Assembly (NCBI RefSeq): GCF_056746865.1 | Contig: NZ_CM163382.1 | Direction: 5' to 3' (one strand) | DNA length: 64,000 nt | Shown here: one piece after another, positions 1-64,000 of the stretch | Layout of the letters: each line of letters opens with the position of its first letter | How positions within the stretch are numbered: position 1 is the stretch's first letter | The notes under the pieces: generated by a model | Told to the model about the DNA's origin: nothing | Seen by the model: only the letters and a program-made list of their open reading frames with translations | Databases searched by the model: none | Program-made: the position numbers and the translations under genes

Positions 1-163
1 CGCGATTGATAAACTCACGCACTACCGGCAGAGCGACGTCCGCCTCCAGCAGCGCCATGCGCACTTCGCGCAGCGTATCTTTTACGTTGTCTTCAGTGAG
101 GCGTCCACGGCCACTGATATTGCGCAGCGTGCGCGACAAACGATCGGTTAAATTATCAAACAT
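1..163 (-). CDS. ffh: signal recognition particle protein Ffh, N-terminal fragment (gene continues beyond window start)
   Basis: Reverse-strand translation from ATG at 161-163 reads MFDNLTDRLSRTLRNISGRGRLTEDNVKDTLREVRMALLEADVALPVVREF, the conserved Ffh N-terminus. The + strand ORF 6..233 is its antisense artefact. Confidence 0.85.
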   Translation of the reverse strand, partial: MFDNLTDRLSRTLRNISGRGRLTEDNVKDTLREVRMALLEADVALPVVREFINR

Positions 164-329
164 TGTCTCTCGCCTGGGGTGGAAACGGTTGGCCGCAATC
201 GCGACACATCATCAGTATATTGCCGCAGTATAACATGAAGGCGTCTTTGTTGTTATGCAACGGTTGGAGCAGCGTTCACCTAACGCTATACTGCTTCTCT
301 TTCTTATTGCTCAAACTGTCGACATTACT

Positions 330-1121
330 ATGCCCGTTTTTGCTCTGCTCGCGCTTGTCGCCTACTCCGTCAGTCTTGCGCTGATTGTTCCCGGTCTGCT
401 GCAAAAAAACGGCGGCTGGCGGCGCATGGCTATTATTTCTGCGGTCATCGCGCTGGTCTGCCACGCAATCGCTCTGGAAGCCCGCATCCTGCCCGACGGT
501 GATAGCGGACAAAACCTCAGCCTGCTGAACGTTGGTTCATTGGTCAGTTTGATGATCTGTACGGTAATGACCATTGTGGCTTCTCGCAATCGTGGCTGGT
601 TGCTGCTACCCATTGTCTATGCCTTTGCGCTTATCAACCTGGCGCTGGCGACCTTCATGCCCAATGAATACATCACTCATCTGGAAGCAACGCCTGGGAT
701 GCTGGTGCACATTGGCTTATCGCTCTTTTCCTATGCCACGCTGATTATCGCCGCCCTGTACGCGCTGCAACTGGCGTGGATTGATTACCAACTGAAGAAC
801 AAGAAGCTGGCGTTTAACCAGGAAATGCCGCCATTAATGAGTATCGAGCGTAAAATGTTCCACATCACGCAGATTGGCGTGGTGCTGCTAACGCTCACGC
901 TTTGCACTGGCCTGTTCTACATGCACAACTTATTTAGCATGGAAAATATCGACAAGGCCGTGCTCTCTATCGTGGCGTGGTTTGTCTATATTGTGCTGCT
1001 GTGGGGACATTATCATGAAGGATGGCGTGGACGCCGCGTCGTCTGGTTTAACGTTGCGGGTGCAGTCATCCTGACACTGGCCTACTTCGGCAGCCGAATT
1101 GTCCAGCAGTTAATCAGCTAA
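330..1121 (+). CDS. ypjD: inner membrane protein YpjD (263 aa from internal ATG)
   Basis: ORF 255..1121; translation from MPVFALLALVAYSV is a multi-pass hydrophobic protein matching the E. coli YpjD layout, divergent from ffh. Confidence 0.8.
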   Translation: MPVFALLALVAYSVSLALIVPGLLQKNGGWRRMAIISAVIALVCHAIALEARILPDGDSGQNLSLLNVGSLVSLMICTVMTIVASRNRGWLLLPIVYAFALINLALATFMPNEYITHLEATPGMLVHIGLSLFSYATLIIAALYALQLAWIDYQLKNKKLAFNQEMPPLMSIERKMFHITQIGVVLLTLTLCTGLFYMHNLFSMENIDKAVLSIVAWFVYIVLLWGHYHEGWRGRRVVWFNVAGAVILTLAYFGSRIVQQLIS

Positions 1122-1165
1122 ACCCAGAAAAGGAGTTTCCCCTGGAACACATTTCTACTACTACG

Positions 1166-2428
1166 TTGATCATTATTCTGATCATCATGGTGGTCATTTC
1201 AGCCTATTTTTCCGGGTCCGAAACCGGAATGATGACCCTCAACCGCTATCGTCTGCGACATATGGCGAAACAGGGTAATCGCTCGGCCAAACGCGTCGAA
1301 AAATTGCTGCGTAAGCCAGACCGCCTGATTAGCCTGGTGTTAATCGGCAATAACCTGGTCAATATTCTTGCCTCCGCGCTCGGCACTATTGTTGGGATGC
1401 GTTTGTACGGCGATGCGGGCGTGGCAATTGCGACTGGTGTGCTGACTTTTGTCGTACTGGTTTTTGCTGAGGTATTGCCGAAAACCATTGCCGCGCTGTA
1501 CCCGGAAAAAGTCGCTTATCCGAGTAGTTTTCTGCTGGCTCCGCTGCAAATTTTGATGATGCCGCTGGTCTGGTTGCTGAATGCTATCACCCGTATGCTG
1601 ATGCGCATGATGGGTATCAAAACCGATATCGTGGTTAGCGGCTCTTTGAGCAAAGAAGAGTTGCGCACTATCGTGCACGAATCGCGCTCACAAATTTCCC
1701 GTCGCAATCAGGATATGCTGCTGTCGGTGCTCGATCTGGAAAAGATGACCGTTGATGACATCATGGTGCCGCGCAGTGAAATTATCGGTATTGATATCAA
1801 CGATGACTGGAAATCGATTCTGCGCCAACTCTCCCACTCACCTCACGGGCGCATCGTGCTCTACCGTGATTCGCTGGACGACGCCATCAGTATGCTGCGA
1901 GTACGTGAAGCCTGGCGGTTGATGTCGGAGAAAAAAGAGTTCACCAAAGAAACCATGCTGCGCGCCGCGGACGAGATCTATTTTGTCCCGGAAGGTACGC
2001 CCCTCAGCACGCAGTTGGTGAAGTTTCAGCGCAACAAAAAGAAAGTCGGCCTGGTCGTCAACGAGTATGGAGACATTCAAGGGCTGGTGACGGTTGAAGA
2101 TATTCTGGAAGAGATAGTTGGTGATTTCACCACGTCGATGTCGCCAACACTTGCCGAAGAAGTCACTCCGCAAAACGACGGTTCGGTGATTATTGATGGC
2201 ACCGCCAACGTGCGGGAAATCAACAAAGCCTTTAACTGGCATCTACCGGAAGATGATGCACGAACGGTTAATGGCGTCATTCTGGAAGCGCTGGAAGAGA
2301 TCCCTGTCGCAGGCACCCGCGTGCGTATTGGCGAGTACGATATTGATATTCTCGACGTACAGGACAATATGATTAAGCAGGTAAAAGTTTTTCCTGTGAA
2401 ACCGCTGCGCGAGAGTGTGGCGGAGTAA
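1166..2428 (+). CDS. yfjD: CorC/HlyC-family membrane protein (DUF21 transmembrane region, CBS pair, CorC_HlyC C-terminus)
   Basis: 420-aa ORF with hydrophobic N-terminus and CBS-like segments; conserved position between ypjD and grpE. Confidence 0.8.
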   Translation: MIIILIIMVVISAYFSGSETGMMTLNRYRLRHMAKQGNRSAKRVEKLLRKPDRLISLVLIGNNLVNILASALGTIVGMRLYGDAGVAIATGVLTFVVLVFAEVLPKTIAALYPEKVAYPSSFLLAPLQILMMPLVWLLNAITRMLMRMMGIKTDIVVSGSLSKEELRTIVHESRSQISRRNQDMLLSVLDLEKMTVDDIMVPRSEIIGIDINDDWKSILRQLSHSPHGRIVLYRDSLDDAISMLRVREAWRLMSEKKEFTKETMLRAADEIYFVPEGTPLSTQLVKFQRNKKKVGLVVNEYGDIQGLVTVEDILEEIVGDFTTSMSPTLAEEVTPQNDGSVIIDGTANVREINKAFNWHLPEDDARTVNGVILEALEEIPVAGTRVRIGEYDIDILDVQDNMIKQVKVFPVKPLRESVAE

Positions 2429-2434
2429 CGAAAA

Positions 2435-2468
2435 CGGCCCTGCATTCGCATGCAGGGCCGTGATTTAT
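2435..2468. terminator. GC-rich hairpin with flanking T-run between convergent yfjD and grpE (likely bidirectional intrinsic terminator)
   Basis: cggccctgcattcgcatgcagggccg inverted repeat followed by tgatttatt. Confidence 0.5.
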
Positions 2469-2482
2469 TACGAAAGCAGAAA

Positions 2483-3109
<627 letters not shown>

Positions 3110-3198
3110 CTAACTTCGCTTATTATGGGGATCAGTTTCAGGGTTTCAAGGGAAGCACTCACATTGTCATCAATCTTCGCAACAAGGACCTCGGAAAA

Positions 3199-4077
3199 AT
3201 GAATAATCATTTCAAGTGTATTGGCATTGTGGGACACCCACGGCACCCTACTGCACTGACAACACATGAAATGCTCTACCGCTGGCTGTGCACAAAAGGT
3301 TACGAGGTCATCGTTGAGCAACAAATCGCTCACGAACTGCAACTGAAGAATGTGAAAACTGGCACGCTCGCGGAGATTGGGCAACTGGCTGATCTCGCGG
3401 TAGTCGTTGGTGGCGACGGTAATATGCTGGGCGCGGCGCGCACGCTCGCCCGTTACGATATTAAAGTTATTGGAATCAACCGTGGCAACCTGGGTTTCCT
3501 GACTGACCTTGACCCCGATAACGCCCAGCAACAGTTAGCCGATGTGCTGGAAGGTCACTACATAAGCGAGAAACGTTTTTTGCTGGAAGCGCAAGTCTGT
3601 CAGCAAGATTGCCAAAAGCGCATCAGCACCGCGATAAATGAAGTGGTACTTCATCCAGGCAAAGTGGCGCATATGATAGAGTTCGAAGTGTATATCGACG
3701 AGATCTTTGCGTTTTCTCAGCGTTCTGATGGCCTGATTATTTCGACGCCAACAGGCTCCACCGCCTATTCCCTCTCTGCGGGCGGTCCTATTCTGACCCC
3801 CTCTCTGGATGCGATTACCCTGGTGCCCATGTTCCCGCATACGTTGTCAGCGCGACCGCTGGTGATAAACAGCAGCAGCACGATCCGTCTGCGTTTTTCG
3901 CATCGCCGTAACGACCTGGAAATCAGTTGCGACAGCCAGATAGCACTGCCGATTCAGGAAGGTGAAGATGTCCTGATTCGTCGCTGTGATTACCATCTGA
4001 ATCTGATTCATCCGAAAGATTACAGTTATTTCAATACATTAAGCACCAAGCTCGGCTGGTCAAAAAAATTATTCTAA
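3199..4077 (+). CDS. nadK: NAD kinase
   Basis: 292-aa translation [17 protein letters not shown]... with GGDGN motif; conserved neighbour of grpE and recN. Confidence 0.95.
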
Positions 4078-4162
4078 TTTTACGCCAGCCTCTTTACTGT
4101 ATATAAAACCAGTTTATACTGTACACAATAACAGTAATGGTTTTTCATACAGGAAAACAACT

Positions 4163-5824
4163 ATGTTGGCACAACTGACCATCAGCAACTTTGCTATCGT
4201 TCGTGAGCTTGAGATTGATTTTCATAGCGGCATGACCGTAATAACTGGCGAGACCGGCGCGGGTAAATCTATTGCAATAGATGCCCTCGGCCTTTGTCTC
4301 GGTGGTCGCGCTGAAGCCGACATGGTGCGTACCGGCGCTGCTCGTGCCGACCTGTGCGCCCGTTTTTCTCTGAAAGATACGCCAGCGGCCCTGCGCTGGC
4401 TGGAAGAAAACCAGCTTGAAGACGGGCATGAATGTTTGCTTCGTCGCGTAATCAGCAGCGATGGTCGCTCACGAGGTTTTATCAACGGTACAGCGGTTCC
4501 TCTGTCACAACTGCGCGAACTGGGTCAGTTGCTGATTCAGATCCATGGTCAGCACGCTCATCAGTTACTCACCAAACCCGAGCACCAAAAATTCCTGCTT
4601 GATGGCTATGCCAATGAAACCTCTCTACTCCAGGAAATGACCGCACGTTATCAGTTGTGGCATCAAAGCTGCCGTGACCTCGCGCATCATCAACAGTTAA
4701 GTCAGGAACGCGCTGCCCGTGCGGAACTGCTGCAATACCAATTAAAAGAACTTAACGAATTTAATCCGCAGCCCGGAGAGTTTGAGCAAATCGACGAAGA
4801 GTACAAACGTCTGGCGAACAGCGGTCAATTGCTGACCACCAGCCAGAATGCATTGGCATTAATGGCCGACGGTGAAGACGCAAACCTGCAAAGTCAGCTT
4901 TACACGGCTAAACAACTGGTGAGCGAATTGATTGGCATGGACAGCAAACTGTCCGGCGTACTTGATATGCTGGAAGAAGCTACCATCCAGATTGCTGAAG
5001 CCAGCGACGAACTGCGCCACTACTGCGATCGTTTGGATCTCGATCCCAACCGGCTGTTTGAACTTGAACAACGCATCTCAAAACAGATTTCGCTGGCACG
5101 TAAACATCACGTCAGCCCTGAGGCATTGCCACAGTATTACCAGTCGCTACTGGAAGAACAGCAGCAACTGGACGATCAGGCCGACTCACAAGAAACGCTC
5201 GCGCTGGCGGTAACGAAACATCATCAGCAGGCACTGGAAACGGCGCGCGCGTTACACCAGCAACGCCAGCACTATGCAGAAGAACTTGCACAGCTGATCA
5301 CCGACAGTATGCATGCACTCTCTATGCCGCATGGGCAGTTTACGATTGATGTTAAATTTGACGAGCATCACCTGGGCGCTGACGGCGCTGATCGTATTGA
5401 ATTTCGGGTAACCACCAACCCAGGTCAGCCAATGCAGCCTATTGCCAAAGTCGCATCCGGTGGTGAATTGTCCCGCATCGCACTGGCAATTCAGGTCATC
5501 ACGGCGCGTAAAATGGAAACCCCGGCACTGATTTTTGATGAAGTGGATGTAGGGATTAGCGGTCCAACAGCGGCAGTTGTCGGCAAACTGCTGCGTCAAC
5601 TCGGCGAATCAACTCAAGTGATGTGTGTTACCCACCTGCCACAAGTCGCGGGATGTGGTCATCAACACTATTTTGTCAGCAAAGAAACCGATGGTGCGAT
5701 GACAGAAACGCATATGCAATCCCTGGATAAAAAAGCGCGGTTACAAGAGCTGGCGCGCCTGCTTGGTGGCAGTGAAGTCACACGTAACACACTGGCGAAT
5801 GCGAAAGAACTGCTTGCGGCGTAA
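4163..5824 (+). CDS. recN: DNA repair protein RecN (SMC-like ATPase)
   Basis: 553 aa; Walker A GETGAGKS near the N-terminus, coiled-coil middle, C-terminal signature region. Confidence 0.95.
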
Positions 5825-5972
5825 ACTTTTTTCCTGCTTCACGGTCAGAGTAAACAGCAAAACGCCGTAAGACCGGAAAGCAAAAGGTTTTAAAGTGATG
5901 AAAGGTCTATTATCATCGGCATATTACAGATGAGCCACGTACTGCTCGGGCCCGAAAAGGAATCAAATCACT

Positions 5973-6314
5973 ATGCGCTGTAAAACGCTGACTGCTGCAG
6001 CAGCAGTACTATTGATGTTGACCGCAGGCTGTTCCACTCTGGAGCGAGTGGTTTACCGTCCTGACATCAACCAGGGGAACTATCTGACCGCTAACGACGT
6101 ATCCAAAATACGTGTTGGCATGACGCAACAACAAGTTGCGTACGCATTGGGTACACCGCTGATGTCCGATCCATTTGGTACGAATACCTGGTTCTATGTC
6201 TTCCGCCAGCAACCAGGTCATGAAGGTGTAACGCAGCAAACGCTGACGCTGACCTTTAACAGTAGCGGAGTGTTGACCAACATTGATAACAAACCCGCGC
6301 TGAGTGGTAACTAA
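5973..6314 (+). CDS. bamE: outer membrane protein assembly factor BamE (SmpA) lipoprotein
   Basis: 113 aa with lipoprotein signal peptide ...[11 protein letters not shown]. Confidence 0.9.
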
Positions 6315-6340
6315 TCATAAAGTTGCCCTCAAAGACGTTA

Positions 6341-6370
6341 AAAAAGGTGCTCAATGAGCACCTTTTTTCT
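6341..6370. terminator. intrinsic terminator hairpin between bamE (+) and ratB (-)
   Basis: aaaaaggtgctcaatgagcacctttttt: perfect stem flanked by A-run and T-run, so it can act in both directions. Confidence 0.6.
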
Positions 6371-6375
6371 GTCTG

Positions 6376-6666
6376 TTATTTATTCGCTGATTTTTCTGCT
6401 CGTTGCCTGCGCAGCTCTTTCGGATCGGCAATGAGAGGACGATAAATCTCCACCCGATCGCCATCATGCACGGTATCGCTGAGTTTTGCCGGACGGCTGT
6501 AAATGCCGACTTTGTTTTTAGTTAAATCGATATCGGTACGCAATTCCAGCAAGCCACTGGCGCGAATAGCTTCTTCAACCGTCGCGCCCTCCTGCAGCGT
6601 CACGCGCTGCAGGTACTGCTTCTCAGGTAGCGCATAAGCCACCTCAACGGCAATTTTACCTGGCAC
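6376..6666 (-). CDS. ratB: RatB/YfjF (UPF0125 family), probable GTG start
   Basis: The 96-aa C-terminal part of ORF 6376..6750 ([19 protein letters not shown]...) matches YfjF; a GAAAGAGG Shine-Dalgarno sits upstream of GTG at 6664..6666. Confidence 0.75.
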
Positions 6667-7132
6667 TGTAAACCTCTTTCGCACGAACCGTAAAAGCCTG
6701 GACCATATTAGCCGCCAGCTCTTTAAACACGCGACCAAAGGCGAGTTCAATCAACTTATTGGTAAACTCAAAGTCGAGATGAAACTCGATACGACACGCC
6801 TCCTGGCTCAGCGGCGTAAACTTCCATCCACCAATCAATTTCTTGAACGGCCCATCCACCAGATTCATAAGAATACTTTGGTTACTGGTCAACTGGTTGC
6901 GGGTAGTAAACGTTTTGCTGATCCCAGCCTTAGAGACATCTACCGCCGCAGTCATCTGCCCAGGAGTGGACTCCAGAATCCGACTTCCGGTACAACCCGG
7001 CAAAAACTGAGGATAAGACTGAACGTCATTCACTAACTGATACATTTGCTCCGCGCTGTAGGGTACCAGTGCGGTCCGGCTAATCTGAGGCATAACAATT
7101 TCCATCAACAAAAATCCAACAAATAATATCAT
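6656..7132 (-). CDS. ratA: ribosome association toxin RatA (SRPBCC/polyketide cyclase fold)
   Basis: 158-aa ORF overlapping ratB start; conserved smpB-divergent gene pair. Confidence 0.9.
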
Positions 7133-7263
7133 TTATCCTGCTGTAAAAAAAACGCTATCCCGGCGCTGGGTAACATCGGGTTCATGCTAAGATAGAGCCT
7201 TGTCCCCCGCAGGATTGATATGGGGTGTTTTCGATTTCAGATTACCGATGATTCACGACGCTT

Positions 7264-7746
7264 ATGACGAAGAAAAAAGCACATAAACCTGGTTCAGCGA
7301 CCATCGCGCTTAACAAGCGCGCCCGTCACGAATACTTTATCGAAGAAGAGTTCGAAGCGGGACTTGCCCTGCAAGGCTGGGAAGTTAAATCCCTGCGCGC
7401 AGGAAAAGCCAATATCAGCGACAGCTACGTCCTTCTGCGTGACGGAGAAGCGTTCCTGTTTGGCGCAAACATCACACCAATGGCAGTGGCCTCCACGCAT
7501 GTAGTGTGCGATCCTACCCGTACCCGCAAATTACTTCTCAACCAGCGCGAACTGGACTCATTGTACGGTCGCGTCAATCGAGAAGGCTATACCGTAGTGG
7601 CGCTCTCCCTGTACTGGAAAAATGCCTGGTGCAAAGTGAAAATCGGCGTCGCCAAAGGTAAGAAACAGCACGATAAACGTTCAGACATCAAAGAACGCGA
7701 ATGGCAGGTGGATAAAGCGCGTATCATGAAAAACGCCCACCGTTAA
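7264..7746 (+). CDS. smpB: SsrA-binding protein SmpB
   Basis: 160-aa translation [29 protein letters not shown]... is canonical SmpB. Confidence 0.95.
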
Positions 7747-7960
7747 ACCTGCACTCCAATTATTGACCAGTTCCTCACCGCGCCTCCCTCTCCGGCGGCG
7801 CGAATGAACATCTTATTGGCTATCACATCCGACACAAATGTTGCCATCCCATTGCTTAATCGAATAAAAATCAGGCTACATGGGTGCTAAATCTTTAACG
7901 ATAACGCCATTGAGGCTGGTCATGGCGCTCATAAATCTGGTATACTTACCATTACACATT

Positions 7961-8323
7961 GGGGCTGATTCTGGATTCGACGGGATTTGCGAAACCCAAG
8001 GTGCATGCCGAGGGGCGGTTGGCCTCGTAAAAAGCCGCAAAAAATAGTCGCAAACGACGAAAACTACGCTTTAGCAGCTTAATAACCTGCTTAGAGCCCT
8101 CTCTCCCTAGCCTCCGCTCTTAGGACGGGGATCAAGAGAGGTCAAACCCAAAAGAGATCGCGTGGAAGCCCTGCCTGGGGTTGAAGCGTTAAAACTTAAT
8201 CAGGCTAGTTTGTTAGTGGCGTGTCCGTCCGCAGCTGGCAAGCGAATGTAAAGACTGACTAAGCATGTAGTACCGAGGACGTAGGAATTTCGGACGCGGG
8301 TTCAACTCCCGCCAGCTCCACCA
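7961..8323 (+). ncRNA. ssrA: tmRNA (SsrA), 363 nt, ending in CCA
   Basis: Starts ggggctgattctggattcgacggg; contains the tag-reading-frame region gcaaacgacgaaaactacgctttagcagcttaa (ANDENYALAA-stop); ends ...ggttcaactcccgccagctccacca. Confidence 0.95.
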
Positions 8324-8353
8324 AACATTCATTCATGATGCATCATGAACCTT

Positions 8354-8391
8354 AAAAAAGCCTGTAACTTCAACGAGTTGCAGGCTTTTTT
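8354..8391 (+). terminator. ssrA intrinsic terminator
   Basis: aaaaaagcctgtaacttcaacgagttgcaggctttttt hairpin plus T-run directly after ssrA. Confidence 0.6.
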
Positions 8392-8489
8392 GTTGCATGT
8401 GTGGTCATGATCTCTGTATGAATCTTGACCTTTTGGCACCATGTTTAGCACCACGGTATCGTGGGGCTAAAAAAGCGTGGTGCTAAAAC

Positions 8490-9737
8490 ATGCCTAAGCA
8501 ACTGAAACCCTTAACAAATGTGGAGATCGCTGGCGCGAAGCCCCGTAGCACGGATTATGAGCTACGGGACGGTGAAGGCCTGTACTTGCTGGTTAAGACT
8601 TCAGGGAGGAAGGCCTGGCATTTCGAGTATTATCATCCCGTCACCAAAAAGCGCACCAAAACCAGCCTTGGCCCTTACCCGGTCGTTACACTGGCCATGG
8701 CTCGCGAAACTCGCACGAAATACAGACGACTGCTCTGGCAGGGCATCGATCCCCGTCAACACTTAGCAGGAATAGCCGAAGAAAAACGCCTCCAGAATGA
8801 ATGCACGCTGGAAAAAGTTGCGGAACAGTGGCTCAAAGAGAAGAAACGGACCAGCGACCTTAGCGAAGATCACGCCAAAGATGTCTGGCGCTCGCTGGAG
8901 ATGCACGTCTTCCCTTCTCTGGGCAGTACGCCCGTCACCGAGATCCGCCCGAAGATGCTCAAGGAACACCTCACCCCGCTGGAAGAACAGGGCATCCTCG
9001 AAACGCTGCGCCGGGTTATCTCACGGCTCAATGAAATCTTCCGCTTCGCCATCTCCGAAGAGCTTATCGAGTTTAACCCAGCAGACAACCTGGTCGCCCG
9101 CTTCAAGAAACCGAAAAAGCAGAACATGCCCGCCCTTCCCCCCAGCGAACTGGGCAGACTAATGTTGGCACTACAAAACGCCTCTATCCGCAAGGAAACA
9201 CGCTGCCTTATCGAATGGGAGCTACTGACCTGGGTTCGCCCCGGCGAAGCCGTTAGCGCCCGCTGGTGCGACATCGATATGAAAAAAGCGGAATGGCGTA
9301 TCCCTGACACCTTTATGAAGATGAACCGTTCACACACGGTGCCGCTCAGCAAACAGGCGCTGCGTGTTCTTCAGATCATGGAGCCCGTCAGCCGCCATCG
9401 TCCGTGGGTCTTCCCCAGCATCCGCAAACCGCTGGAGCACATGCACCAGCAGACCGCGAACGCCGCGCTTATCCGCATGGGGTTCGGCGGTGAGCTGGTC
9501 GCCCACGGCATGCGCAGCATCGCCAGAACGGCGGGCGCAGGTCATTTTCCCCGTGAAGTTCTGGAATCTGCACTGGCACACCAGAAAGAAGACGAGATCG
9601 AAGCGGCCTACAATCGCAGCGACTATCTGGAACAAAGGCGACCGCTCATGCAGTGGTGGGGAAACTACGTTGATGCCGCCAGACGGCAGGCATTGCTCGG
9701 TGAAGAAGAACCGCTGCGGATCGTGGAAGGAGAATAA
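8490..9737 (+). CDS. P4-type tyrosine integrase (IntA/SlpA-like)
   Basis: 415 aa; N-terminus MPKQLKPLTNVEIAGAKPRSTDYELRDGEGLYLLVKTSGRKAWHFEYYHP is the P4-integrase arm-binding type; C-terminal catalytic region with HxxR and Tyr; located directly next to ssrA. Confidence 0.9.
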   Translation: MPKQLKPLTNVEIAGAKPRSTDYELRDGEGLYLLVKTSGRKAWHFEYYHPVTKKRTKTSLGPYPVVTLAMARETRTKYRRLLWQGIDPRQHLAGIAEEKRLQNECTLEKVAEQWLKEKKRTSDLSEDHAKDVWRSLEMHVFPSLGSTPVTEIRPKMLKEHLTPLEEQGILETLRRVISRLNEIFRFAISEELIEFNPADNLVARFKKPKKQNMPALPPSELGRLMLALQNASIRKETRCLIEWELLTWVRPGEAVSARWCDIDMKKAEWRIPDTFMKMNRSHTVPLSKQALRVLQIMEPVSRHRPWVFPSIRKPLEHMHQQTANAALIRMGFGGELVAHGMRSIARTAGAGHFPREVLESALAHQKEDEIEAAYNRSDYLEQRRPLMQWWGNYVDAARRQALLGEEEPLRIVEGE

Positions 9738-9783
9738 TGTGACCAGTCCCATTCGTCAGAATCTGTTTGAACGGGAATGCGAT

Positions 9784-10383
9784 ATGCCGCTGCTGGAAGC
9801 GCGGCATCTCGCCCTTCTGCTTCTCGGCCTTGATGCTTCCCAACCTGCAAACGCCCTGCCGGAAGAACATCAGGAAAATTACCGTATCCTGCACGACGCC
9901 ATCAGTCGCACCATCAAAGCAACGGGCATGGTCAGCGCCCCGGCGAACAAACGCATGTTCTATGCCGATGAAATGTTCGCGCTGGCCTGGCGGCTTATTG
10001 ATGACGAACTCACGCCGCCAGAAATTAAGGCCCGGAGCCTGAAGGCAGTGATGAAACTGTCACGCAACAGCCGTGGCCGCAAGTGGCTGAAGACGCTCGG
10101 CGACGATGCGCTGCCGGATCTCACTGCTTCCACACAACCTTCCCTGCGTGGGATGCATAAGCGCGACAAAGCACGGGAGAATACTGCCAGGCTCTGCTGG
10201 TTACTGGTTCAGCTTCTGGTTGATGAGACTGACGGACGGTATGGCACGTCTGATAAACCGGCTTCGGATCGGATACTTCGGAAGCTGAAGGAGCTGGCGC
10301 AGGAGCGGGAATTACCGTCAGACGGGCTTGGGCGAGGGACGTTTTATGAGGTTTTGAAGATGGGAAGGGAGAAGGAAGTTTAG
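9784..10383 (+). CDS. hypothetical island protein coupled to integrase (start ambiguous: GTG 9739 directly after the int stop, or ATG 9784)
   Basis: ORF 9364..10383 overlaps int in another frame; plausible starts lie just past the int stop; no recognisable motifs. Confidence 0.45.
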   Translation: MPLLEARHLALLLLGLDASQPANALPEEHQENYRILHDAISRTIKATGMVSAPANKRMFYADEMFALAWRLIDDELTPPEIKARSLKAVMKLSRNSRGRKWLKTLGDDALPDLTASTQPSLRGMHKRDKARENTARLCWLLVQLLVDETDGRYGTSDKPASDRILRKLKELAQERELPSDGLGRGTFYEVLKMGREKEV

Positions 10384-10732
10384 GTAATAACACTGCAGAT
10401 CGCACGTGAACACAGTGCCACTTTCCCTATGGAATGTGAAATTAATCGGTAATACCCCTCGAAAGAATGTGAACAGACACTCTCTTGCTTAACTGTTGAA
10501 ACTCTTCGAATTAAAGACAAGGTTCGCCATTTAATTATCTGACAGTTCGCCCCAGCACAACGTTAAAGTGATTTTTGATCAATCACCTACTCTGCTCTGG
10601 CAGAGCCAGAGCCGTTTTACTGACTAAAGCACAAGCTTCCAGCGAATGCACCTTTCCACACACCATAAGTCTTGTGTGATACCAGCACTGACGGTGTATG
10701 TTACATATCCTTAAAAAGTTCTCCAGACCGAC

Positions 10733-11905
10733 TTAGAGAACCTTAGACTGTTCTGGGAACCAGTTATTAATTATATGTCTTCGACAGACTTTAGATATTT
10801 CAAATACCTGTCGTGACACTAATGCACCATCAGGATGGCGCTGGTCAGGTATGTCATTTTCTATGTCATAAAAATTATGCGTTATTTCTGGGGGAAAGAA
10901 AACGTTTTTGTCTAAAGGCACGCTTGCATAGGGATTATAATACACATGCAAACCATCAAAATGAGTTTCCTTGTAGTCCCTTGTTCGGCACATTACAATA
11001 TCCGCGCCAACAACCTCATTGTTGTAGAATTGTCGCTTCGTAGTAACATAATGGTCAGGACCAAGTTTTCTCGTATGAGAACCTTCGTTCTTCATACCTT
11101 CATTGGCAATAAAAACATTCACATCAAGAGCTCGGAATCTCGTATATCGGACATATCGATCGACCCGACTCTGAACGATAGCCTTACCAAAAGTACCTGT
11201 CGTTGAAAACACGATAGCACTGATTTCTTTGTATGAGTCATTTGTAAAAATACCTAAAGGTATTTCAGTGTCTTCATTTTTTTTAATCGATAAAACCCTT
11301 CTTTGCCTACCATTTACTAAATCTCTCATCGTAGGTTCTTCAATGCCAAACAATACCCGGTTAATGATTGTATTATTCTGGGTTAAAGATAGATCTGAAT
11401 CAAATGGGGCCAATGCTAACACAAAAGGCTTACCGATTACATGTTCCATTGTTGAGTATGGGAACTTCTTACCATTAATTCCGGTAAAGAGATCGCGCTT
11501 ATCTTTAATTTTCCCAAGAAGTTTTAGCGTAGATTGATGCTTAAACTTAGCTTCACTGAAAATTTCACTGACTGGCGGTTTATGGGGCTTGTCAGAGACC
11601 ATAGCCTCTACGTTAAATTTATAACCTAATGGCGTGCTAACACAAAAATCAGGACTGTCTTTTGTATAGTCAACCGAATACCCCAAACGAATAAACATCT
11701 CATTTAGATATAATTCCCACATAGAAGAATTAAAGGTAGTCTGAAATTCGTTAATAAATTTAGTTTGTTCACCACTGCGTTCCAGTAATCCGCGTCCCCA
11801 TGATTGGATCACCGCCCTAACAGGAGCAAGTTTAGGATCTGTGTAGATTGTTTTAAAATTGTGATTTAGTTTATTTCTAGCTATTTTTGTTGAGAAGAGA
11901 TCCAT
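10733..11905 (-). CDS. hypothetical protein, unassigned family (paralogue A); candidate defence or abortive-infection protein
   Basis: 390-aa AT-rich ORF. Shares conserved blocks with the 356-aa product of 33796..34866: EFQTTFNSSMWELYL vs EFQTSFEPCLWELYL, DSPDFCV vs DAPDFIV, FVLALAPFD vs FVIAIASFD, ISAIVFSTTGTFGKA vs VSAVIYSSLATWGKV, YNPYASVPL vs HNPFAKYPL. Confidence 0.7.
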   Translation of the reverse strand: MDLFSTKIARNKLNHNFKTIYTDPKLAPVRAVIQSWGRGLLERSGEQTKFINEFQTTFNSSMWELYLNEMFIRLGYSVDYTKDSPDFCVSTPLGYKFNVEAMVSDKPHKPPVSEIFSEAKFKHQSTLKLLGKIKDKRDLFTGINGKKFPYSTMEHVIGKPFVLALAPFDSDLSLTQNNTIINRVLFGIEEPTMRDLVNGRQRRVLSIKKNEDTEIPLGIFTNDSYKEISAIVFSTTGTFGKAIVQSRVDRYVRYTRFRALDVNVFIANEGMKNEGSHTRKLGPDHYVTTKRQFYNNEVVGADIVMCRTRDYKETHFDGLHVYYNPYASVPLDKNVFFPPEITHNFYDIENDIPDQRHPDGALVSRQVFEISKVCRRHIINNWFPEQSKVL

Positions 11906-12356
11906 TATTTACCTCTATAAACACTTTGTAAAACTAAACATGTGTATTTTACTGCGCTGATTGTCGAACATATGCTTCAAATTGTAATGCGGTATTCTAC
12001 ATCAGAAAAACCTCTTTTATATTTTCCTCATTAAATTTATTTACACCGAAAAATAGCCGCATGAATCATGTCTGAACAGATGAACTTCTCTAATATAGCC
12101 TAAATACCTACGACTGCGCTATAAAGAGGGAACCTCAAGCACTAATAGCACAAAGAAAATATGCGAACACAAATTTGACGCGAAACTATGACTTAGATAG
12201 GATGAATCTAGGTGGTGATGGTCACCTGGCGCCTGTCTCGCAAAGCAATAGCCCATCGTTCAGAAGTATACCAAATACTTGGCCGCCATCCATTATGACG
12301 CTGCCCGGTTAGCAGGCTATCGGTATCCAAAGCGTTACTTTATTGGAGGTACAGCC

Positions 12357-12896
12357 ATGTCTGACTATTCATACCTAAGCATTCTTAAAACGTGCGCTAA
12401 AAAGCTGGCTCGCATTCAGAAAATTAAGCTTTCCAAAGCACTCGAAATCGTTGCCCGTGACGCGAAATTCACCAGCTACCATGAGCTGTCCGAAGTCGCA
12501 AAACGTGCCCCGCTAGAACAACGGCTGGTTTTCGCTGCAATAGGCGAAGATACTCAAGAGGATGTGATTTATCGCGATGAGATTTTTTATGCCATAGACC
12601 GCGAGGTGGAAGATATGCTCTCCGGCGACATAGCGGAAACAAACGCCTATGGTTTTAGCATAGAGAATCTGGAGGCAACAAGCATAAATTACGACCCAAA
12701 GCGAGGCATTCTGGTCGTCCAAGTCATATTTGATTATCAGGGTGAACAAGATTCTGAACGCCCTTTCTCTGGTTCGTCCTTTGAAATTGTTGCGAAAATG
12801 GAGCTACTTCTTCGCGACAATGTATGGAGCCTCGTAGAAAATAGTCTGGAATTGACCTCTGTTAATTCAAATGTCGATAATGACTGGTACGATTAA
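12357..12896 (+). CDS. hypothetical protein (start uncertain; ORF opens at 12279)
   Basis: Long ORF in the AT-rich int-alpA interval; no motif recognised. Confidence 0.35.
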   Translation: MSDYSYLSILKTCAKKLARIQKIKLSKALEIVARDAKFTSYHELSEVAKRAPLEQRLVFAAIGEDTQEDVIYRDEIFYAIDREVEDMLSGDIAETNAYGFSIENLEATSINYDPKRGILVVQVIFDYQGEQDSERPFSGSSFEIVAKMELLLRDNVWSLVENSLELTSVNSNVDNDWYD

Positions 12897-13497
12897 GACA
12901 TATAACAGTAGGAGGCATTCCAAATTTTTGGCGGAGTGCCTTTTTAGTAACTATATCCAGATGAAATCATCGAGTTATCACATGAGCATCCATCTTACGT
13001 GTACTCAAAACACTTATGGGCTTCTAAATTCAGGAAGTCCCTACTCCGCTTGCTGGCGCTTCTTTGAGCCTCGTGGCGTCCATATACACCAATTAGGCCA
13101 GACCATGCTCAAACAACTTGTCGAGAAATGCTATGTGCAAAAACCACTGGACATGTTCTCGATGACAGCAGGCAAACTAACTGGGCTTGATCAATCTGGG
13201 CCTAAACTGGCTTCCATCATATGCAGAGGGATAGAGCAGGCCAAAGATGTACAACTCGGAGAGTTACTTTTTGCCTGCGGTATCTATGGTGTGGAAGAAG
13301 AAGAAGCCTGGTTACTAGCTAAAAGATTCAGTAATCTTGAGGCCTTGTATGGTGCCAGCATAGATTCTCTGATGAGTTATAACCTTCTTAATGAGGCAGT
13401 AGCTGTCAATACGTATAACTTCTTCCGTCATCCGCTCAATGTGTCGGCTCTTAACGAGTTACAAACAGAAGGTGGATTGAAGGTGCGCCATGGATAG
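12871..13497 (+). CDS. stand-alone protein homologous to the C-terminal helix-hairpin-helix region of NAD-dependent DNA ligase LigA (start uncertain)
   Basis: Translation ...VHIHQLGQTMLKQLVEKCYVQKPLDMFSMTAGKLTGLDQSGPKLASIICRGIEQAKDVQLGELLFACGIYGV...KRFSNLEALYGASIDSL...NFFRHPLNVSALNELQTEG parallels the LigA HhH region as I remember it (QLVEK.YV..P.DLF.LTAGKLTGL...GPK.A......FGTLEAL..AS.EEL...NFF...N..VI.EL); no adenylation KxDG motif upstream. Confidence 0.55.
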   Translation: MSIMTGTIKTYNSRRHSKFLAECLFSNYIQMKSSSYHMSIHLTCTQNTYGLLNSGSPYSACWRFFEPRGVHIHQLGQTMLKQLVEKCYVQKPLDMFSMTAGKLTGLDQSGPKLASIICRGIEQAKDVQLGELLFACGIYGVEEEEAWLLAKRFSNLEALYGASIDSLMSYNLLNEAVAVNTYNFFRHPLNVSALNELQTEGGLKVRHG

Positions 13498-13680
13498 AAT
13501 TAACACCAAGGCTGTGCCCGGCCTTTTATCTATGCAACGTAGCCGATGACAGTTAACGGTGAGACAGCAACACCTGTTGTAACATGTTTGTACTCGTGCA
13601 TTGCCATCCGTAGGCCTAAACATATCTGACTCCCACAGGATGGGGATAAAATACAACATTTGCATTTTCAATTTGTTATC

Positions 13681-13733
13681 GAAAAATCATTAGTCCTGAT
13701 GGGAAATAATATCTTCCCGGACTAATGATTTTC
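13681..13733. promoter_or_regulatory. long palindrome upstream of alpA (candidate operator, or terminator of the upstream gene)
   Basis: gaaaaatcattagtcc (13681..13696) and ggactaatgattttc (13719..13733) form a 14-bp perfect inverted repeat with inner gggaa/ttccc symmetry, about 100 bp upstream of the alpA start. Confidence 0.4.
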
Positions 13734-13831
13734 TATCCGGACTCCACTTTTTTATCCGGGCCTATACCTCCCCTCATCGTTCCGCGCTATAACCGCTCCG
13801 ACACTCTGTTCCCGTCCCGTGAGGTGCAATC

Positions 13832-14047
13832 ATGAAAACCAGTGCAGACAGTAACGATGCTTTTCCCGAAAGCGGCAACGTGCGTATGCGGCAGGTAGTC
13901 CAGTTTCTGGCGATGAGTGAATCGTCGGTTTACCGCCTGATTAAAAACACCGACTTTCCCCGCCCCGTCCACCTCTCTTCCCGACTGGTGGTCTTCGATG
14001 CTGCTGAAATCCGTCAGTGGCAACAGCGCCGCGCCGCCATCCGTTAA
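13832..14047 (+). CDS. alpA: AlpA-family phage transcriptional regulator (HTH_17)
   Basis: 71 aa; VRMRQVVQFLAMSESSVYRLIKNTDFPRPVHLSSRLVVFDAAEIRQWQQRR is typical AlpA; sits directly upstream of the primase gene. Confidence 0.8.
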   Translation: MKTSADSNDAFPESGNVRMRQVVQFLAMSESSVYRLIKNTDFPRPVHLSSRLVVFDAAEIRQWQQRRAAIR

Positions 14048-14082
14048 TCCACGCTCAGGGATGAGCCGACTGATACCCCGTC

Positions 14083-16152
14083 ATGAAACGCGCCCCTTTT
14101 CTCTGTAAGCAGTCTCCGGACCGCACGCTCGAAGTGGTGATCCTTGCCGGAAGCCTGGCATGGGAGACCTCACACGTGTGGCGAAAAGATCCCGACCGGG
14201 AAGATGATGTTCCCCCGATGGTACTCGGCCCGGATGAACTGGCCGATCTGAGCAATCTGACCATTATCAGGCCCGACACGCTCTACGTCCGGGTACTTCG
14301 CACCGGCGATATCAGTGAAGAAGAGCTGCTGAAAATTGCCGTAAAACTGGCGCACGCGGGCGTGCAGATGGCCCGGCTGATGACCCCTGACGGTGAGTTA
14401 CTGGAGAACTGGACCGGACAGCTTGAACGCCTGCGACAGGAAAGACCTTCTGACATCCTGCCGGATCACTTCCGCCTCGATGAAGAAGCACTGTGGTTTG
14501 ATAAGCTCACCGAACGGCGCGACGGTGAAAGCGATGTCCAGCCCCAGCGCATCTGTTCCCCTCTGCGCGTCACTGCCATCACCTGCGACAGCCATGACGG
14601 CAGCTATGGCCGCCTGCTGGAATGGCACACCACCACCGGGCAATTGCGGCGCTGGGCCATGCCGATGGCGATGCTCAGCGGCAACGGCGAGGAGCTGAGG
14701 CGCATTCTGCTGGAGAACGGCCTGACCTATATCTCCACCCGCCCTGCCCTGCGCAGTCTGCTGTGCGAATATATCTCGCGGTCACTCCCCGGACGCCGGG
14801 TCACCTGCGCGGAGAAAACCGGCTGGCACAACGGCGTGTACGTGCTGCCGGATGAGGTTATCGGTCCCGATGGCGACAACGTCATTCTCCAGGGCAGCCA
14901 CTACCTGACTGGCGGCTTTGCACAATCCGGTACGCTGGCAGAGTGGCAGGAGCAGGTCGCCGCGCTCTGTGCAGGCAATTCACGGCTGGTCTTTGCCGTC
15001 TGCTGTGCGCTGGCCGCCCCGCTGCTGCGCCTGACAGGAACGGGCGGCGGAGGCTTTCATCTGCGCGGTGAGTCCACTGACGGTAAGACCACGGTGATGA
15101 AAGTGGCCGCTTCCGTCTGTGGCGGGACGGATTACTGGCACTCCTGGCGGGCCACCGGGAATGCGCTGGAAGGAATTGCCAGCCGCCACAACGATGCCCT
15201 GCTGCCACTTGATGAACTGCGCGAAGTGGACCCGCGTGAGGCCGGGATGATTGCCTATATGCTGGCGAACGGACAGGGCAAGGGGCGCGCCCGCACCGAT
15301 GGCGAAGTGCGTAACCGCAGGCACTGGACGCTGCTGCTGTTCTCCACCGGGGAGCTGTCGCTGGCGGAACACACCGAATGCGCCGGGGAGCGCCTCTACG
15401 CCGGGATGGACGTGCGCATGGTACAAATCCCCAGCGACACCGGGCAGCATGGTTCGTTTGAGCAGTTGCACGGGTTTGCCAGCGGCCAGCAGTTCGCCGA
15501 TACTCTCTGCGACCGGGTGGCCCGCTTCCACGGCACCGCCTTTCGTGCCTGGCTGGCCTTCCTCACCAGCGACCTGGACGCCAGCACCACGCTGGCGAGA
15601 GAGTTACTTCGCCGCTACCAGACCGCCCTGATGCCGGACAACGCCGGAAACCAGGTGCAGCGCATCGTGGCCCGTTTTGCCCTGCTGGCGGTGGCCGGGG
15701 AGATAGCGACACTGAACGGTATCACGGGCTGGCAGGAAGGCTCGGCGTATGGGGCGGTGCAGATCTGCCTTCACGCCTGGCTGAACGAGCGCGGCCATAT
15801 TGCCAACCAGGAAGATGAAGGCGTGCTGGCGCAGATCAAGCGGTTCATTACCGCGCACCAGTACAGCCGCTTTGCCTCGTGGGATGGCCCGGACCGCCCG
15901 CTGAATATGGCAGGCTTTCGCCGGGTGGAAAAAGATCCGCTGACGGGCGAGGAACACACGCTGTTCTTCATCCTGCCTGAGGGCTGGCGGGAAATATGCC
16001 GGGGATTCAGTCCTGCCAGAGCGGCCAGATTATGCCAGGAAGCGGAATGCCTGCTGCCCGGCAGCGACGGGAAATACCAGTCGCAGGTTCGCCTGCCGGA
16101 GATCGGCAAAGCCAGAGTCTACCGCCTCACCTCCCGCATCCTCAGTATCTGA
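14083..16152 (+). CDS. phage/satellite replication protein (primase-like N-terminal region plus P-loop NTPase)
   Basis: 689 aa; Walker A-like GESTDGKTT in the middle; alpA-primase-iteron arrangement typical of P4-like and PICI elements. The many antisense ORFs across it reflect high GC. Confidence 0.7.
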   Translation: MKRAPFLCKQSPDRTLEVVILAGSLAWETSHVWRKDPDREDDVPPMVLGPDELADLSNLTIIRPDTLYVRVLRTGDISEEELLKIAVKLAHAGVQMARLMTPDGELLENWTGQLERLRQERPSDILPDHFRLDEEALWFDKLTERRDGESDVQPQRICSPLRVTAITCDSHDGSYGRLLEWHTTTGQLRRWAMPMAMLSGNGEELRRILLENGLTYISTRPALRSLLCEYISRSLPGRRVTCAEKTGWHNGVYVLPDEVIGPDGDNVILQGSHYLTGGFAQSGTLAEWQEQVAALCAGNSRLVFAVCCALAAPLLRLTGTGGGGFHLRGESTDGKTTVMKVAASVCGGTDYWHSWRATGNALEGIASRHNDALLPLDELREVDPREAGMIAYMLANGQGKGRARTDGEVRNRRHWTLLLFSTGELSLAEHTECAGERLYAGMDVRMVQIPSDTGQHGSFEQLHGFASGQQFADTLCDRVARFHGTAFRAWLAFLTSDLDASTTLARELLRRYQTALMPDNAGNQVQRIVARFALLAVAGEIATLNGITGWQEGSAYGAVQICLHAWLNERGHIANQEDEGVLAQIKRFITAHQYSRFASWDGPDRPLNMAGFRRVEKDPLTGEEHTLFFILPEGWREICRGFSPARAARLCQEAECLLPGSDGKYQSQVRLPEIGKARVYRLTSRILSI

Positions 16153-16169
16153 GTGCCATCTCGCGTGTC

Positions 16170-16385
16170 TTAAAAAAAGGTGGTACAGGGTGGGACAAGT
16201 GGTACACGCAGAGCTGGCGCGGGTTTCAGCGTCCCACTTTAGATAATTTGGTTTAAAAAAAGTGGTACAGAGTGGGACAGCCGTTGCTGAATCTGTCCCA
16301 CTTTTCTGACTGGTATTTTTCAGGTGGTACAGCGCAAAGCCACGGCTGGCGCGGTTGTACCACTTGTCCCACCTGTACCACCTTA
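16170..16385. repeat. iteron cluster, putative origin of replication of the island
   Basis: Copies of GTGGTACAG(R)GTGGGACA: aaaaaaaggtggtacagggtgggacaagtggtaca (16174..), aaaaaaagtggtacagagtgggacag (16254..), ggtggtacagcg (16322..), and an inverted copy gttgtaccacttgtcccacctgtaccacc (16355..16383); A-runs precede the direct copies. Confidence 0.7.
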
Positions 16386-16824
16386 AAAACAGAAGAAATG
16401 AAAATGGCGAAAAGGGACTGCAAAAGCAAAGGCTGAAAGGAAGAGAGAATAAGGGGAACGGACTTACTCTTAAATGGATAACCTATATTTTTATATTCGT
16501 ACCATTTACATGATGGAGTGCAAAGTTACCATTCAACATGATTTGGATTAGATAGCAAAATTCTCTATAGAATGTTTTCTAGATTTCAGAGGGATTTAAC
16601 GATAGCTTATCTCACAAATCACAAATCGGTCAAAAAATATACAGAAAACCAAGTTTTGCCCAGAAATCCTTTTAAAATTTTTGAGTTAAAAATCATTGTG
16701 TTGTATTAATTTCAGGACGCCACATGTCAAATATCGACACCCAATATAGTGTATAAAAACACAGGAGGACTCATTGTGATTTATATAATAAAATAACCTT
16801 ATACATCTTTCTGGAAACCAAGTA

Positions 16825-17811
16825 ATGGTTAAAATTCACATTTTAGATGCCGGACATGGTGATTGCTTGTTAGTAGACTGCGATGGTGTCAAATTGTTAA
16901 TTGACGCTGGCCCAAGTACATTTAGGTATAGAAAAAAAATTTCAGCCAAGTTAGCTGAACTTCTGAATGGCGAGTCTGTTGATATCGCTTTTGTAACTCA
17001 CAATGATGATGACCATATCGGTGGTTTCAAATACCTAATTGAAAATAAAATAAACATCAAGAGATTTGTATTCAATAGTTTATCTAACATTAAACATGTA
17101 ATAAAGAATTCAAGCAATAAAATATCGACCAAACAAGATATAAATCTTGATAGAATAGTGAAAGATGGAAGTTTTGTCTTTTCGACACTAACTTCAGATG
17201 ACTCTCCTATTTTAATCAGAAATATAAAAATAACACCTATTACTCCTTCAAAAAATATCCTTTTAAAATATTTAGAACAACAAGAGCGTAAAAACACAGA
17301 AATTAAAATATCATCTTCATCTGAAAAATATAGTATTAAAGAAGCACTGCAGTTGCTAAGCAATGGAAATGATATGTTTGTAAAGGATCCATCGGCAACT
17401 AATAAAACCAGTTTATCATTTATGATTGAGTATGGGAATTTTTGTGGATTATTCCTTGGTGATGCACACGAAGAAGACATCTACTCATATATGGCTAATC
17501 ATTGTGCCAATAGAAAAATATCATTTAACGTTGTTAAGTTAGCACATCATGGTAGTGAAAAAAACACGAGTTCACGGTTATTGAAGTTAATTGGTACAAC
17601 AGAATATATCATATGTGCGAATAAAACCAAGCATAATCATCCAAATAATTTAACTCTTGCAAGAATTTTAATACATGAACAAGAACCTAAAATTCATATG
17701 AGTAGCAGCAATCAGGAGATAATAAATTTACTCAATCAAATAAATTTATTAGGCTTCGGCATTACTGCAACCCATTCTGAAAATGGAGTTAATACTTTAA
17801 TCTATGAGTAG
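16825..17811 (+). CDS. metallo-beta-lactamase-fold hydrolase (ComEC-like MBL domain); first gene of candidate defence operon
   Basis: 328 aa; MBL motifs HILDAGHGD, VTHNDDDHIGG, GDAH, KLAHHGSEKN; strongly AT-rich; stop overlaps next start. Confidence 0.75.
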   Translation: MVKIHILDAGHGDCLLVDCDGVKLLIDAGPSTFRYRKKISAKLAELLNGESVDIAFVTHNDDDHIGGFKYLIENKINIKRFVFNSLSNIKHVIKNSSNKISTKQDINLDRIVKDGSFVFSTLTSDDSPILIRNIKITPITPSKNILLKYLEQQERKNTEIKISSSSEKYSIKEALQLLSNGNDMFVKDPSATNKTSLSFMIEYGNFCGLFLGDAHEEDIYSYMANHCANRKISFNVVKLAHHGSEKNTSSRLLKLIGTTEYIICANKTKHNHPNNLTLARILIHEQEPKIHMSSSNQEIINLLNQINLLGFGITATHSENGVNTLIYE

Positions 17812-19027
17812 AAAAAATGCTGTAAAAATAAAAGTCAATGATTCGGAATCAAGTGGCTATTTTTTCAAAGCAAGCTCCAAGGATGATTCTTTTGTAATTT
17901 CATCCAAGCACGGCCTTTGTTCTAGACAGTCAGATTGTGAAGAATTTCTTGATAATGTTCAGAATTGTTGCCGTTTATGCACTCAAGATTTAAATATTGA
18001 CAATATATCTTTTGAAATTGAAGGAAATAAGAAGCTAAAGCCAATAAGTTATTTCAGTCTTGAAAACAAAGATATTGTCATCACCAAAGTGGATGGGGTA
18101 TCTAATTATCCTTTAAGGATAGGAAAGATAGAAAAAGAAAAGTATTATACTTATGGTTACAAGAGTAAATGTGATAAGCCTGGCAGAATTTTATTAAATG
18201 AGCCAGATTTATTAGATGGGATTTGTTATTTCAATATATGTTCCGATGCAACACCTGAGTTGATTGAGAAAAGTGAAGAATATTATGGAATTTCAGGTTC
18301 ATTAGTTTTTGATTCTCCAGAAAAAGATGTTTTAACCGCACATGCAGTAATAACAACTAATGAAACCAATAATGACTTAGGTTCAGAAATATTACATGAT
18401 ATTGATTTCAAAGAAATTAATAACTTTTTCGGCTGTGAAGTATTCTTGGGTAAAAAACTCCAATTTCAACTAGATGATACTTTTAGTAAAAATTTTTCAA
18501 AGATTGGAGAAGTGCTTGTTAGCGACAAACTCCAAATTGAAATATTTATTTCATCTTATAAAGGTATACCATATTTTAATTTGACACCAATTGCTGATGC
18601 ATTAATTCAAAGTAAGTTTTATTATGTTTTTGGAAATGTTAGTAGAAGTGATCATATAAATATAATCGCTGCATCAAACATTATACTCAACAAATCTCAT
18701 TTAGAACCAGCTAATAAATTATTAACTAGCAAATTAACTGAATCGATATTATCAGCACCTCATATTTATTCCACTAGCATTGATGATAATAATTATCATC
18801 ATATTCATTTTAAACAAATGACTTCTGGTGATATTGAGCTCATAATATCATGTTATGGTGGAGGAGATGATCTTCCTAAAGATATAAATGGCACTTTAAC
18901 TGAGTTGTTACACAATATAAATACTTATAACTTAAATAAAAATTCAATAATTGAGAGGTCTTTTCTTAATCAAAAATTTACAGATGCACAATGCGAAATT
19001 TTATATGAGATTTTTTTGAGCGATTAA
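17804..19027 (+). CDS. protein with N-terminal trypsin-like (S1/DegP-type) serine protease domain and unknown C-terminal domain
   Basis: 407 aa; SSGYFFKASSKDDSFVISSKHGLC (GSGF...TNxHV-like His region), ENKDIVITKVDG (Asp region), YGISGSLVFD (GxSGxP-like Ser region) in trypsin-fold order; start ATGAGTAG overlaps the upstream stop. Confidence 0.6.
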   Translation: MSRKNAVKIKVNDSESSGYFFKASSKDDSFVISSKHGLCSRQSDCEEFLDNVQNCCRLCTQDLNIDNISFEIEGNKKLKPISYFSLENKDIVITKVDGVSNYPLRIGKIEKEKYYTYGYKSKCDKPGRILLNEPDLLDGICYFNICSDATPELIEKSEEYYGISGSLVFDSPEKDVLTAHAVITTNETNNDLGSEILHDIDFKEINNFFGCEVFLGKKLQFQLDDTFSKNFSKIGEVLVSDKLQIEIFISSYKGIPYFNLTPIADALIQSKFYYVFGNVSRSDHINIIAASNIILNKSHLEPANKLLTSKLTESILSAPHIYSTSIDDNNYHHIHFKQMTSGDIELIISCYGGGDDLPKDINGTLTELLHNINTYNLNKNSIIERSFLNQKFTDAQCEILYEIFLSD

Positions 19028-19053
19028 CTGATTCAATCGACAGAATTTCATTA

Positions 19054-19269
19054 TTGCATGTAATTCCTTTGGACCATTATTTAATAAAAGATAAATCAGA
19101 AATTAAAAATGAAATTATTACCATTGTTGAGAAAGCGTGTCAAGAATTAGACAGCAACATTTTAGATTATCTTGAGCATGGAATATCTATAAATCTATTA
19201 ATATTTCCAACTAATAATAAAGATGAATTATCAGGGTTAATGCAAAGGTTGATAAATAATTATGAATGA
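19054..19269 (+). CDS. small hypothetical protein (71 aa) coupled to the helicase gene
   Basis: ORF whose stop overlaps the helicase start (aattATGAatgatg); no motifs. Confidence 0.4.
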   Translation: MHVIPLDHYLIKDKSEIKNEIITIVEKACQELDSNILDYLEHGISINLLIFPTNNKDELSGLMQRLINNYE

Positions 19270-28467: not shown

Positions 28468-29306
28468 GCGTCCTCCTGACAGAGCGGGAATAAATCATCC
28501 TCATACTGGAGCATCCCCATGATTTCCCGGACATAGTTATCGACATGCCCCAGAAAGTGAAAACGTTCCGGTGCGGCGCGATAGCGTTGATAAAGCGGCG
28601 TATCGAAGGTGATGCCAAGATGCGGGTTCCCTTTGACGGTGGCGAATTTGATGCGCGGAATATGCGGGTAGTAATGATTCTTGCGCACGCAGAGCTGCCC
28701 GTTCTCTTCCACGATGTAGCAGGCCATACCGTGATAAAACTGCACCGTGTCGTAGTGAACCGCGCAGGGTTTATAGGCCAGATTGCTGAACACCAGCGGC
28801 CCGTCGCCAATATTGATGGAGCAGTGGCCGTAATTCGGCGGCACGATAATGCTTTCCCCCTCCTTCACCACCGCCACGATAAGATCGTCCACCAGCAGAT
28901 CTTTTGGCGCGACTGCAAAATCCGGCGACTTTTGCAGGATATATGCCGCAGTCCCCTTAATCACTTCATATAATTCCGGATGGGTGTTGCGCCGCGTGTC
29001 GTTATAGCCGTGATAATGACCGCTGGTTTTCTTGCGCTCCCTACCAATCGTTCCCGACATGATGATGGTGATGTCGTACTGATACTGGTCGGCAGCAAGC
29101 CGTTCCTGATCCTCCGCAAAACTGAGCCCGCGATAAACATCGTAAGCCGGTTCATCACGCTGCGCTTCGGTGAACTCCGGTAAGACCACCGCCATCTGCC
29201 CGGCGCTTTTGCGGCCAAAGCCGAGATAGTTCAGCGGGGGTTTCAGCACCATCACGCCGTCGTCATCGAGATACAGCGGTAAGCCGCTGTGGTGTAGCTG
29301 TTTCAT
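28464..29306 (-). CDS. cupin-type sugar-phosphate isomerase-like protein (possible cupin glucose-6-phosphate isomerase family)
   Basis: 280 aa with TSGHYHG motif and conserved Glu/His further on, suggesting a metal-binding cupin; assignment tentative. Confidence 0.45.
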   Translation of the reverse strand: MKQLHHSGLPLYLDDDGVMVLKPPLNYLGFGRKSAGQMAVVLPEFTEAQRDEPAYDVYRGLSFAEDQERLAADQYQYDITIIMSGTIGRERKKTSGHYHGYNDTRRNTHPELYEVIKGTAAYILQKSPDFAVAPKDLLVDDLIVAVVKEGESIIVPPNYGHCSINIGDGPLVFSNLAYKPCAVHYDTVQFYHGMACYIVEENGQLCVRKNHYYPHIPRIKFATVKGNPHLGITFDTPLYQRYRAAPERFHFLGHVDNYVREIMGMLQYEDDLFPLCQEDA

Positions 29307-30829
29307 TTTGCCTCCTGTGTATACGCGTTAGCTGCGCGGATCGCCTCTTTCAGCCGATCGGATTTCATGCCAAAGACGCTTTGAATGTTGTTCCCGACCT
29401 CGACGACACCCGCCGCACCAAGCTGTTTCAGCAGCGCTTTGTCCACCAGCGACTTATCCGTCACGTCAATGCGCAGACGCGACATGCAGGCTTCGATGCG
29501 GGTCATATTCCCCAGCCCGCCATAGGCCAGAATGATGCCGCTCACCAGGTCGTTCTGTTCGTTTTCCTGCGCCACAGTGCTTTCTTCGACTTCACACCCC
29601 GGCGTCAGCAAATTCCAGCGGCGGATGGCAAAGGTAAACAGGGCGTAGTACACCGCTCCCATCACCAGCCCGACCGGGAACACCATGTACCAGTGAGGCG
29701 CGCGCGGCAGGACGCCAAAGAACAAATAGTCGATAAGCCCGCCGGAGAAAGAGAGCCCGATGTGCACGCTGAACCACTCCATCAGCAGGAACACCAGCCC
29801 CGCCAGGACGGCGTGAATGCCATATAGCACGGGCGCAACAAACAGGAAGGAGAACTCAATCGGCTCGGTGATGCCGCAGACGATGGAGGTGATCGCGCCA
29901 GAGAGCATAATGCCCTTCACCCGCGCTTTGTTTTCCGGGCTGGCGCAGCGGTAGATCGCCACCGCAATCGCCGGAATGCAGAACATCTTGATCGGCGTCA
30001 GCCCGGCCATAAAGGTTCCGGCGGTAATCGGCACCTGATCTTTCAACTGGGCAAAGAAGATAAGCTGGTCGCCATGCACCACCTGCCCGGCTTTGTTCAC
30101 GTACTCGCCAAACTGCAGCCAGAACGTCGGCCACCAGACATGGTTAAGACCAAACGGAATCAGCAGCCGCTCGACAAAACCGAACAGGAAGGCGGACACG
30201 CCCGGCCCCTGCACCGTCATAGTATTCGACAGGCCATTAATCAGATGCTGAACCGGCGGCCAGACCACCGTCATCACCAGCCCGACAAACAGCGCGGCGA
30301 AGGAGGTCACTATCGGCACAAATCGCTTGCCGGAGAAGAACTCCAGCCATGAAGGAAGCTGGATGCGGTAATAGCGTTTATACAGCCAGGCGGCGATAAT
30401 CCCGATAATGATGCCGCCAAACACGCCGGTCTGGAGCGAAGGGATGCCCAGCACCATCGTGTAGTCACGTACCTGCGCCACCGACTCGGGCGTGATCCCC
30501 AGAAACTGGCCGATGGTGACGTTCATAATCAGAAAACCGGCGATCGCCGACAACCCGGCAATCCCCTGATCGTCACTCAGTCCTACCGCCACGCCGACCG
30601 CAAACAGCAGCGGCAGGTTAGCGAAAATCGCACTGCCCGCTTCAGCCATCAGCTTCAGCACGTGAACCAGCCAGTCAGCGCCGAGAAACGGCAGGCTGGC
30701 GACAATATTGGGATCCTGAAAGCTGACGCCGAAGGCCAGCAAAATACCGGCGGCAGGCAGCATGGCAATGGGGATCATTAACGATCGCCCGATGCTTTGT
30801 AACATTTGCAGAAGGTTGAATCTTTTCAT
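29303..30829 (-). CDS. PTS EIICB component, glucose/N-acetylglucosamine family
   Basis: 508 aa; multi-pass EIIC domain followed by an EIIB domain with phosphorylatable Cys (GNMTRIEACMSRLRI). Confidence 0.85.
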   Translation of the reverse strand: MKRFNLLQMLQSIGRSLMIPIAMLPAAGILLAFGVSFQDPNIVASLPFLGADWLVHVLKLMAEAGSAIFANLPLLFAVGVAVGLSDDQGIAGLSAIAGFLIMNVTIGQFLGITPESVAQVRDYTMVLGIPSLQTGVFGGIIIGIIAAWLYKRYYRIQLPSWLEFFSGKRFVPIVTSFAALFVGLVMTVVWPPVQHLINGLSNTMTVQGPGVSAFLFGFVERLLIPFGLNHVWWPTFWLQFGEYVNKAGQVVHGDQLIFFAQLKDQVPITAGTFMAGLTPIKMFCIPAIAVAIYRCASPENKARVKGIMLSGAITSIVCGITEPIEFSFLFVAPVLYGIHAVLAGLVFLLMEWFSVHIGLSFSGGLIDYLFFGVLPRAPHWYMVFPVGLVMGAVYYALFTFAIRRWNLLTPGCEVEESTVAQENEQNDLVSGIILAYGGLGNMTRIEACMSRLRIDVTDKSLVDKALLKQLGAAGVVEVGNNIQSVFGMKSDRLKEAIRAANAYTQEAK

Positions 30830-31051
30830 CTCGATCTCCTGAGCGCGTCTTTATGACAGGGATTCGCACAACAGCAGGTTCTGCTCCGAACACCTTCAGT
30901 ATCCGAACCGGAGATGATTAAAAAAACAGCAACCGACAACGAAAGTTATTTCCGGTTTTCGCTTAAAACCGGAAAATTTATGAGGACAATCACGCCGGAA
31001 ACCGTGAGAAAGGGATAAAAGAGGAAATCGCGTTCGGTGGGAGGCCATCAT

Positions 31052-32731
31052 ATGAGTATCTTCGAGGCGCATTTTCGCAGGCTGCACGCCCGCTACGGCG
31101 CAGGTCAGACGCACGAATTACAGATGCAGGAGATCGCCGCCATCTTCGGCTGTTCAGTGCGTAATTGCCGGATTGCTTTGAAAAAGATGCATCAGGAAAA
31201 ATGGCTCGACTGGCAGCCCCAGCGCGGGCGTGGCAAGCGCTCACGGCTCCACCTGTTAACCTCGCCGGAAAAGCTGTTCAGCCAGAACGTCAATAAGCTA
31301 CTGGAGAAGCAGGATTACGGCAACGTGCTGCGGTTTATCGGCAACGACAAGTATCTGCTGGATCGCCTGAGCCTGTGGCGCTTTGGGGTACAGGATAAAA
31401 GCAGTGAAACGCGGGTGCGCATCCCCTACTATCGCAATCTGGATCCGCTTAACCCGCTCGTCCCCCTGCGGCGGACCGAACGACATCTCCTGCGACAGTG
31501 CCTCAGCGGGCTGACGCGCTATGACGCCGTTCAGGGCAGGATCATCCCCGATATCGCCCACTACTGGACCCACAACGACGACTTTACCCGCTGGGAGTTC
31601 TGGCTGAAATCCACCGCCCGCTTTGCCGATGGCAGCGAACTGAATGCCAGCGCCGTTCAGCGCTGCCTGCTCGCCGCCAGCCAGAGCCCGCAGTTCGCGC
31701 CGCTTTTCAGCCCAATCAAAACCATCACCGCTGACGCCCCCTGGCATCTGGTGATTGAAACGTACCATCCGGTCAGACGGCTCGACTGCCTGCTCGCCAC
31801 TCAGCCGACGATGCTGTTCGATTACCAGCACGGACACATCCGCTGTACCGGCGCTTTCCACCTGCAGGAACACAGTGACAACTTTATGGTTTTGCGGCGC
31901 AATCAACACTGGCACCAGGCGAGGCCCGGACTGGATGAGATCACCATTTTCACCTGGGCTCCGGAGCATATCAGCATGAGCTTTATTCCCCTGCTGCGGG
32001 GCGAAGAGGCGCAGGATGACCGCCCGCTCAACGAGCGTAGTCTGGAGCAGGGCTGCTGTTTTGTGCTGCTCGACGGTGAAGGTGCCTTTGCGGATGAGGC
32101 CGGAAGACGGTTTATCAATTACCTGCTGCAACCTGTCGAACTCCTCAGCCAGACGCAGCTTCCTGACGAATACGCACGCATCCTCTCCGTTGCTCAGGGC
32201 ATGCTGCCGCAGTGGAATCACCGCCCGGTGGATTTCGGCGGGATCACCGCGCCGTTTAACCTGCGTCAGCCGGTTATCATCAGCACCTTTCAGCAGCCGG
32301 AACTGGTGGAGCTTGCCGGAGCGATTCGCATCCTGCTTGAACGCTGGCATATTCGCGCCGAGATACGGATCGACGCATTTGACAGCTTCAACAGCCAGCC
32401 GCGCCCTCCTGCGGATATCTGGCTCAGCAACTTTATGCTCGATACCCTTTCGGTTCCGGCTTTTCTGGAATGGCTGGCTTCCACCACGCTGTTTACGCGA
32501 CTGCCTGAAACCCAGCGACAAAACCTGAACGCCCTGCTGCCGACCATTCTGAACAGCGATAATGAACAGGCGTTCGCAACCATTGCCGCCTTTTTCCATG
32601 AGATGACCCACCAGCGATATGTCATTCCTTTGCTACATCACTGGATGGAATTTGCGACCGAGAAGTCATTTACCTGGCGCGATTTAAATACGCTGGGATG
32701 GCCGGATTTTAGCCAACTTTGGCTCGAATAA
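31052..32731 (+). CDS. SgrR-family transcriptional regulator (N-terminal HTH plus solute-binding-protein family 5 domain)
   Basis: N-terminus MSIFEAHFRRLHARYGAGQTHELQMQEIAAIFGCSVRNCRIALKKMHQEKWLDWQPQRGRGKRSRLHLL parallels SgrR (...WLTWEAEVGRGKRSRLTFL); divergent from the PTS operon; GGGAGG Shine-Dalgarno before ATG 31052. Confidence 0.8.
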   Translation: MSIFEAHFRRLHARYGAGQTHELQMQEIAAIFGCSVRNCRIALKKMHQEKWLDWQPQRGRGKRSRLHLLTSPEKLFSQNVNKLLEKQDYGNVLRFIGNDKYLLDRLSLWRFGVQDKSSETRVRIPYYRNLDPLNPLVPLRRTERHLLRQCLSGLTRYDAVQGRIIPDIAHYWTHNDDFTRWEFWLKSTARFADGSELNASAVQRCLLAASQSPQFAPLFSPIKTITADAPWHLVIETYHPVRRLDCLLATQPTMLFDYQHGHIRCTGAFHLQEHSDNFMVLRRNQHWHQARPGLDEITIFTWAPEHISMSFIPLLRGEEAQDDRPLNERSLEQGCCFVLLDGEGAFADEAGRRFINYLLQPVELLSQTQLPDEYARILSVAQGMLPQWNHRPVDFGGITAPFNLRQPVIISTFQQPELVELAGAIRILLERWHIRAEIRIDAFDSFNSQPRPPADIWLSNFMLDTLSVPAFLEWLASTTLFTRLPETQRQNLNALLPTILNSDNEQAFATIAAFFHEMTHQRYVIPLLHHWMEFATEKSFTWRDLNTLGWPDFSQLWLE

Positions 32732-33082
32732 TGCTACGCCCGCAAAAGCTCGCTAAAGGGCCTTTAAAGGCCTTTAAGGGTAAGGGAGGGAAGTGCGGGA
32801 TTTGGGGCGGGGAACGGTAGACAAATTCAGTCCTCACGACGGAGACTGTTCAAATGTCTCTGTACTGACGCCCCAATATGGCTTTACCACCGTCTCCGAT
32901 TGTTGAACACGTCAATGTCATCGAAGATATCTGCACGATCCAGATCCTGGGTTTTGTAGGCCCGTTTTCTGATGCACTGCTTTTTCAGCGAACTGAAGCA
33001 AGGCCATAGAAGTAAAACAGTACCGCTGGCAACTGGGCATTTTCTCGCTTTAGCGGAGACCAACAGTATGCTTAGATTCAGT

Positions 33083-33622
33083 TTATGCCGTCAGCCGATA
33101 GTGCGACTGCACCAGACCCGAAGGGAAGCTGCGGCTGGATAATAGCGTCAAATCGATATCATGGGGTAATACTCCGAATAGCGGTTTTCCCGAACCGAGC
33201 AGAACAGGAACAGTTGTGATAACGATATCGGCAACCAGACCTTCGCGCAGGAACGACTGTATTAACTGCCCGCCATCGATATAAACCCGGTGCACGTTCT
33301 TCTCCATAAGGTCAGCAAGAGCCTCCCTTGGCGTGCGGCATGAAAACTGTACTTTACCCTTCAGCGCCTTGGGCACGGGGGTATCGGTTAGCTGCCGGGA
33401 AAGCACCAGCACGGGCCGATCATAAGGCCATTCGTCAAAAGTCAGCACCTTCTCATAGGTGCCTCGTCCCATAATGATCCAATCTTTGTCCGCGATGAAT
33501 GCGGCATAGCCATGATCTTCTGTCGGGTCATCGCGCTTTAACAGCCAGTCGATATCGCCATCCTGTCGGGCGATATAACCATCAAGACTGACCGCGATGA
33601 AAACATGTGTGGTGACCATCAA
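33083..33622 (-). CDS. dihydrofolate reductase-like / RibD C-terminal domain family protein
   Basis: 179 aa; MMVTTHVFIAVSLDGYIARQDGDIDWL...IIMGRGTYE...VLSRQ pattern of the RibD_C/DHFR-like family. Confidence 0.7.
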   Translation of the reverse strand: MMVTTHVFIAVSLDGYIARQDGDIDWLLKRDDPTEDHGYAAFIADKDWIIMGRGTYEKVLTFDEWPYDRPVLVLSRQLTDTPVPKALKGKVQFSCRTPREALADLMEKNVHRVYIDGGQLIQSFLREGLVADIVITTVPVLLGSGKPLFGVLPHDIDLTLLSSRSFPSGLVQSHYRLTA

Positions 33623-33678
33623 GTGCTCCGTTTTCAGGTTGCATATATCTCGTTGAGTTTAGCAATGTTCGCTCCAGG

Positions 33679-33738
33679 CACGAAGCGAGCAAGTTACCTA
33701 AGTTGAAGGTCCGCAGGGAGCGAGGAGCAGAAGTTCGA
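33679..33738 (+). repeat. about 60-bp imperfect direct repeat, copy 1 (upstream of paralogue B)
   Basis: cacgaagcgagcaagttacctaagttgaaggtccgcagggagcgaggagcagaagttcga; about 70 percent identical to copy 2, with perfect blocks cacgaagcga, gaaggtccg, gagcgagga, gaagttc. Confidence 0.55.
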
Positions 33739-33843
33739 AGCACATCATGAAGTAAGTTTTAAAATGGGAGATAACTTGCTTTTACATATTTTCCAATGCA
33801 ATATCATACCCTTTTAAAAATAAATCAGATATATGAGGTGAAA

Positions 33844-34866
33844 ATGTCTAGTCTTAATTTATTCGATGATGTCGTACCTTTAGAAAAACAGCATCCAATA
33901 TATATAATGATGAAAAAGGAACGCTATGAACCGGAGAGAGAAGTAATTAACCAATGGGCAAAAGGATTTCTAGACAGGGATAATAAGTTTACAAAAGAAT
34001 TTCAAACAAGTTTTGAACCTTGCCTATGGGAGTTATATCTTTTTGCTTATCTTAAAGAATTGGGTTTAAGGAACGACTTTTCATACGATGCACCTGACTT
34101 CATCGTCAATGAACCTGGGTTTTGCATTGAGGCAACCATAGCCCTTCCGGCACAAGGAGCCCCTGGAGCGCATGGTTTCAGTACGGAAGATATGCCAAGA
34201 GATTTTAATAAGTTTAATTCTGAGGCATCTATTCGACTTAGCAATAGTTTTATATCAAAGGTAAAAAAATTAAGATCGAGATATTCTCAACTTCCTCAAT
34301 GTAAAGAAAAACCTTTTGTTATCGCCATAGCTTCCTTCGACCGACCTTTTGCGCACTTTGCCGCAGCCAGACCCATACTTGCAACATTATATGGTTTATA
34401 TCATGATGAAGAAGCAACCATTGAATCAGGATCAAAGAGCATAATTTCTTATAACGTTGAGGCTGCGGTAAAAAAAGAAAATGTTAATATAGCCATGGGG
34501 TTATTTTGCACGCCTGATTATTCGGATGTAAGTGCTGTGATTTATAGTAGTTTAGCTACTTGGGGAAAAGTAAGAGCTTTGGCGGACAATCCTTCAGCTC
34601 TAACAATTTATACAACCTTTACCCCAAGAGAAAATTCATTATATCCTAAAGTTCATCAAGCCAAAAAAAATGATTATATAGAGCATCTGGCAGATGGATT
34701 GTATATTTTACATAACCCATTTGCCAAGTATCCGTTGCCTAAAGAGACGCTAAGCCACCCTAGAGTAGCACAAGGTTATGTTGAATCTGATGGATACGTC
34801 AATTTTGTAGCGCCAGAGGATTTTCTTTTATTGCGTTTTTTACAATCATTCAATCTTAAAGATTAG
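33844..34866 (+). CDS. hypothetical protein, same unassigned family as 10733..11905 (paralogue B); candidate defence or abortive-infection protein
   Basis: AT-rich; GAGGTG Shine-Dalgarno before ATG 33844 (ORF opens at 33796); shares the motif blocks listed for paralogue A; flanked by the about 60-bp direct repeats. Confidence 0.7.
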   Translation: MSSLNLFDDVVPLEKQHPIYIMMKKERYEPEREVINQWAKGFLDRDNKFTKEFQTSFEPCLWELYLFAYLKELGLRNDFSYDAPDFIVNEPGFCIEATIALPAQGAPGAHGFSTEDMPRDFNKFNSEASIRLSNSFISKVKKLRSRYSQLPQCKEKPFVIAIASFDRPFAHFAAARPILATLYGLYHDEEATIESGSKSIISYNVEAAVKKENVNIAMGLFCTPDYSDVSAVIYSSLATWGKVRALADNPSALTIYTTFTPRENSLYPKVHQAKKNDYIEHLADGLYILHNPFAKYPLPKETLSHPRVAQGYVESDGYVNFVAPEDFLLLRFLQSFNLKD

Positions 34867-35065
34867 TAAATATGGTCATATTTATTTACTTTACATAGAT
34901 AAAGTCTAAAGATGGCACTTCCTTTAAACTCAACTACCTATGATTTAGAGTGGTTGTCCGGCCTGCTTCCGTAACCGTTAGTTCGACTGACGAGATTCCT
35001 GTTTCCCTCTAAAAGACTTGGTTGATTAAAACAGGTCACCGAATAGCCATTTAGTCCACTTTGAC

Positions 35066-35125
35066 CACGAAGCGACCGAACTAACTGAGCAGAAGGTCCG
35101 TTATGAGCGAGGAACGGAAGTTCAC
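35066..35125 (+). repeat. about 60-bp imperfect direct repeat, copy 2 (downstream of paralogue B)
   Basis: cacgaagcgaccgaactaactgagcagaaggtccgttatgagcgaggaacggaagttcac; see copy 1. Confidence 0.55.
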
Positions 35126-35196
35126 AGTTGATCTCACACCCAAATAGTCGCATTACTAACATTGCTGCGTGTTAATCAACAGGCAGCAGGTCACTC

Positions 35197-36294
35197 TTAT
35201 TTTCTTGATAGGCTTTGTATAGTATGAATAAACCTTACAAAGTTATGAAGAAGCTCGTGATTTTCCTCTGATATACCATCTGGGTCAAAGTGCATCACGT
35301 CGTTACGAATTATTCTGACCTTGTCGAGCTCTTTAGTAAATATTTTCTTATCTATTTGAAGTTCGGTTTTTTTCCACAATTCTGGATTTTCAAAAAGTCG
35401 TATATATTCCCCAAAGGTTAAATCTGCGACCGACTCTATAACCCGTTCGCTGTCAAATGGATTAACGATGCTAACAAGCTCATCTTTCGTAAATTTTCCA
35501 TCTATCAGCTTACGAATATGATTTTCGATTTCAGATAGTAAAAGAAAAGGTTCTGACAACTGTCTGAACTGAGAACTAAGATCGGTAGTAGTTATAATCC
35601 CACTAATTCTTTGATCAGAAGATCGCACTAATACGTAAGCATACTCAATAATTCTAGGTAGTGCAGAAAAAATAGAGTCACTGGCGTTTATTTCCCTGTG
35701 TGGCTTCATATAATCACGCACAACCGCAGATTCTGATTGGGTCAACGCTAGTATTGGAGCAATGCTTTCCCAACTAATAACACCTTTAACATCTCGCTCG
35801 CTGGTCATAACGGGTAGTTGAGAGTAGTCATGCCGCAACATCAATGTGATGGCTTCTGTTAATGTAGCGTCAGGTTTCACGGTCACTAGTTTAACATCCG
35901 ATGCTTCGAGTCGACTAACACGGAAGGCTGGCTCGGAAACTGCACCGGAAATTAGTTCATCATGCGGCTGAAATACTGTTTCAGGTGTAGCCAATTCGGC
36001 GTTACTTGATTCGGTTTCTTCATGTAAACATTCACCTGCTTCATGGGGCGTTGCGTCATTCCCCGGAGGTGCATAGATAGTAATTTTTGCATCCAGCGGC
36101 ACACTATCAAAATCAGGTTCGGTTTTAACTCCTAAGCTTTCTAATGCTTTGCGAATTTTGTACGCAACCATGTAGCCTCGACGCTCTGCGCCAAACCAGC
36201 TTATGAATTCTCGCACTGATACTGGGTTTGAGGACATACCGTCTTTTAGTTCACGAAGGATTTCGTTAAGTCTTTCTCGATTTTCTACTGCCAT
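35197..36294 (-). CDS. CBS-domain pair protein with C-terminal HEPN-like (Rx4-6H) domain; predicted nucleotide-regulated RNase-type effector
   Basis: 365 aa; CBS-like segments (TLTEAITLMLRHDYSQLPVM...VKGVISWESI and ISGIITTTDLS) followed by a helical C-terminal region with RNDVMHFD; AT-rich. Confidence 0.6.
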   Translation of the reverse strand: MAVENRERLNEILRELKDGMSSNPVSVREFISWFGAERRGYMVAYKIRKALESLGVKTEPDFDSVPLDAKITIYAPPGNDATPHEAGECLHEETESSNAELATPETVFQPHDELISGAVSEPAFRVSRLEASDVKLVTVKPDATLTEAITLMLRHDYSQLPVMTSERDVKGVISWESIAPILALTQSESAVVRDYMKPHREINASDSIFSALPRIIEYAYVLVRSSDQRISGIITTTDLSSQFRQLSEPFLLLSEIENHIRKLIDGKFTKDELVSIVNPFDSERVIESVADLTFGEYIRLFENPELWKKTELQIDKKIFTKELDKVRIIRNDVMHFDPDGISEENHELLHNFVRFIHTIQSLSRK

Positions 36295-36940
36295 AAAATT
36301 TTCTCCATGTAGGTTGTCGGCTACTGTTAGGTTTCAATCTTGATTCAGGCTTCTCACGCTTTTTTTAAAATCTGGACAACGAGGCTGCACTGACTTTTTC
36401 AGCTCACCTCAGATTGCACCATCCCATACACATAGCTCAGATTCCTAATGTTCAGTATAAGGAGGCCAGAATACGAATTGCCCTTACCGCTAGTGCCAGC
36501 GCGTTGAGTTTAGTAGATGCCTTATTCATTTAGAATTTGATAAAAATACAAGACTCGGACAACAAGCTGCAATATTAATCGTTATTTTTCCACTCGAGGC
36601 CCACCGTCCGTTTCTGGCACAGGGCTGCTGTTGCAGCCCTGAAAACCTTAGACTTCAATCGATTCAAAGATCTCTAATGCATCATCTACTTCAATACCCA
36701 GATAACGGACTGTGCTTTCCAGTTTCTTATGGCCCAACAGAAGTTGGATCACCCGAAGATTCTTAGTTTTCTTGTAGATAAAGTAGGGTTTTGTTCTTCT
36801 CATGGAACGTGTGCTGTAAAGCGAATCTTCGAGACCAAGCTTTCCTGCCCACCCATGAAAGATTCGGTTGTATTGTAGGGTTGATATGAACCGCCCCGGA
36901 AATCCTGGAGACTAAACTCCCTGAGAAAGAGGTAAACAGG

Positions 36941-37267
36941 ATGACTAAAAATACTCGTTTTTCCCCCGAAGTCCGTCAGCGGGCGATTCGTATGGTTCTG
37001 GAAAGTCAGGATGAATATGACTCACAGTGGGCGGCAATTTGTTCCATTGCCCCAAAGATTGGCTGTACGCCGGAGACTCTGCGTGTCTGGGTTCGCCAGC
37101 ATGAGCGGGATACCGGGGGCGGTGATGGTGGGCTCACCAGCGCTGAACGTCAGCGTCTGAAAGAGCTGGAACGTGAAAATCGTGAACTGCGCCGCAGTAA
37201 CGATATCCTTCGCCAGGCTTCCGCTTATTTTGCGAAGGCGGAGTTCGACCGCCTCTGGAAAAAATGA
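36941..37267 (+). CDS. IS3-family transposase OrfA (HTH)
   Basis: 108 aa [57 protein letters not shown]...; ends in an A6 run that overlaps the OrfB start (candidate -1 frameshift site). Confidence 0.9.
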
Positions 37268-38154
37268 TGCCACTGCTGGATAAGCTGCGTGAGCAGTACG
37301 GGGTCGGACCGGTATGCAGCGAACTGCATATTGCCCCGTCAACGTATTACCATTGTCAGCAACAGCGACATCATCCGGATAAACGCAGTGCCCGTGCGCA
37401 GCACGACGACTGGCTGAAGAGAGAGATACAGCGCGTATACGATGAAAATCATCAGGTGTACGGTGTGCGTAAAGTCTGGCGTCAGTTGTTACGGGAAGGA
37501 ATCAGGGTGGCCAGATGTACAGTGGCACGTCTCATGGCGGTTATGGGACTTGCCGGTGTTCTCCGGGGTAAAAAGGTCCGTACGACCATCAGCCGGAAAG
37601 CCGTTGCCGCAGGCGACCGCGTAAACCGTCAGTTCGTGGCAGAACGACCTGACCAGCTGTGGGTGGCTGATTTTACTTACGTCAGCACATGGCAGGGCTT
37701 CGTCTATGTGGCGTTTATCATTGATGTGTTTGCCGGATACATCGTGGGGTGGCGGGTCTCATCGTCTATGGAAACGACATTCGTGCTGGATGCGCTGGAG
37801 CAGGCGTTGTGGGCCCGTCGTCCGTCTGGCACCATCCATCACAGCGATAAAGGCTCTCAGTATGTGTCACTGGCCTATACGGAGCGACTAAAAGAAGCCG
37901 GATTACTGGCATCAACAGGGAGTACAGGCGACTCGTATGACAACGCGATGGCTGAGAGCATCAATGGTCTTTACAAAGCGGAGGTAATACACCGTAAGAG
38001 CTGGAAAAACCGTGCAGAAGTGGAACTGGCCACACTAACGTGGGTGGACTGGTATAACAATCGACGATTGCTGGGAAGGCTGGGCCATACTCCTCCGGCA
38101 GAAGCAGAAAAAGCTTATTATGCTTCCATCGGAAACGATGATCTGGCAGCCTGA
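37264..38154 (+). CDS. IS3-family transposase OrfB (DDE integrase core)
   Basis: 296 aa with DDE-type catalytic core (...[30 protein letters not shown]...[10 protein letters not shown]...[15 protein letters not shown]). Confidence 0.9.
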
Positions 38155-38923
38155 GTTCACAGATAAAACACTCTCCAGGAAACCCGGGGCGGTTCAATAT
38201 GTGCTGATTAGTTCCGATACGAGACCGGAACAAGAAGTCTTTATTGTGCAAATAATCAAGCTTTATCAATGCAGCAATAGCTTCTCTTGTTCCTTTGGTT
38301 ATCTCAAATTGCACAGGGCTACCGGTTTTCTGTTGCAACACCGTTGCTCTGCTTGAAACCAAGCGACCATATGCCACATCAGATACTTTGAGTTTGACCA
38401 GATCACAGCCTCGAAGCTTACTGTCCAGGGCCATATTGAACAGAGCTAAATCGCGCGTTTTGCCTTCCAGTTCAAGCCGGATTCGGGTCCCCCAGATATG
38501 AGATATCTGAAGTGGTCTTTTTTGGCCGATGATACGGTCTTTGTTCCACGGTGACGTGTTCATACTCAAATCTCCTGCAATGTGGGAGATTTGAGTATGG
38601 TTGTCCCTTATGAGCGCAGGCTGTGTGAAAACACTCACCAAATACTAAAATGTATGAGGTTATGCAAAATCTGGAATCAATCAGCTGATTATCAGAGTCG
38701 AATTTTACGTAGGGAAGATATTTTCAGCTCTGTTTTAGGCCATTTCTGCACTCAAAAACGTTTTCACACAGCCGCGGTCAGATCGCAATCTTGCACCACA
38801 ATCTGGTACGAGTCAGGCAAGCATTTGGGGTGAAAGCCTGTCCTGAGTGAGAATCTAACCAAGCATTGTGTTATGTTTAACAACTGGAGTAGACTACAAA
38901 ATCAATTAATTAAGGATCTTGAG

Positions 38924-39499
38924 ATGACTATAGCCGCAGCTTGGGTAAGAACTTTAAGAAATTGCAAAGAATTGATTGTAGTATCAGATAGTAGATTAAA
39001 TGGTGGTATGAAAATGGATTGTGGGCAGAAGATAATAACTCTGCCTCGTTCAGATGCTTTCATATGTTTCGCAGGTGATACTAGTTGGGCATATCCTTTG
39101 ATGCATCAAGTGGCATCAGCAATTGATATATATGATCGTTGCTCCTCACGAGCCCAAGATATTAAAGAACTCAAAACCCATATTCTTAAAATTTTTGAAC
39201 GACTGAGAGAGCAAATTCACGATGCCATAGGTGACATGGATATACCCGATGCAAAATTCATATTCGGGGGATATTCATGGATAAGAAAAAAATTCATGAT
39301 TTGGCACATCACCTACCAAAAGAGTACCAACTCTTTTCGTGCGGATCCTGCACGTGAAATATATGGATCACCTGTTGTATTTACTGGTGATGAAGAACAT
39401 GTAATTGTAGCTAATGCTATGCTTCGTGAAAAATTAAAATCAAGAGGGAAGCTGGATAATTTAGAAAAAGGCATGAAAAATACTGTTAAATTTGAATGA
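38924..39499 (+). CDS. HslV/proteasome beta-subunit-like Ntn-hydrolase-fold protein (tentative)
   Basis: From ATG 38924 (AAGGA Shine-Dalgarno; ORF opens at 38873) the product MTIAAAWVRTLRNCKELIVVSDSRLNGGMKMDCGQKIITLPRSDAFICFAGDTSWAYPLMHQ parallels HslV ([61 protein letters not shown]), with Thr directly after the initiator Met; AT-rich. Confidence 0.45.
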   Translation: MTIAAAWVRTLRNCKELIVVSDSRLNGGMKMDCGQKIITLPRSDAFICFAGDTSWAYPLMHQVASAIDIYDRCSSRAQDIKELKTHILKIFERLREQIHDAIGDMDIPDAKFIFGGYSWIRKKFMIWHITYQKSTNSFRADPAREIYGSPVVFTGDEEHVIVANAMLREKLKSRGKLDNLEKGMKNTVKFE

Positions 39500-39523
39500 G
39501 AACCATTTGAAGTTATTCGAGAC

Positions 39524-39799
39524 ATGTTTTACAAAGTTAATGAAAGTTCTTATGAATTTAAAAACTCATCAATTGGAGGCGCGCCCCAAATCCTAAAAAT
39601 CTATGAACATTTATCAAGTCAAAAACTTGGTGTTCTGTGGAAGAACAGGATGGATAGTGAACCGAACATATATTTATCTGGCCGGAGGCTTACTAATTAT
39701 GGTCCGCGAGATATGTGGATACTAGACCCTGAAAAACTGATAACGTACAATCCATTGAAAAGTAATCCTGATAAGGAGGTAATTAATCAATTCATTTAA
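39524..39799 (+). CDS. small hypothetical protein (91 aa) downstream of the HslV-like gene
   Basis: ORF only; same strand and AT-rich context. Confidence 0.3.
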   Translation: MFYKVNESSYEFKNSSIGGAPQILKIYEHLSSQKLGVLWKNRMDSEPNIYLSGRRLTNYGPRDMWILDPEKLITYNPLKSNPDKEVINQFI

Positions 39800-40131
39800 T
39801 CCTTCGGGCATTTAATTATACTTTATTAAAGATACAATTATTATATTTGCATTTTTAATTTTTATGACAGTTGTAAACAAAACTGTTAAGCATTGTGAAG
39901 AGAACGGGGCAATGAAAAAAAGCCGAGCTGTATTTCGTAGCCCCATCCCCTGACCAATATTTTGAAATCAGGATATTTCGATAGCTAAAACTCGTACAGG
40001 TACGTCTTTGGTGTTTTGTACTGAGCGACTAAGAGCAAATTCGGCAACAGAAATTTTTTGAATATCCTCGAAGCTTGTCAGTGTTATTATTACCCCTTGC
40101 TCAAAAACCAGTTATTTCTCGTGTCCTGTAT

Positions 40132-40470
40132 CTATATCTTCACTGTTAAAGAAAAAACTTTTGAATGTGGTTCACTAACCCGAAGTACAAATAGTTCAAT
40201 TGCATTATTACGATATGCCCTATCATGCCACTGTGGAACTCCCATCGCGATATTGGGACATAATGTTGTTGACAATGGCCGAGTGGTTTCAAACATAGCG
40301 CCGTATTTATATTCAGCGGGCCACTTTCCGCCATGAAATAGATATTGACCTGGCATCATCGGCCTACCACTTAAGCGAATTGCTTCTGATACTGCCTTTA
40401 GATCACAGCAATAAGTATCTCCTTGATATTCTGCAATCGGCTTAGGTGTAGTTTCTGGCATGTAAGACAA
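40132..40470 (-). CDS. hypothetical protein (112 aa)
   Basis: ORF only. Confidence 0.3.
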   Translation of the reverse strand: MSYMPETTPKPIAEYQGDTYCCDLKAVSEAIRLSGRPMMPGQYLFHGGKWPAEYKYGAMFETTRPLSTTLCPNIAMGVPQWHDRAYRNNAIELFVLRVSEPHSKVFSLTVKI

Positions 40471-40941
40471 CCACGAAGGGTGTTGCTTTATAGCGTCTTC
40501 GATACCGGTATCGCCTTCGGTTGTTAGTGTGTATTAGATAAGCATGTTTTTCCGCCCGGAAATTTAAAGAGAGTGAATTATTCGACAGAAACGCTCACTT
40601 CTGGAAACGAACGACAAGCATATAACGTCCACCAAAGCCTCAACCAACACGCAAAACCCAGCCCCCAACAATCAACTTAAAAATCAATCGGATATTAAAA
40701 TCCCTTCCATATCAACTTCATCACCACTCTTTTTGCGCCTTCCCCTTCGCGCAAAAAATCAAAATCCTCAACAAACCCAATCACCTACCCCACCAATTAC
40801 AAGGACGCCAGCCAATCATGATTGGACGGTGCAAGGACAACACCAACAAAAACAGGAAGTTAGCAGTCTCAGCAAGACACCGACCAGACGGTGAGGAGAC
40901 ATAAAAGGATACGCAAAGGAGCCGCGGCTCCTGGTGATATG

Positions 40942-40965
40942 AAAGCCCACAGATGTGGGCTTTTT
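40942..40965. terminator. hairpin terminator next to the ypjA 3' end
   Basis: aaagcccacagatgtgggcttttt, perfect 7-bp stem with flanking A-run and T-run. Confidence 0.5.
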
Positions 40966-40974
40966 CGTTGATGG

Positions 40975-43900
40975 TCAGAACGACCAGTTCACACCAGCCA
41001 CCGCGTTCCACGGGGATTCCACACCGGCACCATGGCTATACCCCACCCCGAGATGTCCGCTTAACGTACTGCTGAATGAGGCTTTAATACCTGCCTGGTA
41101 TATTCCACGTCTGCCCGACAAATCATTGACGAAATTACCGTCATTATTCACCTTCACCCGGTTATCATCGACAAATTCTTTGCGCACAGCCGCCTTCAGC
41201 CACGGCTCAATTTCCATACCGTTCCCCAGACGCATGTTGTAACTCAGCGTTGCGCCCAGTTCACGATATATACTGCGGGTATCGACTGATTTCGATTCCA
41301 TGCCATTGGATAAATGATATTCGGGGTTATCAGCGGTGAACCCCGTTAACGATGCATACGGCGTCAGGTTCCAGTTACCATCCGTAAATCGCATCCCGGT
41401 TTCAATGTGACCGCCCAGCCCGTTGCTGCGATAACTGCCGTTGGCGGCTCCACCGCTGCTCATTTTACCGGCTACGTTACTTTCAAAGCGGTTCAGCTTC
41501 ACGATACCGTCCAGATAGAAACCACTTTCATGTTCCCAGCTGGCATAGCCCCCCAGAGAATAACTGCCCACACTGCCATGTCCTCCACGATCAAAACCAA
41601 TATGTGAATGGGAATAACCCATAAAAGCGCCCAGCGTCGCAATCCCCTCAGGAATATCATTACGGCTATCGATCCCCACCGTCATTCCGGTCAGCGTCTG
41701 CTCAAACCCGGCACCCGCATCGGTGGTGACATTATTACGGGTGTTATACGTCGTCCCCCAGACATTATTGTTGTGTGGACTCGCTTTCATTATGTTCAAC
41801 CGCTCGCGAATACTGTTTAGCTCAGCATCAAAGACCAACGGTAATGTTGCTGCCATATTGAGTACGGCTGCTGTAGAAGGCGTGATGCGATTCTCCGGGA
41901 CGGGTGTCGGCGTTGGAGCGGGAGTCGGGTCTGGTTTCGGATCCGGTTTTGGGTCTGGTTTTGGATCCGGTTTCGGATTTGGGTTGGGGTCCGGGTTGGG
42001 TTTGACATCATTGGTCAGGTTCCAGTTGCTGTTGCCGTCGCTTTTCAGGACATACTCATAGGTCCCAAGATCAACGAAACCGCCGGTATTACCCAGCGTA
42101 AACGAAGCATCCCCTCCCCCTGTTTTCACCAGCGTCATCGCGTCGTCAGACTGAGGGCTGACGCCGGTATCCTGAACAAAGATTTTAAAATTGCCAGTGG
42201 CGTTGTTGTTGACGACCAGTTGATCGCCCCGGGAGTCTGCAACGTTGGTATGCAGGTAGAAATTACCGCTGCCGGAAAGTTCACTGGTGGTCAGCGTATT
42301 GTAGATACCGTTAGTTGTGGCAGGCGCTGCTGTTTGTGCTGATAAATAAACATCACCGTCGTTGAGGAGTAAACTGTTTACTCTATATTCGCAGTTGCTG
42401 GTGCCTGCACAGGAATTATTGCTGTTAAGCCAGACACTGCCCCGACTGGCAGCCGTCAGGTCGGCAAGCGTCGTATCGACGCCATTTCCGATAGTTAATG
42501 TCGCGCTATCGGTAATCCGGACCACCCCTTCAAGTTTAACTGGCGTAACATTATCCCGTGGCGTCATTAACGACAGGCTTCCTGTCGCGCCACTGACCGA
42601 TGCATCCGCCAGCGTACCTGCGTAGACGATTGCCGTCCCGCCAGCGATCAGTAGATCTTCTGCCCGGGCCAGAGCCTGAAACTCATCTTTTGACCGACCG
42701 AGGGTATATTGCCCACCGGAATTAACCTTTGTGGCGAAGTCCTGACCCAGGTTTTGCATTGCCCCACCGTTGCCAACCGTGGAATCGCGAGCTTCGGTAC
42801 CTGCTAATACCAATAAATTACCGCCATTTTCCAGCAGCACATTGGTCGCTAAATTTCCGGCAATGGAAAAGGTGCCGTACTGGTGAGTACCGCTGATTTC
42901 AATACCGTTAGCCGTGCTCGTCTGGAGAGCGGCACCGCTGTTCTGGATGATATCTGTCGCTTTGCCATTATCGTTGACTGTCAGCGTACCGCCTTCATTA
43001 ATCGTTGTTTTTACTGCCTCACCGTTAGCCGAAACTGTTTGTATTCCGCCGTCGTTAATCGTTGTCTCATTCGCCACCCCCTCGACGATTTGTTCGCCGC
43101 CGGTGAGCGTCGTGCCTGTCGCAGTGGCTTTTGTTTTGACGATCTCCCGCCCGCCCGCATTGACCTGTGTTTTGGCGGAAGTGGTGTCTGACTCCACGGT
43201 TAACACGCCGCCATTTGCCAGCAGGATATTGTTCGCCGCATCCTGCTCAATGCTGAACGCGACGCCATCAGCGCGTGTCCCTGTGACCCGCGTCGCTCTG
43301 GTGGTTGCAACCAACGCGCCCTGGCTACTTTGCTGTATCCCCGTTGCGCTGCCTTTCTCCCGCACATCGAGAGTGCCGCCTTCATTAAGCACCGAGTTTT
43401 CAGCCAGACCGCCCTCATTAACTACCTGTGAACCGCCATTAATAATGGAACCTTCCGCTGTCCCGTTTACCATAATTTGTTGTAGGCCTGAGACGATATC
43501 GGTATTGATCGCCTTACCATAATTCTGAACGGTTTGCGTACCGCCATTGATGTGCGTTTTGTCTGTTGACCCACCATCAACAATTTGTTCACCACTTTCG
43601 ATATTTGCCTCAGTGGCTAAACCATATACCGTTTGCTTGCCACCTTTGATATTTGCTTTTTCAGAAGTGGCACTGGCATATATTGTTTGGGTACCAGCAC
43701 TATTAAGTACAGTACCAACATCTTTTCCATAAACATCCATTTTGCCGTTGGCATTAATAATCGTGTCAACTGCCCGGGAACCAGTGACGACTGTTAATGA
43801 GCCAGCGTTTTCCAGCACTACATTTTTAGCTTCTGAATTCCTGATGTAGAAAGCATCACCATAACTGTTGGTTCCTTCGATAAGTGTTCCGGAGGTCGTG

Positions 43901-45549
43901 GAAGCAATTAATGCGCCGCCGGATTGTTGCTCAACATGCTTAGCCTCACCACCGTCCTGAACCTCCAGAACGCCACCATTATTAAGTCTGGTGCTATCTG
44001 TTTTAGCCTCCTTCTGGACAATCAGCTTACCGCCAGCATCAATGGTAGTATTTTTCGCCGAGGTTTTAGCCATTACCGTCAGTTCGCCGGTATTTTCCAG
44101 CACAACATAATTAGCCTCTCCTCCGGTAATAGTGAAGTGAGAGAGCTTGTTGTATCCTTCGATATCAGTCCCTGCGCCCGTGTTGGCAACTAAAGCACTG
44201 CCCGTCTCCTGGTTAACCCCATGTGCAATACCGCCGGTATAGACAATCAGCGAGCCTCCGGCGCTAATATTGCTGCCAGTTGCCGTACCATCTTTCTCAA
44301 CAACCTGCCGGCTCCCAGAGGATATATTTGTCGTGTCAGCTTTCCCGCCGCTCTTGATATTTTGCGTTCCACTGTTGATATTGGTGCCCGTGGCAATACC
44401 ATGATTATTAATATTCTGTGTGCCACCATTAATTATGGTATTTGTCGCGTTTCCGGCAACATCCATAACGCCGCCATTATCTATTCGGGTCGCATCAGCT
44501 TTAGCATTCGTTAAAACTGACATTGTTCCTTTATCTTTAATAATCGTCTTATTTGCCGAACCATATGCGTTTATGTCTAAATGACCACCGTTTTCCAGCA
44601 ACACATTCTCTGCCACGTTATTGTGGATGGAGAATGCCCCTTCACTATTCGTACCGCTCACCGTCAAATCGTAAGTCGTTACTTTTAAAGCGGCTCCATC
44701 GTGCTGAGTAATATTAGTTGCCGTACCACCTCTAACATCAAGCACGCCGCCGGAATAAACTTCAATAACATCCGAGGAGCTCGTGTTATCAACAATTTGC
44801 GTACCACCAGAATAGATCTGCGTATTTTTTGCCGTTGACTTACTATTCAGAGACTGAGTTCCGCCTTCAATCGTCGTGTCCAGCGCACGGCTCTCATATA
44901 CTCTTTGCTCACCGCCATTTTTAATGGCGGTTGTTTCTACTGTGCTCTGTTCAACATACTGTCGCCCACCATTTATGGTTGTGTTCGTCGCCAGACTTCC
45001 TTGCGTGATGTCCTGATAACCAGACTTATTTATCGTCGTACCGTCAACATGCCCCTGAGTTGATACTGACTGGCCTCCACCATCAATGATTGTTCCATTT
45101 GCAGTCCCCCCCTCTATGCGTGAAGTACCGCCCTTAATTGTCGTGTCATTGCTGGTACCACCTTTATAAACATATTGATTGCCACTTTCGATTATCGTGC
45201 CAGTAGAAATTCCTCCGTACTCAATTGACTGTCTGCCTCCATTAATGGTTGTATTATTAGCTTGCCCGTTAATATCGGCATGGATTGATACTAGTTGCTC
45301 GCCACCAGTTTCAATAATACTACTATTAGATATCCCACCATAGACCTCCTGCCGGCCATGGTTGATAATATGTGTGTTATTTGTTGTACCTCGTTCATCT
45401 ACTCGTTGGTTGCCATCTACAGTCTCATCGTTTACCACACCAATAACATTAGTAGTGAAGGCCGCCATCCCGGGCTGGGCATATATTAAGGCAGATATCA
45501 ATAAGGAAAGTACTGAGCGGCGAAAATAATAGGGACTGGTCCTGTTCAT
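40975..45549 (-). CDS. ypjA: AIDA-I-type autotransporter adhesin (YpjA-like): signal peptide, repetitive passenger, Pro-rich linker, C-terminal beta-barrel translocator
   Basis: About 1524 aa from MNRTSPYYFRRSVLSLLISALIYAQPGMA (alternative start MKF at 45558; ORF opens at 45678); repeated GGxQ/VxNxG passenger segments; PNPDPNPNPKPDPKPDPKPDPKPDPTP linker; C-terminal aromatic-rich barrel ending ...VNWSF. Confidence 0.85.
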   Translation of the reverse strand: MNRTSPYYFRRSVLSLLISALIYAQPGMAAFTTNVIGVVNDETVDGNQRVDERGTTNNTHIINHGRQEVYGGISNSSIIETGGEQLVSIHADINGQANNTTINGGRQSIEYGGISTGTIIESGNQYVYKGGTSNDTTIKGGTSRIEGGTANGTIIDGGGQSVSTQGHVDGTTINKSGYQDITQGSLATNTTINGGRQYVEQSTVETTAIKNGGEQRVYESRALDTTIEGGTQSLNSKSTAKNTQIYSGGTQIVDNTSSSDVIEVYSGGVLDVRGGTATNITQHDGAALKVTTYDLTVSGTNSEGAFSIHNNVAENVLLENGGHLDINAYGSANKTIIKDKGTMSVLTNAKADATRIDNGGVMDVAGNATNTIINGGTQNINNHGIATGTNINSGTQNIKSGGKADTTNISSGSRQVVEKDGTATGSNISAGGSLIVYTGGIAHGVNQETGSALVANTGAGTDIEGYNKLSHFTITGGEANYVVLENTGELTVMAKTSAKNTTIDAGGKLIVQKEAKTDSTRLNNGGVLEVQDGGEAKHVEQQSGGALIASTTSGTLIEGTNSYGDAFYIRNSEAKNVVLENAGSLTVVTGSRAVDTIINANGKMDVYGKDVGTVLNSAGTQTIYASATSEKANIKGGKQTVYGLATEANIESGEQIVDGGSTDKTHINGGTQTVQNYGKAINTDIVSGLQQIMVNGTAEGSIINGGSQVVNEGGLAENSVLNEGGTLDVREKGSATGIQQSSQGALVATTRATRVTGTRADGVAFSIEQDAANNILLANGGVLTVESDTTSAKTQVNAGGREIVKTKATATGTTLTGGEQIVEGVANETTINDGGIQTVSANGEAVKTTINEGGTLTVNDNGKATDIIQNSGAALQTSTANGIEISGTHQYGTFSIAGNLATNVLLENGGNLLVLAGTEARDSTVGNGGAMQNLGQDFATKVNSGGQYTLGRSKDEFQALARAEDLLIAGGTAIVYAGTLADASVSGATGSLSLMTPRDNVTPVKLEGVVRITDSATLTIGNGVDTTLADLTAASRGSVWLNSNNSCAGTSNCEYRVNSLLLNDGDVYLSAQTAAPATTNGIYNTLTTSELSGSGNFYLHTNVADSRGDQLVVNNNATGNFKIFVQDTGVSPQSDDAMTLVKTGGGDASFTLGNTGGFVDLGTYEYVLKSDGNSNWNLTNDVKPNPDPNPNPKPDPKPDPKPDPKPDPTPAPTPTPVPENRITPSTAAVLNMAATLPLVFDAELNSIRERLNIMKASPHNNNVWGTTYNTRNNVTTDAGAGFEQTLTGMTVGIDSRNDIPEGIATLGAFMGYSHSHIGFDRGGHGSVGSYSLGGYASWEHESGFYLDGIVKLNRFESNVAGKMSSGGAANGSYRSNGLGGHIETGMRFTDGNWNLTPYASLTGFTADNPEYHLSNGMESKSVDTRSIYRELGATLSYNMRLGNGMEIEPWLKAAVRKEFVDDNRVKVNNDGNFVNDLSGRRGIYQAGIKASFSSTLSGHLGVGYSHGAGVESPWNAVAGVNWSF
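41890..42010. repeat. simple-sequence repeat encoding the Pro-Asp/Lys linker of the autotransporter
   Basis: ggtttcggatccggttttgggtctggttttggatccggtttcggatttgggttggggtccgggttgggt reiterated units. Confidence 0.5.
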
Positions 45550-45939
45550 AAATTTCATCCTCTGAAAAGTGAATACTGAGTAGCGTTTAAGCGACCTTAG
45601 CTTTGCTGCAACATCAGCCCACAGGCACCAGACCAGGGGATTCATCCTGAAGAGACAGCGCAAGTGTATTGTGTTCACCGCTCATCAAAGACATCATGAT
45701 GAAATGATGATATTCCGCATAAGAATGAGGCATTTTTTTAAGACATTGTGCTGAAGGATGATTGGATAAAAAAGTCAATCTTTTCAGGAAATACGGCGTA
45801 TTCTTTTCTTTCGACATTGAAGCCATCGGAAAAATAAAATGATTTACATAATCGTTTCTGATGAATATCTTCTGCTCACATAAAAATCACACAATAACAT
45901 TGAGATTGCAGATTGTTTTACTTTTACAGCTTTCGTCCC

Positions 45940-46200
45940 CTCATTGTTGGGCAAATATTGGTAGAGTCAGAGCACGAAAGTTAATACCACGTTCGCACAG
46001 CTCCTCCAACAGCACGGCAAGATGCCGCATACTGCGCCCCAGTAGGTTCAGTTTGCAGACAACCAGTGTGTCACCTACCGATAATGTCCTGAGCCGTTTG
46101 TTCAGTCCGGCCCTGCTGCCACGGTTTTACGTTGAAGTGGTAACCCTGAGCACGCAGTTCATCAGTCAGGCATGGTGCACCATAACGCTGTTGTTGCTGG
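45940..46200 (-). pseudogene. serine recombinase (Pin/Hin/Gin DNA-invertase family) remnant
   Basis: Reverse translation of 45962..46078 gives [37 protein letters not shown], matching the invertase catalytic-domain segment GDTLVVWKLDRLGRSM...ELRERGINFRSLTD; flanking frames are broken. Position matches pinH in K-12. Confidence 0.5.
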
Positions 46201-46482
46201 GTAAGATCAAAAAACTTTCAGGCAGCTAAGGAAAGTTGAATCAGACATTAGATGAAATATTTCAACCAATTACAGCACCAATTTAAACTCAGTAAATCAC
46301 AGCGCAGATCAAGGGGTTACGTGAAAGCGTAGCCCCTTTTTCTTTGGTAGTAGCAGCAAAATGGTTGTAGTGTAAAAAATAATCCCGTTTAATCAATCAA
46401 TAATACATATTGTTTCAATCTACGTTATTATCTCTTTGTAAAACCTGCAGTTTATTTATCATTGAAAACTGCTTTTAGAACT

Positions 46483-47937
46483 TTATACAAGGGGACGATT
46501 CTCAATGGGACTATCCTCAGGGGAATTTTCCTCAGAGGAACTATCATCAAAGTCATCATCCATAGATGAAATACCATCGAATGGTGCCACGCCCGTGATT
46601 AGTTTTATTTTATTATTACGATCAGTCAAGACTCCATTTAAACCATTTTCGCTGACGGATTTTAATAATTTATCATAACTCTTATTGTCATCAGGCACAT
46701 TAAAAATACACGGAGTATCAACATCAAACAATGACGTTCCCCAGTTCACATATTGAATATCATAGTTACTGAAGTTCTGTCCAGAAAAGAAGCATCCCTT
46801 AAAATCCAATCCACGTAAATTATATAAACTACCCTCTTCTTTTGGGAGAGCAATTTTAATTCTGGCTATCTCCCAGACAAAATTGCCATTTTTGTATTTG
46901 AATACCGTTTCAAGCTCTCCTCCAGACAACTTGACTTCTGGAAATAATTTGAAATTAAACCCTACATTATTATGTGTCAACGTAGATGAACAAAAGATGG
47001 AAAAAGCTTGCAGTGCTGAATTATAGCTATCGATTTTATCTTGAGGCTGCGCTCTTGGTAAAAACTTATAGCAACACTCATAAAAATTAAGTAGAAACTC
47101 TGATGACCTTCCATTTTTATCAAATAATACCCGCTGAAAATGCTGCACAAACTTATTCGTTTTTTCTTGAATATCTATGGTGTGTTCCTTTGACTCTAAC
47201 AAAGATGAATCCTGTTGAAGTGCATTGCTCATCTGGTTGAGGAACAACTGCATTTCTTTCAACTTATCTCCATAGTGACCTTTAACTTGCTGAGAATTTT
47301 TAGTTACAGTTGAAACCTTATCTGTGTGGTTTTCATATAAATTATGTGATTCCATACAGTCATTTGGCGGCGTTTCTGAAATAACACTACGCGTTCTACC
47401 TGGCTGAAGTGAAGCAACATGAAAATCACTTTTTCTTATATTGCCGAATAGGGTCTGTTCATTTCTCTTAGCGCATTCAATAAACTGATCAACATTATTT
47501 TTATTAGATGACAGGTTAATTTCAGAAACCGCATTTTCTTTGTTCTCCAGCTTTAGTTTAACGAGAAGGTCTTCCCACACCGTTTTTTTTAAAAATACTA
47601 CGTCAGGCTCACCATCAGCAACTAACTCTTGATTATTATCAAAGTGTACGTTGTATACTTTTAATTTATTTTCATTAGCATCATATTTAATACGTTTTAA
47701 TTGTTCTCCGGCTCCCATAATGACAAAAGCATTGCCTTCATGATATTTACATTCAGACATCATTTTTTGTAAAATTTCAAGAGCACCGTTATACGTCCCT
47801 GAGGCAGCTTCTTTACAAATTAATTTTATAATACTATAAGCTAGTAACTCCATGGATTTAGAAGATTTTCTTTCATTACAATTTCCACTATTTATAAATG
47901 TGCTAGTGTTAATTTCGTTGCTTTTACTAACTAACAT
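46483..47937 (-). CDS. hypothetical protein with C-terminal pentapeptide repeats
   Basis: 484 aa, AT-rich; five-residue periodicity in LRGLDFKGCFFSGQNFSNYDIQYVNWGTSLFDV. Confidence 0.6.
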   Translation of the reverse strand: MLVSKSNEINTSTFINSGNCNERKSSKSMELLAYSIIKLICKEAASGTYNGALEILQKMMSECKYHEGNAFVIMGAGEQLKRIKYDANENKLKVYNVHFDNNQELVADGEPDVVFLKKTVWEDLLVKLKLENKENAVSEINLSSNKNNVDQFIECAKRNEQTLFGNIRKSDFHVASLQPGRTRSVISETPPNDCMESHNLYENHTDKVSTVTKNSQQVKGHYGDKLKEMQLFLNQMSNALQQDSSLLESKEHTIDIQEKTNKFVQHFQRVLFDKNGRSSEFLLNFYECCYKFLPRAQPQDKIDSYNSALQAFSIFCSSTLTHNNVGFNFKLFPEVKLSGGELETVFKYKNGNFVWEIARIKIALPKEEGSLYNLRGLDFKGCFFSGQNFSNYDIQYVNWGTSLFDVDTPCIFNVPDDNKSYDKLLKSVSENGLNGVLTDRNNKIKLITGVAPFDGISSMDDDFDDSSSEENSPEDSPIENRPLV

Positions 47938-48693
47938 TGTCTTTTCCTCAGTTAATGTCTACATGGCTATTTTTAATGTTATTATTGTTTGTCACTATAA
48001 AAAATCGCTCATTTGAGACAATTGCTGGCATTAACAGCTTCATATGCTATACATGGTACTTTTAATTAATTTAGCACAAGAATGTTAAATTTAATAAGCA
48101 AAAGGTTATTTCACTGTATGATAAAAACCACCCGTTATAATTTATTCGTGAGAATCGTTTTTTGAGTGTTAGAAATTTATATCTAAATAGCGTTGATTAA
48201 TGACCAAAGCCAGACTCCTGTAATGCTCACAAGACTCTTCTGCATTCGACGGCGGTTCTAGTCAGTAGTAGATGTTTAAGGCGTGGCAGAGACATTTCAT
48301 CCTTACTCTACAGCATTGGTCCACATACAAATCGTGGTTGTGACACTTCACTTATCATCAGTGAGCGAACAGAGAATAGTTCAGTGATTTGAGTAATTAA
48401 CCTGATTAAATGAAGAGGCATGATAAATGATAATACTCTGGCTTTATCGTTAATTACTTAATTCCACATGTAAGCAATTTGCCCGCTTGGCATAGCGGGC
48501 ATTTTTTCCAGGTACTTTTGAATGAGTACTGATGGATAAATACATTGCAGTGGCGTGCCACGTACCAAAACACCAGCCCTCATTCGAAACTACCTACCGC
48601 ACTGCTTCTTTAAAATGGCGTTAGTCGTGAAATATTGACCGCCATCGAGTCCCCCTTGTAACCTTAACTCTTCCTGATACGTGAATAATGATT

Positions 48694-48769
48694 TGGTGGC
48701 CCTTGCTGGACTTGAACCAGCGACCGGACGATTATGAGTCGTCTGCTCTAACCACTGAGCTAAAGGGCC
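48694..48769 (-). tRNA. ileY: tRNA-Ile (anticodon CAU, lysidine-modified Ile2 type)
   Basis: Reverse strand reads GGCCCTTTAGCTCAGTGGTTAGAGCAGACGACTCATAATCGTCCGGTCGCTGGTTCAAGTCCAGCAAGGGCCACCA; cloverleaf with CAT anticodon and encoded CCA end. ORF 48590..48787 is an artefact over it. Confidence 0.85.
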
Positions 48770-49328
48770 TTGAGTATGCAATAACAATACTTATATACCA
48801 CGCAATAAACATGATGATCTTATGATGTAAATAACAGATTTTTATACGTTCTCATTCATCCTGGGTCGTCATTACCTGCGACATAAAACCCGACACCGAT
48901 TCCATTCACAAAGTCGATACTCTCAGTCAACAAGCAAATGCTAATACTTAGCACTATTTATAGTTACCATCGATTCAATGATAGTTTGTAATGATTTTGT
49001 ATCTAATAATATAACTTTATTACATTAACTGAAGAGTTTTCGCATCATTATGATATCTGTTACTTTTCACCCCATAAAAATAAACTTCATATAGCAATAT
49101 ATTCTTTCATAGATCTTATTCTGCTAATCATTAGTTTCGTATGAGCGATTTTTGACAGTTGCCTCTCCAGACCACATCGATAATTAAAAAAACAGATTTA
49201 AGCATTATCCTTTTCCATATAAATATTGGATAAAAGTAGGACATCTGTTTGCAATTACTTTCACAACAATTAAACATTTTTATGTTTCCGTATACACCAT
49301 ATTACTCTACCATTAGAGGAACTTTATT

Positions 49329-51581
49329 ATGTTTTCTATAAAACCAGGACCAAGAAATTTACCTATCGACAACCCCACATTGTTATCATGGAACATTACT
49401 GACGGGGATCTAAATTCCAAATTAAATACATTAGAATATCTAAACTGTATAACAAATATTATTAATTCTTGTGGAGTTTATCCTCAGGATTTAAAAGACA
49501 GAGAAATTATATCAACTTTTCACGCAGAAAAAGTTATTAATGATCTGTTAAAAAACAATTATAAAATTTCCCTTTTTCCAGATACAACTTACCGAGAGTT
49601 GAATAAAGCAGCACAGCGTAGCATTACAGCGCCAGACAGGATAGGAGAAGGAAAAACATGGGTTTATCAACGAGATACAATGGTTGAAAGAGGTGATAAC
49701 AGCGGTGTTCATCAGTATGGTCCAGCTGAACATTTTACTCACATTATATCTGACAAACCGTCCCCAAAAGATAAGTATGTTGCATATGCTATTAACATTC
49801 CTGACTATGAACTGGCAGCTGATGTATATAATATTAACGTAACGTCACCTACCGGCCAGCAAGAAACATTTAAAATATTAATCAATCCAGAACATCTACG
49901 GCAAACACTTGAGCGTAAATCTCTTACTGCTGTTCAGAAATCACAATGTGAAATCATCACCCCCAAAAAACCTGGCGAAGCGATTCTTCATGCTTTTAAT
50001 GCCACCTATCAACAAATCAGGAAAAATATATCTGAGTTTGCACGTTGTCATTATGGGTATATACAAATCCCTCCCGTAACCACTTTCCGCGCCGACGGAC
50101 CAGAAACTCCCGAAGAAGAAAAAGGTTACTGGTTTCACGCTTATCAACCCGAAGATCTTTGTACTATCCATAATCCAATGGGAGATTTGCAGGATTTTAT
50201 CGCATTGGTTAAAGATGCCAAAAAATTTGGTATCGATATCATCCCTGATTATACATTTAACTTTATGGGAATCGGGGGTAGTGGTAAAAATGATCTGGAT
50301 TATCCCTCTGCCGATATACGAGCGAAGATCAGTAAAGATATAGAAAGTGGTATCCCTGGCTATTGGCAAGGTCAGGTCTTGATTCCCTTTATTATAGATC
50401 CAGTAACAAAAGAACGTGACCAAATCCATCCAGAAGATATACATCTCACTGCAAAAGACTTCGAAGCAAGTAAAGATAATATTTCTAAGGATGAATGGGA
50501 AAACCTCCATGCATTAAAAGAAAAGCGTTTAAATGGAATGCCTAAAACAACCCCCAAAAGTGACCAGGTTATTATGTTGCAAAATCAATACGTTCGTGAA
50601 ATGCGAAAATATGGCGTACGAGGTTTACGTTATGATGCAGCAAAACACTCAAAACATGAACAAATAGAGAGGTCGATAACCCCACCGCTTAAAAATTATA
50701 ATGAGCGGTTGCACAATACAAATTTATTTAATCCAAAATATCAAAAAAAAGCTGTTATGAATTACATGGAATACCTGGTAACTTGTCCGTTAGATGAACA
50801 ACAAATGTCATCGCTGCTTTATGAAAGAGATGATTTAAGCGCCATTGATTTTTCATTGCTCATGAAGACGATAAAAGCCTTTTCATTCGGTGGAGATCTC
50901 CAAGCCCTTGCATCAAAACCGGGCTCCACAATCTCAAGCATCCCATCAGAAAGACGGATATTGATTAACATCAACCACGATTTCCCTAACAATGGTAATC
51001 TTTTCAATGACTTTTTATTTAACCATCAGCAAGATGAACAATTAGCAATGGCATATATGGCCGCTCTCCCGTTCAGCAGGCCTTTAGTTTACTGGGATGG
51101 TCAGGTATTAAAATCAACGACTGAGATTAAAAATGATGATGGGTCCACTCGTGTCGGCGGTGAAGCGTGGCTTAATAAAGGTTGCTCTACCTATCAGCAG
51201 CTCTACAATGAATTCCACGCATTATATATAGATAAAGAAGGAATATGGAGCGCATTTGAGGGTGTATTTGCAACTAAAAATGTTCTGGCCTTTAGTCGTG
51301 GGGATTCTGTGAACATTAATCACTCTCCTCATGATGGACTAGTTATAATAAATAAAGGAAACGAAGAAGTTGAAGGTACCTGGCCTAACAAATTGCAACC
51401 AGGAATATATAAAAACATGGGGAGTAATAGCGTTACCATTATTAATAATAATACACGCAAAAGTATTCCCCCTGGTAAAGTATTTACGCTTAGAGGTGGA
51501 GCTCTAAATATCAATATTCCTGGGCGCAGCGCTCTTCTTTTAGGGAAAACAGGAGAACCGCCGAACTATTTCTATTTGTAA
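49329..51581 (+). CDS. YgaQ-like protein with alpha-amylase (GH13-type) catalytic-domain features, apparently full-length
   Basis: 750 aa, AT-rich; position after ileY matches ygaQ, which is fragmented in K-12. Confidence 0.6.
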   Translation: MFSIKPGPRNLPIDNPTLLSWNITDGDLNSKLNTLEYLNCITNIINSCGVYPQDLKDREIISTFHAEKVINDLLKNNYKISLFPDTTYRELNKAAQRSITAPDRIGEGKTWVYQRDTMVERGDNSGVHQYGPAEHFTHIISDKPSPKDKYVAYAINIPDYELAADVYNINVTSPTGQQETFKILINPEHLRQTLERKSLTAVQKSQCEIITPKKPGEAILHAFNATYQQIRKNISEFARCHYGYIQIPPVTTFRADGPETPEEEKGYWFHAYQPEDLCTIHNPMGDLQDFIALVKDAKKFGIDIIPDYTFNFMGIGGSGKNDLDYPSADIRAKISKDIESGIPGYWQGQVLIPFIIDPVTKERDQIHPEDIHLTAKDFEASKDNISKDEWENLHALKEKRLNGMPKTTPKSDQVIMLQNQYVREMRKYGVRGLRYDAAKHSKHEQIERSITPPLKNYNERLHNTNLFNPKYQKKAVMNYMEYLVTCPLDEQQMSSLLYERDDLSAIDFSLLMKTIKAFSFGGDLQALASKPGSTISSIPSERRILININHDFPNNGNLFNDFLFNHQQDEQLAMAYMAALPFSRPLVYWDGQVLKSTTEIKNDDGSTRVGGEAWLNKGCSTYQQLYNEFHALYIDKEGIWSAFEGVFATKNVLAFSRGDSVNINHSPHDGLVIINKGNEEVEGTWPNKLQPGIYKNMGSNSVTIINNNTRKSIPPGKVFTLRGGALNINIPGRSALLLGKTGEPPNYFYL

Positions 51582-51592
51582 TTTAATGTTAT

Positions 51593-51618
51593 ATCTGCCC
51601 CGCTAAAACGGGGCAGAT
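51593..51618 (+). terminator. hairpin after the ygaQ-like gene
   Basis: atctgccccgctaaaacggggcagat; weak downstream T-run. Confidence 0.4.
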
Positions 51619-51802
51619 AATATGTTTAGTTTACTAACGGTCATTTTGCAGTGAAGCCATTTACTGTTTTTTATCGACCAGATAATCTGTTCTCTGATGG
51701 TAGCTCCCCCTAACCTGTTGCTTTAGTTATTCATTTCCTGTCTCACTTTGCCTTAATACCCCACATTAAATGTTACTAATTTGTTGTCTTTGATCACAAT
51801 AA

Positions 51803-52894
<1,092 letters not shown>

Positions 52895-52913
52895 GCGCAA
52901 AGGAATTGAGCGG

Positions 52914-54182
52914 ATGTATGATTTTGTGATTATTGGCGGCGGCATCATCGGCATGTCGACCGCCATGCAACTGATTGATGTTTATCCGGATGCCCGCATT
53001 GCGTTGCTGGAAAAAGAGTCCGGCCCGGCCTGTCACCAGACGGGCCACAACAGTGGCGTGATCCATGCCGGGGTCTATTACACGCCCGGTAGCCTGAAGG
53101 CACAGTTTTGCCTGGCGGGAAACCGCGCCACCAAAGCCTTTTGCGATCAAAACGGCATTCGCTATGACAACTGCGGAAAGATGCTGGTCGCCACCTCTGA
53201 ACTCGAAATGGAACGGATGCGCGCGTTGTGGGAACGCACGGCGGCTAACGGGATCGAGCGCGAGTGGTTAAACGCTGAGGAACTGCGAGAGCGCGAACCG
53301 AATATCACCGGGCTCGGCGGTATTTTTGTGCCGTCCAGCGGCATTGTCAGCTACCGCGAAGTGACAGCGGCAATGGCAAAAATCTTCCAGGCCAGAGGCG
53401 GTGAGATTATCTATAACGCCGAAGTCAGCGGCCTTAGTGAGCATAAAAACGGTGTGGTGATACGTACCCGACAAGGCGGCGAATATGAAGCATCGACGCT
53501 GATTAGCTGTTCCGGGCTGATGGCTGACCGGCTGGTGAAAATGCTCGGCCTCGAGCCGGGCTTTATTATCTGCCCGTTCCGCGGCGAGTATTTCCGCCTT
53601 GCGCCGGAGCATAACCAGATTGTTAACCACCTGATTTACCCCATTCCCGACCCCGCGATGCCATTTTTGGGCGTGCATCTCACCCGCATGATCGACGGCA
53701 GCGTGACCGTCGGGCCAAACGCGGTGCTGGCTTTCAAACGCGAAGGCTATCGCAAGCGCGACTTCTCATTTAGCGACACGCTGGAAATTTTGGGCTCGTC
53801 GGGGATTCGCCGGGTGCTGCAAAACCATCTACGCTCAGGACTGGGCGAGATGAAAAACTCGCTGTGCAAAAGCGGCTATCTGCGGCTGGTGCAAAAGTAT
53901 TGTCCCCGGCTTTCGTTAAGCGATCTCCAGCCCTGGCCCGCCGGTGTGCGGGCGCAGGCAGTATCGCCGGACGGCAAGCTGATTGACGATTTTCTGTTTG
54001 TCACCACCCCACGCACGATCCACACCTGCAATGCGCCCTCCCCGGCAGCGACATCAGCAATTCCTATTGGTGCGCATATTGTCAGCAAGGTACAAACGCT
54101 GTTGGCAAGCCAGAGTAACCCCGGACGCACGCTGCGAGCGGCACGTAGTGTGGATGCCTTACACGCCGCATTTAATCAATAA
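52914..54182 (+). CDS. lhgO: L-2-hydroxyglutarate oxidase/dehydrogenase
   Basis: 422 aa from MYDFVIIGGGIIGMSTAMQL (FAD-binding GxGxxG). Confidence 0.9.
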   Translation: MYDFVIIGGGIIGMSTAMQLIDVYPDARIALLEKESGPACHQTGHNSGVIHAGVYYTPGSLKAQFCLAGNRATKAFCDQNGIRYDNCGKMLVATSELEMERMRALWERTAANGIEREWLNAEELREREPNITGLGGIFVPSSGIVSYREVTAAMAKIFQARGGEIIYNAEVSGLSEHKNGVVIRTRQGGEYEASTLISCSGLMADRLVKMLGLEPGFIICPFRGEYFRLAPEHNQIVNHLIYPIPDPAMPFLGVHLTRMIDGSVTVGPNAVLAFKREGYRKRDFSFSDTLEILGSSGIRRVLQNHLRSGLGEMKNSLCKSGYLRLVQKYCPRLSLSDLQPWPAGVRAQAVSPDGKLIDDFLFVTTPRTIHTCNAPSPAATSAIPIGAHIVSKVQTLLASQSNPGRTLRAARSVDALHAAFNQ

Positions 54183-54204
54183 CCTTTGAAAACAGGACGT
54201 AACA

Positions 54205-55653
54205 ATGAAACTTAACGACAGTAACTTATTCCGCCAGCAGGCGTTGATTAACGGGGAATGGCTGGACGCCAACAATGGCGAGGTCATCGACGTCACCAAT
54301 CCGGCGAACGGCGACAAGCTGGGTAGCGTGCCGAAAATGGGCGCTGATGAAACCCGCGCCGCTATCGACGCCGCCAACCGCGCCCTGCCCGCCTGGCGTG
54401 CGCTCACCGCCAAAGAACGCGCCAACATTCTGCGCAACTGGTTCAATTTGATGATGGAGCATCAGGACGATTTAGCGCGCCTGATGACCCTCGAACAGGG
54501 CAAACCACTGGCCGAAGCGAAAGGCGAAATCAGCTACGCTGCCTCTTTTATTGAGTGGTTTGCCGAAGAAGGCAAACGTATTTATGGCGACACCATTCCC
54601 GGTCATCAGGCCGACAAACGCCTGATTGTTATCAAACAGCCGATTGGCGTTACCGCCGCCATCACGCCGTGGAACTTCCCGGCGGCGATGATTACCCGTA
54701 AAGCCGGTCCGGCGCTGGCGGCAGGCTGCACGATGGTGCTGAAACCTGCCAGTCAGACGCCGTTCTCTGCGCTGGCGCTGGCGGAACTGGCGATTCGCGC
54801 AGGCGTTCCGGCTGGCGTATTTAACGTGGTCACCGGTTCGGCGGGCGCGGTCGGTAACGAACTGACCAGCAATCCGCTGGTGCGCAAGCTGTCGTTTACC
54901 GGCTCGACCGAAATTGGTCGCCAGTTAATGGAACAGTGCGCGAAAGATATTAAAAAAGTGTCGCTGGAGCTGGGCGGCAACGCGCCATTTATCGTCTTTG
55001 AGGATGCCGACCTCGACAAAGCCGTGGAAGGCGCGCTGGCCTCGAAATTCCGCAACGCCGGGCAAACCTGCGTCTGCGCCAACCGTTTATACGTGCAGGA
55101 CGGCGTGTATGACCGCTTTGCCGAAAAATTACAGCAGGCGGTGAGCAAACTGCACATCGGCGACGGGCTGGAGAATGGCGTCACCATCGGGCCGCTGATC
55201 GATGAAAAAGCGGTAGCAAAAGTGGAAGAGCATATTGCCGATGCGCTGGAGAGAGGTGCGCGTGTGGTTTGCGGCGGTAAAGCGGATGACCGCGGCGGCA
55301 ACTTCTTCCAGCCGACCATTCTGGTGGACGTTCCGGCCAACGCCAAAGTGTCGAAAGAAGAGACGTTCGGCCCCCTTGCCCCGCTATTCCGCTTTAAAGA
55401 TGAAGCCGATGTGATTGCGCAGGCCAATGACACCGAGTTTGGCCTTGCCGCCTATTTCTACGCCCGTGATTTAAGCCGCGTCTTCCGCGTGGGCGAGGCG
55501 CTGGAGTACGGCATCGTCGGCATTAATACTGGCATTATTTCCAATGAAGTGGCCCCGTTCGGCGGCATTAAAGCCTCGGGTCTGGGTCGTGAAGGTTCGA
55601 AGTATGGCATCGAAGATTACTTAGAAATCAAATATATGTGCATCGGTCTTTAA
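54205..55653 (+). CDS. gabD: succinate-semialdehyde dehydrogenase (NADP+)
   Basis: 482 aa aldehyde dehydrogenase with catalytic Cys region GQTCVCANR and Glu region LELGGNAP. Confidence 0.95.
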   Translation: MKLNDSNLFRQQALINGEWLDANNGEVIDVTNPANGDKLGSVPKMGADETRAAIDAANRALPAWRALTAKERANILRNWFNLMMEHQDDLARLMTLEQGKPLAEAKGEISYAASFIEWFAEEGKRIYGDTIPGHQADKRLIVIKQPIGVTAAITPWNFPAAMITRKAGPALAAGCTMVLKPASQTPFSALALAELAIRAGVPAGVFNVVTGSAGAVGNELTSNPLVRKLSFTGSTEIGRQLMEQCAKDIKKVSLELGGNAPFIVFEDADLDKAVEGALASKFRNAGQTCVCANRLYVQDGVYDRFAEKLQQAVSKLHIGDGLENGVTIGPLIDEKAVAKVEEHIADALERGARVVCGGKADDRGGNFFQPTILVDVPANAKVSKEETFGPLAPLFRFKDEADVIAQANDTEFGLAAYFYARDLSRVFRVGEALEYGIVGINTGIISNEVAPFGGIKASGLGREGSKYGIEDYLEIKYMCIGL

Positions 55654-55666
55654 CTGGAGAACGCGA

Positions 55667-56947
55667 ATGAGCAGCAATAAAGAATTAATGCAGCGCCGCA
55701 GTCAGGCAGTTCCTCGTGGCGTTGGGCAAATTCACCCCATTTTCGCTGATCGCGCGGAAAACTGCCGGGTGTGGGACGTTGAAGGCCGTGAGTATCTTGA
55801 TTTCGCGGGCGGCATTGCAGTGCTCAATACCGGGCACCTGCATCCGAAAGTGGTTGCGGCGGTGGAAGCGCAGTTGAAAAAGCTGTCGCACACCTGCTTC
55901 CAGGTGCTGGCCTACGAGCCGTATCTGGAGCTGTGCGAAATAATGAATCAGAAGGTGCCGGGCGATTTTGCCAAAAAAACGCTGCTGGTAACGACCGGTT
56001 CTGAAGCGGTGGAGAACGCGGTGAAAATCGCCCGCGCCGCCACCAAACGCAGCGGGACCATCGCCTTTAGCGGCGCGTATCACGGGCGCACGCATTACAC
56101 GCTGGCGCTGACCGGCAAGGTGAATCCTTACTCTGCGGGCATGGGCCTGATGCCAGGGCATGTTTATCGCGCACTTTATCCGTGTCCACTGCACGGCATA
56201 AGCGAGGATGACGCTATCGCCAGCATCCACCGGATCTTCAAAAATGACGCCGCGCCGGAAGATATCGCCGCCATCGTGATTGAGCCGGTTCAGGGTGAAG
56301 GCGGTTTCTACGCCGCGACGCCAGCCTTTATGCAGCGTTTACGCGCGTTGTGTGACGAGCACGGGATCATGCTGATTGCCGATGAAGTGCAGAGCGGCGC
56401 GGGGCGTACCGGCACGCTGTTTGCGATGGAGCAGATGGGCGTTGCGCCGGATCTTACCACCTTTGCGAAATCGATCGCAGGCGGCTTCCCGCTGGCGGGC
56501 GTCACCGGGCGCGCGGAAGTGATGGATGCCGTCGCTCCAGGCGGTCTGGGCGGCACCTATGCGGGTAACCCGATTGCCTGCGTGGCTGCGCTGGAAGTGT
56601 TGAAGGTGTTTGAGCAGGAAAATCTGCTGCAAAAAGCCAACGATCTGGGGCAGAAACTGAAAGACGGATTGCTGGCGATAGCCGAAAAACATACTGAGAT
56701 CGGCGACGTACGCGGGCTGGGAGCGATGATTGCCATCGAGCTGTTTGAAGATGGCGATCACAGCAAACCAGACGCAAAACTCACCGCCGAGATCGTGGCG
56801 CGTGCTCGCGATAAGGGCTTGATTCTTCTCTCCTGCGGCCCGTATTACAACGTGCTGCGCATCCTTGTACCGCTCACCATTGAAGACGCTCAGATCCGTC
56901 AGGGTCTGGAGATCATCAGCCAGTGTTTTGCAGAGGCGAAGCAGTAG
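55667..56947 (+). CDS. gabT: 4-aminobutyrate aminotransferase
   Basis: 426 aa class-III PLP aminotransferase. Confidence 0.95.
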   Translation: MSSNKELMQRRSQAVPRGVGQIHPIFADRAENCRVWDVEGREYLDFAGGIAVLNTGHLHPKVVAAVEAQLKKLSHTCFQVLAYEPYLELCEIMNQKVPGDFAKKTLLVTTGSEAVENAVKIARAATKRSGTIAFSGAYHGRTHYTLALTGKVNPYSAGMGLMPGHVYRALYPCPLHGISEDDAIASIHRIFKNDAAPEDIAAIVIEPVQGEGGFYAATPAFMQRLRALCDEHGIMLIADEVQSGAGRTGTLFAMEQMGVAPDLTTFAKSIAGGFPLAGVTGRAEVMDAVAPGGLGGTYAGNPIACVAALEVLKVFEQENLLQKANDLGQKLKDGLLAIAEKHTEIGDVRGLGAMIAIELFEDGDHSKPDAKLTAEIVARARDKGLILLSCGPYYNVLRILVPLTIEDAQIRQGLEIISQCFAEAKQ

Positions 56948-57257
56948 TCATGTCCGTTCGTAAGAGTTAACCGTTGCTAAGGGAATGATAACGATGCAGT
57001 AAAAAATAATAACGATGAGGCGAACGACAAAGTTAAAAACGACTGCGGACAGTCCCCTCGCCCCTCTGGGGAGAGGGTTAGGGTGAGGGGTAAAAAACGC
57101 GACTAACCCCTCCCCCGGCCCTATCCCTGAGGGAGAAGGAGAAAACCATCCCGCTTTCGTTTTTAAGATTTTGTTGACCGTCTCAATTACACGCGTGACC
57201 CGACGCGGGAAATGTCGGGGCGCTCTCCCAAGTGACACACTTTCGAGAGGATTCAGG

Positions 57258-58658
57258 ATGGGGCAATCATCGCAACCACATGAGTTAGGCGGCGGGCTGA
57301 AGTCACGCCACGTCACCATGTTGTCTATTGCCGGTGTTATCGGCGCAAGTCTGTTTGTCGGTTCCAGCGTCGCCATCGCCGAAGCGGGCCCGGCGGTATT
57401 ACTGGCCTATCTGTTCGCCGGATTACTGGTGGTTATGATTATGCGGATGTTGGCGGAAATGGCGGTTGCCACGCCCGACACGGGTTCGTTTTCCACCTAT
57501 GCAGATAAAGCTATTGGTCGTTGGGCGGGCTATACCATCGGCTGGTTGTACTGGTGGTTTTGGGTACTGGTTATCCCGCTGGAAGCCAACATCGCCGCCA
57601 TGATCCTGCACTCGTGGGTTCCAGGCATTCCCATCTGGTTATTTTCCCTCGTCATTACCCTCGCCTTAACTGGCAGTAATTTATTAAGCGTTAAAAACTA
57701 CGGCGAATTTGAGTTCTGGCTGGCGCTGTGCAAAGTCATCGCTATCCTGGCCTTTATTTTCCTTGGTGCAGTCGCAATTAGCGGTTTTTACCCTTATGCC
57801 GAAGTGAGCGGGATCTCAAGATTGTGGGATAGCGGCGGCTTTATGCCCAACGGCTTCGGCGCAGTATTAACCGCGATGTTGATCACCATGTTCTCGTTTA
57901 TGGGCGCAGAAATTGTCACCATTGCCGCCGCGGAATCTGACACGCCGGAAAAACATATTGTCCGCGCCACCAACTCGGTTATCTGGCGTATTTCTATCTT
58001 CTATTTGTGCTCTATTTTTGTCGTCGTGGCATTAATACCGTGGAATATGCCGGGGCTGAAAGCCGTTGGATCTTATCGCTCGGTTCTGGAGTTGCTCAAT
58101 ATTCCCCATGCGAAATTAATCATGGACTGCGTGATATTACTTTCCGTAACCAGTTGCCTGAACTCGGCGCTGTATACCGCTTCCAGAATGCTCTACTCCT
58201 TAAGCCGTCGCGGTGATGCTCCCGCGGTAATGGGTAAAATCAACCGCAGTAAAACCCCGTATGTGGCGGTATTACTCTCGACCGGTGCGGCATTTTTAAC
58301 GGTGGTGGTGAATTATTACGCGCCTGCGAAAGTGTTTAAATTTCTGATCGACAGCTCCGGCGCTATCGCCCTGCTGGTTTATTTAGTCATCGCCGTTTCA
58401 CAATTGCGGATGCGCAAAATTCTGCGAGCAGAAGGAAGCGAAATTCGCCTGCGGATGTGGCTTTATCCGTGGCTCACCTGGCTGGTCATCGGCTTTATTA
58501 CCTTTGTGTTGGTAGTGATGCTATTCCGCCCGGCGCAACAGTTAGAAGTGATCTCCACCGGCTTATTAGCGATAGGGATTATCTGTACCGTGCCAATTAT
58601 GGCTCGCTGGAAAAAGCTGGTATTGTGGCAAAAAACACCCGTTCATAATACGCGCTGA
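57258..58658 (+). CDS. gabP: GABA permease (APC family)
   Basis: 466 aa from MGQSSQPHELGGGLKSRHVTMLSIAG; multi-pass membrane transporter. Confidence 0.9.
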   Translation: MGQSSQPHELGGGLKSRHVTMLSIAGVIGASLFVGSSVAIAEAGPAVLLAYLFAGLLVVMIMRMLAEMAVATPDTGSFSTYADKAIGRWAGYTIGWLYWWFWVLVIPLEANIAAMILHSWVPGIPIWLFSLVITLALTGSNLLSVKNYGEFEFWLALCKVIAILAFIFLGAVAISGFYPYAEVSGISRLWDSGGFMPNGFGAVLTAMLITMFSFMGAEIVTIAAAESDTPEKHIVRATNSVIWRISIFYLCSIFVVVALIPWNMPGLKAVGSYRSVLELLNIPHAKLIMDCVILLSVTSCLNSALYTASRMLYSLSRRGDAPAVMGKINRSKTPYVAVLLSTGAAFLTVVVNYYAPAKVFKFLIDSSGAIALLVYLVIAVSQLRMRKILRAEGSEIRLRMWLYPWLTWLVIGFITFVLVVMLFRPAQQLEVISTGLLAIGIICTVPIMARWKKLVLWQKTPVHNTR

Positions 58659-58678
58659 TAATGATCAGGAGTCACACC

Positions 58679-59341
58679 ATGACCATTACGTCTCTGGATG
58701 GCTATCGCTGGCTGAAGAACGATATTATTCGCGGTAATTTTCAACCGGATGAAAAATTACGGATGAGTTTGCTTACATCGCGTTATGCACTTGGCGTTGG
58801 GCCGTTACGGGAAGCTCTTTCGCAACTGGTGGCGGAACGGCTGGTCACGGTGGTGAATCAAAAAGGGTATCGGGTGGCGTCTATGTCAGAGCAGGAGCTG
58901 CTCGATATTTTCGACGCCCGCGCCAATATGGAAGCGATGCTGGTCAGTCTGGCGATTGCCCGCGGTGGCGATGAATGGGAGGCAGACGTTCTCGCAAAAG
59001 CGCATCTGCTCAGTAAGCTGGAGGCCTGTGACGCCAGTGAGAAAATGCTTGATGAGTGGGATCTGCGTCATCAGGCGTTTCATACGGCAATTGTGGCGGG
59101 CTGTGGTTCTCACTATTTGCTGCAAATGCGTGAACGGTTGTTTGATCTGGCGGCGCGCTATCGATTTATCTGGCTGCGGCGAACAGTGCTTTCGGTGGAG
59201 ATGCTGGAGGATAAACACGATCAGCACCAGACCCTGACAGCGGCGGTACTGGCGCGAGATACCGCGCGCGCCAGTGAGTTAATGCGCCAGCATTTACTGA
59301 CGCCAATTCCCATTATCCAGCAGGCGATGGCTGGCAATTAA
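58679..59341 (+). CDS. csiR: GntR-family transcriptional repressor CsiR
   Basis: 220 aa from MTITSLDGYRWLKNDIIRGNF. Confidence 0.85.
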   Translation: MTITSLDGYRWLKNDIIRGNFQPDEKLRMSLLTSRYALGVGPLREALSQLVAERLVTVVNQKGYRVASMSEQELLDIFDARANMEAMLVSLAIARGGDEWEADVLAKAHLLSKLEACDASEKMLDEWDLRHQAFHTAIVAGCGSHYLLQMRERLFDLAARYRFIWLRRTVLSVEMLEDKHDQHQTLTAAVLARDTARASELMRQHLLTPIPIIQQAMAGN

Positions 59342-59791
59342 CTACTCTTCAGGAATACGCAACACTTGCCCCGGGTAAATTTTATCCGGGCTTTTGAGCA
59401 TCGGTTTATTCGCTTCGAAGATTTTATTGTACAGATTGGCGTTACCGTAGACCTGTTTGGAAATGGCACTCAGAGTGTCGCCAGACTTAACGGTATAAAA
59501 CTGGCTGGCAGCGGCTGGTGTCGCCGTTTTCACCTGATCATCGACACTGGCAATACCGGAAATATTCCCCACCGCAACAAGGATTTTCTCCTTCGCCTCC
59601 TGACTCAGGCCATCACCCGTGACCGTCGCTTTGCCGTCGGCGATTTGAATGTTCACTTTATCGGCATCAGGTATACCGGTTTTGTTCAGATGCTCCTGCA
59701 CCTTCTTCGCCTGATCGTCTTTATCGTGCTGACCTGTAACCGCGTCCCAGAGTTTTTCTCCGGCATCTTTCACAAAATTGAACAGACCCAT
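59342..59791 (-). CDS. ygaU: potassium-binding LysM-domain protein Kbp (YgaU)
   Basis: 149 aa from [19 protein letters not shown]-terminal LysM ([49 protein letters not shown]). Confidence 0.85.
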
Positions 59792-59874
59792 AGCTACCTC
59801 ATTCGTTAACGGAAACACTCAGAAAGTGTAGCAGAGGAACGCGGCGCGTTAACGCCGCGGGGGTGAGGACAGGT

Positions 59875-60033
59875 TTAATCGCGGGTTTGCACCCAGAAAG
59901 CGTGAATCAAACCGGGGATATATCCAAGCAGTGTCAGCAGAATATTAATAATGAACGCCCAACCGAACCCTTTACCGAGCAGCACGCCGAGCGGCGGCAG
60001 AATGATGGTGATGACGATTCTCCAGAAACCCAT
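59875..60033 (-). CDS. yqaE: small membrane protein YqaE (Pmp3/UPF0057 family), 52 aa, below the ORF-track length cutoff
   Basis: Reverse translation MGFWRIVITIILPPLGVLLGKGFGWAFIINILLTLLGYIPGLIHAFWVQTRD. Confidence 0.8.
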   Translation of the reverse strand: MGFWRIVITIILPPLGVLLGKGFGWAFIINILLTLLGYIPGLIHAFWVQTRD

Positions 60034-60215
60034 ATGTACTCCCTATAAGAAAATTACTCATTGTTTAAAAAGAGATTTTATCTCTTAAGCGTAGTAATTT
60101 TAGCGGAGCCTGCCAGTTTCAGCTTACGCTTTTACTCTCATTTACGCTGCTGATGCTGGCATATGTTATATTTTTAGTTTAGAGTTTACTTAATTTAGAA
60201 AATGCTTAAATAACT

Positions 60216-60515
60216 ATGACTGAACTCGCGCAATTACAGGCCAGTGCCGAACAGGCAGCGGCCTTATTGAAAGCAATGAGCCACCCTAAACGGTTGCTGA
60301 TTCTGTGCATGCTTAGCGGTTCCCCCGGCACCAGCGCGGGAGAGCTGACGCGCATTACCGGACTGAGTGCCTCTGCGACATCACAGCATCTCGCTCGTAT
60401 GCGGGACGAAGGGCTTATCGACAGCCAACGGGATGCCCAACGCATTCTATATTCCATTAAAAATGAGGCGGTAAATGCCATTATCGCCACCCTGAAAAAT
60501 GTCTATTGTCCGTAA
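60216..60515 (+). CDS. ygaV: ArsR-family transcriptional regulator
   Basis: 99 aa HTH protein; conserved partner of ygaP. Confidence 0.85.
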   Translation: MTELAQLQASAEQAAALLKAMSHPKRLLILCMLSGSPGTSAGELTRITGLSASATSQHLARMRDEGLIDSQRDAQRILYSIKNEAVNAIIATLKNVYCP

Positions 60516-60524
60516 GGAGTCACT

Positions 60525-61049
60525 ATGGCTTTGACAACCATTTCGCCGCATGATGCACAAGAATTAATCGCACGCGGCGCAAAGTTAATCGATATTCGTG
60601 ACGCTGATGAATATCTTCGTGAACATATTCCTGAAGCAGATCTGGCTCCATTATCCGTGCTGGAACAGTCAGGTCTTCCGGCTAAATTACGTCGCGAGCA
60701 AATTATATTCCACTGCCAGGCAGGTAAACGCACCAGTAATAACGCCGATAAATTAGCAGCGATTGCCGCCCCCGCAGAAATCTTTTTACTCGAAGATGGG
60801 ATTGATGGCTGGAAAAAAGCAGGATTACCAGTAGCGGTAAATAAATCTCAACCCTTGCCGTTAATGCGCCAGGTGCAGATCGCTGCGGGTGGTTTAATAT
60901 TAATCGGCGTTATACTGGGCTATACCGTAAATAGCGGTTTCTTCTTATTAAGCGGCTTTGTTGGTGCCGGGTTACTGTTTGCAGGAATTAGCGGTTTTTG
61001 TGGGATGGCAAGGTTGTTAGATAAGATGCCGTGGAACCAACGAGCTTGA
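60525..61049 (+). CDS. ygaP: membrane-anchored rhodanese (thiosulfate sulfurtransferase)
   Basis: 174 aa; rhodanese active-site Cys region [10 protein letters not shown] and C-terminal transmembrane segments. Confidence 0.85.
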
Positions 61050-61095
61050 GAAGCGACGCCGGACGCGCCATAGCGGCGGCATCCGGCCTCAGTAA

Positions 61096-61500
61096 TTAGA
61101 TCAGGAAATCGTCGAGAGATTTACCTTCTGCCAGCGCCTGAGCGATTGGCTTCGGTGTACGGCCCTGACCGGTCCAGGTTTTAGTTTCACCGTTAACATC
61201 AGTGAATTTATATTTCGCCGGACGCGGCTGGCGTTTTTTACCAGCGCGTGGTGCAGCAGCAGAGCTATTACCCAATAACTCTTCCGGGTTAATTCCGTCA
61301 GCTTTCATCAGCTCCAGCCAGGTGCTAATTTTTTCCTGACGCTCAGCCAGTTCACGCTGCTGCTGTTCTTCTTCTTCACGTCTTTCTTTAGTGACAACCC
61401 TGAATTTTTCGAGCATTTCTTCAAGAACGTCAATGGAGAATTCGCGAGCCATCGCACGGAGAGTGCGAATGTTATTTAAACTTTGTAACATTACGGACAT
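61096..61500 (-). CDS. stpA: H-NS paralogue StpA (DNA-binding protein)
   Basis: 134 aa [36 protein letters not shown]...[16 protein letters not shown]. Confidence 0.9.
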
Positions 61501-62167
61501 AATAAAGAAAACCTTTTAACGCCAAAACAAAAAAGTATTTCGTCGCGTAGTGTAAGCGATCACTTATTATATTTCCACAAAATTTAATCTATTTACAGTC
61601 CTGCACGAGATTATTTCAGCTGTTATTTTCTGAAACTCTCAGAATAATTTCAAGATTATATATTAGCCATTTTGATGAGTAATTTCGGTTATTGGTGAAC
61701 AGAGCGGCGCTCTCTGCTCGCTAATTCCGCAAGCCTGACAAAACCAAAGTGAATAAAAATGCAATTTAACCGAATAAATGAAAACACCCCTCACTGGTGC
61801 TTTCTGCTGTCAATGTACATTTTCTGGCATAAAAAATGCTGAAAATGACCCGGTCACGACATACACCGAATTCTCTACGCTTATAGCGTTACCTCACCCC
61901 CAAACTTTCATTAGTGTAATTAAAGGCAGGATCATATCTAATTGATTCAATTGAAAATAAACCATATCGGCATGTAAAAATCCACAATGTACAAAAAACG
62001 CGCCGTTACGGAATATTTTATCTACAAAAACAGTTTAAATAAAAATTTTTCACTAATTGATTAGTCATAGCCAGCGATATACGCTATGCGAAAATGCAGA
62101 TGGCAATGAGATCCACTGCTTTCATCTCCATTCACATCCCATTACGCTTTTATTAAGGAGCATTAGC

Positions 62168-62617
62168 ATGTTCTCACCGCAGTCACGCTTGCGTCATGCA
62201 GTTGCAGATACGTTCGCGATGGTTGTTTACTGTTCTGTCGTGAACATGTGTATTGAAGTTTTCCTCTCCGGAATGAGCTTCGAACAGTCTTTTTATTCCA
62301 GATTGGTAGCGATTCCGGTGAACATCTTAATTGCATGGCCATACGGTATGTACCGCGATCTGTTTATGCGCGCAGCACGCAAAGTTAGCCCGTCGGGCTG
62401 GATAAAAAATCTGGCGGATATCATGGCTTATGTGACGTTCCAGTCACCGGTGTATGTGGCGATCTTGTTAGTGGTGGGCGCAGACTGGCATCAGATTATG
62501 GCGGCGGTCAGTTCAAACATCGTTGTTTCGATGTTGATGGGGGCGGTTTATGGCTACTTCCTCGATTATTGCCGCCGACTGTTTAAAGTTAGCCGTTACC
62601 AGCAGGTAAAAGCCTGA
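62168..62617 (+). CDS. alaE: L-alanine exporter AlaE
   Basis: 149 aa from [21 protein letters not shown]. Confidence 0.85.
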
Positions 62618-62653
62618 CCCTTCTTTTCGCGACTGGCATCGCCAGTCGCGTCT

Positions 62654-62998
62654 TTAACTGGCTTCGCCAAATAAACCATTCAAATAACGTTCAAGCGCAA
62701 CACGCGAACTAAAGCCATGCGGGATACCGTAATGCTCATGACGTTCACCCGCTAAATAGAGCGGAAATTGTTGATAATGATCGCAAGTTTTAATATCGGA
62801 AGCGGGTTCAGCCAGTGTTGAACTACGTTCTTTTAATGTTGGATGAATCACCAGGGCGGTACGTCCCATTCGCGCTTCGCGATTAACATAGACATAATTT
62901 TCCCCACGGCGGTAACCATAAGCTTTCTGGGTTACCACATCGACAGTAAAACCGACTTTTTCAAGTACGCGCGCCACCTCGTCTGGTCGTAAATACAT
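62654..62998 (-). CDS. ygaC: YgaC (DUF2002) protein
   Basis: 114-aa ORF in the conserved position. Confidence 0.8.
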
Positions 62999-63149
62999 AT
63001 TTGATCCTCGTTATTATCAACCGCGGGCCTACCTTACCTGATTGCGCATTCACAACGCTTTCAGAAAAGTCCATAAAGCCGCGATGAACCTCAGTTAAGA
63101 AAATTATGGTCTACACTGAAAATTACATCGAATTCTAATGGGGGATCAT

Positions 63150-63479
63150 ATGTTTAACCGACCGAACCGCAACGACGTTGATGATGGCGTGCAGGATATC
63201 CAGAATGATGTCAATCAATTAGCTGACAGCCTCGAGTCTGTGTTGAAGTCCTGGGGCAGCGACGCCAAAGGGGAAGCAGAAGCCGCTCGCAGTAAAGCGC
63301 AGGCTCTACTGAAAGAAACCAGGGCGCGAATGCATGGTCGTACTCGCGTCCAGCAAGCCGCACGCGATGCCGTTGGCTGCGCGGATTCTTTTGTTCGTGA
63401 AAGACCCTGGTGTAGCGTGGGTACAGCAGCTGCGGTAGGTATTTTTATCGGCGCACTGTTAAGCATGCGCAAATCGTAG
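63150..63479 (+). CDS. ygaM: ElaB/YgaM-family membrane-anchored ribosome-binding protein
   Basis: 109 aa from MFNRPNRNDVDDGVQDIQNDV; C-terminal transmembrane anchor AAAVGIFIGALL. Confidence 0.85.
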   Translation: MFNRPNRNDVDDGVQDIQNDVNQLADSLESVLKSWGSDAKGEAEAARSKAQALLKETRARMHGRTRVQQAARDAVGCADSFVRERPWCSVGTAAAVGIFIGALLSMRKS

Positions 63480-63509
63480 TGCAAAAATGATAATAAATAC
63501 GCGTCTTTG

Positions 63510-63537
63510 ACCCCGAAGCCTGGCTTCGGGGTTTTTT
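63510..63537. terminator. intrinsic terminator after ygaM (also abuts the convergent minus-strand gene end)
   Basis: accccgaagcctggcttcggggtttttt. Confidence 0.55.
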
Positions 63538-64000
63538 AGCTTAAGGCTTTACGTAATTGTTGTGCTACCTGTCGCGCCATACCTTCGTTAACGATATTAG
63601 TAAACGAGAGCAGTAATCCACCTTCCCCACTTGAACGGATACGCCAGTCGCTAAGTGCCTGCACCGCAAGGCCTGCAGCATTGGCTTTACGCGCATGGGC
63701 AATATCATCGCCTATCATTCTGATCACCATCTGGATACCACCTTTCTGCGGCACAACCTGAAATCCTTGCTGCGTCAACGCTTGCTCAATCCATTGCCGA
63801 CGTTGAGCATAATGCTGACGCATTTTCTTCAGATGCCGCCAGAAATGCCCCTCGCGAAGAAAGTCTGCCAGTGTGTTCTGCCATAGAACAGGTACCGCAC
63901 ATGGAGCCAGTGACGCCTGGTGGCGGAATTGTGCAATTTGCTTCACCGGCAACACCAGCCACGCACAGCGCAATGCAGGAAATAGCGCTTTGCTGAATGT
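63536..64000 (-). CDS. C-terminal fragment of a PLP-dependent aminotransferase-fold protein (MocR/GntR-like C-terminal domain); gene continues beyond window end
   Basis: Translation ...LAPCAVPVLWQNTLADFLREGHFWRHLKKMRQHYAQRRQWIEQALTQQGFQV... resembles the C-terminal region of MocR-type regulators; tentative. Confidence 0.35.
   Translation of the reverse strand, partial: TFSKALFPALRCAWLVLPVKQIAQFRHQASLAPCAVPVLWQNTLADFLREGHFWRHLKKMRQHYAQRRQWIEQALTQQGFQVVPQKGGIQMVIRMIGDDIAHARKANAAGLAVQALSDWRIRSSGEGGLLLSFTNIVNEGMARQVAQQLRKALS

Follow-up and report, generated by a model that had tools for sequence, protein, structure and literature searches.

P4-like satellites have seven markers (Int, Psu, Delta, Sid, AlpA, Epsilon and Alpha), and fewer than 2% of them exceed 15 kb (PMC10085698). 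For Gram-negative PICIs int, alpA, pri and ori have been described, and the broad "Primase" group of these elements includes DUF927 (PMC10111431). Among the islands residing at ssrA, the cryptic P4-like prophage CP4-57 of E. coli K-12 carries intA, yfjH, alpA and yfjI. CP4So, a P4-like element of Shewanella oneidensis, has an attR lacking one T, so that excision gives a mutant tmRNA, and its AlpA was shown to be an excisionase (PMC5148205). The tmRNA locus is also defence hotspot #9 of E. coli (Hochhauser et al. 2023, PMC10121019); one table entry of that survey is an island of 40,271 bp with 33 genes, found in 6 genomes, which contains PD-T7-5, PD-T4-1 and PD-T7-5 and for which the MGE type is given as "None".

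The window analysed here comprises 64,000 nucleotides of contig NZ_CM163382.1 (assembly GCF_056746865.1). Its positions 8324-40814, i.e., 32,491 bp (~32.5 kb) at the 3' end of the E. coli tmRNA gene, very probably represent a single genomic island, judged from sequence comparisons, of a family which is conserved across Enterobacteriaceae (Table 1). It is a genuine mobile island, with the integration and replication core of a P4-type satellite, without capsid-hijacking genes, and with sugar uptake and anti-phage systems; as such, it adds one more member to a well-known type of element. Hotspot #9 has previously been reported to contain an island whose content matches, with no mobile-element type given. 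The window fits that entry in order and size (smpB to ygaQ, 41.6 kb including a 1.3-kb IS), and from content and size, rather than from a sequence comparison, the two appear to be the same island. The integration and replication core, the relatives of the family, the att sites and the structure of the hotspot are absent from that survey.

Table 1. Features of the ssrA island and its left flank (positions in the window).
Feature	Position	Strand	Evidence or remark
ssrA (tmRNA)	7961-8323	+	ARAGORN; Rfam full-length match, 292.8 bits
Left (P') arm	8324-8489	+	Direct sequence reading; cross-genus comparison
P4-type tyrosine integrase, 415 aa	8490-9737	+	NCBIfam PRK09692; PHROG_1 integrase
orf214, partner of int	9739-10383	+	Kept alongside int in relatives
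Variable region 1, defence slot	10733-13497		PADLOC
PD-T7-5, first copy	10733-11905	-	PADLOC, E 2e-137
orf179	12357-12896		In variable region 1
LigA-like helix-hairpin-helix protein	13135-13497		In variable region 1
AlpA-family regulator/excisionase	13832-14047	+	PHROG_66, E 1.6e-7; RefSeq annotation
Replication protein, 689 aa	14083-16152	+	Pfam DUF927, E 2e-106
Iteron array, putative origin of replication	16170-16390		10 exact GTGGKACA copies
Variable region 2, defence slot	16825-21786	+	PADLOC
MBL-fold hydrolase	16825-17811	+	PADLOC LmuA/Avs1a-like MBL
hamA-like gene, frameshift-split	17804-19027 plus 19054-19269	+	Frameshift repair
hamB, frameshift-split	19262-20464 plus 20503-21786	+	PADLOC HamB1 halves
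HTH (RstR/CI-like) repressor	21941-22420	-	NCBIfam and PHROG repressor matches
Payload 1: glucitol-family PTS (IIC, IIA, IIBC), Gfo/Idh/MocA oxidoreductase	22781-25674	+	RefSeq annotation
PD-T4-1 (DUF3883/NOV_C)	25968-27170	+	PADLOC, E 1e-204
Payload 2: hxlA, hxlB, PGI-family gene, PTS IIBC	27242-30829	-	RefSeq annotation
Payload 2: SgrR-family regulator	31052-32731	+	RefSeq annotation
IS3 remnant	32834-32997		Distal cargo
RibD_C/DHFR-family gene	33083-33622	-	Distal cargo
PD-T7-5, second copy	33844-34866		E 8e-102
DS-11 CBS-domain anti-phage protein	35197-36294	-	405 bits, cutoff 260
Tyrosine recombinase gene, catalytic domain only, IS-split	36648-38563	-	Weak Xer/invertase matches only
IS3-family OrfA	36941-37267		In recombinase-splitting IS
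IS3-family OrfB	37264-38154		In recombinase-splitting IS
Three distal ORFs	38924-39499, 39524-39799, 40132-40470	+, +, -	One PHROG of unknown function
Right (P) arm of island family	40612-40805	+	Identity to right ends of related islands
Degenerate attR CGCCAGCCA	40806-40814	+	Alignments to K-12 psaA and K. aerogenes

Homology to K-12 extends up to position 8330 and resumes at 40812. The attL core consists of the last 14 nt of ssrA (CGCCAGCTCCACCA, 8310-8323), the DNA immediately 3' of ssrA is supplied by the island, and the backbone starts at 40815 with ATCATGATTGG; the right end, previously set at 40900, was thus corrected to 40814. The comparison with island-less genomes was carried out with a synthetic ssrA|backbone junction as query against 5426 complete E. 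coli genomes, and the junction, which corresponds to the empty site, was matched in one gapless 800-bp stretch in 1386 of them. The island itself is present at ~100% identity in about 132 complete genomes, its core at ≥99% identity in 132-144. The gene order was checked as a possible part of the conserved backbone and does not belong to it. The boundaries, the empty site and the homology of the core (see below) bear out the preliminary description, which read the region as a mosaic island integrated at ssrA with a P4/PICI-like core.

The assignment of a P4-type integrase directly following the tmRNA gene was confirmed, since the protein scores 459 bits with PRK09692 (cutoff 434) and its gene starts 166 nt downstream of ssrA; Klebsiella aerogenes and Citrobacter freundii likewise have orthologues of 415 aa adjoining ssrA. 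No Pfam match was obtained for orf214, which is homologous to orf212, located 3' of int in a P4-like satellite (E 3e-15). The proposed AlpA regulator is supported by its PHROG excisionase/regulator match and by matches of its orthologues to PF05930. The replication protein consists of an N-terminal domain of ~125 aa and a P-loop helicase-like DUF927 domain; its match to PHROG_1139 begins only at profile position 307, and it matches in part the Cch1 helicase of SCCmec. Relatives of 890-900 aa carry PF08273 and PF13362. Tblastn aligned the satellite primase to the island over residues 326-888 only, and no primase domain was recognisable. In the former label "primase/replication protein" the primase part is therefore not supported, since the Zn-ribbon and Toprim of the 890-aa relatives are absent. 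The N-terminal domain occurs also in "phage" records of 15-16 kb resembling small satellites.

The iterons noticed earlier are real: the 10 exact copies of GTGGKACA lie within 16180-16381 (6 forward, 4 reverse), only one of the 11 copies in the whole 64-kb window, where 2.3 were expected, is outside the array, and number, spacing and orientation are the same in all relatives. With its partial Cch1 match, its P-loop and the adjacent iterons, the DUF927 protein would, by homology, be an initiator-helicase that binds the iterons and replicates the circle with the host primase.

Among full-length relatives, the one nearest to the DUF927 protein is encoded by a bona fide P4-like satellite of E. coli whose genes run int, orf212, alpA, primase-DUF927, psu, sid, delta. 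The island core (int, orf214, alpA, DUF927, iterons) is homologous and syntenic to the integration and replication core of P4-like satellites. With the E. coli satellite it shares, in unchanged order, Int, orf212/214, AlpA and, of the alpha-like primase-helicase, the DUF927 part; a defence slot adjoins int, as described for P4-like elements (PMC9122126). In contrast to P4-like satellites, the island has no psu, sid or delta, no identified epsilon, no Zn-ribbon and Toprim in its alpha counterpart, and neither cos site nor CI RNA; it measures 32.5 kb, compared with a median of 10 kb for these satellites, and contains operons for sugar metabolism. With Gram-negative PICIs it has in common the co-oriented int, alpA, replication protein and downstream origin, but 4 kb of cargo separate int from alpA, a Bro zone and late, capsid and packaging-redirection genes are missing, and the island is two to three times larger.

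A functional P4-like or PICI satellite, induced, packaged and transferred at high frequency by a helper phage, could be envisaged, since int, alpA, rep and ori are the essential set described for Gram-negative PICIs (PMC10111431), the core is homologous to that of a P4-like satellite, the family has moved between genera (86-96% identity), and the Rep N-terminal domain is found in the small-satellite-like records mentioned above. This appears unlikely, however, as searches of the island found no head, packaging, psu, sid or delta genes, in accordance with the earlier statement that capsid, packaging and redirection genes were not recognisable, nor terS, capsid or portal genes, a P2/P4 or lambda cos site, or a P4 CI-type RNA (C4/isrK). 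In addition, the size is three times the P4-like median, three of five PICI markers correspond to "Type C", which the SatelliteFinder authors call ambiguous, IMG/VR contained no attP junction, attR is degenerate, and the matching island of the published survey is of MGE type "None". An unrecognised gene for mobilisation or hijacking may be present among orf214 and the three ORFs at 38.9-40.5 kb; for these three ORFs no PADLOC or NCBIfam match was found. Movement by conjugation instead of phage, as an integrative mobilisable element, would agree with the IMEs reported at hotspot #9 in other strains (PMC10121019) and would offer a route between genera, yet it is extremely improbable: genes for a relaxase, a coupling protein or a T4SS were found neither in the RefSeq annotation nor by the family scans.

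The island of satellite ancestry proposed here shares with CP4-57 the attachment site, the backbone junction, and the layout of int, one reverse-strand gene, alpA, a replication-type gene and then defence cargo; K-12 psaA aligns with the attR of the window, and the attR of CP4-57 likewise lacks the T after CGCCAGC. As already suspected, the two islands are different: Int is 48% identical to K-12 IntA, the AlpA proteins are marginally similar, the replication proteins are unrelated (DUF927 versus DUF3987 in K-12), there is zero DNA homology, and the cargo differs. CP4So is likewise an ssrA island with P4-type Int and AlpA, but differs in host and gene content, and the attR described here lacks 5 nt.

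A duplication of the attachment site is present, although degenerate: CGCCAGCCA is a 9-nt remnant, equal to the ssrA end without TCCAC. The preliminary description had found no attR by eye; it does exist, but a search for the ssrA end, as then suggested, cannot locate it because the remnant is too degenerate. None of the 12-mers from 8200-8490 is repeated elsewhere in the window, and a degenerate-pattern search for the ssrA end gave only minus-strand matches inside genes, which were read as chance. K. aerogenes has exactly the same left arm, and that of C. freundii is almost the same. Within this arm are a perfect palindrome of 18 nt (TTCATGATGCATCATGAA, 8332-8349), a stem-loop with a T-run resembling the ssrA terminator, and the repeats AGCACCAC and GTGGTGCT directly 5' of int, motifs whose roles we infer. 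The right arm of ~200 bp recurs at the right ends of related islands in K. aerogenes (90% identity), C. freundii (87%), Salmonella (86%) and E. coli E04 (84%).

If excision used the shared CGCCAGC, the tmRNA gene left behind would lack U357-C361 and thus be broken, because none of the right junctions examined has an intact ssrA end and U357 is missing in nearly all; such a tmRNA would be inactive, as reported for CP4So. With the reading frames of Int, AlpA and Rep all intact, the island may still excise despite its shortened attR, and AlpA would presumably activate Int-mediated excision. At present it would be a vertically inherited, probably locked element, serving in phage defence and sugar use; its spread between genera would have occurred by helper phage or another vehicle.

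The family backbone comprises int, orf214, alpA, the DUF927 helicase, the iterons, the gut-like PTS and the oxidoreductase. Four blocks (ssrA-int-orf214, alpA-rep-ori, PTS-oxidoreductase and the right arm) were found at 86-96% identity in K. aerogenes, C. freundii, Salmonella and a second E. coli lineage, either directly at ssrA or placed in tandem after a different ssrA element. In K. aerogenes and C. freundii a CP4-57-type int remnant follows the related island; in Salmonella a P2-like prophage precedes it and another int remnant follows. The DNA of payload 1 is 90-93% identical to the islands of K. aerogenes, Salmonella and C. freundii, and positions 22795-32797 match the Salmonella island contiguously (93-96%). 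The sugar module reported before is thus present, not as random cargo, however, since the two carbohydrate modules are conserved parts of the island family.

Between the backbone blocks are variable slots with defence systems, at least three of them with anti-phage genes. PADLOC and NCBIfam matches substantiated the suspected defence cargo: PD-T7-5 twice, PD-T4-1, DS-11 and a doubly frameshifted Hachiman-like module. The slot of variable region 1 is occupied by Lamassu in C. freundii and by an OLD/AriA-like ATPase in K. aerogenes, that of variable region 2 by PARIS in Salmonella, where PD-T4-1 has the same position as here. The HamB1 halves span profile positions 4-400 and 413-842 of 845; addition of one base per homopolymer run restored proteins of 488 and 841 aa, and there are full-length homologues of 482-497 aa. 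The HTH repressor is situated between variable region 2 and the PTS operon, where relatives have an HTH_3 gene.

Salmonella homology ends at 32797, and 32834-36294 is distal cargo specific to E. coli. The RibD_C gene, inside the island here, is outside attR in K. aerogenes, which a single-island model leaves unexplained. A tandem of two elements had been considered earlier. For an array at ssrA of at least two independent islands, the second of them having the distal recombinase as its integrase, several features could be cited; the GC content, which ranges from 28% to 65% along the region, the second tyrosine recombinase gene, the IS remnants, and the tandem arrays at ssrA in K. aerogenes, C. 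freundii and Salmonella would speak for it. Nevertheless, such an arrangement is very unlikely and was rejected: neither the ssrA end nor an arm recurs inside the island, the right arm of the family occurs once, at the far end, synteny with Salmonella runs as one unit across the supposed divide, up to 32797, and the recombinase lies in variable cargo, is oriented away from the end and has 200 aa without an arm-binding domain. The "second integrase disrupted by an IS element" is therefore a recombinase which is indeed split by an IS, but, being catalytic-domain-only, is very unlikely to be the integrase of another element. Within the single island, the inserted IS3-family element of ~1.3 kb lies at about 36889-38196 (breakpoints from BLAST) and possesses an ALIL frameshift pseudoknot; strain CFSAN061770 has the recombinase intact with 200 aa (L004 at 6649-7251).

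The window is E. coli chromosome surrounding smpB-ssrA, and its positions 8324–40814 form a genuine, clearly delimited island, which is a single element. By BLAST against K-12, homology stopped at position 8330 and restarted at 40812, the restart point falling within psaA, a 14-bp K-12 feature annotated as the ssrA-derived attR of the cryptic prophage CP4-57. For detection of the empty site a synthetic junction of 800 nt was used, consisting of 400 nt ending with ssrA at 8323 and 400 nt starting at 40815. It was matched as a single 800-bp piece, with annotated ssrA beside ypjA, in 1386 of 5426 complete E. coli genomes; this uninterrupted junction is the empty site, and the insertion was thus fixed as 8324–40814, or 32,491 bp. 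The island core was present in just 132–144 complete E. coli genomes, nearly all with at least 99% identity, a distribution which looks like vertical inheritance within one lineage. With these exact ends, and with an integrase only 48% identical to IntA of CP4-57, the main reading of the preliminary description, i.e., an ssrA-integrated island different from CP4-57, was upheld, and the comparison with island-free genomes which it had proposed gave the expected uninterrupted site.

The distal junction reads ...CACCAATTACAAGGA-CGCCAGCCA-ATCATGATTGG, and the end of ssrA is CGCCAGCTCCACCA. Thus, attR would be a 9-nt remnant, CGCCAGCCA, without TCCAC. Nine nucleotides are not significant by themselves; the significance derives from their position, exactly at the backbone junction and directly after a family-conserved arm. 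Since TCCAC is missing, searches with the exact or degenerate ssrA end failed: exact 12–20-mers of the region 8200–8490 showed no repeat in the whole window, and degenerate matches, which were all on the minus strand and inside genes (SgrR and others), were rejected as chance. It had been reported previously that no attR could be seen; this was correct in so far as the site is not findable by sequence search, but a degenerate copy is probably present. The last 200 bp of the island (40612–40814) have counterparts at the right ends of further family members, with identities of 90% in Klebsiella aerogenes, 87% in Citrobacter freundii, 86% in Salmonella and 84% in a divergent member in E. coli E04, and the match stops at CGCCAGC in every member compared. 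A family-specific arm joined to a species-specific backbone is the structure expected of attR. Perfect palindromes were also observed at both junctions, TTCATGATGCATCATGAA (8332–8349) just inside attL, the ssrA end, and CCAATCATGATTGG (40812–40825) straddling the attR/backbone junction; TCATGA is common to both.

Features of the island and of its relatives (positions refer to the window unless a locus is named)
Feature	Position	Remarks
Shared block ssrA-int-orf214	7929–10374	89–95% identity
ssrA (tmRNA), intact, 363 nt	7961–8323	ARAGORN and Rfam
P4-type integrase, 415 aa	8490–9737	166 nt after ssrA; above NCBIfam PRK09692 cutoff
Variable region 1 (VR1), orf214 to alpA		here PD-T7-5; C. freundii, Lamassu; K. 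aerogenes, OLD/AriA-like ATPase
Shared block alpA-rep-iterons	13556–16479	91–93% identity
AlpA-family gene	13832–14047	downstream of orf214, reverse-strand PD-T7-5 and two small ORFs
DUF927 protein (Rep), 689 aa	14083–16152	after alpA
Iteron cluster	16180–16381	ten exact GTGGKACA copies, immediately after the DUF927 gene
Variable region 2 (VR2), iterons to HTH repressor		here MBL-fold protein and Hachiman-like pair; Salmonella, PARIS AriA/AriB; K. aerogenes, nothing
Shared block, glucitol-type PTS and Gfo/Idh/MocA oxidoreductase	22795–25707	90–93% identity
Whole Salmonella-shared stretch, also with PD-T4-1, hxlAB-PGI-PTS and SgrR-like regulator	22795–32797	93–96% identity
Distal region after the sugar modules		second PD-T7-5, DS-11, RibD_C, small recombinase, three unknown ORFs; different content in relatives
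Right junction	40806–40814	others: L010, 18649–18661; L017, 21868–21878; L057, 20166–20178; L058, about 5590; L025–L056

Orthologues of Rep with 95–97% identity were found in Salmonella enterica, K. aerogenes and C. freundii; on their contigs the same element adjoins ssrA or lies behind another ssrA-integrated element, and the family has therefore spread between genera. The presence of two tandem elements had been considered previously, on account of a second integrase, disrupted by an IS element, near the far end. This was not borne out. Within the window, neither the arms nor the ssrA end had a further, internal copy, there is a single right arm, and a P' arm of the CP4-57 type is lacking, therefore no tandem junction is hidden there. 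The "second integrase" is a recombinase of 200 aa, with the catalytic domain alone, and belongs to the distal cargo specific to E. coli; strain CFSAN061770 has it intact, and here it is split by an IS3-family element of about 1.3 kb (36889–38196). Relatives do show tandem arrays, in which remnants of CP4-57-type integrases follow the island. An invertible segment around the small recombinase gene was also considered; only weak inverted repeats were found, and the idea of an invertase switch was dropped for this reason.

The Salmonella version of the island (L013, L019–L021, L058–L061) is very common, over 11,000 blocks of the collection being indexed for its proteins, and forms part of an array, with a P2-like prophage on one side and another truncated integrase of the P4 type on the other. 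The member in E. coli E04 (L057, NZ_CM143912.1) is a second one for this species; its attR is followed by about 700 bp of backbone and then directly by glaH, the block ypjA-pinH-ypjCB-ileY-ygaQ being missing.

All core features named in the preliminary description, i.e., an integrase after ssrA, AlpA, a replication protein and iterons, are present. Outside the cluster, the iteron motif occurs once in the 64-kb window (2.3 copies expected from shuffled sequences). Pfam searches gave nothing for orf214 or for an ORF of 407 aa, and scans for promoters and terminators showed no excess above shuffled controls. The designation "primase" was not supported, since of the alpha-like protein only the DUF927 half is present in Rep, without a primase domain. 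More distant relatives of Rep (58–59% identity over 82% of the query) have 890–900 aa and carry Zn-ribbon primase and Toprim domains in front of DUF927. One such E. coli gene belongs to a typical P4-like satellite (L024) with the order int, orf212, alpA, small ORFs, primase, psu, sid-like gene and delta. Its orf212 is homologous to orf214 (E 3e-15), and its Int and AlpA are 34% and 29% identical, respectively, to those of the island; the core thus derives from a satellite.

In tblastn searches only residues 326–888 of the satellite primase aligned to the window, and Psu, the Sid-like protein and Delta gave nothing at E values up to 1. There were no PHROG head or packaging matches in the island, which bears out the absence of capsid and packaging genes noted before. 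No match to P2/P4 cos within 3 mismatches was obtained in the window; one match to lambda cos with 1 mismatch, inside the rep gene, was at chance level and was rejected. Rfam detected in the window only tmRNA, the ALIL pseudoknot of IS3 and one tRNA, and no C4/isrK RNA. The attP junction pattern had 0 matches in IMG/VR, and the two IMG/VR loci encoding Rep, both called as proviruses in genomes of isolates, added no evidence of packaging.

The island has a P4-type integrase adjoining the 3' end of its target RNA gene and is variably present within the species (about 132 genomes with the island versus 1386 empty sites). Of the P4-like markers, Int and AlpA are present, and the Alpha-like protein is represented by its DUF927 half, with the primase domains missing; there is neither a psu-delta-sid operon (at least 5/7 markers for Types A to C) nor a P2-type cos, and the island, with 32.5 kb, is three times larger than P4-like elements of about 10 kb. 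The characteristics of Gram-negative PICIs, namely int, alpA, pri/rep and a downstream ori (PMC10111431), were all found, but none of the genes for packaging or capsid interference (at least 4/5 markers for Types A and B). By the definitions of SatelliteFinder there are at most 3/7 P4-like markers and 3/5 PICI markers, the latter corresponding to "Type C", which is considered ambiguous by its authors (PMC10085698). Our conclusion is that the island would act as a replicative integrative element with a satellite-type core, outside the P4-like and PICI families as defined.

Defence-like genes and a sugar module had been described as cargo, and both are present. Family members vary in three regions, VR1, VR2 and the distal region. 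PD-T4-1 is located between two sugar modules here as well as in Salmonella; the sugar modules are a conserved payload and not random insertions. In VR2, the HamA-like and HamB genes (17804–21786) are each split by a 1-nt frameshift in a homopolymer run, and thus the intact HamB and intact HamA (DUF1837) of a Hachiman system are not present. Addition of one T to the T7 run at 19011–19017 joins 17804–19027 and 19054–19269 to a protein of 488 aa, with full-length homologues of 482–497 aa in Vibrio and Aeromonas; addition of one A to the A7 run at 20448–20454 joins the HamB halves to 841 aa. The same frameshifted state was found in strains 118UI and MMC-J-0066, and could be due to pseudogenisation or to slippage-prone switching. 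One homologue of the repaired HamA-like protein is named DUF1837; the repaired protein itself had no match to the PADLOC HamA models, and therefore the weak HamA match of a 71-aa ORF (E 0.003) was not relied upon.

The RibD_C/DHFR-family gene (33083–33622) is inside the island and adjoins an IS3 remnant; it shares 93% identity with a gene of K. aerogenes (L010, 20081–20686), which lies outside the island there, right of attR and past a truncated CP4-57-type integrase. The end of the SgrR-like gene (32685–32748) is 97% identical over 64 bp to L005 21555–21618, the end of the 291-aa Integrase_1-family gene of the K. aerogenes island. In Salmonella, this integrase gene directly follows SgrR; apparently it was replaced in E. 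coli, with the IS3 remnant at the breakpoint.

Excision would be mediated by Int and triggered by AlpA; in the related CP4So of Shewanella oneidensis, the excisionase has been shown to be AlpA (PMC5148205). The circle would then be replicated from the iterons by Rep with a host primase, and transfer would require some vehicle. Recombination inside CGCCAGC with the present attR would leave ssrA ending ...CGCCAGCCAATCATG, so that the product would lack U357–C361, including the G3.U357 pair. This pair is the tmRNA alanine identity element, and with its loss excision should therefore inactivate tmRNA. In CP4So, attR lacks a single T, and excision yields ssrA-delU (PMC5148205); the attR of CP4-57 in K-12 shows the same single-T loss.

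With the pattern CACCAATTACARGGACGCCAGC, right junctions were collected at 32 loci, 4 from genomes and 28 from metagenomes, and five were obtained independently of it (the window, K. aerogenes, C. freundii, E. coli E04 and Salmonella). Intact CGCCAGCTCCACCA was found in 0 of the 32 pattern-derived and five independent junctions, although the pattern required an intact CGCCAGC and would miss leftward deletions; the five independent junctions agree with the rest. The T corresponding to U357 is missing in 35 and kept in only two, with about 23 distinct sequences, several junctions being copies of one lineage. After CGCCAGC the junctions read CCACCA, CACCA, ACCA, CCA, CA, A or nothing, besides a few larger deletions, i.e., nested deletions of 1 to 7 nt or longer start right after CGCCAGC, and the truncated ends are followed by several different downstream sequences. 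It is conceivable, though in our opinion rather doubtful, that loss of U357 and nested attR deletions are a general property of this island family, CP4-57 and CP4So, serving as a lock or addiction device and arising by abortive integrase cleavage. Excision through the shared CGCCAGC would then produce tmRNA without G3.U357 and penalise cells losing the island; the deletions would stem from abortive cleavage at attR, and their fixed left edge would mark the cleavage point. The same regularity may reflect sampling, if only locked islands last long enough to be found, or an integrase-linked micro-deletion at the cleavage site.

In a pan-genome survey of E. coli, the tmRNA locus was numbered defence hotspot #9 and described as occupied by prophages, P4-like satellites, IMEs and transposons (PMC10121019). 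One table entry for this hotspot (40,271 bp, 33 genes, with PD-T7-5, PD-T4-1 and PD-T7-5, MGE type "None"; PMC10121019) matches the island in content, order and size, as compared by description. An entry catalogued without a mobile element at a major defence hotspot would thus become a defined element, for which exact ends, an attachment site and a replication module are given, together with its relatives in Salmonella, Klebsiella and Citrobacter. A limited literature search yielded no paper on the core, ends or hotspots of this family. Current concepts are unchanged, since islands at ssrA, integrases of the P4 type and defence hotspots carried by satellites are already established. The preliminary interpretation is supported in the main, with one element instead of a tandem, no primase domain and a probable, degenerate attR as corrections. 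After loss of its capsid-hijacking genes, a satellite core of the P4 type can remain as the chassis of a large defence and metabolism island, and at least two exchangeable defence slots are mapped, in which new systems could be sought throughout the family. The loss of U357 from attR in the whole family suggests a way in which islands of this kind become difficult to lose; this regularity and the transition from satellite to island appear worth following.

The backbone right of the island (ypjA to gabD, 40812–54932) is 93.5–94.6% identical to K-12, and the left flank (6368–8330) 99.0%. The right flank also holds a pinH-type recombinase remnant and the tRNA gene ileY, and may thus itself be DNA of old horizontal origin or DNA that diverges rapidly. 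One contig of 1.7 kb, assigned to a Collinsella sp. MAG (L028, JAIJJM010000675.1), contains a near-identical E. coli island/backbone junction and is probably mis-binned E. coli DNA. The tRNA gene at 48694–48769 was called tRNA-Met (CAT) by ARAGORN and tRNA-Ile (ileY) by RefSeq, the latter reading corresponding to a CAU anticodon decoded as Ile after lysidine modification.

Follow-up and report, generated by a model that had tools for sequence, protein, structure and literature searches.

In heterobivalent integrases the N-terminal domain, seated on arm-type sites, builds the recombination complex (PMC2951348). In KplE1, IntS and TorI repress the PintS promoter through sites in attL, and the authors of that study predicted autorepression for all int genes that adjoin attL, citing the autorepression of P4 Int (PMC2951348). 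The P4-like integrase IntI of PAI I536 also represses its own promoter (PMC7286903). In P4, the GenBank record (NC_001609) annotates an 'attP arm sequence repeat' as two tandem 12-mers upstream of int followed by an inverted copy over the ATG, with two further tandem annotated repeats on the far arm, across the core. The locus described here, which lies in a 64-kb window (the whole stretch of DNA that was analysed), carries a repeat array directly upstream of an integrase gene. Judging from the sequence, we consider it likely that this array, at 8431-8488, is the int-proximal arm of attL, that it is made up of three or four putative arm-type sites for the N-terminal domain of the adjacent integrase, and that it overlaps the int expression signals in a way that would entail autorepression.

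The setting is an E. coli chromosome, where smpB (7264-7746) lies upstream of the tmRNA gene ssrA and where a P4/CP4-57-like island sits in ssrA, with the array at its left end. The two genes ssrA and int are co-oriented, int being transcribed away from the tRNA-type gene and adjoining attL. The CCGCCAGC(T)CCACCA block of the ssrA 3' end recurs where K-12 CP4-57 ends on the right, and also before tandemly inserted islands. Tandem stacks of islands at ssrA were seen in several loci. Between the core and the array lies a hairpin with 16-nt arms (94% complementary) followed by TTTTTT, likely an ssrA terminator supplied by the island; relatives carry equivalent terminators, and in one of them (L041) both sides of the stem are altered. 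Among 5,426 complete E. coli genomes, 136 carry this ssrA-int junction in identical form, with int annotated merely as "integrase domain-containing protein". The features referred to below are the following:

7961-8323, plus strand: ssrA (tmRNA), from ARAGORN, with Rfam RF00023 concordant
8307-8323, plus strand: ssrA 3' end, the attL core region and joint between island and chromosome (ARAGORN, Rfam RF00023)
8354-8391, plus strand: island-supplied hairpin and T-run between core and repeat array (inverted repeat I1)
8429-8790, plus strand: exchangeable cassette of the array and int codons 1-100, from the identity profile against L004, L045 and L046
8431-8443, minus strand: repeat copy c1, CATGGTGCCAAAA, two mismatches to CGTGGKGCTAAAA
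8443-8455, minus strand: repeat copy c2, CGTGGTGCTAAAC, one mismatch; left arm of the inverted repeat annotated earlier
8457-8462, plus strand: -10-like hexamer TATCGT in the central 4-nt spacer region, a consensus match only
8460-8472, plus strand: repeat copy c3, CGTGGGGCTAAAA, no mismatch
8476-8488, plus strand: repeat copy c4, CGTGGTGCTAAAA, no mismatch; right arm of the inverted repeat annotated earlier
8490-9737, plus strand: int, a P4/CP4-57-type tyrosine integrase of 415 aa, from its Pfam domains
13832-14047, plus strand: AlpA-family gene, from the RefSeq annotation of an identical locus

The integrase matches three Pfam families, Arm-DNA-bind_3 (PF13356, 8e-22), Phage_int_M (1e-23) and Phage_integrase (7e-20), the first of which covers residues 8-91. 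Its N-terminal 104 aa match PDB entries 3ju0 and 3jtz, both solved integrase N-terminal domains, and the whole protein is about 62% identical to an integrase from a phage record annotated 'Prophage CP4-57 integrase'. The AlpA-family gene is a candidate for the excisionase, or directionality factor, of the island. It lies 4.1 kb past the int stop codon and is not co-transcribed with int.

Repeat and motif searches revealed four copies of a motif of about 13 nt, CGTGGKGCTAAAA, within 58 bp. Copies c1 and c2 stand in tandem on the minus strand with a 12-nt spacing, c3 and c4 follow in the inverted orientation, and c4 ends 1 nt before the int ATG at 8490. The distance of the copies from the 3' end of ssrA is 108-165 bp. 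Outside the array, the 64-kb sequence matches the motif just twice, both times with two mismatches, and four copies of any 8-mer never arose in 200 shuffles of the 69-nt region. In all 10 loci whose integrase is 98-99% identical to that of the window the array is invariant, though nearby bases vary. The initial annotation had described part of this arrangement as an imperfect 17-bp inverted repeat reaching over the int start, and it had the arms right (8439-8455, ccatgtttagcaccacg, and 8476-8492, cgtggtgctaaaacatg): 12 perfect base pairs (8444-8455 with 8476-8487) are followed by a bulged A at 8488 and then by CATG against CATG. The inverted repeat is thus real, but its description was incomplete, since it is one part of the four-copy array. 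The inner palindrome at 8451-8464 (ccacggtatcgtgg), which had been called perfect, has 5-bp arms (CCACG and CGTGG) around GTAT, positions 6 and 9 (G and T) being non-complementary.

The array also coincides with the possible expression signals of int. The sole consensus-level sigma-70 match upstream of the gene is TTGGCA (8433-8438), an 18-nt gap and TATCGT (8457-8462), agreeing at 9 of 12 positions, and it falls inside the array; as a promoter it is a weak prediction. Consensus matches of the same kind lie within the repeats of K-12 (TTGATA-17-TATTGT) and P4 (TTGAAA-18-CATAAT), and the same scan gave no promoter-like site in a Citrobacter sedlakii relative (L004) or in a phi467-type relative (L002). 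In the papers covered by a literature search, no transcription start was found for intA or for any of its relatives. The sole Shine-Dalgarno-like bases, GGTG at 8479-8482, lie within c4, an assignment made by comparison with the 3' end of the 16S rRNA. At the other end of the array, c1 coincides with a conserved TTWTGGCACC box (TTATGGCACCCT) and with the -35-like TTGGCA. A sigma-54 reading of the TGGCAC in c1 was considered by eye and rejected, as a GC element at the -12 distance is not conserved among the relatives.

Under the arm-site reading, the integrase N-terminal domain would bind a tandem pair of sites and, further along the DNA, an inverted pair, the last site of which abuts the int start codon. 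These sites overlie the promoter-like hexamers of int, its Shine-Dalgarno-like bases and its start. Bound integrase would help to build the recombination complex and would also repress its own synthesis, and it is because the sites overlie these three signals that occupancy should be repressive. The repeats, the conservation of their layout, the link between them and the arm-binding domain, and their match to the annotated P4 arm repeats are direct observations; integrase binding, the position of the promoter and autorepression are what we infer.

We compared the upstream regions of integrase relatives drawn from contigs of one genome per species, viral contigs, phage records, K-12 and P4. The layout is kept in about 49 distinct sequences upstream of int from Enterobacterales (Citrobacter, Yersinia and Hafnia among them), while the motif differs by lineage: a tandem pair 12 nt apart is followed by inverted copies, the last of which adjoins the ATG, and the spacers between copies vary freely. 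The lineage motifs are GGTGCTAAA, GGTGCAAAA, GGNTACTAAA (GGCTAC/GGATAC), GAGGGAG, GGGTCC and TGGGCCTAAA. Relative to the ATG, the copies stand at -58, -46, -26 and -10 in the window, at -53, -41, -25 and -10 in the GGGTCC type, at -70, -58 and -25 in K-12 CP4-57 and at -53, -41 and -5 in P4, so that the 12-nt tandem spacing recurs in the GGGTCC-type relatives, in K-12 CP4-57 and in the annotated P4 arm repeats. The comparison with P4 and CP4-57 that the initial annotation had proposed reveals a layout common to both. The two direct copies are also alike by lineage; c3 and c4, the only pair on which these figures are based, agree at 9.7 of 13 positions within a lineage and at 7.0 of 13 across lineages.

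Two natural exchanges link the repeats to the N-terminal domain of the integrase. In the first, the window was compared with C. sedlakii L004 and with the viral contigs L045 and L046, and the identity (in 40-nt windows) drops to about 60-80% over 8429-8790, with 100% identity over 8295-8428 on one side and 95-100% from about 8790 to past the end of int on the other; the next ORF after int is also 95-100% identical. The motif changes from GGTGCTAAA to GGTGCAAAA along with this block. In the second, Yersinia thracica L009 (GAGGGAG) differs from Y. artesiana L013 and Y. aleksiciae L016 (GGGTCC), with 53-82% identity from -40 to +305 and 95-100% outside. In both cases the right boundary falls where the Pfam arm-binding domain ends. 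In L046, the one swap partner in which AlpA could be compared, that protein is 94% identical to the AlpA of the window, with two changes in the helix-turn-helix region. Residues 1-100 of Int are thus the sole protein segment that changes with the repeats, because AlpA and the DNA past codon 100 stay near-identical.

This co-exchange of repeats and N-terminal domain fits the prediction for arm-type sites, and neither an RNA hairpin nor an excisionase operator explains it. Since the repeats and the domain are adjacent, their co-inheritance in one tract could in principle reflect linkage and not co-adaptation; however, this is disfavoured because there were two independent events with module-like boundaries. 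The proposal that an integrase arm-type site lies within attL, one of several functions suggested earlier for the inverted repeat, is supported by the P4-like layout, the presence of an arm-DNA-binding domain and the two exchanges of repeat and domain together. The least certain integrase site of the four is c1, because CP4-57-like relatives conserve its TTWTGGCACC box regardless of which repeat motif they have, and because the box lies outside the Yersinia exchange; it may be a separate element, such as a part of the promoter or a host-factor site, and not a fourth integrase site.

A further, tentative reading, to which we give perhaps one chance in a few, is that the array and about the first 100 codons of int make up a portable 'identity cassette', which moves between islands as one piece and creates orthogonal arm specificities, while the array may also fold in ssrA read-through RNA and block stray translation of int. 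If this were true, partner islands would share a catalytic domain and the ssrA core target, and islands stacked at ssrA would each be excisable by their own integrase alone. The cassette swap is the sole mildly novel element of this locus, the arrangement itself being known and ordinary.

We think it unlikely that the array exerts control at the level of RNA. It would then be transcribed within the int 5' UTR, either by read-through from ssrA or from a promoter that precedes 8431, and a nested hairpin would hide the Shine-Dalgarno-like bases, abut the AUG and keep translation low, which could coexist with DNA sites. Post-transcriptional control of P4 int was reportedly described by Piazzolla in 2006. 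The folding that had been suggested as a check on the initial annotation does predict a stable structure: the hairpin over 8431-8488 has -34.1 kcal/mol, whereas shuffles gave -19.9 +/- 3.1 (z = -4.5; none of the 200 was as stable), and it pairs c1 with c4 and c2 with c3, taking in everything to position -2, including GGTG at 8479-8482. Both the conservation in relatives and the stable structure on which the earlier proposal depended are present. Nested pairing potential is found in most relatives (z from -1.7 to -4.6). For the nested structure, 78.7% of cells are paired, with at most 55.6% in slid controls, and the pairing persists when the motif changes; nine pairs show double changes, and on the int strand there are 26 G-T mismatches versus 10 A-C mismatches. 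However, hairpin potential is inherent in any palindromic set of protein sites, and because such sites pair anyway these pairing statistics do not discriminate between the RNA and the DNA-site readings. A transcript starting at the predicted promoter, at about 8469, would be without the left arm and is not unusually structured (z +0.4). In 17-19 of 23 sequences two stem positions hold conserved mismatches, A-A and C-C; RNAalifold gives a covariation term of just -0.14, and Rfam finds the tmRNA alone over the region, with no family for the array hairpin. The lineage-specific likeness of the direct copies is not required by a hairpin, and the coupling of the repeats to the integrase N-terminal domain has no RNA explanation. 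The sequestering of the ribosome-binding site is physically plausible, as the fold is stable and does reach position -2, and it would depend on where transcription begins. The occlusion is not conserved, given that K-12 CP4-57 and a Klebsiella phage (L003) have the Shine-Dalgarno sequence and AUG free, downstream of the hairpin. A modelled hairpin of this kind may possibly serve as a secondary layer, for example against read-through from ssrA.

That the repeats are operators for another island protein, either an AlpA-family excisionase or a repressor, is improbable, although there are precedents on its side: the K-12 annotation gives AlpA as an activator of intA (PMC8249747), directionality factors bind attL repeats and repress int in KplE1 (PMC2951348), and an AlpA gene is present in the island. 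Against this stands the viral contig L046, where a nearly unchanged AlpA accompanies a different repeat set, which also speaks against the excisionase site proposed earlier; in addition, the swap leaves the DNA past codon 100, next ORF included, almost untouched, and the equivalent repeats in P4 are annotated as att arm repeats. A chance or neutral palindrome, for instance a recombination remnant at the island end, is the least credible origin and is, on the conservation data, effectively refuted, for even if the island is apparently unable to excise (no attR was found in the window) and selection on its att arms may be relaxed, shuffles never reached the copy number or fold energy of the array, the array is unchanged in all close relatives while nearby bases vary, and P4 and CP4-57-like elements from many genera have kept the architecture.

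If the array is the int-proximal arm of attL, as we favour, a second arm with copies of the motif near attR would be expected. In the 64-kb window no attR was found using a 23-mer and a 15-mer of the ssrA 3' end and the K-12 attR variant, and no distal CGTGGKGCTAAAA cluster was found there either. In this lineage the island has a degraded right side, and IS elements truncate the related islands of E. coli. The 10-kb flanks of the viral-contig relatives gave no downstream attR, and two scans of viral contigs for a right arm of the window type (the motif, then CCGCCAGC after 45-85 nt) gave chance matches, the patterns being so loose that at least 240 loci matched, with a real core in none of the 240 loci listed. 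The record of phi467, considered as an intact two-ended element, proved to consist of a Stx phage and the start of a neighbouring island, and was set aside. In K-12 CP4-57, where three motif copies lie upstream of intA, an inverted pair of near-matches is found 70-85 nt inside the attR core; these copies are imperfect (one or two mismatches each), and we estimate that such a pair would occur by chance in a 100-nt window with a probability of about 0.002. The right ends of other ssrA elements, in tandem arrays, have tandem pairs at the same place as the K-12 attR copies. These observations are supportive only, being no test of the window's own element.

For annotation, the array indicates where an unstudied ssrA island probably has its functional left arm, and it gives a testable consensus, CGTGGKGCTAAAA, for the sites of its integrase. 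The comparative series, with one layout, at least six motif variants and two natural swaps of domain plus site, could be used to derive the rules by which arm domains read DNA, and it would also be useful in the design of orthogonal pairs of integrase and att site with a common core site. The wider value is modest, as the known model of integrase autoregulation is unchanged.

Compared with the described systems, the window shares with satellite phage P4 (Pierson & Kahn 1987; Piazzolla et al. 2006; NC_001609) an integrase family with an Arm-DNA-bind_3 N-terminal domain, tandem copies 12 nt apart upstream of int, one or more inverted copies reaching the start codon, and promoter-like hexamers within the repeats. 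The motif has the same shape in both, G-rich, then C, then A-rich (TTGGGGGCAYA in P4 and CGTGGKGCTAAA in the window), although its sequence is different. P4 has one inverted copy, overlapping the ATG, whereas the window has two, 16 nt apart and ending before it; P4 targets a tRNA-Leu gene, the window island ssrA; the second arm that is present in P4 is missing in the window; and the two integrases are only distantly related.

In KplE1 (CPS-53), as in the window, int lies beside a tRNA-type gene and points away from it, and the directionality factor is encoded elsewhere (Panis et al. 2010, PMC2951348). There, attL overlaps the int promoter, and arm-type sites with a conserved TAAA core lie over -10 and +1, as they do here with respect to a predicted promoter. 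The integrase subfamily and the target (argW) are different, TorI sites have been mapped in KplE1 and none was identified in the window, and negative autoregulation, which we infer for the window, has been demonstrated in KplE1 (PMC2951348).

K-12 CP4-57 is an element of the same type with the same target, even though its integrase shows only some 26-70% identity to that of the window in 30-residue windows. It differs in its motif, TGGGCCTAAA, in having one inverted copy where the window has two, in a separate GGGAG Shine-Dalgarno sequence downstream of the repeats and free of overlap with them, and in retaining an attR, which was not found in the window. Both elements, however, are inserted in ssrA and have a tandem pair (at -70 and -58 in K-12) with an inverted copy (at -25) before the integrase gene, and the K-12 element, with a promoter-like site embedded in its repeats, carries further motif copies near attR.

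A comparison of the window with the loci of Citrobacter sedlakii (L004) and of two viral contigs (L045 and L046), which have another repeat motif, shows that the stretch 8429-8790, which comprises the repeat array plus the first 100 codons of the integrase gene, has been swapped as a single block. The same block exchange was found in a second, independent lineage, between Yersinia thracica (L009) on the one hand and Y. artesiana and Y. aleksiciae (L013 and L016) on the other, and in both swaps the loci are 95-100% identical outside the exchanged block. Judged from these sequences, the array together with integrase codons 1-100 looks like a portable arm-specificity cassette. A perfect match to the arm motif, GGTGCTAAA, is also present at 7880-7893 in the host DNA upstream of ssrA (ATGGGTGCTAAATC), but it is shared with K-12, which does not carry the window's island, and is therefore probably due to chance.

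The region between the att core and the ssrA terminator contains the following feature:

8332-8349: perfect 18-bp palindrome, TTCATGATGCATCATGAA, starting 9 nt past the tmRNA 3′ end

Other inverted repeats occupy the equivalent position in relatives. Two possible roles of the palindrome are an integrase site close to the core and a signal for tmRNA 3′ processing. The long stem and the 6-nt loop of the island-supplied ssrA terminator (8354-8391) caused a simple terminator scan to overlook it. In one related locus (L041) both sides of the stem are altered, from GCCTGTAAC...GCAGGC to TCCTGCAAC...GCAGGA, a two-sided change that is consistent with a functional hairpin.

The cargo of the island, spanning 10733-27170, looks like an anti-phage defence cluster:

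10733-11905, minus strand: PD-T7-5
16825-17811: LmuA-like protein with a metallo-beta-lactamase fold
17804-19027: partner of the LmuA-like protein, without a match
19262-20464 and 20503-21786: Hachiman HamB helicase, split in two ORFs
25917-27170: PD-T4-1

No match to HamA was seen among the proteins tested. Boxes of the CCGGACT type recur upstream of the alpA-family gene, in the region 13700-13830, which also contains an inverted repeat, AATCATTAGTCCTGA / CCGGACTAATGATT; both are partially conserved in L046 and may represent the operator of the excisionase promoter. In that viral contig the integrase start codon (position 3800) has changed from ATG to ATA, and one base is deleted from the ssrA core (CCGCCAGCCCACCA). 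The int gene of this contig may be inactive, or the core may have been recombined.

In regards to mobility (stretch 8324-40900), the window contains no second copy of the 3′ end of ssrA that could be attR, and in related genomes the right-hand side of ssrA islands carries IS3, IS5 and IS1 insertions. The window's island is probably fixed in place, despite its intact int and arm sites. Another element or prophage often ends, with its attR-like core (CTCCGCCAGCCCACCA), immediately in front of window-type and CP4-57-type integrases. This is seen in L006, L048 and L050, where the core lies some 180 nt before int, as well as in L038 and viral contigs of the L057 type. Islands are thus stacked in tandem at ssrA, and every island has an arm motif of its own (e.g. 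TTGGTACAC / TAGGTACAC).

Follow-up and report, generated by a model that had tools for sequence, protein, structure and literature searches.

The PD-T7-5 family and its two members in the window

PD-T7-5 is a single-gene anti-phage system that was selected against phage T7, in a screen that recovered 21 systems (Vassallo et al., 2022, Nat Microbiol; PMC9519451). Its prototype, RRM82777.1, comes from clone T7-74 of E. coli UMB0934; the clone carries one ORF (27110-28283, about 1173 nt) with about 140 nt of flank, and it was validated and labelled 'Nuclease' (PMC9519451). Phage protection was reported for the prototype alone, in a K-12 host and outside its native element, and the HHpred table of the same study lists low-probability matches of residues 59-107 to Hjc, FokI_C, BsuBI_PstI, Vsr, PDDEXK_5 and RmuC (PMC9519451). 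PD-T7-1 (PADLOC PDLC04073, about 450 aa), described in that study as well, has the same HHpred nuclease hints shifted by about 110 residues and a reported phage spectrum that leans to T-even phages (PMC9519451). It is found at prophage hotspots. Later surveys class PD-T7-1 and PD-T7-5 with the single-gene PD-(D/E)xK systems, and a preprint reports PD-T7-5 on SSU5-like phage-plasmids in E. coli and Shigella. Our literature search found no mechanistic, biochemical or structural study of PD-T7-5.

We analysed a window of 64,000 nt (RefSeq assembly GCF_056746865.1, contig NZ_CM163382.1) that contains two genes, A and B, both labelled 'hypothetical protein' in RefSeq. A preliminary description of the sequence had grouped them as one unassigned family and proposed a role in single-gene defence. 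Gene A (10733..11905, minus strand, 390 aa) matches the PADLOC profile PDLC04110 with E = 2.4e-137, residues 1-371 covering profile positions 1-342 of 346, and PHROG 8571 with E = 1e-101. Gene B (33844..34866, plus strand, 340 aa) matches PDLC04110 with E = 8.2e-102, residues 4-335 covering positions 1-340 of 346, and PHROG 8571, the label of which states no function, matches it as well as gene A. Judged by these end-to-end HMM matches, both genes are members of the PD-T7-5 family, A in the strict sense and B as a divergent member. The family is not new, since it was already named and was found by experiment, and a standard PADLOC run would name both genes PD-T7-5. The earlier proposal of single-gene defence is thus supported by two full-length matches to a system with a validated prototype (PMC9519451). 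For the gene pair, the value of the analysis lies in the corrected annotation: two 'hypothetical' genes are defence genes of the PD-T7-5 family.

General resources do not reveal this assignment. The preliminary description recognised no Pfam-level family, and indeed no family of Pfam or NCBIfam matches A or B, while PADLOC and PHROGs do contain the family. Pfam gave no match for any of 59 aligned homologues, no Pfam model of the PD-(D/E)xK clan detects the family, and a profile search of PDB sequences returned no match for it. The DUF4263 domain of Shedu, as defined in Pfam, is absent from A, B and the 59 homologues. A single relative in AFDB is labelled DUF4263 (Shedu). Elsewhere in UniProt and NCBI, relatives are named 'glycosaminoglycan attachment site', a spurious name that looks like the product of a short-motif match. 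The family is nevertheless large, with 744 clusters at 50% identity (E <= 1e-3) from many phyla.

Both reading frames appear intact. The ATG of gene A is preceded by a Shine-Dalgarno sequence, GAGG, 7 nt upstream. For gene B, the preliminary description had combined 33844..34866 with a product of 356 aa; the ORF is real, but that length belongs to an alternative ATG at 33796, and a start at 33844 gives 340 aa. GAGGTG precedes the ATG at 33844 and RefSeq annotates the 1023-nt CDS, so that 33844 is likely the true start. Promoter and terminator scans round the two genes gave counts no higher than those of shuffled sequence. Both genes are AT-rich, as had been noted, with 37.6% GC for A and 36.9% for B against 49-50% for flanking core genes.

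By BLASTP, A and B are 26% identical over about 350 residues (E = 4e-31), and the conserved blocks that had first suggested their relatedness are present in both, with core residues that are invariant in the 59 sequences. They had been judged too diverged for a recent duplication, and this judgement holds. Among the 150 best family representatives, about 120 are closer to A than B is and about 120 are closer to B than A is; each gene stands at roughly the 125th place in the list of the other. With more than 100 representative clusters nearer to A and to B than A is to B, the pair did not arise by local duplication. Gene A falls in a small subclade of 390-aa proteins with an extra beta insertion of about 30 residues in the C-terminal domain. 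Gene B falls in a large clade of about 340 aa that lacks this insertion, its closest relative among the 150 best representatives being 54% identical. We therefore regard B as a member of a second subfamily, separate from that of A. The core is also shared with PD-T7-1, the profile of which matches A with E = 1.5e-40 and B with E = 1.2e-50. Positions of about 107-447 of 452 align with both proteins, whereas the N-terminal domain of about 105 aa is missing from both; phage-borne proteins of the PD-T7-1 type measure 449-472 aa.

Gene A resembles the prototype in its ORF length (1173 nt), in the weak PD-(D/E)xK signal at residues of about 59-107, in the E. coli host and in the mobile-element context, whereas B, with just 26% identity to A, is part of the ~340-aa clade. 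E. coli has two alleles of the 390-aa type, one of which is chromosomal while SSU5-like phage-plasmids carry the other. At a DNA identity of at least 99%, gene A is present in 134 of the 5426 complete E. coli genomes, chromosomal every time. A more sensitive search added 13 plasmids of about 111 kb with an A-like gene (390 aa; 72% DNA and 76% protein identity); genes for a tail fibre, DnaB and a primase identify them as phage-plasmids. The prototype is either identical to A or 76% identical. Both 390-aa alleles are 1173 nt long, and by the numbers of Table S2 PD-T7-5 and PD-T4-1 lie on different contigs in UMB0934 (PMC9519451), while they are 14 kb apart in the window. We therefore state the identity of A as an alternative: by sequence, it would be the validated PD-T7-5 allele itself or else a sister with 76% identity.

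The phage-plasmids have about 300 nt in common with the region upstream of gene A, and the neighbours of the A-type gene otherwise differ between the phage-plasmids and the island described below. A conserved partner gene for A was considered and ruled out; its homologue on the phage-plasmids lies about 5 kb from the A-like gene there. With the variable neighbours of A-type genes, the isolated position of B and the single ORF of the prototype, PD-T7-5 has no conserved partner and is a stand-alone gene.

The region between ssrA and the ileY-type tRNA gene

The window is from E. coli, and both genes lie in a variable region that extends from ssrA to an ileY-type tRNA gene (7961..48769), the position of prophage CP4-57 in K-12. 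On the left, ssrA (tmRNA; 7961..8323, plus strand; ARAGORN, and Rfam RF00023 with 292.8 bits) is the boundary and the attachment site of the island. On the right, the boundary is a tRNA gene with the anticodon CAT, annotated as tRNA-Ile (48694..48769, minus strand; ARAGORN and RefSeq). The island integrase (8490..9737, plus strand), an ORF in the window for which the annotation of strain 118UI gives an integrase-domain protein, is followed by a 214-aa gene, gene A, two small genes and the gene of an AlpA-family regulator (13832..14047, plus strand; RefSeq, identical locus), which together with the integrase brackets the slot that holds A. Next comes a replication gene of the DUF927 primase-like type, part of the satellite-like backbone (14083..16152, plus strand; PHROG 1139 'DNA primase', E = 1e-114). 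The middle part consists of the gene of an LmuA-like MBL protein (16825..17811), an unassigned 407-aa protein, a frameshift-split HamB-like helicase, an HTH gene, a sorbitol-type PTS operon and PD-T4-1 (DUF3883; 25968..27170, plus strand; PADLOC PDLC04021, E = 1.3e-204), a second validated single-gene defence system. After PD-T4-1 there are an hxlAB/ptsG-type operon, an SgrR-family regulator, an IS3 remnant and a DHFR-family gene, and the right part contains B, a CBS-pair protein, IS elements, an AIDA-like gene and ypjC.

In this E. coli lineage, two genes of the PD-T7-5 family, PD-T4-1 and a Lamassu-/Hachiman-like cluster, formed by the LmuA-like MBL protein and the split HamB-like helicase, make a dense defence island of the ssrA-ileY region. 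Relatives of the family are found at known prophage hotspots and on phage-plasmids. The notion of one island in the preliminary description applies to A, which does lie between int and alpA; B is 23 kb away, beyond two sugar operons, and what contains both is a composite region from ssrA to ileY. A P4-like satellite would have the backbone genes psu, delta, sid and alpha beside the slot; the integrase, AlpA and the DUF927 primase-like gene alone were recognised, and no capsid-redirecting genes were seen.

The island of strain 200164 provides a direct comparison. Its backbone is 92.6% identical, and int, alpA, the primase, both sugar operons and SgrR are kept, but different genes occupy all four sites at which the window has defence genes. 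The slot of A holds a 979-aa helicase and a small protein instead, and the segment of B holds an integrase fragment, YfbU and an FRG-domain PDC-S15 candidate. Since strain 200164 carries other genes between int and alpA, this interval is a real cargo slot, as had been anticipated from its position, and the satellite-like island at ssrA would carry A as the cargo of this slot.

The presence of two members of one family had also been taken as a sign of two acquisitions favoured by selection. The distribution of the region does not bear this out. In 130 of the 5426 complete E. coli genomes, one of them from a strain labelled ST69, the 24 kb that span A and B are about 100% identical, which points to clonal inheritance as one block within a set of closely related genomes and gives no sign of repeated selection. 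The two genes, being of different subfamilies, would have entered the region separately and would now be co-inherited within a fixed region of 40 kb.

Predicted fold, conserved residues and mode of action

In the alignment of 59 sequences, Q55, W63, E64, P85, D86, E100, K136, Y150, F220, E313, G318 and N324 (numbering of A) are invariant, and K241, R365 and others are nearly so; gene B retains all of these residues. The AF2 models of the two products (pLDDT 91.4 and pTM 0.92 for A, pLDDT 93.9 and pTM 0.93 for B) have the same order of elements: a helix with E64, a short strand, a strand with P85-D86, a strand with E100, a long helix with K136, and a further strand. The C-terminal half is beta-rich and specific to the family, with the motifs SA(I/V)xFS..T.GK and (Y/H)NP(Y/F)A. 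When compared with the PD-(D/E)xK superfamily (Hjc, VRR-NUC/FAN1, XisH, CdiA-CT toxins, type II restriction endonucleases), A and B do not have the usual (D/E)xK lysine: D86 and E100 do not vary, yet position 102 of the alignment holds V, T or M, and never K. They differ from the superfamily also in the conserved lysine on the next helix and in the large family-specific C-terminal domain. Relocated lysines are well known in this superfamily, and either the invariant K136 or the nearly invariant K241 is a plausible candidate for such a residue. A degenerate PD-(D/E)xK core, which the preliminary description had suggested and the discoverers of PD-T7-5 had already proposed, is supported with moderate strength by the invariant residues, the order of elements in the AF2 models and the published HHpred matches. 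The conserved residues and the confident models amount to a ready design for mutagenesis.

These observations suggest how the two proteins may work. Residues of about 50-170, in the N-terminal part of both, are predicted to form a nuclease core of the restriction-endonuclease (PD-(D/E)xK) fold, with E64, D86 and E100 as its conserved acidic residues and the invariant K136 on the following helix. The beta-rich C-terminal domain may sense or select the target. On infection, the protein would cleave nucleic acid, most likely phage DNA, and cleavage would block phage replication without a partner gene. The anti-phage activity of the prototype is known from the literature (PMC9519451), and we infer that the two alleles of the window are active in the same way. 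Altogether, we consider it highly probable that A and B are single-polypeptide defence proteins of the PD-T7-5 type, with a predicted nuclease core and a C-terminal domain, that they act by cleavage of nucleic acid, and that they entered the region separately. A pair with 26% identity in a single genome provides a handle on whether the subfamilies differ in phage spectrum.

The same fold could instead serve abortive infection: after C-terminal sensing, a nuclease-fold toxin would attack host DNA or tRNA, and the cell would be killed or arrested. Twelve of the 21 systems of the screen behaved in this way (PMC9519451), and neither A nor B has a methylase or another self-protection gene beside it. 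Yet among the 11 systems of that screen with putative DNA-binding or DNA-cleaving domains, 7 gave direct immunity, and no toxicity was reported for PD-T7-5, which was cloned and kept under its native promoter (PMC9519451). We see abortive infection as possible but less probable than direct cleavage of phage DNA. A fold without catalysis appears improbable. The protein would then be a nucleic-acid-binding sensor or blocker, acting for instance through exclusion of replication or packaging, or it would serve the mobile element itself in maintenance or in the exclusion of competitors. The canonical lysine is missing from every family member in the 59-sequence alignment, structural similarity to true nucleases is weak, and the genes are always on mobile elements, be it the satellite-like island, prophages or phage-plasmids. 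What speaks against a dead fold is that three acidic residues, the PD dipeptide and one lysine are invariant over hundreds of diverged clusters in a pattern like that of an active site, that lysines of this superfamily can be relocated, as mentioned above, and that the prototype, away from its native element, still confers protection on a K-12 host (PMC9519451).

A related concern is whether the genes function in this lineage at all, as B, and possibly A too, might be decaying passengers kept through the clonal inheritance of the region. Near-identity of the 24-kb block in 130 genomes leaves little time for selection, the hairpins in the elements flanking B (see below) are decayed, IS remnants cut the array round B, and the neighbouring HamB-like helicase is frameshift-split. 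The genes themselves look different: both ORFs are full length against the family, every invariant residue is kept, a Shine-Dalgarno sequence precedes each, and the structure predictions are very confident. Loss of function is therefore an unlikely explanation, and we retain the reading of A and B as active PD-T7-5-family proteins that probably cleave nucleic acid.

A double-hairpin element on both sides of gene B

Gene B stands alone between two boundary elements. The direct repeats that the preliminary description had seen there have a 58-nt core with 76% identity (33679-33736 and 35066-35123), and they lie within two copies of an element of about 87 nt. The upstream copy (33653..33739, plus strand; alignment A3) forms hairpin 1 at 33667-33690 and hairpin 2 at 33709-33732, and it scores 81.7 bits (E = 3.5e-18) with our covariance model R1. 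The downstream copy (35040..35126, plus strand), with hairpins at 35054-35077 and 35096-35119, scores 67.3 bits (E = 1.1e-14), and its stems are partly decayed. R1 finds these two copies alone in the window, and Rfam has nothing for the repeats at the gathering threshold or at E <= 1. The consensus reads ...TTAGCAAC GTCCGCT-YCTGGCACRR-AGCGGAC in its 5' part, then about 19 nt, then GTCCGCT-GTGAGCGARG-AGCGGAC-(A/G)TT in its 3' part. The element thus consists of two hairpins with one common 7-bp stem (GTCCGCT/AGCGGAC) and differing conserved loops of 10 nt.

The structure of the element was assessed with 35 distinct copies. Hairpin 1 shows compensatory changes, with 7 double-change cells where shuffles have 1.3, and none of 500 shuffles reaches its covariation score; hairpin 2 is fixed by the search pattern, and the covariation test is informative for hairpin 1. 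Well-preserved copies fold with z of about -4 relative to shuffled sequence. The copies round B are decayed in this respect (z of -0.3 for the downstream copy and -1.0 for the other). A nested single hairpin of the attC type was also tried and rejected, as it showed no covariation and 424 of 500 shuffles reached the observed score. In the comparison with integron attC sites, covariation supports two separate local hairpins and no single long imperfect hairpin. No integron integrase was noticed at the loci examined, in a look that was not systematic.

Elsewhere, copies of the element form arrays in a single orientation, at distances of 0.3-5.8 kb and with up to four copies; 37 of 64 loci have at least two. 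Unrelated loci cease to be homologous at the feet of the hairpins. The first copy of an array consists of hairpin 2 only and the last of hairpin 1 only, and both hairpins are present at the junctions in between, from which it follows that the unit is hairpin 2 - genes - hairpin 1. As both copies round B are complete, B would be the middle cassette of a remnant array formed by the DHFR-family gene, B and the CBS protein. This decayed three-cassette array, bounded by the double-hairpin element, has been cut by IS remnants.

Copies of the element enclose the PD-T7-1-type gene of the lambdoid phage mEp460, and in two other prophage contigs further PD-T7-1 genes lie immediately beside copies. PD-T4-7 directly follows the last copy in one prophage, a Septu-like PtuA/PtuB pair stands directly 3' of a Ren-like gene at an element locus, and SIR2 as well as AbiH with a small gene are also found as cargo. 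A 341-aa gene beside the element in NADC1036 was examined as a possible relative of B and rejected, as it is PD-T4-7. The model also matches the repeats annotated round ORF1 of P2-EC30, which is PD-T7-3, in the Z region. The GenBank record AJ512676 annotates a 'left inverted repeat' and a second repeat round this P2-EC30 insert, and therefore the existence of such repeats is not new. The record presumably belongs to Nilsson et al.; Nilsson, Karlsson and Haggard-Ljungquist reportedly described in 2004 (Mol Biol Evol 21:1) foreign-DNA inserts, with inverted repeats on either side, in the Z/fun region of P2-like coliphages. By comparison with those phages, the element is found here in the ssrA island and elsewhere in lambdoid prophages, in arrays of up to four copies. 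A literature search found none of its sequence strings or descriptive terms, and no treatment later than the P2-EC30 record.

The element marks the borders of defence-gene cassettes in P2-like and lambdoid prophages. Site-specific recombination sites, ends for single-strand transposition, or transcript-level elements that just happen to offer phage recombinases short homology are all candidates for its role. We put forward, tentatively, that the repeats round B could be copies of a recombination site dedicated to mobile cassettes of defence genes, whose unit, hairpin 2 - genes - hairpin 1, would be inserted and swapped by a site-specific or a single-strand (IS200/integron-like) mechanism. The range of such cassettes might then cover P2-like prophages, lambdoid prophages and chromosomal islands of enterobacteria. 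Their cargo might comprise many PD systems (PD-T7-1, PD-T7-3, the PD-T7-5 family and PD-T4-7) together with Septu-like systems, SIR2 and AbiH. A more ordinary alternative is that the hairpins are kept for an RNA or transcriptional role and merely lend short homology to ordinary phage recombination. The element may matter more than the gene pair itself, and it could help to find new defence genes and to follow the exchange of cargo at prophage hotspots. None of its matches is annotated, and with one good copy as the BLAST query it is found in 1030 of the 5426 complete E. coli genomes, about a fifth.

A double-hairpin element at the borders of defence-gene cassettes

Gene B, the divergent PD-T7-5-family member, lies between two copies of an element of about 87 nt (33653-33739 and 35040-35126), composed of two hairpins with GTCCGCT/AGCGGAC stems and the loops YCTGGCACRR and GTGAGCGARG. 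Among the comparison loci outside the window, copies were found in L010 (437-504, 2596-2682 and 4989-5075), L005 (4335-4402 and 6299-6387) and L030 (8463-8542 and 11348-11433); L017, L014 and L035 have four copies each, and the element is also present in L070. In the arrays, the first copy consists of hairpin 2 only and the last copy of hairpin 1 only. The element bounds cassettes of defence genes, the contents being PD-T7-1, PD-T7-3, PD-T4-7, a PD-T7-5-family gene, Septu-like genes, SIR2 and AbiH, and the hosts being lambdoid prophages, P2-like prophages and the island in the window. A BLAST search with one well-preserved copy as the query detected it in 1030 of the 5426 complete E. coli genomes, with no annotation of the element among the matches in these genomes. 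The sole precedent found was a repeat annotation in GenBank AJ512676, a record that we take to be that of Nilsson et al. (2004).

Cassettes on either side of gene B

The cassette adjoining gene B is filled by a gene for a 365-aa CBS-pair protein (35197-36294, minus strand; Pfam CBS pair, 1.9e-09), which is therefore a candidate uncharacterised defence gene. The protein had no match in PADLOC or PHROG. Its C-terminal R-N-D-V-M-H stretch resembles an Rx4H HEPN motif. In strain 118UI, an IS5 element takes the place of this gene. The region downstream of it is broken up by an IS3-family element, the frameshift site of which is marked by an ALIL pseudoknot (37222-37338, plus strand; Rfam RF01497, 121.5 bits). 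On the other side of gene B, the cassette holds a dihydrofolate-reductase-family (RibD_C-like) gene (33083-33622, minus strand), flanked by the boundary element and by an IS3 remnant. This gene is an odd cargo in an array of defence cassettes.

Exchangeable slots and their cargo

In a comparison with window positions 8490-33000, the sister island of E. coli 200164 (L007, NZ_CM128590.1) has a backbone of 92.6% identity, and carries other cargo at all four slots that hold defence genes in the window. The region thus acts like a conserved framework whose cargo can be exchanged at four or more positions.

In one gene cluster (16825-21786), a metallo-beta-lactamase-fold protein resembling LmuA (PADLOC, 2.9e-61) is encoded together with a 407-aa protein without a match in Pfam, PADLOC or PHROG and with a HamB-like helicase, which a frameshift near 20422-20464 has divided between two ORFs. 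The cluster is either a hybrid system of Hachiman- or Lamassu-like type or such a system in decay. PD-T4-1 (DUF3883; 25968-27170, plus strand; PADLOC, 1.3e-204) is equal in ORF length to the validated PD-T4-1 of UMB0934, the strain that was the source of both validated PD-T4-1 and PD-T7-5; the window allele was present in 131 of the 5426 complete E. coli genomes, and was chromosomal in all of them.

An allele of gene A, the PD-T7-5 gene, resides on phage-plasmids of about 111 kb (13 records), exemplified by E. coli plasmid p2 (NZ_OZ501614.1; L008, 6001-7173). It encodes 390 aa, is 76% identical, and is flanked by a DUF2971 gene and replication genes (DnaB, primase).

Follow-up and report, generated by a model that had tools for sequence, protein, structure and literature searches.

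The window analysed here is a stretch of 64,000 nucleotides of an E. coli chromosome, and the array of short repeats under study sits in an island adjoining ssrA (tmRNA, 7961-8323). The span from ssrA to an srlA-like gene is about 14.4 kb. As in Gram-negative PICIs, int, alpA and rep are all carried by the plus strand and the size falls within 10-20 kb. The DUF927 gene has a GC content of about 63%, against about 30% for the cassette that follows. The genes are arranged as follows:

8490-9737, plus strand: integrase gene int
10733-11905, minus strand: PD-T7-5 homologue (E = 2.4e-137), a candidate defence protein, in the variable slot between int and alpA
13832-14047, plus strand: alpA-family regulator gene, left end of the conserved alpA-rep-ori module
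14083-16152, plus strand: putative initiator-helicase gene rep (689 aa, DUF927), directly before the array
16825-21786: low-GC cassette with an MBL-fold protein, an unassigned protein and a HamB-like helicase in two parts
21941-22420, minus strand: HTH gene, followed by the srlA-like gene

In the cassette, the MBL-fold gene (16825-17811) is LmuA/Avs1a-like and is followed by an unassigned 407-aa gene, both upstream of the HamB-like ORFs. The HamB-like DEAD-box helicase is encoded by two ORFs in different frames (19262-20464 and 20503-21786), which cover positions 4-400 and 413-842 of the 845-position PADLOC HamB profile. The RefSeq annotation of strain 118UI, a carrier of the island, likewise shows two separate ORFs, and the split may reflect either a pseudogene or a two-part protein. 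On the other side of rep, ORF 12871-13497, annotated in RefSeq as an HhH domain protein, contains a helix-hairpin-helix region similar to residues 427-565 of LigA, the NAD-dependent DNA ligase, without the ligase catalytic domains.

A direct repeat of the ssrA 3' end (8301-8323), i.e. an attR, was found neither at the right side (22400-22820) nor elsewhere in the window, and the direct repeat present at both ends of Gram-negative PICIs was thus missing from the window searched. The right end of the island is therefore undefined; judging from the sequence, the island may be immobile or may reach beyond the srlA-like genes. No capsid gene, terminase gene or cos-like element was detected in the island, no relaxase, transfer or invertase gene was found there either, and no match to a lambda-type cosN rose above chance. 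Phage records gave no match to the module, and no true plasmid carrying it was found among the database matches: a 6,989-bp Salmonella plasmid match turned out to be a linear contig of a fragmented assembly, giving no evidence of an autonomous plasmid, and the remaining plasmid matches are chromosome-sized records or records hundreds of kb long.

The sequence-only reading of this DNA had described, within about 215 bp at 16170-16385, several copies of a composite repeat, and every sequence detail that it listed is present. Two copies of the composite GTGGTACAG(G/A)GTGGGACA are present (16180-16197 and 16262-16279), both with an A7 run in front (16172-16178 and 16255-16261), the inverted composite TGTACCACTTGTCCCACCTGTACCAC lies at 16356-16381, and the two extra half-sites GTCCCACTT are found at 16231 and 16295. 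The array is, however, more regular than that description. Its repeat unit is the 8-mer GTGG(T/G)ACA, present in 10 exact copies and 1 degenerate copy between 16180 and 16381, six on the plus strand and five on the minus strand. Counted from the stop codon of rep (16152), the copies start at offsets 28+, 38+, 47+, 79- (the degenerate copy), 110+, 120+, 142-, 172+, 204-, 213- and 222-. The parts of the array and of the segment that follows it are:

16180-16206, plus strand: left iteron triple GTGGTACA, GTGGGACA, GTGGTACA, with start spacings of 10 and 9 and the first A7 run before it
16213-16225: GC-rich spacer motif GCTGGCGCGGGTT / GCTGGCGCGG(G)TT, found again at 16345-16356 and conserved in Serratia Ag1
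16230-16237, minus strand: inverted iteron in degenerate form, GTGGGACG as read on this strand, 32 nt past the plus copy at 16199
16238-16261: first of the internal AT-rich tracts (A+T as high as 85%) and a candidate site of unwinding
16262-16279, plus strand: central iteron pair GTGGTACA, GTGGGACA
16294-16301, minus strand: central inverted iteron, a single copy where relatives usually have two
16302-16321: second internal AT-rich tract, about 70% A+T
16324-16331, plus strand: single iteron, with the right triple 32 nt further on
16356-16381, minus strand: right triple of inverted iterons, pairing with the left triple as an inverted repeat
16385-16480, plus strand: purine-rich tail (77% A+G on this strand), kept in Citrobacter islands

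The left and right triples form an inverted repeat of 29-30 nt, one indel apart, and the two AT-rich tracts split the array into three modules. Each of the plus copies at 16199, 16262 and 16324 has a minus copy 32 nt further on; in Serratia L006, an exact copy occupies the position homologous to the degenerate iteron at 16230-16237. The GC-rich motif fills the 24-nt spacer of the first and third iteron modules, and may be a further binding site for protein or may belong to a longer recognition element.

The sequence GTGGKACA has 11 matches in the 64-kb window, 10 of them inside 16180-16381 and only 1 outside, whereas shuffled windows contained a mean of 2.27 matches and none of 100 shuffles reached 11. 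Allowing one mismatch revealed no second iteron cluster in the window and added only the degenerate copy at 16230-16237. The shuffles and the single clustering in the window rule out a chance origin of the repeats. Nor do the repeats belong to a common chromosomal repeat family, which would have undone the earlier reading: the 251-bp array region was found in 134 of 5426 complete E. coli genomes, as one copy in each and on the chromosome in all of them, and 132 of these 134 copies are at least 99% identical. The junction between the array and the MBL-fold gene is common to 129 matching E. coli genomes.

Other kinds of signal were also looked for. Neither a promoter-like nor a terminator-like site was found inside the array, and its interpretation as a promoter or a terminator was rejected on that ground. 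A known RNA was set aside as well, the only Rfam matches in 7500-23500 (E ≤ 0.1) being to tmRNA families at ssrA (7953-8489). Within 16102-16500, neither a DnaA box (at up to one mismatch) nor an IHF consensus or a GATC is present; the sole GATC of the scanned stretch lies at 16101, upstream of the array. A DnaA-dependent iteron plasmid origin was rejected, as neither a DnaA box nor an IHF site accompanies the iterons.

The gene next to the array had been called a primase gene. The adjacency was borne out, as the array lies immediately downstream of the gene with its first copy 28 nt past the stop codon, but the identity was not. Pfam recognised DUF927 alone in the 689-aa protein (residues 130-413), an architecture that recurs in the closest full-length relatives, of about 690 aa and 57-97% identity. 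Next come relatives of about 895 aa, which are 58% identical over residues 126-687 and carry N-terminal Prim_Zn_Ribbon and Toprim domains, which are replaced in the 689-aa protein by a different domain of about 120 aa. With no zinc ribbon, and with an N-terminal domain devoid of the catalytic acidic residues, the protein cannot be recognised as a primase. The domains of the protein can be summarised as a Toprim-like domain (1-120), a DUF927 ATPase core (130-413), with the Walker A residues GKT at 334-336, and a winged-helix-type domain within 525-689.

Two solved helicases match the family profile, SaPIbov1 Rep (8tch) with E = 2e-21 and SCCmec Cch (5dgk) with E = 2e-16. The last 165 residues were modelled (pLDDT 89.7); the model ends with a helix-helix-hairpin unit and has the same fold as the C-terminal domain of SaPIbov1 Rep and Cch; in the fold search, the best match was a replication initiator and a resemblance to TcpK, an oriT-binding protein, was also seen. 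The protein is thus predicted to be a Rep-type helicase with a C-terminal winged-helix DNA-binding domain. Among 1.84 billion proteins, the N-terminal domain was found in 43 cluster representatives, N-terminal in all of them and fused to DUF927, D5_N/Pox_D5/DUF5906, AAA_25 or VapE-like cores. Its consensus retains neither the catalytic glutamate nor the DxD motif (alignment read by eye), and the domain is probably an inactive Toprim-like module.

To compare the array with its counterparts, 80 loci around homologues of the protein were assembled, with one genome per species and protein identities of 36-96%. In nearly every homologue, the 450 nt past the stop codon contain a multi-copy 8-mer. 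Whole 8-9-kb loci of other species were also scanned without bias for the densest 8-mer cluster with at least 5 copies. Such a cluster was present in 58 loci, and in 47 of them it starts between -100 and +300 nt from the stop codon; the other clusters are explained by frameshifted ORF calls or by an offset of about 1.1 kb. Elsewhere in the homologous loci, the background did not exceed a maximum of 3-4 copies of an 8-mer. Overall, in about 50 homologous loci, from Enterobacterales to Burkholderiales plus Nitrosomonas, the densest short-repeat cluster lies directly 3' of the gene. In three loci (L035, L036 and L060), the iteron cluster is found about 1.1 kb downstream of the rep stop codon, which suggests, from the sequence, that a gene was inserted between rep and ori. 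In primase-bearing relatives (L008, L048, L058 and others), a conserved motif TTCTGGCGGGC lies about 55 nt past the array and is followed by a small ORF starting MRVMRIYCPEC, which we take to be zinc-finger-like from its CPEC motif; the window island has no counterpart.

The organisation of the arrays is conserved together with their position. In the window array, short iterons in opposite orientations flank AT-rich DNA, and the orientation plan '+++-++--+---', or a near variant of it, recurs at 36-96% protein identity, the same plan being found in Serratia, Proteus, Aeromonas, Burkholderia and Nitrosomonas. The plan is two-fold symmetric, as it maps onto itself under reverse complementation. 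Copies on the same strand are mostly spaced by 9-10 nt, a plus copy is followed by a minus copy about 31-35 nt on, and the first copy, which begins the '+++' triple, has a median offset of 28 nt from the stop codon. The window array corresponds to this family plan with one of its inner inverted copies lost and another of its copies degenerate.

The sequence of the iterons varies with the homologue and includes GTGGAACA, GTGTAACA, TGGTAACA, TGGCTACA, GTGGGAAC, GGTGTGAC, GGGTTACA and CGTAACA. The array of Serratia Ag1 aligns base for base with that of E. coli, and 10 of its 11 copies differ from the E. coli copies at position 5 alone (T or G to A, giving the Serratia type GTGGAACA); all copies have therefore changed in concert. 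This variation of the motif with the homologue, concerted across copies, points by correlation only to a specificity for the cognate protein. The mutual information between iteron class and alignment columns gave a diffuse signal, confounded by phylogeny, in which K/R664 alone separates the classes cleanly; no weight is placed on this residue. When E. coli is compared with Citrobacter youngae and C. sedlakii, a single one of the 88 iteron columns is variable, against 15 of 128 other columns (Fisher p = 0.003), and the only variable iteron column falls in the degenerate copy. As judged from these alignments, the iterons are conserved under selection.

The array had also been proposed to form the boundary with the candidate defence operon. 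This did not hold, as the last copy is followed by about 95 bp that still belong to the conserved module, whose end falls at about 16477-16481. Homology with two Citrobacter islands is limited to the segment from 13664/13717 to 16476/16481, both flanks being different, and the span in common comprises alpA, rep, the array and about 95 further bases. A variant island of E. coli E04 breaks at the same right-hand point, and three independent comparisons place the right end at about 16477-16481. In the E04 island, just a 90-aa ORF and an HTH gene separate the array from the srlA-like gene, and the left cargo also differs; its left slot holds a 980-aa DEAD/DEAH helicase in place of the PD-T7-5 homologue. 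Since the shared homology ends past the array, the array is part of the conserved alpA-rep-ori core, with the defence cassette in a slot of variable content that starts at about 16480. The block of alpA, rep and array moves as one unit between islands with different flanking cargo; that this cargo differs from species to species implies recent mobility of the block. The purine-rich tail is missing from more distant relatives; it is confined to close relatives and was rejected as a general family feature.

Combined, these results are best accounted for if a small genomic island of the satellite-like kind, inserted beside ssrA, has its vegetative origin (oriV) in the array, a reading to which we give a probability of about 0.8 from the sequence comparisons. 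The satellite-type origin put forward in the sequence-only reading is thus supported by the conserved position, by the shared plan and by the homology to characterised initiators.

The array could also be a true origin by descent that no longer fires, in an island that is decaying and immobilised. This is unlikely, although a number of observations fit it: no second copy of the ssrA 3' end that could serve as attR was found in the window, the array has a degenerate iteron and one inner copy fewer than its relatives, the initiator has no primase module, the adjacent HamB-like helicase gene is frameshifted in two, and the near-identity of 132 of the 134 E. coli copies is what vertical inheritance would give. 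However, iteron columns have been kept better than spacers (1/88 against 15/128), the 689-aa ORF is unbroken, with 95-97% identity to its counterparts in Salmonella, Klebsiella and Citrobacter, and the association of alpA-rep-ori with different cargo between species implies recent mobility.

Plasmid iterons often double as operators, and since the array lies between two co-oriented transcription units, its copies might be operator sites bound by the DUF927 protein, AlpA or the HTH protein, serving autoregulation or termination after rep or controlling the cargo operon. The single-strand folding of the array, far above that of shuffles (z = -8.1), would be in keeping with such a role, but inverted copies give a strong fold automatically. 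Against it, the array remains attached to rep as the genes downstream change from island to island, promoter-like and terminator-like sites were not found within it, and in tested relatives the equivalent region is needed for replication (PMC6092414). An AlpA operator in particular is weakened, as AlpA of the window type is not detectable upstream of rep in the other loci with the same plan, where short divergent ones could be missed. Control of transcription is for these reasons a very improbable sole function of the array. The least probable of the explanations considered is that of another cis-acting site, with the array serving in transfer (as an oriT) or in packaging, or marking the two ends of a segment that inverts or recombines. 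The outer inverted repeats of 29-30 nt do enclose about 150 bp and the C-terminal model does resemble TcpK; nevertheless, no relaxase, transfer, terminase or invertase gene was found in the island and no lambda-type cosN above chance, the conserved internal copies and fixed spacing are not required by an invertible segment, and the best structural match is a replication initiator rather than TcpK.

If the array is an origin, as we favour, the DUF927 protein would act as the island's own initiator and helicase. Its C-terminal winged-helix-type domain would read the GTGG(T/G)ACA 8-mers, whose symmetric arrangement, with triples outside and pairs or single copies inside, surrounds the two AT-rich tracts. 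The symmetric iterons would position two helicase assemblies in opposite orientations, and these would melt the AT-rich DNA and load themselves without DnaA. Priming would come from the host primase or from a helper, because both the zinc ribbon and an intact Toprim active site are absent from the protein; as it contains no recognisable active primase, the replicon may not be self-sufficient. We infer binding, melting and double loading, as well as origin activity itself.

A wider proposal joins these elements across the family: that the DUF927 initiators of Proteobacteria share one symmetric scaffold of about 12 sites and that the N-terminal module is an adaptor for borrowing a primase. We consider this joint proposal tentative and, taken as a whole, rather doubtful. 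The scaffold '+++ - ++ -- + ---', with its inverted pairs 32 nt apart, may be what dictates a head-to-head loading of two rings. The N-terminal module may be a previously undescribed one, with a dead Toprim-like fold that recurs in four or more unrelated families of mobile-element helicases, and could serve as the adaptor through which a host or helper primase is borrowed.

Replication of this defence-carrying island, present in uropathogenic and other E. coli, would begin at the array. The stable core of the island is the alpA-rep-ori block, and the defence cargo is swapped on both sides of it. As rep and the segment 16150-16480 should form a minimal replicon, the island should be experimentally tractable. 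The family comparison further provides a set of natural initiator/iteron pairs with single-base differences in specificity, which should be useful for understanding how self-loading helicases read origins.

A comparison with the origins of E. coli PICIs and of P4-like elements had been suggested. Phage P4 has its crr directly 3' of the alpha gene, and its ori combines three direct copies with an inverted one, a stretch of AT-rich DNA and another pair of copies. The repeat annotated in P4 as 'ori type 1 repeat', GGTGAACA, has the same shape as the family motifs GGTG(G/T)AACA and GTGGTACA. However, P4 alpha has no detectable similarity to the window protein (BLASTP E > 0.3), 1ka8, the domain with which P4 alpha binds its origin, does not turn up among the folds that match the C-terminal model, and P4 needs two separated sites, ori and crr, whereas the window has one array. 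A P4-like satellite replicon was rejected on both counts, the initiator being not of the alpha type and no ori/crr pair being present. With neither alpha similarity nor a 1ka8 match, the resemblance to P4 is therefore functional and does not reflect family membership; the GGT..ACA-type sites may have converged on those of P4 despite unrelated binding domains. PIME elements also have their oriV right after repA, but need transfer genes that are absent from the window island.

The Rep proteins of SaPIs bind iterons through a winged-helix C-terminal domain; in SaPIs the origin follows directly after rep, and its opposed iterons enclose an AT-rich centre (PMC9371898). The window protein shares with SaPI Rep and SCCmec Cch a homologous ATPase core and the same C-terminal fold, although the identity of the C-terminal domain to the solved SaPI/SCCmec proteins is only about 10-18%. 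The SaPI origins resemble the window array in their location directly downstream of the gene and in their 6-12 short, opposed repeats with an AT-rich centre. The differences lie in the hosts, which are Gram-negative for the window family, in the repeats, of 8-9 nt compared to 5-6 nt, and in the fixed 12-site plan with two AT-rich tracts compared to the one centre of SaPIs.

Gram-negative PICIs are similar to the window island in placement and in the style of the iterons. Their origins are placed 3' of pri-rep (PMC6092414), and a plasmid carrying pri and ori of EcCICFT073 needs both parts (Fillol-Salom et al. 2018, PMC6092414). The CFT073 origin was located in the sequence, at L083:10005-10240, where copies of GGTAGACA/TGTCTACC occur in mixed orientation. 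EcCICFT073 shows the order int ... alpA ... rep ... ori, as does the window island, and its origin, with iterons in two orientations around AT-rich DNA, is immediately 3' of the replication gene. The N-terminus of its Pri-Rep is homologous to the window protein over about 120 aa (38% identity, E = 7e-16), whereas its helicase core is of the D5_N/Pox_D5 type and that of the window protein is DUF927; the iteron is GGTAGACA in EcCICFT073 and GTGG(T/G)ACA in the window. As further differences from EcCICFT073, no capsid, packaging or cos function was detected in the window island, which bears defence genes instead and is located at ssrA. In conclusion, this type of origin is already known: the array is most probably a further example of the PICI/SaPI type, its mechanism is not new, and it leaves the current understanding of satellite origins unchanged. 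Here, the putative origin is attached to a predicted DUF927 initiator without a primase, in a defence-carrying island at ssrA.

What the first reader, a model, noticed from the sequence alone, without database searches (positions are those of the whole stretch)
33679..35125. Paralogue B flanked by about 60-bp imperfect direct repeats (cassette-like unit)
33679..33738 and 35066..35125 are about 70 percent identical with perfectly conserved blocks (cacgaagcga, gaaggtccg, gagcgagga, gaagttc) and they bracket the gene 33844..34866. The mismatch pattern includes synonymous-looking third-position changes, so both may be relics of a duplicated coding segment. This suggests the gene arrived as a discrete cassette by recombination between repeated sequences.
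Basis: seen in the sequence. Interest (0 to 1): 0.5.

Follow-up and report, generated by a model that had tools for sequence, protein, structure and literature searches.

The report
Recombination sites bracketing defence-gene cassettes
The two 60-bp repeats are real: each is a pair of palindromic sites that separates neighbouring gene cassettes (here anti-phage genes), next to a small recombinase gene, a layout seen across gut bacteria and their prophages that may explain how defence genes move between mobile elements.

Summary
The repeat is real: 44/58 identical, no gaps, none in shuffles. It is not a local duplication or a coding relic. Each copy is an ~66-nt composite of two palindromic sites, "a" (GTCCGCT-yc-TGGCAC-ar-AGCGGAC) and "b" (GTCCGCT-nt-GAGCGA-gg-AGCGGAC), joined by a 10-18-nt linker.

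The family occurs across Enterobacterales, in some marine Gammaproteobacteria and in many prophages. Sites form co-oriented arrays (82:1 and 127:5) with the order b-cargo-a-linker-b-cargo-a (b→a far 70, a→b far 4). Cargo gene orientation is random.

Homology between unrelated loci breaks at the sites. One cassette sits in a P2 hotspot, a CP4-like island and a Rac-like prophage, bounded by b and a each time.

A conserved 200-aa tyrosine recombinase gene (967/5426 E. coli genomes) always takes the linker position, between variants a* and b*. In the window an IS3-family element splits it.

Window cargo: a DHFR-family gene, PD-T7-5 (the bracketed gene) and the DS-11 CBS anti-phage gene.

Best reading: an integron-like cassette-exchange system with two heterospecific sites. 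Recombination itself is inferred, not shown. Inverted repeats around P2 fun were reported in 2004. I found no description of the general system or its recombinase.

The parts
33083..33622 (-). Cargo gene of the cassette left of repeat A: dihydrofolate-reductase-family (RibD C-terminal-like) protein. The left border of this cassette is lost to an IS3-family remnant (about 32834-32997).
   Evidence: ORF; RefSeq annotation; weak NCBIfam/PHROG DHFR matches; homologues sit next to sites in L010 and L095.
33667..33690 (+). Site a of composite A: GTTCGCT-CCAGGCACGA-AGCGAGC (palindromic arms, TGGCAC-type centre).
   Evidence: family consensus.
33691..33708 (+). 18-nt linker of composite A (AAGTTACCTAAGTTGAAG).
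   Evidence: Read from the sequence; aligned with other composites.
33709..33732 (+). Site b of composite A: GTCCGCA-GGGAGCGAGG-AGCAGAA (GAGCGA-type centre). It is the left boundary of the PD-T7-5 cassette.
33844..34866 (+). Cargo gene of the bracketed cassette: single-gene anti-phage system of the PD-T7-5 family (340 aa).
   Evidence: PADLOC PD-T7-5, E = 8e-102, full length; no Pfam match. The PD-T7 systems come from a functional selection in E. coli (bioRxiv 10.1101/2022.05.12.491691).
35054..35077 (+). Site a of composite B, degenerate: GTCCACT-TTGACCACGA-AGCGACC. It is the right boundary of the PD-T7-5 cassette.
   Evidence: Alignment with family members; matched by the nhmmer profile over 35045-35131.
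35078..35095 (+). 18-nt linker of composite B (GAACTAACTGAGCAGAAG).
35096..35119 (+). Site b of composite B: GTCCGTT-ATGAGCGAGG-AACGGAA. The arms carry a paired C>T / G>A change.
35197..36294 (-). Cargo gene of the next cassette: CBS-domain anti-phage protein (DS-11 family).
   Evidence: NCBIfam NF053863 DS11_antiphage, 404.9 bits against a cut-off of 260; newer RefSeq records name it 'CBS domain-containing anti-phage protein'.
36606..36629 (+). Site a*: GTCCGTT-TCTGGCACAG-GGCTGCT. The left arm and centre are standard. The right arm is the recombinase-module variant and forms part of a hairpin just after the recombinase stop codon.
   Evidence: Homology with recombinase modules of other genomes starts exactly here, at query positions 1606-1608.
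36648..36887 (-). 3' part of the small tyrosine recombinase gene (residues 122-200 plus stop).
   Evidence: tblastn against the intact L001 copy.
36888..38197 (+). IS3-family insertion sequence (orfA 36941-37267, orfB 37264-38154) that interrupts the recombinase gene. Absent from strain 2017C-4173W12 (L001).
38198..38563 (-). 5' part of the small tyrosine recombinase gene (residues 1-122).
   Evidence: The Pfam PF00589 family has an invariant R-K-HxxR-H-Y set; this copy carries H148R.
38564..38596 (.). Palindrome ACTCAAATCTCC-N8-GGGAGATTTGAGT over the recombinase ribosome-binding site. It belongs to the conserved recombinase module.
   Evidence: an equivalent palindrome is present in the Proteus copies.
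38603..38626 (+). Site b*: GTCCCTT-ATGAGCGCAG-GCTGTGT. The left arm and centre belong to the recombinase module. Similarity to other genomes stops inside the GAGCG centre.
38873..39499 (+). Next cargo gene to the right of b* (208 aa, no family match). No closing a site was found, so the right end of the array is decayed.

Best explanation
The two repeats are junction sites of a gene-cassette array. Each repeat is a composite of two related palindromic sites with different 6-nt centres: a (TGGCAC) and b (GAGCGA). Cargo segments always lie between a b on the left and an a on the right. The proposed mechanism is inferred, not shown. The recombinase binds the GTCCGCT/AGCGGAC arms and exchanges strands in the centre. 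Because the a and b centres differ, only a×a and b×b reactions are productive. Two sites of one kind in an array would excise a circle carrying cargo plus an a-linker-b composite, and that circle could enter any a or b site elsewhere. A b×b plus a×a pair between two DNA molecules would swap a cassette, as in engineered cassette exchange with heterospecific lox or FRT sites. In this window the array reads: DHFR-family gene, composite A, PD-T7-5, composite B, DS-11 anti-phage gene, a*, recombinase split by an IS3-family element, b*, further cargo. This copy is probably frozen: the recombinase is split by the IS and carries H148R, and several arms have decayed.
For: Shown:
- The repeat is a dispersed family. 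It occurs in other E. coli loci in P2, lambdoid and e14 prophage hotspots and in islands.
- Neighbouring sites share a strand: 82 same versus 1 opposite, p = 2e-23. In the independent viral set the count is 127 versus 5.
- The order is fixed. In the genome set 24 site pairs fit the rule and 8 do not. In the viral set b→a far = 70, a→b adjacent = 40 and a→b far = 4.
- Cargo orientation is random: 30 versus 25, and 24 versus 27. This fits a DNA-level role rather than a transcript-level one.
- Homology breaks at the sites. Of 322 ends of HSPs (BLAST aligned segments) between unrelated loci, 100 fall within 20 nt of a site, although sites cover about 1.5% of the sequence.
- In P2-like phages with different Z/fun cargo, the phage backbone is shared up to about the centre of b on the left and from about the centre of a on the right.
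- One 505-aa cassette is found at 99% and 92% identity in a P2 hotspot, a CP4-like island and a Rac-like prophage, with homology limits at b and a.
- The recombinase gene lies between a* and b*, transcribed from b* towards a*, in every context examined: window/L001, L011, L033, L088, L098, three Proteus contexts, a marine ICE, Nissle 1917, a Rac-like prophage, a plasmid and two viral contigs.
- Across E. coli genomes with other neighbours, recombinase-module homology starts at a* and ends in the b* centre.
- The recombinase was present in 6 of about 120 loci that were selected only for a b site. By my own rough estimate, far fewer than one would be expected by chance.
- The catalytic R, K, HxxR, H and Y residues are invariant across homologues of 75-90% identity from distant genera.
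- The arms vary mostly on one side rather than by compensating pairs, as expected for protein-binding double-stranded sites.
Against: - No recombination product (circle, empty site or reciprocal junction) was observed directly. Everything is comparative.
- Most arrays have no recombinase gene within 5-10 kb, so action in trans has to be assumed. Genome-level co-occurrence was not measured.
- BLAST cannot place the crossover inside the site, because whole sites are conserved.
- 8 of 32 site pairs in the first set break the order rule.
- No truly empty site was found. The emptiest hotspot still has a b half, 230 bp of filler and an a site.
- The recombinase-proximal arms of a* and b* differ from the consensus, and this is unexplained.
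- The AlphaFold model of the recombinase was too poor to use (pLDDT 48).
- My literature access is partial, and the 2004 paper could not be read.
Confidence: 0.62

Rival explanations
1. The sites are genuine module boundaries, but a different enzyme uses them: a host recombinase such as XerCD, a phage-encoded enzyme, or palindrome processing by SbcCD followed by repair. On this reading the small tyrosine recombinase gene is just another passenger.
For: Most arrays lack a nearby recombinase gene (6 of about 120 loci; 2 of 120). P2 hotspots hold cassettes although P2 lacks this gene. The 9-6-9 layout resembles Xer-type sites in geometry.
Against: The recombinase module always sits in the a..b (linker) position, never in the b..a (cargo) position, and always in one orientation. 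An ordinary passenger would not do this. The sites share no sequence with dif or cer as I know those consensus sequences. The two known kinds of site are present at the recombinase gene's own borders in distant genera.
Confidence: 0.15
2. The palindromes are structural or regulatory elements, such as REP-like sequences, insulating terminators or mRNA stabilisers. They happen to be conserved, and cassettes are exchanged by homologous or microhomology recombination between them.
For: They are palindromes in intergenic DNA, often just past the 3' ends of genes. Some border copies extend into long perfect hairpins, e.g. L003 2966-2996 and the P2 flanks ATCTGACA/TGTCAGAT.
Against: No T-tract follows them, and no terminator-like site is found in 33550-36700. 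Folding energies do not differ from shuffles (z between -0.9 and +1.0). There is no Rfam match. Cargo orientation is random relative to the sites. The non-palindromic centres are the best-conserved positions and come in two kinds with a fixed order. Compensating changes in the arms are rare. Arms of 7-9 bp are too short for RecA-dependent exchange. Copy number is 1-2 detectable places per E. coli genome, not hundreds as for REP.
Confidence: 0.1
3. Single-strand transposition of the IS200/IS605 or REP/RAYT kind: the hairpins are the ends of elements moved by a HUH (Y1) transposase that acts on folded single-stranded DNA.
For: The units have similar hairpins with different loops at the left and right ends, and they occur in tandem, which recalls the left and right ends of IS608.
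Against: Clustering of 1288 ORFs from the loci produced no recurrent transposase-like family. The recurrent enzyme is a tyrosine recombinase. Arm variation is mostly one-sided, so hairpin folding is not visibly under selection.
Confidence: 0.04
4. One reading: the two repeats are leftovers of a duplicated coding segment, and the gene arrived by recombination between them.
For: In one frame both copies are open and give similar peptides (HEASKLPKLKVRRERGAEV / HEATELTEQKVRYERGTEV) that end a few codons later. Five mismatches in a row are spaced by 3 (and my count).
Against: More than 100 other copies lie in intergenic DNA beside unrelated genes. Linker length varies from 10 to 18 nt. Conservation follows the palindromic arms and centres. 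Copy A is closer to a copy in SE11 than to copy B.
Confidence: 0.02

Closest known systems
Integrons (IntI integrase, attI, attC-bounded cassettes)
   Same: Arrays of mostly single-gene cassettes separated by imperfect palindromic sites of about 60-70 nt. A tyrosine recombinase gene is linked to the array. Many arrays lack an integrase, as do CALINs (clusters of attC sites lacking integron-integrases). The cargo includes anti-phage genes, as recently reported for chromosomal integrons (bioRxiv 10.1101/2024.07.02.601686, listed).
   Different: The recombinase has 200 aa, a catalytic domain only, and scores far below the IntI/Xer cut-offs (46 bits against 220). The sites have no R''/L''-L'/R' layout and no GTTRRRY. 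Each junction holds two separate palindromes with different centres. Cargo orientation is random and no common promoter is apparent. The recombinase sits inside the array at a junction, not at one end beside an attI. Arrays lie in prophage hotspots, islands and plasmids of Enterobacterales.
pdif modules of Acinetobacter plasmids (XerC/XerD sites bounding accessory modules)
   Same: Discrete accessory-gene modules are bounded by short recombinase core-type sites (arms plus a 6-nt centre). They are concatenated into arrays and are found in different replicons.
   Different: pdif sites alternate in orientation and are thought to use host XerCD. Here all sites are co-oriented (82:1), there are two centre types, the sequences are unrelated to dif, and a dedicated small recombinase gene is embedded.
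Inverted repeats flanking fun(Z) of phage P2 (Nilsson, Karlsson & Haggard-Ljungquist 2004, Mol Biol Evol 21:1)
   Same: Very probably the same sites. In P2-like phages the Z/fun cargo lies between a b site and an a site of this family. [quoted passage not shown]
   Different: I could not read the original paper, so identity of the sequences is unverified. As far as I could find, the recombinase, the two-site grammar, the composites, the arrays, and the spread beyond P2 and beyond E. coli have not been described. A March 2026 preprint on P2/P4 hotspots says the recombination processes 'still need to be elucidated'.
Recombinase-mediated cassette exchange with heterospecific sites (loxP/lox2272, FRT/F3)
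   Same: A segment is flanked by two sites that share arms but differ in the spacer. Like sites recombine with like, so segments can be swapped.
   Different: That is a laboratory design. Here it would be a natural system, and the incompatibility of the a and b centres is inferred, not tested.
REP/BIME and REPIN-RAYT elements
   Same: Short intergenic palindromes, sometimes paired, with a linked enzyme gene flanked by its own sites.
   Different: Low copy number. A tyrosine recombinase rather than a HUH transposase. The sites mark cargo boundaries. There are two centre types in a fixed order.
Phage 'morons'
   Same: Single extra genes, often protective, inserted between conserved phage genes.
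   Different: Morons are defined by their own promoter and terminator. Here the boundaries are recombination-type sites shared across unrelated elements.

Membership tests
Integron | IntI-type integrase (tyrosine recombinase with the IntI-specific extra domain, about 320 aa) | tested here: not met
   The linked recombinase has 200 aa and only PF00589. Its best NCBIfam match is XerA / 'integron integrase' at 46 bits against a cut-off of 220.
Integron | attC sites with R''-L''...L'-R' pairing and a conserved GTTRRRY core | tested here: not met
   The consensus is two separate 7-10-7 palindromes with TGGCAC and GAGCGA centres and no GTTRRRY core. The attC covariance model itself was not available, so the comparison is by inspection.
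Integron | Cassettes co-oriented behind a common promoter next to attI | tested here: not met
   Cargo orientation relative to the sites is 30:25 and 24:27. The recombinase sits between cassettes.
Integron | Arrays of cassettes separated by recombination sites that also occur without an integrase | tested here: met
   Arrays of up to 5 composites at 600-2000 bp spacing, most without a nearby recombinase.
pdif / Xer modules | 28-nt sites with XerC and XerD arms related to dif, in alternating orientation | tested here: not met
   Sites are co-oriented 82:1 and 127:5. The arms GTCCGCT/AGCGGAC are unlike dif (GGTGCGCATAA-TGTATA-TTATGTTAAAT, from my own knowledge).
REP / REPIN-RAYT | High copy number per genome and a linked HUH (Y1) transposase | tested here: not met
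   1-2 detectable places per E. coli genome. The linked gene is a tyrosine recombinase.
Intrinsic terminators | GC-rich stem followed by a T-tract, oriented with the upstream gene | tested here: not met
   0 terminator-like sites in 33550-36700; folding z-scores near 0; no fixed orientation relative to genes.
Inverted repeats of the P2 Z/fun locus (Nilsson 2004) | Repeats immediately flanking the variable gene between P2 genes G and FI | tested here: met
   In L007 and L129-L132 a b site follows the FI side and an a site precedes the G side, with cargo-specific inner arms. Whether these are the exact repeats of the paper is not testable here, because the paper is not held.
Tyrosine recombinase superfamily (the linked enzyme) | Catalytic R...K...HxxR...H/W...Y in a PF00589 domain | tested here: met
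   R51, K79, R151, H174 and Y183 are invariant, and H148 is conserved in 90% or more of 20 homologues. The window/L001 copy has R at position 148. Pfam PF00589 comes from the precomputed annotation.
Site-specific recombination system (sites plus this recombinase) | The enzyme binds and recombines the sites | not testable with these tools
   Only association is shown: constant position and orientation of the gene between a* and b*, and enrichment near sites.
PD-T7-5 anti-phage system (the cargo) | Full-length match to the PADLOC PD-T7-5 profile | tested here: met
   E = 8e-102, residues 4-335 against profile positions 1-340 of 346. Defence activity of this particular allele was not tested.

The most novel reading that the evidence does not exclude
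A widespread and so far unrecognised natural cassette-exchange system of Gammaproteobacteria. A 200-aa tyrosine recombinase and two heterospecific palindromic sites (a and b) would move single-gene or few-gene cassettes between prophage hotspots (P2 Z/fun, Rac-like and other lambdoid prophages, e14), genomic islands, ICEs and plasmids. Many of the cassettes are anti-phage defence genes. This would be the missing mobilisation mechanism for defence-gene swapping, and a flag for finding new defence genes.
Probability: 0.35. Interest if true: 0.9.

Novelty: new variant of a known kind. Interest (0 to 1): 0.78.

Why it matters
How defence genes move so fast between hotspots of unrelated mobile elements is an open question. 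[quoted passage not shown]

The finding supplies concrete, testable parts:
- Two defined 24-30-bp sites.
- A fixed array grammar.
- A candidate enzyme present in 18% of complete E. coli genomes, including the probiotic strain Nissle 1917.

If confirmed, three things would follow:
- Cassette swapping would be explained.
- There would be a sequence flag for discovering new defence genes. About half of the sampled cargo has no known family.
- A compact natural system for cassette exchange would become available as a tool.

It would also extend the integron concept to Enterobacterales and their phages.

Tried and rejected
- Structured RNA: the Rfam scan of 33000-36500 gave only chance hits, and RNA folding of both copies on both strands was no better than shuffles. 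Rejected.
- Coding relic: six-frame translation showed one shared open frame, but the family-wide pattern contradicts it.
- Supposed paralogue near 47.9 kb: the repeat family D7 is a chance match inside a ypjCB gene. The real second PD-T7-5-family gene is at 10853-11905, and no a/b site was detected near it.
- Hairpin covariation: my count over 188 a sites and 163 b sites shows mainly one-sided changes. I therefore dropped the ssDNA/RNA hairpin model and did not build a covariance model.
- Exact crossover point: HSP ends cluster at the site edges because the whole site is conserved. The crossover is placed within or near the centre only by the P2 and recombinase-module comparisons.
- Empty site: a chimeric flank query found one near-empty Rac-like hotspot, not a clean empty site.
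- Structure of the recombinase: the AlphaFold2 model had pLDDT 48, so no fold search was run. Sequence search found no PDB relative.
- Distant recombinase homologues (49-55% identity): the contigs were too short for a clear answer. One still shows a GTCCG..GCGGAC site after the gene.
- Literature: no hit for the site sequences. Nilsson 2004 and Odegrip 2006 are not held.
Full report
**1. The observation**

The two stretches are a real direct repeat: 33679-33736 and 35066-35123 share 44 of 58 bases, with no gaps. Patterns built from the conserved blocks match only these two places in the 64-kb window at up to 3 mismatches. They matched nowhere in 100 dinucleotide-preserving shuffles. The ORF 33844-34866 lies between them.

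The window is E. coli DNA from the genomic island at the ssrA/ypjA locus. The 3.8 kb around the finding is present at 99% identity or more in 131 of 5426 complete genomes.

**2. Not a local duplication but a dispersed family**

A sensitive BLAST with copy A found related 65-80-nt stretches at other, unannotated intergenic places in E. coli. Copy A is 81% identical to a copy in strain SE11, which is closer than its 76% identity to copy B. The other places lie in:
- a lambdoid prophage near Q;
- an O157 island;
- e14-like elements near pinE and intE/icd;
- the P2 tail-sheath / tail-fibre hotspot;
- an island at ychF.

Each copy lies beside a 'hypothetical' gene.

Alignment shows that each copy is a composite:
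- site a: GTCCGCT-CCTGGCACGA-AGCGGAC;
- a linker, consensus GAGTTAACTGAGCTGAAG;
- site b: GTCCGCT-GTGAGCGAGG-AGCGGA.

In the window, a_A is 33667-33690 and b_A is 33709-33732. The degenerate a_B is 35054-35077 and b_B is 35096-35119.

There is no Rfam match, no unusual folding energy and no terminator-like site.

**3. Array grammar**

A profile scan of the related loci found further copies that separate successive genes. Single sites lie at the borders: b at the left border and a at the right. Examples are the P2 hotspot, with b 3981-4004, a composite at about 5001-5067 and a 7147-7170 in L007, and three composites in SE11 (L002).

Almost all were Enterobacterales (Enterobacter, Citrobacter, Erwinia, Pantoea, Rahnella, Serratia, Pectobacterium, Kluyvera and others). 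A few were Idiomarina or Aliidiomarina, and one was a Pseudomonas plasmid. The same scan of viral contigs also hit the limit.

| Measure | Genome set | Viral set |
|---|---|---|
| Neighbouring sites on the same strand vs opposite | 82 vs 1, p = 2e-23 | 127 vs 5 |
| Site order | 24 pairs fit b...a, 8 do not | b→a far 70; a→b adjacent 40; a→b far 4 |
| Cargo gene same vs opposite orientation to the sites | 30 vs 25 | 24 vs 27 |

The rule is therefore b-cargo-a-linker-b-cargo-a. The sites have a fixed polarity and the genes do not. Linkers vary from 10 to 18 nt. Together with the intergenic position everywhere, this excludes the coding-relic idea.

**4. The sites are module boundaries**

Of 322 ends of HSPs (BLAST aligned segments of at least 250 bp and 80% identity) between different loci, 100 lie within 20 nt of a site. 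Sites cover about 1.5% of the sequence.

P2-like phages with different Z/fun cargo share the backbone up to GTCTGCTTTGA on the left and from about (G)ACACAGAGCGGAC on the right. The breaks are thus inside or next to the site centres.

The cassette L007 5044-7170, which encodes a 505-aa protein, recurs in a CP4-like island at 99% identity (L144) and in a Rac-like prophage at 92% (L145). Homology starts at b and ends at a in each case.

A near-empty Rac-like hotspot in strain A20 keeps a b left half, 230 bp of non-coding filler and an intact a.

**5. The linked recombinase**

To the right of the DS-11 cassette the window has a 200-aa tyrosine recombinase gene (36648-36887 and 38198-38563, minus strand). 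An IS3-family element (36888-38197) splits it. The gene is intact in strain 2017C-4173W12.

Homologues were present in 6 of about 120 loci that had been fetched only because they contained a b site.

In every context the same layout holds:
- The gene's 3' end is followed, about 20 nt on, by an a site with an altered right arm (a*, GTCCGyTyyTGGCAC-AGGGCTGCT; window 36606-36629).
- Its 5' side is preceded by a b site with an altered left arm (b*, GTCCCTTATGAGCG...; window 38603-38626).
- DNA beyond these sites is unrelated between loci.

The pattern holds for one identical Proteus protein in three different contexts, for a marine ICE where b* and an a site bracket an ars operon, and for two viral contigs. 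In Nissle 1917, a Rac-like prophage and a plasmid the full array reads b-cargo-a*-[recombinase]-b*-cargo-a(-linker-b-cargo-a).

The gene is found in 967 of 5426 E. coli genomes, including 42 plasmid places. Its homology to the window copy consistently runs from a* to the b* centre.

So the recombinase always takes the place of the linker, never that of cargo, and always points from b* to a*.

The family is very large: more than 7900 clusters at E ≤ 1e-20, and 679 representatives of 50%-identity clusters at E ≤ 1e-30. It is 75-90% identical between Enterobacterales, Proteus/Providencia, Idiomarina and other marine Gammaproteobacteria. The catalytic residues R, K, R, H and Y are invariant, and the His of HxxR is conserved in at least 90% of the aligned homologues. 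The window/L001 copy has H148R. Database matches are only distant Xer/FimB-like ones, and no solved relative was found by sequence.

**6. Cargo**

- The bracketed gene is a full-length PD-T7-5 family member. The PD-T7 series comes from an experimental selection in E. coli.
- The neighbouring CBS-domain gene matches the NCBIfam DS-11 anti-phage equivalog above its cut-off.
- Next to recombinase genes elsewhere sit PD-T7-1 and HEC-08.
- Of 20 large cargo proteins from viral contigs, 9 match PADLOC families, including NsnA, PtuA, PDC-M38A, PycC and PD-T7-1.
- In chromosomes of other genera the cargo includes LysR and AraC regulators, SDR and OYE reductases, MFS and LysE exporters, and arsBC.
- Many cargo genes have no known family.

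**7. Mechanism (inferred)**

The arms vary mostly on one side only. The centres are the most conserved positions, although sites were selected partly by their centres, which inflates this. This looks like two tyrosine-recombinase core sites of about 9-6-9 bp that share arms and differ in the 6-nt centre.

If only like centres recombine, the observed grammar follows:
- A b×b or a×a event within an array releases a circle with cargo plus an a-linker-b composite.
- That circle can enter any a or b site, giving the observed forms 'b...composite' and 'composite...a'.
- A double event swaps a cassette while the backbone keeps b and a, as in all P2 phages examined.

The steps actually shown are the grammar, the boundaries and the position of the enzyme gene. 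Binding, strand exchange and centre incompatibility are inferred.

**8. Comparison and novelty**

The system works like an integron or like pdif modules, but it fails the defining tests of both (see the membership table).

A review attributes to Nilsson et al. 2004 the statement that P2 fun is flanked by inverted repeats allowing site-specific exchange with bacteria. The P2 sites found here are very likely those repeats, so that part is known.

I found no description of the recombinase, the two-site grammar, the composites or the wider distribution. The site sequences occur in no held paper. A 2026 study of P2/P4 hotspots leaves the mechanism open. My literature access is incomplete.

**9. Verdict**

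The cassette interpretation is right in spirit. The coding-relic idea is wrong. The finding opens onto what looks like a general, testable cassette-exchange system.

Noticed in passing
window 10853-11905 (-): A second PD-T7-5-family gene (PADLOC 432 bits; 26% identical to the gene at 33844-34866). It sits in a low-GC patch of the same island, with no a or b sites detected nearby.
   Followed up: partly
window 36888-38197: An IS3-family element is inserted in the small tyrosine recombinase gene. Other strains with the same island (e.g. L001) have the gene intact.
   Followed up: yes
window 36648-38563 / L001 23849-24451: This lineage's recombinase has Arg at the nearly invariant His of the HxxR motif (H148R), so it may be impaired even where no IS interrupts it.
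   Followed up: partly
window 38564-38596: The palindrome ACTCAAATCTCC-N8-GGGAGATTTGAGT overlaps the recombinase ribosome-binding site. A similar AAATCTC...GAGATTT palindrome is kept in the Proteus copies (L133-L135, about 7965-8000). It could be an operator or a translational control element.
   Followed up: no
L004 about 4040-4095; L134 about 8660-8700: Short tandem expansions lie at or next to sites: (GAGCGAA)n inside a b site in strain Z0117, and (GCACAGTAA)n next to an a site in Proteus.
   Followed up: no
window 35120-35194: About 75 nt to the right of site b_B are shared with other loci at 75-85% identity (e.g. L008 from about 5079, and hits H180/H181). The conserved junction can therefore extend beyond the b site.
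   Followed up: no
L146 1740-2013 (E. coli strain A20, Rac-like prophage): The hotspot between hokD and the DUF977 gene holds only a b left half, about 230 bp of non-coding filler and an intact a site. This is the nearest thing to an empty state that I found.
   Followed up: yes
window 29303-33622; L095 3682-6375; L010 6402-7051: The SgrR-family regulator and the DHFR-family gene are also neighbours next to a composite site in another enterobacterial genome (L095). This block of the E. coli island was therefore probably imported together with the array.
   Followed up: partly
L137/L138 4898-8645 (marine ICE-like contigs): An ars operon (arsR, arsC-type phosphatases, ACR3) lies between b* and an a site next to the recombinase gene, and copper-resistance genes lie on the other side. 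Cassettes can therefore be multi-gene resistance operons.
   Followed up: partly
L269 1135-1200 (metagenome contig, high GC): A recombinase only 49% identical to the Proteus query copy (P0025) is still followed by a terminator-like hairpin and then GTCCGTTTCTGGGGGTGAAAGCGGAC. The arm sequence seems to be kept over large distances.
   Followed up: partly

Follow-up and report, generated by a model that had tools for sequence, protein, structure and literature searches.

The presence of an insertion sequence (IS) within a tyrosine recombinase gene of a genomic island raises the question of whether the insertion has altered the behaviour of that island or is an ordinary polymorphism, and of what kind of gene was broken. 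This was addressed in a window comprising the whole 64-kb stretch of DNA under analysis, and the coordinates of the features considered are collected in Table 1. It is very probable that an IS1203/IS629 element entered a recombinase gene for a 200-aa protein (here called int200) at codon 121-122, in a CP4-57-like ssrA island of an E. coli chromosome, duplicating ATA, and that the practical effect was small. The IS insertion itself is routine and of a known kind, one more strain-specific IS1203/IS629 polymorphism.

Table 1. Coordinates of the IS, the split recombinase gene, and the surrounding island features within the window
Feature	Coordinates	Strand	Basis or remark
ssrA tmRNA	7961-8323		
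Island integrase, 415 aa, uninterrupted, beside ssrA	8490..9737	+	Context, outside the IS event
Cassette 3, RibD_C/DHFR-family	33083-33619	-	
Second S'-linker-S doublet, cassette 2/cassette 3 boundary	33667..33732	-	
Cassette 2, 340-aa hypothetical	33844-34866	+	
S'-linker-S doublet, TCCGTTCCTCGCTCATAACGGAC + 19 nt + GTCGCTTCGTGGTCAAAGTGGAC	35054..35118	-	S half degenerate; 'type A' architecture
Cassette 1, DS-11 CBS-domain anti-phage gene, S to S'	35119..36605	-	CDS 35197-36294
GC hairpin CAGGGCTG-N6-CAGCCCTG fused to S centre and right arm TGTGCCAGAAACGGAC	36606..36641	-	Directly after int200 stop
int200 3' part: RSMRR, LLGH, TVRY tyrosine, stop codon	36648..36886	-	Pfam PF00589 on repaired protein
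ATA, left target-site duplication copy	36884..36886	.	
IS1203/IS629-type insertion sequence, IS3 family	36887..38196	+	1310 bp, from length and ends
IRL, TGAACCGCCCCGGAAATCCTGGAGA	36887..36911	+	
orfA, 108 aa, HTH_Tnp_1	36941..37267	+	Pfam PF01527, E=2.4e-12
ALIL frameshift-stimulating pseudoknot	37222..37338	+	Rfam RF01497
A6 slippery run	37259..37264	+	..TGG AAA AAA TGA in orfA frame; orfB ATG at 37264, -1 frame
orfB, 296 aa, DDE integrase core (rve)	37264..38154	+	Pfam rve, E=9.3e-28, plus HTH_21, rve_3
IRR, TGAACCGCCCCGGGTTTCCTGGAGA	38172..38196	-	22/25 match to IRL
ATA, right target-site duplication copy	38197..38199	.	
int200 5' part, codons 1-121 plus 1 nt	38200..38563	-	Mapped onto annotated intact gene
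14-bp inverted repeat, 9-nt loop, over int200 Shine-Dalgarno and ATG	38562..38598	-	Seen in sequence
Degenerate S'-type site upstream of int200, CAGCCTGCGCTCATAAGGGAC	38603..38623	-	Compared with GTCCGCTnnTCGCTCATAAGGGAC of homologous loci

The element has the characters of the IS3 family, namely a length of 1310 bp (within ~1.2-1.5 kb), termini of the TG...CA type (TGAACC...GGTTCA), a target duplication of 3 bp, which in this family is sometimes 4 bp, and orfA and orfB in the 0 and -1 frames. The span originally predicted for it was exact, and its designation as IS629/IS1203-like was borne out by 99.5-99.9% nucleotide identity to copies from O157, O111, and other strains that are labelled by RefSeq as 'IS3-like element IS1203 family transposase', which places it within the range of an isoform (>=95% nucleotide identity) relative to these RefSeq-named IS1203 copies. 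ISfinder places IS629/IS1203 in the IS51 group. The predicted 25-bp terminal inverted repeats are present, but the description of them as near-perfect was too generous; 22 of 25 positions are complementary, and the three mismatches, all of them central, are normal for IS629/IS1203. No further copies of the IS ends were found in the 64-kb window (0 expected by chance). The orfB product scored 316 bits with the NCBIfam model transpos_IS3, and the ALIL pseudoknot was matched over its full length in Rfam (121.5 bits against a gathering score of 50, E=1.5e-32). The predicted OrfAB fusion of 404 aa matches the 1214-nt CDS of near-identical RefSeq copies, and PGAP annotates such sister copies with 'programmed frameshift'. 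The assignment of the A6 run at the OrfA/OrfB junction as the -1 frameshift site is supported by the arrangement of the frames, the ALIL match, and this 1214-nt CDS. With both inverted repeats, orfA, orfB, the A6 run, and ALIL in place, the element is structurally complete, and since it is so, this copy should express the OrfAB transposase by -1 frameshifting and should still be mobile. It agrees with IS629/IS1203 in length, TG...CA ends, 25-bp repeats, 3-bp duplication, the sizes of OrfA (108 aa) and OrfB (296 aa), the A-run, and ALIL; no structural difference was seen, and the insertion site alone is new. Within the family, it matches the IS1203-like 'sub-type I' of Rump et al. 2011 (PMC3271280).

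A copy of ATA flanks the element on each side, whereas the empty site has a single ATA in E. coli AF206, as in about 124 further genomes. In-silico removal of the IS and one ATA joined ...SRIGTNQHI to STLQYNRIFHGW... in frame, and the repaired minus-strand ORF (38563..38200 + 36886..36648; 603 bp, 200 aa) is identical in DNA sequence to the annotated gene for WP_001305755.1 (200 aa). The restored gene is likewise 100% identical to the uninterrupted allele of about 124 complete E. coli genomes. The original prediction thus held for the ATA duplication, for the splitting of a minus-strand tyrosine recombinase gene, and for the in-frame rejoining of its halves upon excision and translation. The junction between the IS and the recombinase gene was present in 0 of 5,426 complete genomes. 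On this comparison the insertion is recent and strain-specific, because otherwise identical genomes have the uninterrupted gene and none has this junction.

The repaired 200-aa protein consists of a catalytic domain only and matched Phage_integrase (PF00589) with E=1.6e-14 (54.5 bits against a cut-off of 27.1), while a homologue (P0017) matched the phrog_216 integrase with E=8.7e-32. int200 is a member of a conserved family of ~200-aa tyrosine recombinases that have the catalytic domain only. Five of the six catalytic residues are present (R51, K79, R151, H174, and Y183), and the HxxR histidine is replaced by Arg in this allele only (H148R), being His in 14 of 14 homologues. Together with H148R, the pre-insertion allele carries four other changes at otherwise invariant positions; judged from the one His-to-Arg change, it was probably already impaired. 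The insertion truncates int200 after residue about 122, so that the second catalytic Arg is lost along with the His and the Tyr nucleophile, and the result is a null allele. The hairpin over the int200 start was recovered by RNAalifold across 10 homologous loci with 15 pairs, 4 of which show compensatory changes. A PDB sequence search returned no match, PADLOC returned no match for int200, DS-11, or their neighbours, and the AlphaFold model (pLDDT 48) was too poor for a fold search.

The surroundings of int200 form an array in the order int200, S, DS-11, S'-S, ORF, S'-S, RibD_C. S and S' are 23-bp palindromic sites (8-7-8) that share their inverted 8-bp arms and differ in the 7-bp centre; S reads GTCCGCTY-TGTGCCA-RRAGCRGAC, with the centre TGTGCCA, and S' reads GTCCGCTYY-TCGCTCA-AAGCAGAC, with the centre TCGCTCA. 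Similarity to 230 other E. coli genomes ends exactly at 36606. The first cassette gene was identified as DS-11 by the NCBIfam model NF053863 (DS11_antiphage; 404.9 bits, cut-off 260) and is preceded within its cassette by about 310 nt of upstream sequence. A search of the window with an S-only profile had found no second S site, and the S'-S doublets appeared once S' had been defined. The int200 unit was also considered as a mini-transposon bearing terminal inverted repeats, but with both site types defined the S'/S reading took its place. Sought in other contexts, the DS-11 cassette was found neither in the other E. coli genomes nor in 50,697 phage records, and a promoter and terminator scan gave no signal above the shuffled expectation. 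The array may be a fossil example of an S/S' cassette system with int200 at its head.

Comparison with other loci showed that every int200 gene has S' on its 5' side and S on its 3' side, that the family appears to head arrays of S/S'-bounded cargo, and that a recombinase clade of about 60% identity is accompanied by variant repeats of its own. From this association of gene and site, we infer that int200 would act on S and S'; against it, int200 is present at only 6 of the 118 S-containing phage-type loci. Where the same backbone carried different cargo, the left-arm base was kept in 201 of 204 pairs and the right-arm bases in ~50%, and where the same cargo was found on different backbones, right-arm base 16 was kept in 10 of 10 pairs. 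Exchange maps to the centre of the site because polymorphisms on its left and right segregate with backbone and cargo, respectively. The fixed junction of a cargo-exchange site was found for S both in these arm polymorphisms and in explicit cases of shared flanks. Two different Providencia islands share, at 98.9% identity, a 6.5-kb block with an S site at each end, and four S sites are present in BE311. In the P2-type Z/fun hotspot, TIR and other cargo are bracketed by S, some 60 nt past the Caudo_TAP gene, and S', immediately ahead of the tail-sheath gene.

We tentatively propose, with somewhat less than even confidence, that the ~200-aa recombinase family may be the enzyme of a natural cassette-exchange system that uses the heterospecific sites S and S', and the source of cargo swapping at hotspots. 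In such a system, S and S' would bracket defence and other cargo in recombinase arrays, at P2-like Z/fun hotspots, after umuC/rumB-like genes, in P4-integrase islands, and in ICEs, and exchange between them would let the same cargo pass between unrelated mobile elements. How cargo is swapped at the P2 hotspot is still described as unknown in a 2026 preprint. No description of S/S' or of this recombinase was found in the literature searched; Nilsson et al. 2004 and Odegrip et al. 2006 lay outside that search, and the S/S' sites may already have been described in the former.

Two other accounts of the interrupted gene were weighed against a plain insertion of small effect. An assembly artefact or IS-mediated rearrangement, in which the flanks were once apart or the IS was placed by repeat collapse, would draw on the fact that IS629-family elements are multi-copy in related genomes (6-8 places per genome), a usual cause of misassembly. 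It is extremely improbable in view of the perfect 3-bp duplication and of the rejoined flanks, a 1088-bp region that is 100% identical in at least 60 genomes among the matches listed (126 genomes at >=80% coverage); moreover, AF206 is identical to the window (100%) on either side of the insertion and is collinear with it across 64 kb save for the IS positions. The event is a simple insertion without rearrangement. The original prediction had gone further and held that inactivation would lock part of the island in place, which takes the split integrase to be the active excision and integration enzyme of that part and the IS to have immobilised the segment. That int200 is a genuine Phage_integrase-family gene with five of six catalytic residues speaks for this, as does the tie of its family to direct site repeats bounding transferable blocks, such as the two-S block of the Providencia islands. 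The island, however, has a separate and intact integrase next to ssrA (415 aa, with Arm-DNA-bind_3, Phage_int_M, and Phage_integrase domains), while the 200-aa int200 lies about 28 kb from ssrA, inside the island, lacks the arm- and core-binding N-terminal domains of a P4-type island integrase, and is not at an island end as defined by att. The 64 kb contain a single good S site, the neighbouring doublets being partly degenerate, and the allele had H148R. In 128 of 128 E. coli genomes that share these flanks, the unit keeps its place and orientation, as do its neighbours, with the gene interrupted or intact. No empty sites or inverted copies of the unit were found in E. coli, and in the 124 genomes with an intact gene neither the unit nor the DS-11 cassette was polymorphic, be it in presence, position, or orientation. 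Locking is for these reasons unlikely, and this part of the prediction could not be upheld. We infer that the practical consequence of the insertion is small, because excision of the island uses a different, intact integrase, the allele was probably impaired already, and the local partner sites are eroded. The most that was possibly lost is a local enzyme for swapping S/S' cassettes, here DS-11 and two others.

A further alternative concerns why this stretch was hit at all. IS629-family insertions occur at 36884-6 in the window, at 36710-2 in AF206 and MMC-J-0066, and at 36410-2 in S1-ISR-02-A, in backbones that are otherwise 100% identical, and the copies in AF206 and S1-ISR-02-A belong to a different IS sub-type (about 96.2% identical). 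An IS629-family insertion is also present in the 91%-identical homologue of BE311-type strains, and an IS5 in SCU-313. With at least three independent IS629-family insertions in a roughly 0.5-kb stretch of near-identical genomes, neutral chance does not fully account for the recurrence, which reflects either regional target preference or selection. Under selection, the insertion would have been favoured because it silences the recombinase and stabilises the defence array, or because it alters DS-11 expression, and the independent hits at three nearby positions, in the BE311-type homologue, and in SCU-313 are consistent with this. Even so, selection is quite unlikely: each variant is rare (1-3 of about 129 genomes, 124 of which have the intact form), the IS transposase is encoded on the other strand from int200 and DS-11, with no promoter signal above chance, DS-11 has its own upstream sequence in the cassette, and target or regional preference of the IS accounts for the recurrence equally well. 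A strong IS629 target consensus, for which many top BLAST matches ran 6-22 nt past the right end of the IS, was rejected as selection bias among 32,000 matches. The insertion-site logo of 118 unique IMG/VR sites gave a weak C-N-[TSD]-N-G preference, and TGTRCT was found at 0 of the 118; the int200 gene itself contains three TGTGCT motifs. Target choice of IS629 was stated to be unknown by Rump et al. 2011 (PMC3271280), and the literature searched gave nothing on target specificity beyond this; the repeated hits in the 0.5-kb stretch bear on that choice.

As a plain insertion of small effect, the IS is a typing marker at most, and a reminder that genes annotated 'integrase' within islands are frequently relics. 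Which gene was broken could matter more, as it marks the int200/S/S' system, whose sites border variable cargo in mobile elements of several kinds, including the P2 defence hotspot. If true, the cassette-exchange reading would supply the missing mechanism of 'hotspot' cargo swapping.

Among known systems, the array is like an integron in that a tyrosine recombinase heads a series of short cassettes, mostly of one gene each, that are parted by elements of roughly 65 nt made of imperfect palindromes, the same cassettes occur on different backbones, and the cargo includes defence genes. It differs in that int200 has 200 aa (IntI about 320 aa) and lacks both the N-terminal domain and the IntI-specific insertion, scoring 46 bits with the NCBIfam XerA/integron-integrase model (cut-off 220), and in that S and S' are 23-bp double-strand-type palindromes with two centres rather than attC hairpins, with the cassettes lying between S and S'. 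An integron-like architecture is present in the window, and no cassette mobility was seen among the genomes compared. In size and in having the catalytic domain only, int200 is similar to the small invertases FimB and FimE (about 200 aa), but its match to invertase models was weak (E=2e-4, 21 bits against a cut-off of 222) and no orientation polymorphism was seen at the int200 locus in 128 genomes. A variable locus after the tail-fibre assembly gene of P2-like phages (Z/fun, 'TO') was reportedly described by Nilsson, Karlsson & Haggard-Ljungquist in 2004 (Mol Biol Evol 21:1). The P2-like variable locus after this gene is also treated by Rousset et al. 2022 (PMC9122126), and it has the same S and S' bracketing as the array, although the locus in the window is not a P2 prophage. 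The sites themselves, with inverted 8-bp arms around a 7-bp centre, are built like those of Cre/lox, Flp/FRT, Xer/dif, and Acinetobacter pdif, whereas their sequence is unrelated to lox, FRT, and dif, and the enzyme is here assigned by gene-site association. As in cassette exchange with heterospecific spacers, two different centres flank the cargo, which is the logic of exchange without deletion.

The inserted element was found, by direct reading of the sequence and by script, to span 36887-38196, exactly 1310 bp, with TGAACCGCCCCGG at its start and CCGGGGCGGTTCA at its end. The two 25-nt termini agree at 22 positions, in a pattern of 13 matches, three mismatches, and nine matches, which confirms the predicted terminal inverted repeats, and the 3-bp target duplication is present as ATA at 36884-36886 and 38197-38199. 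No further copy of the ends was detected within the window, where none is expected by chance. The orfB frame, which opens with an ATG at 37264, lies -1 relative to that of orfA, and the proposal that the A6 run at their junction (37259-37264, read TGG AAA AAA TGA in the orfA frame) is the likely -1 frameshift site was upheld by an ALIL frameshift pseudoknot matched over its full length in Rfam (37222-37338; 121.5 bits, gathering score 50) and by the agreement of the predicted 404-aa orfA-orfB fusion with a 1214-nt 'programmed frameshift' CDS annotated by PGAP in sister copies. Thousands of copies were returned by a megablast search of 5,426 complete E. coli genomes, and the best IS-only matches, in O157:H7, O111, and other strains, were 99.5-99.9% identical and labelled 'IS3-like element IS1203 family transposase' in RefSeq, in keeping with the original assignment as IS629/IS1203-like. 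IS1203 is an isoform of IS629, 'sub-type I' of Rump et al. 2011 (PMC3271280). The element, like its behaviour, is already known.

Excision in silico of the IS and one ATA, followed by translation, joined the flanking halves in frame, as had been claimed, into a minus-strand ORF of 200 aa (38563..38200 + 36886..36648), here termed int200, which encodes a tyrosine recombinase and reads ...SRIGTNQHI up to the junction and STLQYNRIFHGW...LLGHKKLESTVRYLGIEVDDALEIFESIEV beyond it. Over its 1088 bp, the repaired region has 100% identity to at least 60 genomes among the matches listed, at least 80% of it is covered in 126 genomes, and the uninterrupted gene of strain 2017C-4173W12 is annotated as a 603-bp tyrosine-type recombinase (WP_001305755.1). 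E. coli AF206 is collinear with the window at 99.99-100% identity across all 64 kb except at IS positions. Since identical uninterrupted alleles occur elsewhere and an 80-bp left-junction query located the junction in none of the 5,426 genomes, the insertion is derived and strain-specific; an assembly artefact or rearrangement is very unlikely. The finding is real, correctly described, and ordinary, a known IS at a new place.

Other E. coli strains carry at least three additional independent IS629-family insertions in the same stretch of about 0.5 kb or in the homologous one (L001 12312-13621; L306 301-1610; L002 8205-9514). A different IS629 sub-type (96.2% identical) is present 175 bp away in AF206 and MMC-J-0066, with the duplication GAC at 36710-36712; S1-ISR-02-A carries a copy of that sub-type with the duplication CAG at 36410-36412, between the palindromic site S and the DS-11 gene; and in BE311-type strains an IS1203-type copy with the duplication ATG interrupts a 91%-identical int200 homologue. 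The backbone is identical to the window in the first two cases, and SCU-313 has an IS5 within the same stretch. The three intragenic insertions share one orientation, and each lies directly against one of the TGTGCT/TGTACT motifs, of which that strand of the gene has just three. A target logo built from 118 unique IS629 right flanks (loci L006-L125) gave a weak, roughly symmetric preference and no extended motif: the second base after the duplication is G in 54% of sites, TG follows the duplication in 20%, and the second base before it is C in 20 of the 31 sites with a verified duplication. Rump et al. 2011 (PMC3271280) reported no target pattern. The local recurrence could stem from regional or target preference or from selection.

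Coordinates of the island, element, and cassette features (window positions unless a locus is named)
Feature	Coordinates	Strand	Details
ssrA tmRNA	7961-8323
Island's own integrase	8490-9737		415 aa, uninterrupted; Arm-DNA-bind_3, Phage_int_M, Phage_integrase
orfA	36941-37267		108 aa; HTH_Tnp_1 match
orfB	37264-38154		296 aa; rve, HTH_21, rve_3; NCBIfam transpos_IS3, 316 bits
14-bp perfect inverted repeat	38562-38598	minus	9-nt loop; pairs int200 Shine-Dalgarno and AUG
int200 (interrupted)	38563..36648	minus
Hairpin and S	36641-36606	minus
Cassette 1	36605-35119	minus	DS-11 CBS-domain anti-phage CDS 36294-35197; NCBIfam NF053863, 404.9 bits
First S'-linker-S doublet	35118-35054	minus (reading)
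Cassette 2	33844-34866		340-aa hypothetical protein
Second S'-S doublet	33732-33667	minus (reading)
Cassette 3	33619-33083		RibD_C/DHFR-family gene
ileY tRNA	48694-48769		CAU anticodon
Sites of the ~60%-identity clade	L152 321, 3515, 5687; L173 5278, 6623

The window runs from ffh and ssrA through a CP4-57-like island to ypjA, ypjC, ileY, and sequence beyond the island. The original prediction held that inactivation of the split gene would lock that part of the island in place. As stated this is unsupported, mainly because the island has a separate, intact integrase of its own, followed by AlpA and DUF927 genes, and int200 lies 28 kb deeper, its repaired product consisting of the catalytic domain alone (PF00589, residues 35-184). 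Near-identical islands differ by further IS-linked changes: the ypjC of AF206 contains an IS1 flanked by a 9-bp duplication (window 47625-47633), where the window is uninterrupted, and in 2017C-4173W12 an IS5 takes the place of window 48262-51722, which holds ileY and an alpha-amylase-like gene.

The repaired protein was aligned with 14 homologues (74-91% identity) from E. coli, Sodalis, Pantoea, Providencia, Proteus, Cycloclasticus, Idiomarina, and Pseudoalteromonas. Residues R51, K79, R151, H174, and Y183 are retained; solely in the window allele, among those aligned, the HxxR histidine is replaced by arginine (H148R; STRSMRR versus STHSMRR), and I26T, R125L, L157F, and S195F occupy columns that are elsewhere invariant or nearly so. 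Impairment of the allele may predate the arrival of the IS, and the five changes suggest relaxed constraint ahead of that event. Decay is frequent in the family, with nonsense alleles in L149 and L160, an internally deleted allele shared by some ten contigs (L163-L171, L174), and loci reduced to a C-terminal remnant (L175-L178). The family is highly conserved, at 75-91% identity between genera with the final 40 residues nearly invariant, and at the loci examined its genes always lie within islands or ICEs, flanked by cargo blocks.

The conserved unit extends beyond the gene by about 70 nt on its upstream side and about 45 nt on its downstream side. RNAalifold gave 15 pairs, four of them compensatory, across 10 loci for the inverted repeat over the start codon, which looks like translational sequestration of the int200 start; it could instead be a protein-binding palindrome. 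Farther upstream lies GTCCGCTnnTCGCTCATAAGGGAC, and directly after the stop codon a GC hairpin runs into TGTGCCARRAGCGGAC, past which the loci diverge abruptly. Two ORFs of 208 and 91 aa (window 38873-39799), without a match in Pfam, NCBIfam, PHROG, or PADLOC, stand upstream of int200 at the place expected for a cassette on its S' side.

The motif downstream of the gene forms one half of a 23-24-bp palindrome, S (GTCCGCTY-TGTGCCA-RRAGCRGAC), and extra copies in the same orientation delimit cargo blocks. A 6.5-kb block occurs at 98.9% identity in two Providencia islands that occupy different chromosomal positions (L132 2102-8643, L135 2101-8643); it encodes LysR, two aldo-keto reductases, a hydrolase, a flavodoxin, glutathione peroxidase (GSHPx), and the small recombinase, and its edges are exactly two S sites. 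In E. coli BE311, four S sites separate blocks of one or two genes. A scan of IMG/VR for the palindromic form of S returned at least 120 stretches and at least 88 unique contexts. Among the matches listed, the left flanks group into a small number of conserved classes, most often the 3' end of a tail-fibre assembly gene (Caudo_TAP, E=1e-34), and right flanks are highly variable, diverging right after ...GAC; S also lies 18-60 nt past umuC/rumB-like and other conserved genes. In P2-like prophages, the variable cargo that separates the tail-fibre assembly gene from the tail-sheath gene is enclosed by S and a second site, S' (GTCCGCTYY-TCGCTCA-AAGCAGAC), which shares its arms but not its centre with S and was found at the right cargo edge in 11 of 15 Caudo_TAP-type loci examined. 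The order Caudo_TAP, S, TIR-domain cargo, second site, tail sheath in L216 (oriented 2674-5905) is that of the P2 Z/fun-type hotspot; L232 and L208 (IMG/VR set L187-L304) also have these sites around cargo. According to a 2026 preprint on P2/P4 hotspots, cargo arrives 'through a presumably different mechanism'. Consecutive cassettes are parted by doublets of S', 19 nt, and S, and int200 takes the position of the 19-nt linker.

The point of exchange was mapped in 84 unique S contexts among the IMG/VR matches listed. In pairs with the same backbone and different cargo, the left-arm variable base was kept in 201 of 204 and the right-arm variable bases in about 50%; in pairs with the same cargo and different backbones, right-arm base 16 was kept in 10 of 10. 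Because arm bases thus segregate with backbone on the left and cargo on the right, the join lies within the invariant TGTGCCA centre, as expected for the overlap region of a tyrosine recombinase. The same cargo is joined at S to differing backbones: cargo starting atagcaggtgccagatgc has three different left flanks, and that starting gtctagttcgctgaacc is preceded by an int200 gene (L137), a doublet (L162), or a third backbone (L192). A recombinase clade of ~60% identity is accompanied by repeated sites of its own, all on one strand, in which a related core, GGCCAGAAGC, is combined with different hairpin arms; the site appears to co-vary with the enzyme. These patterns support site-specific cassette exchange, with the int200 family as the best candidate enzyme; the assignment is associative, since a small recombinase gene is present in only 6 of 118 S-bearing phage-type loci among the IMG/VR matches listed (L187-L304).

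The S and S' sites of the window array show partial degeneracy, the 127-128 genomes that have the array all carry it in identical form, and the DS-11 cassette occurred in no other context in the E. coli genomes or phage collection; loss of int200 therefore probably changed little, and the array looks like a fixed, fossil one. No description of the S/S' system was found in the literature searched. The title of Nilsson et al. 2004 suggests that at least the sites had already been noticed then, so novelty of the system is uncertain. The worthwhile lead is the cassette architecture of recombinase and S/S' sites, interrupted by chance by the IS, which in the array beside int200 (33667-36641, minus strand) is integron-like in layout.
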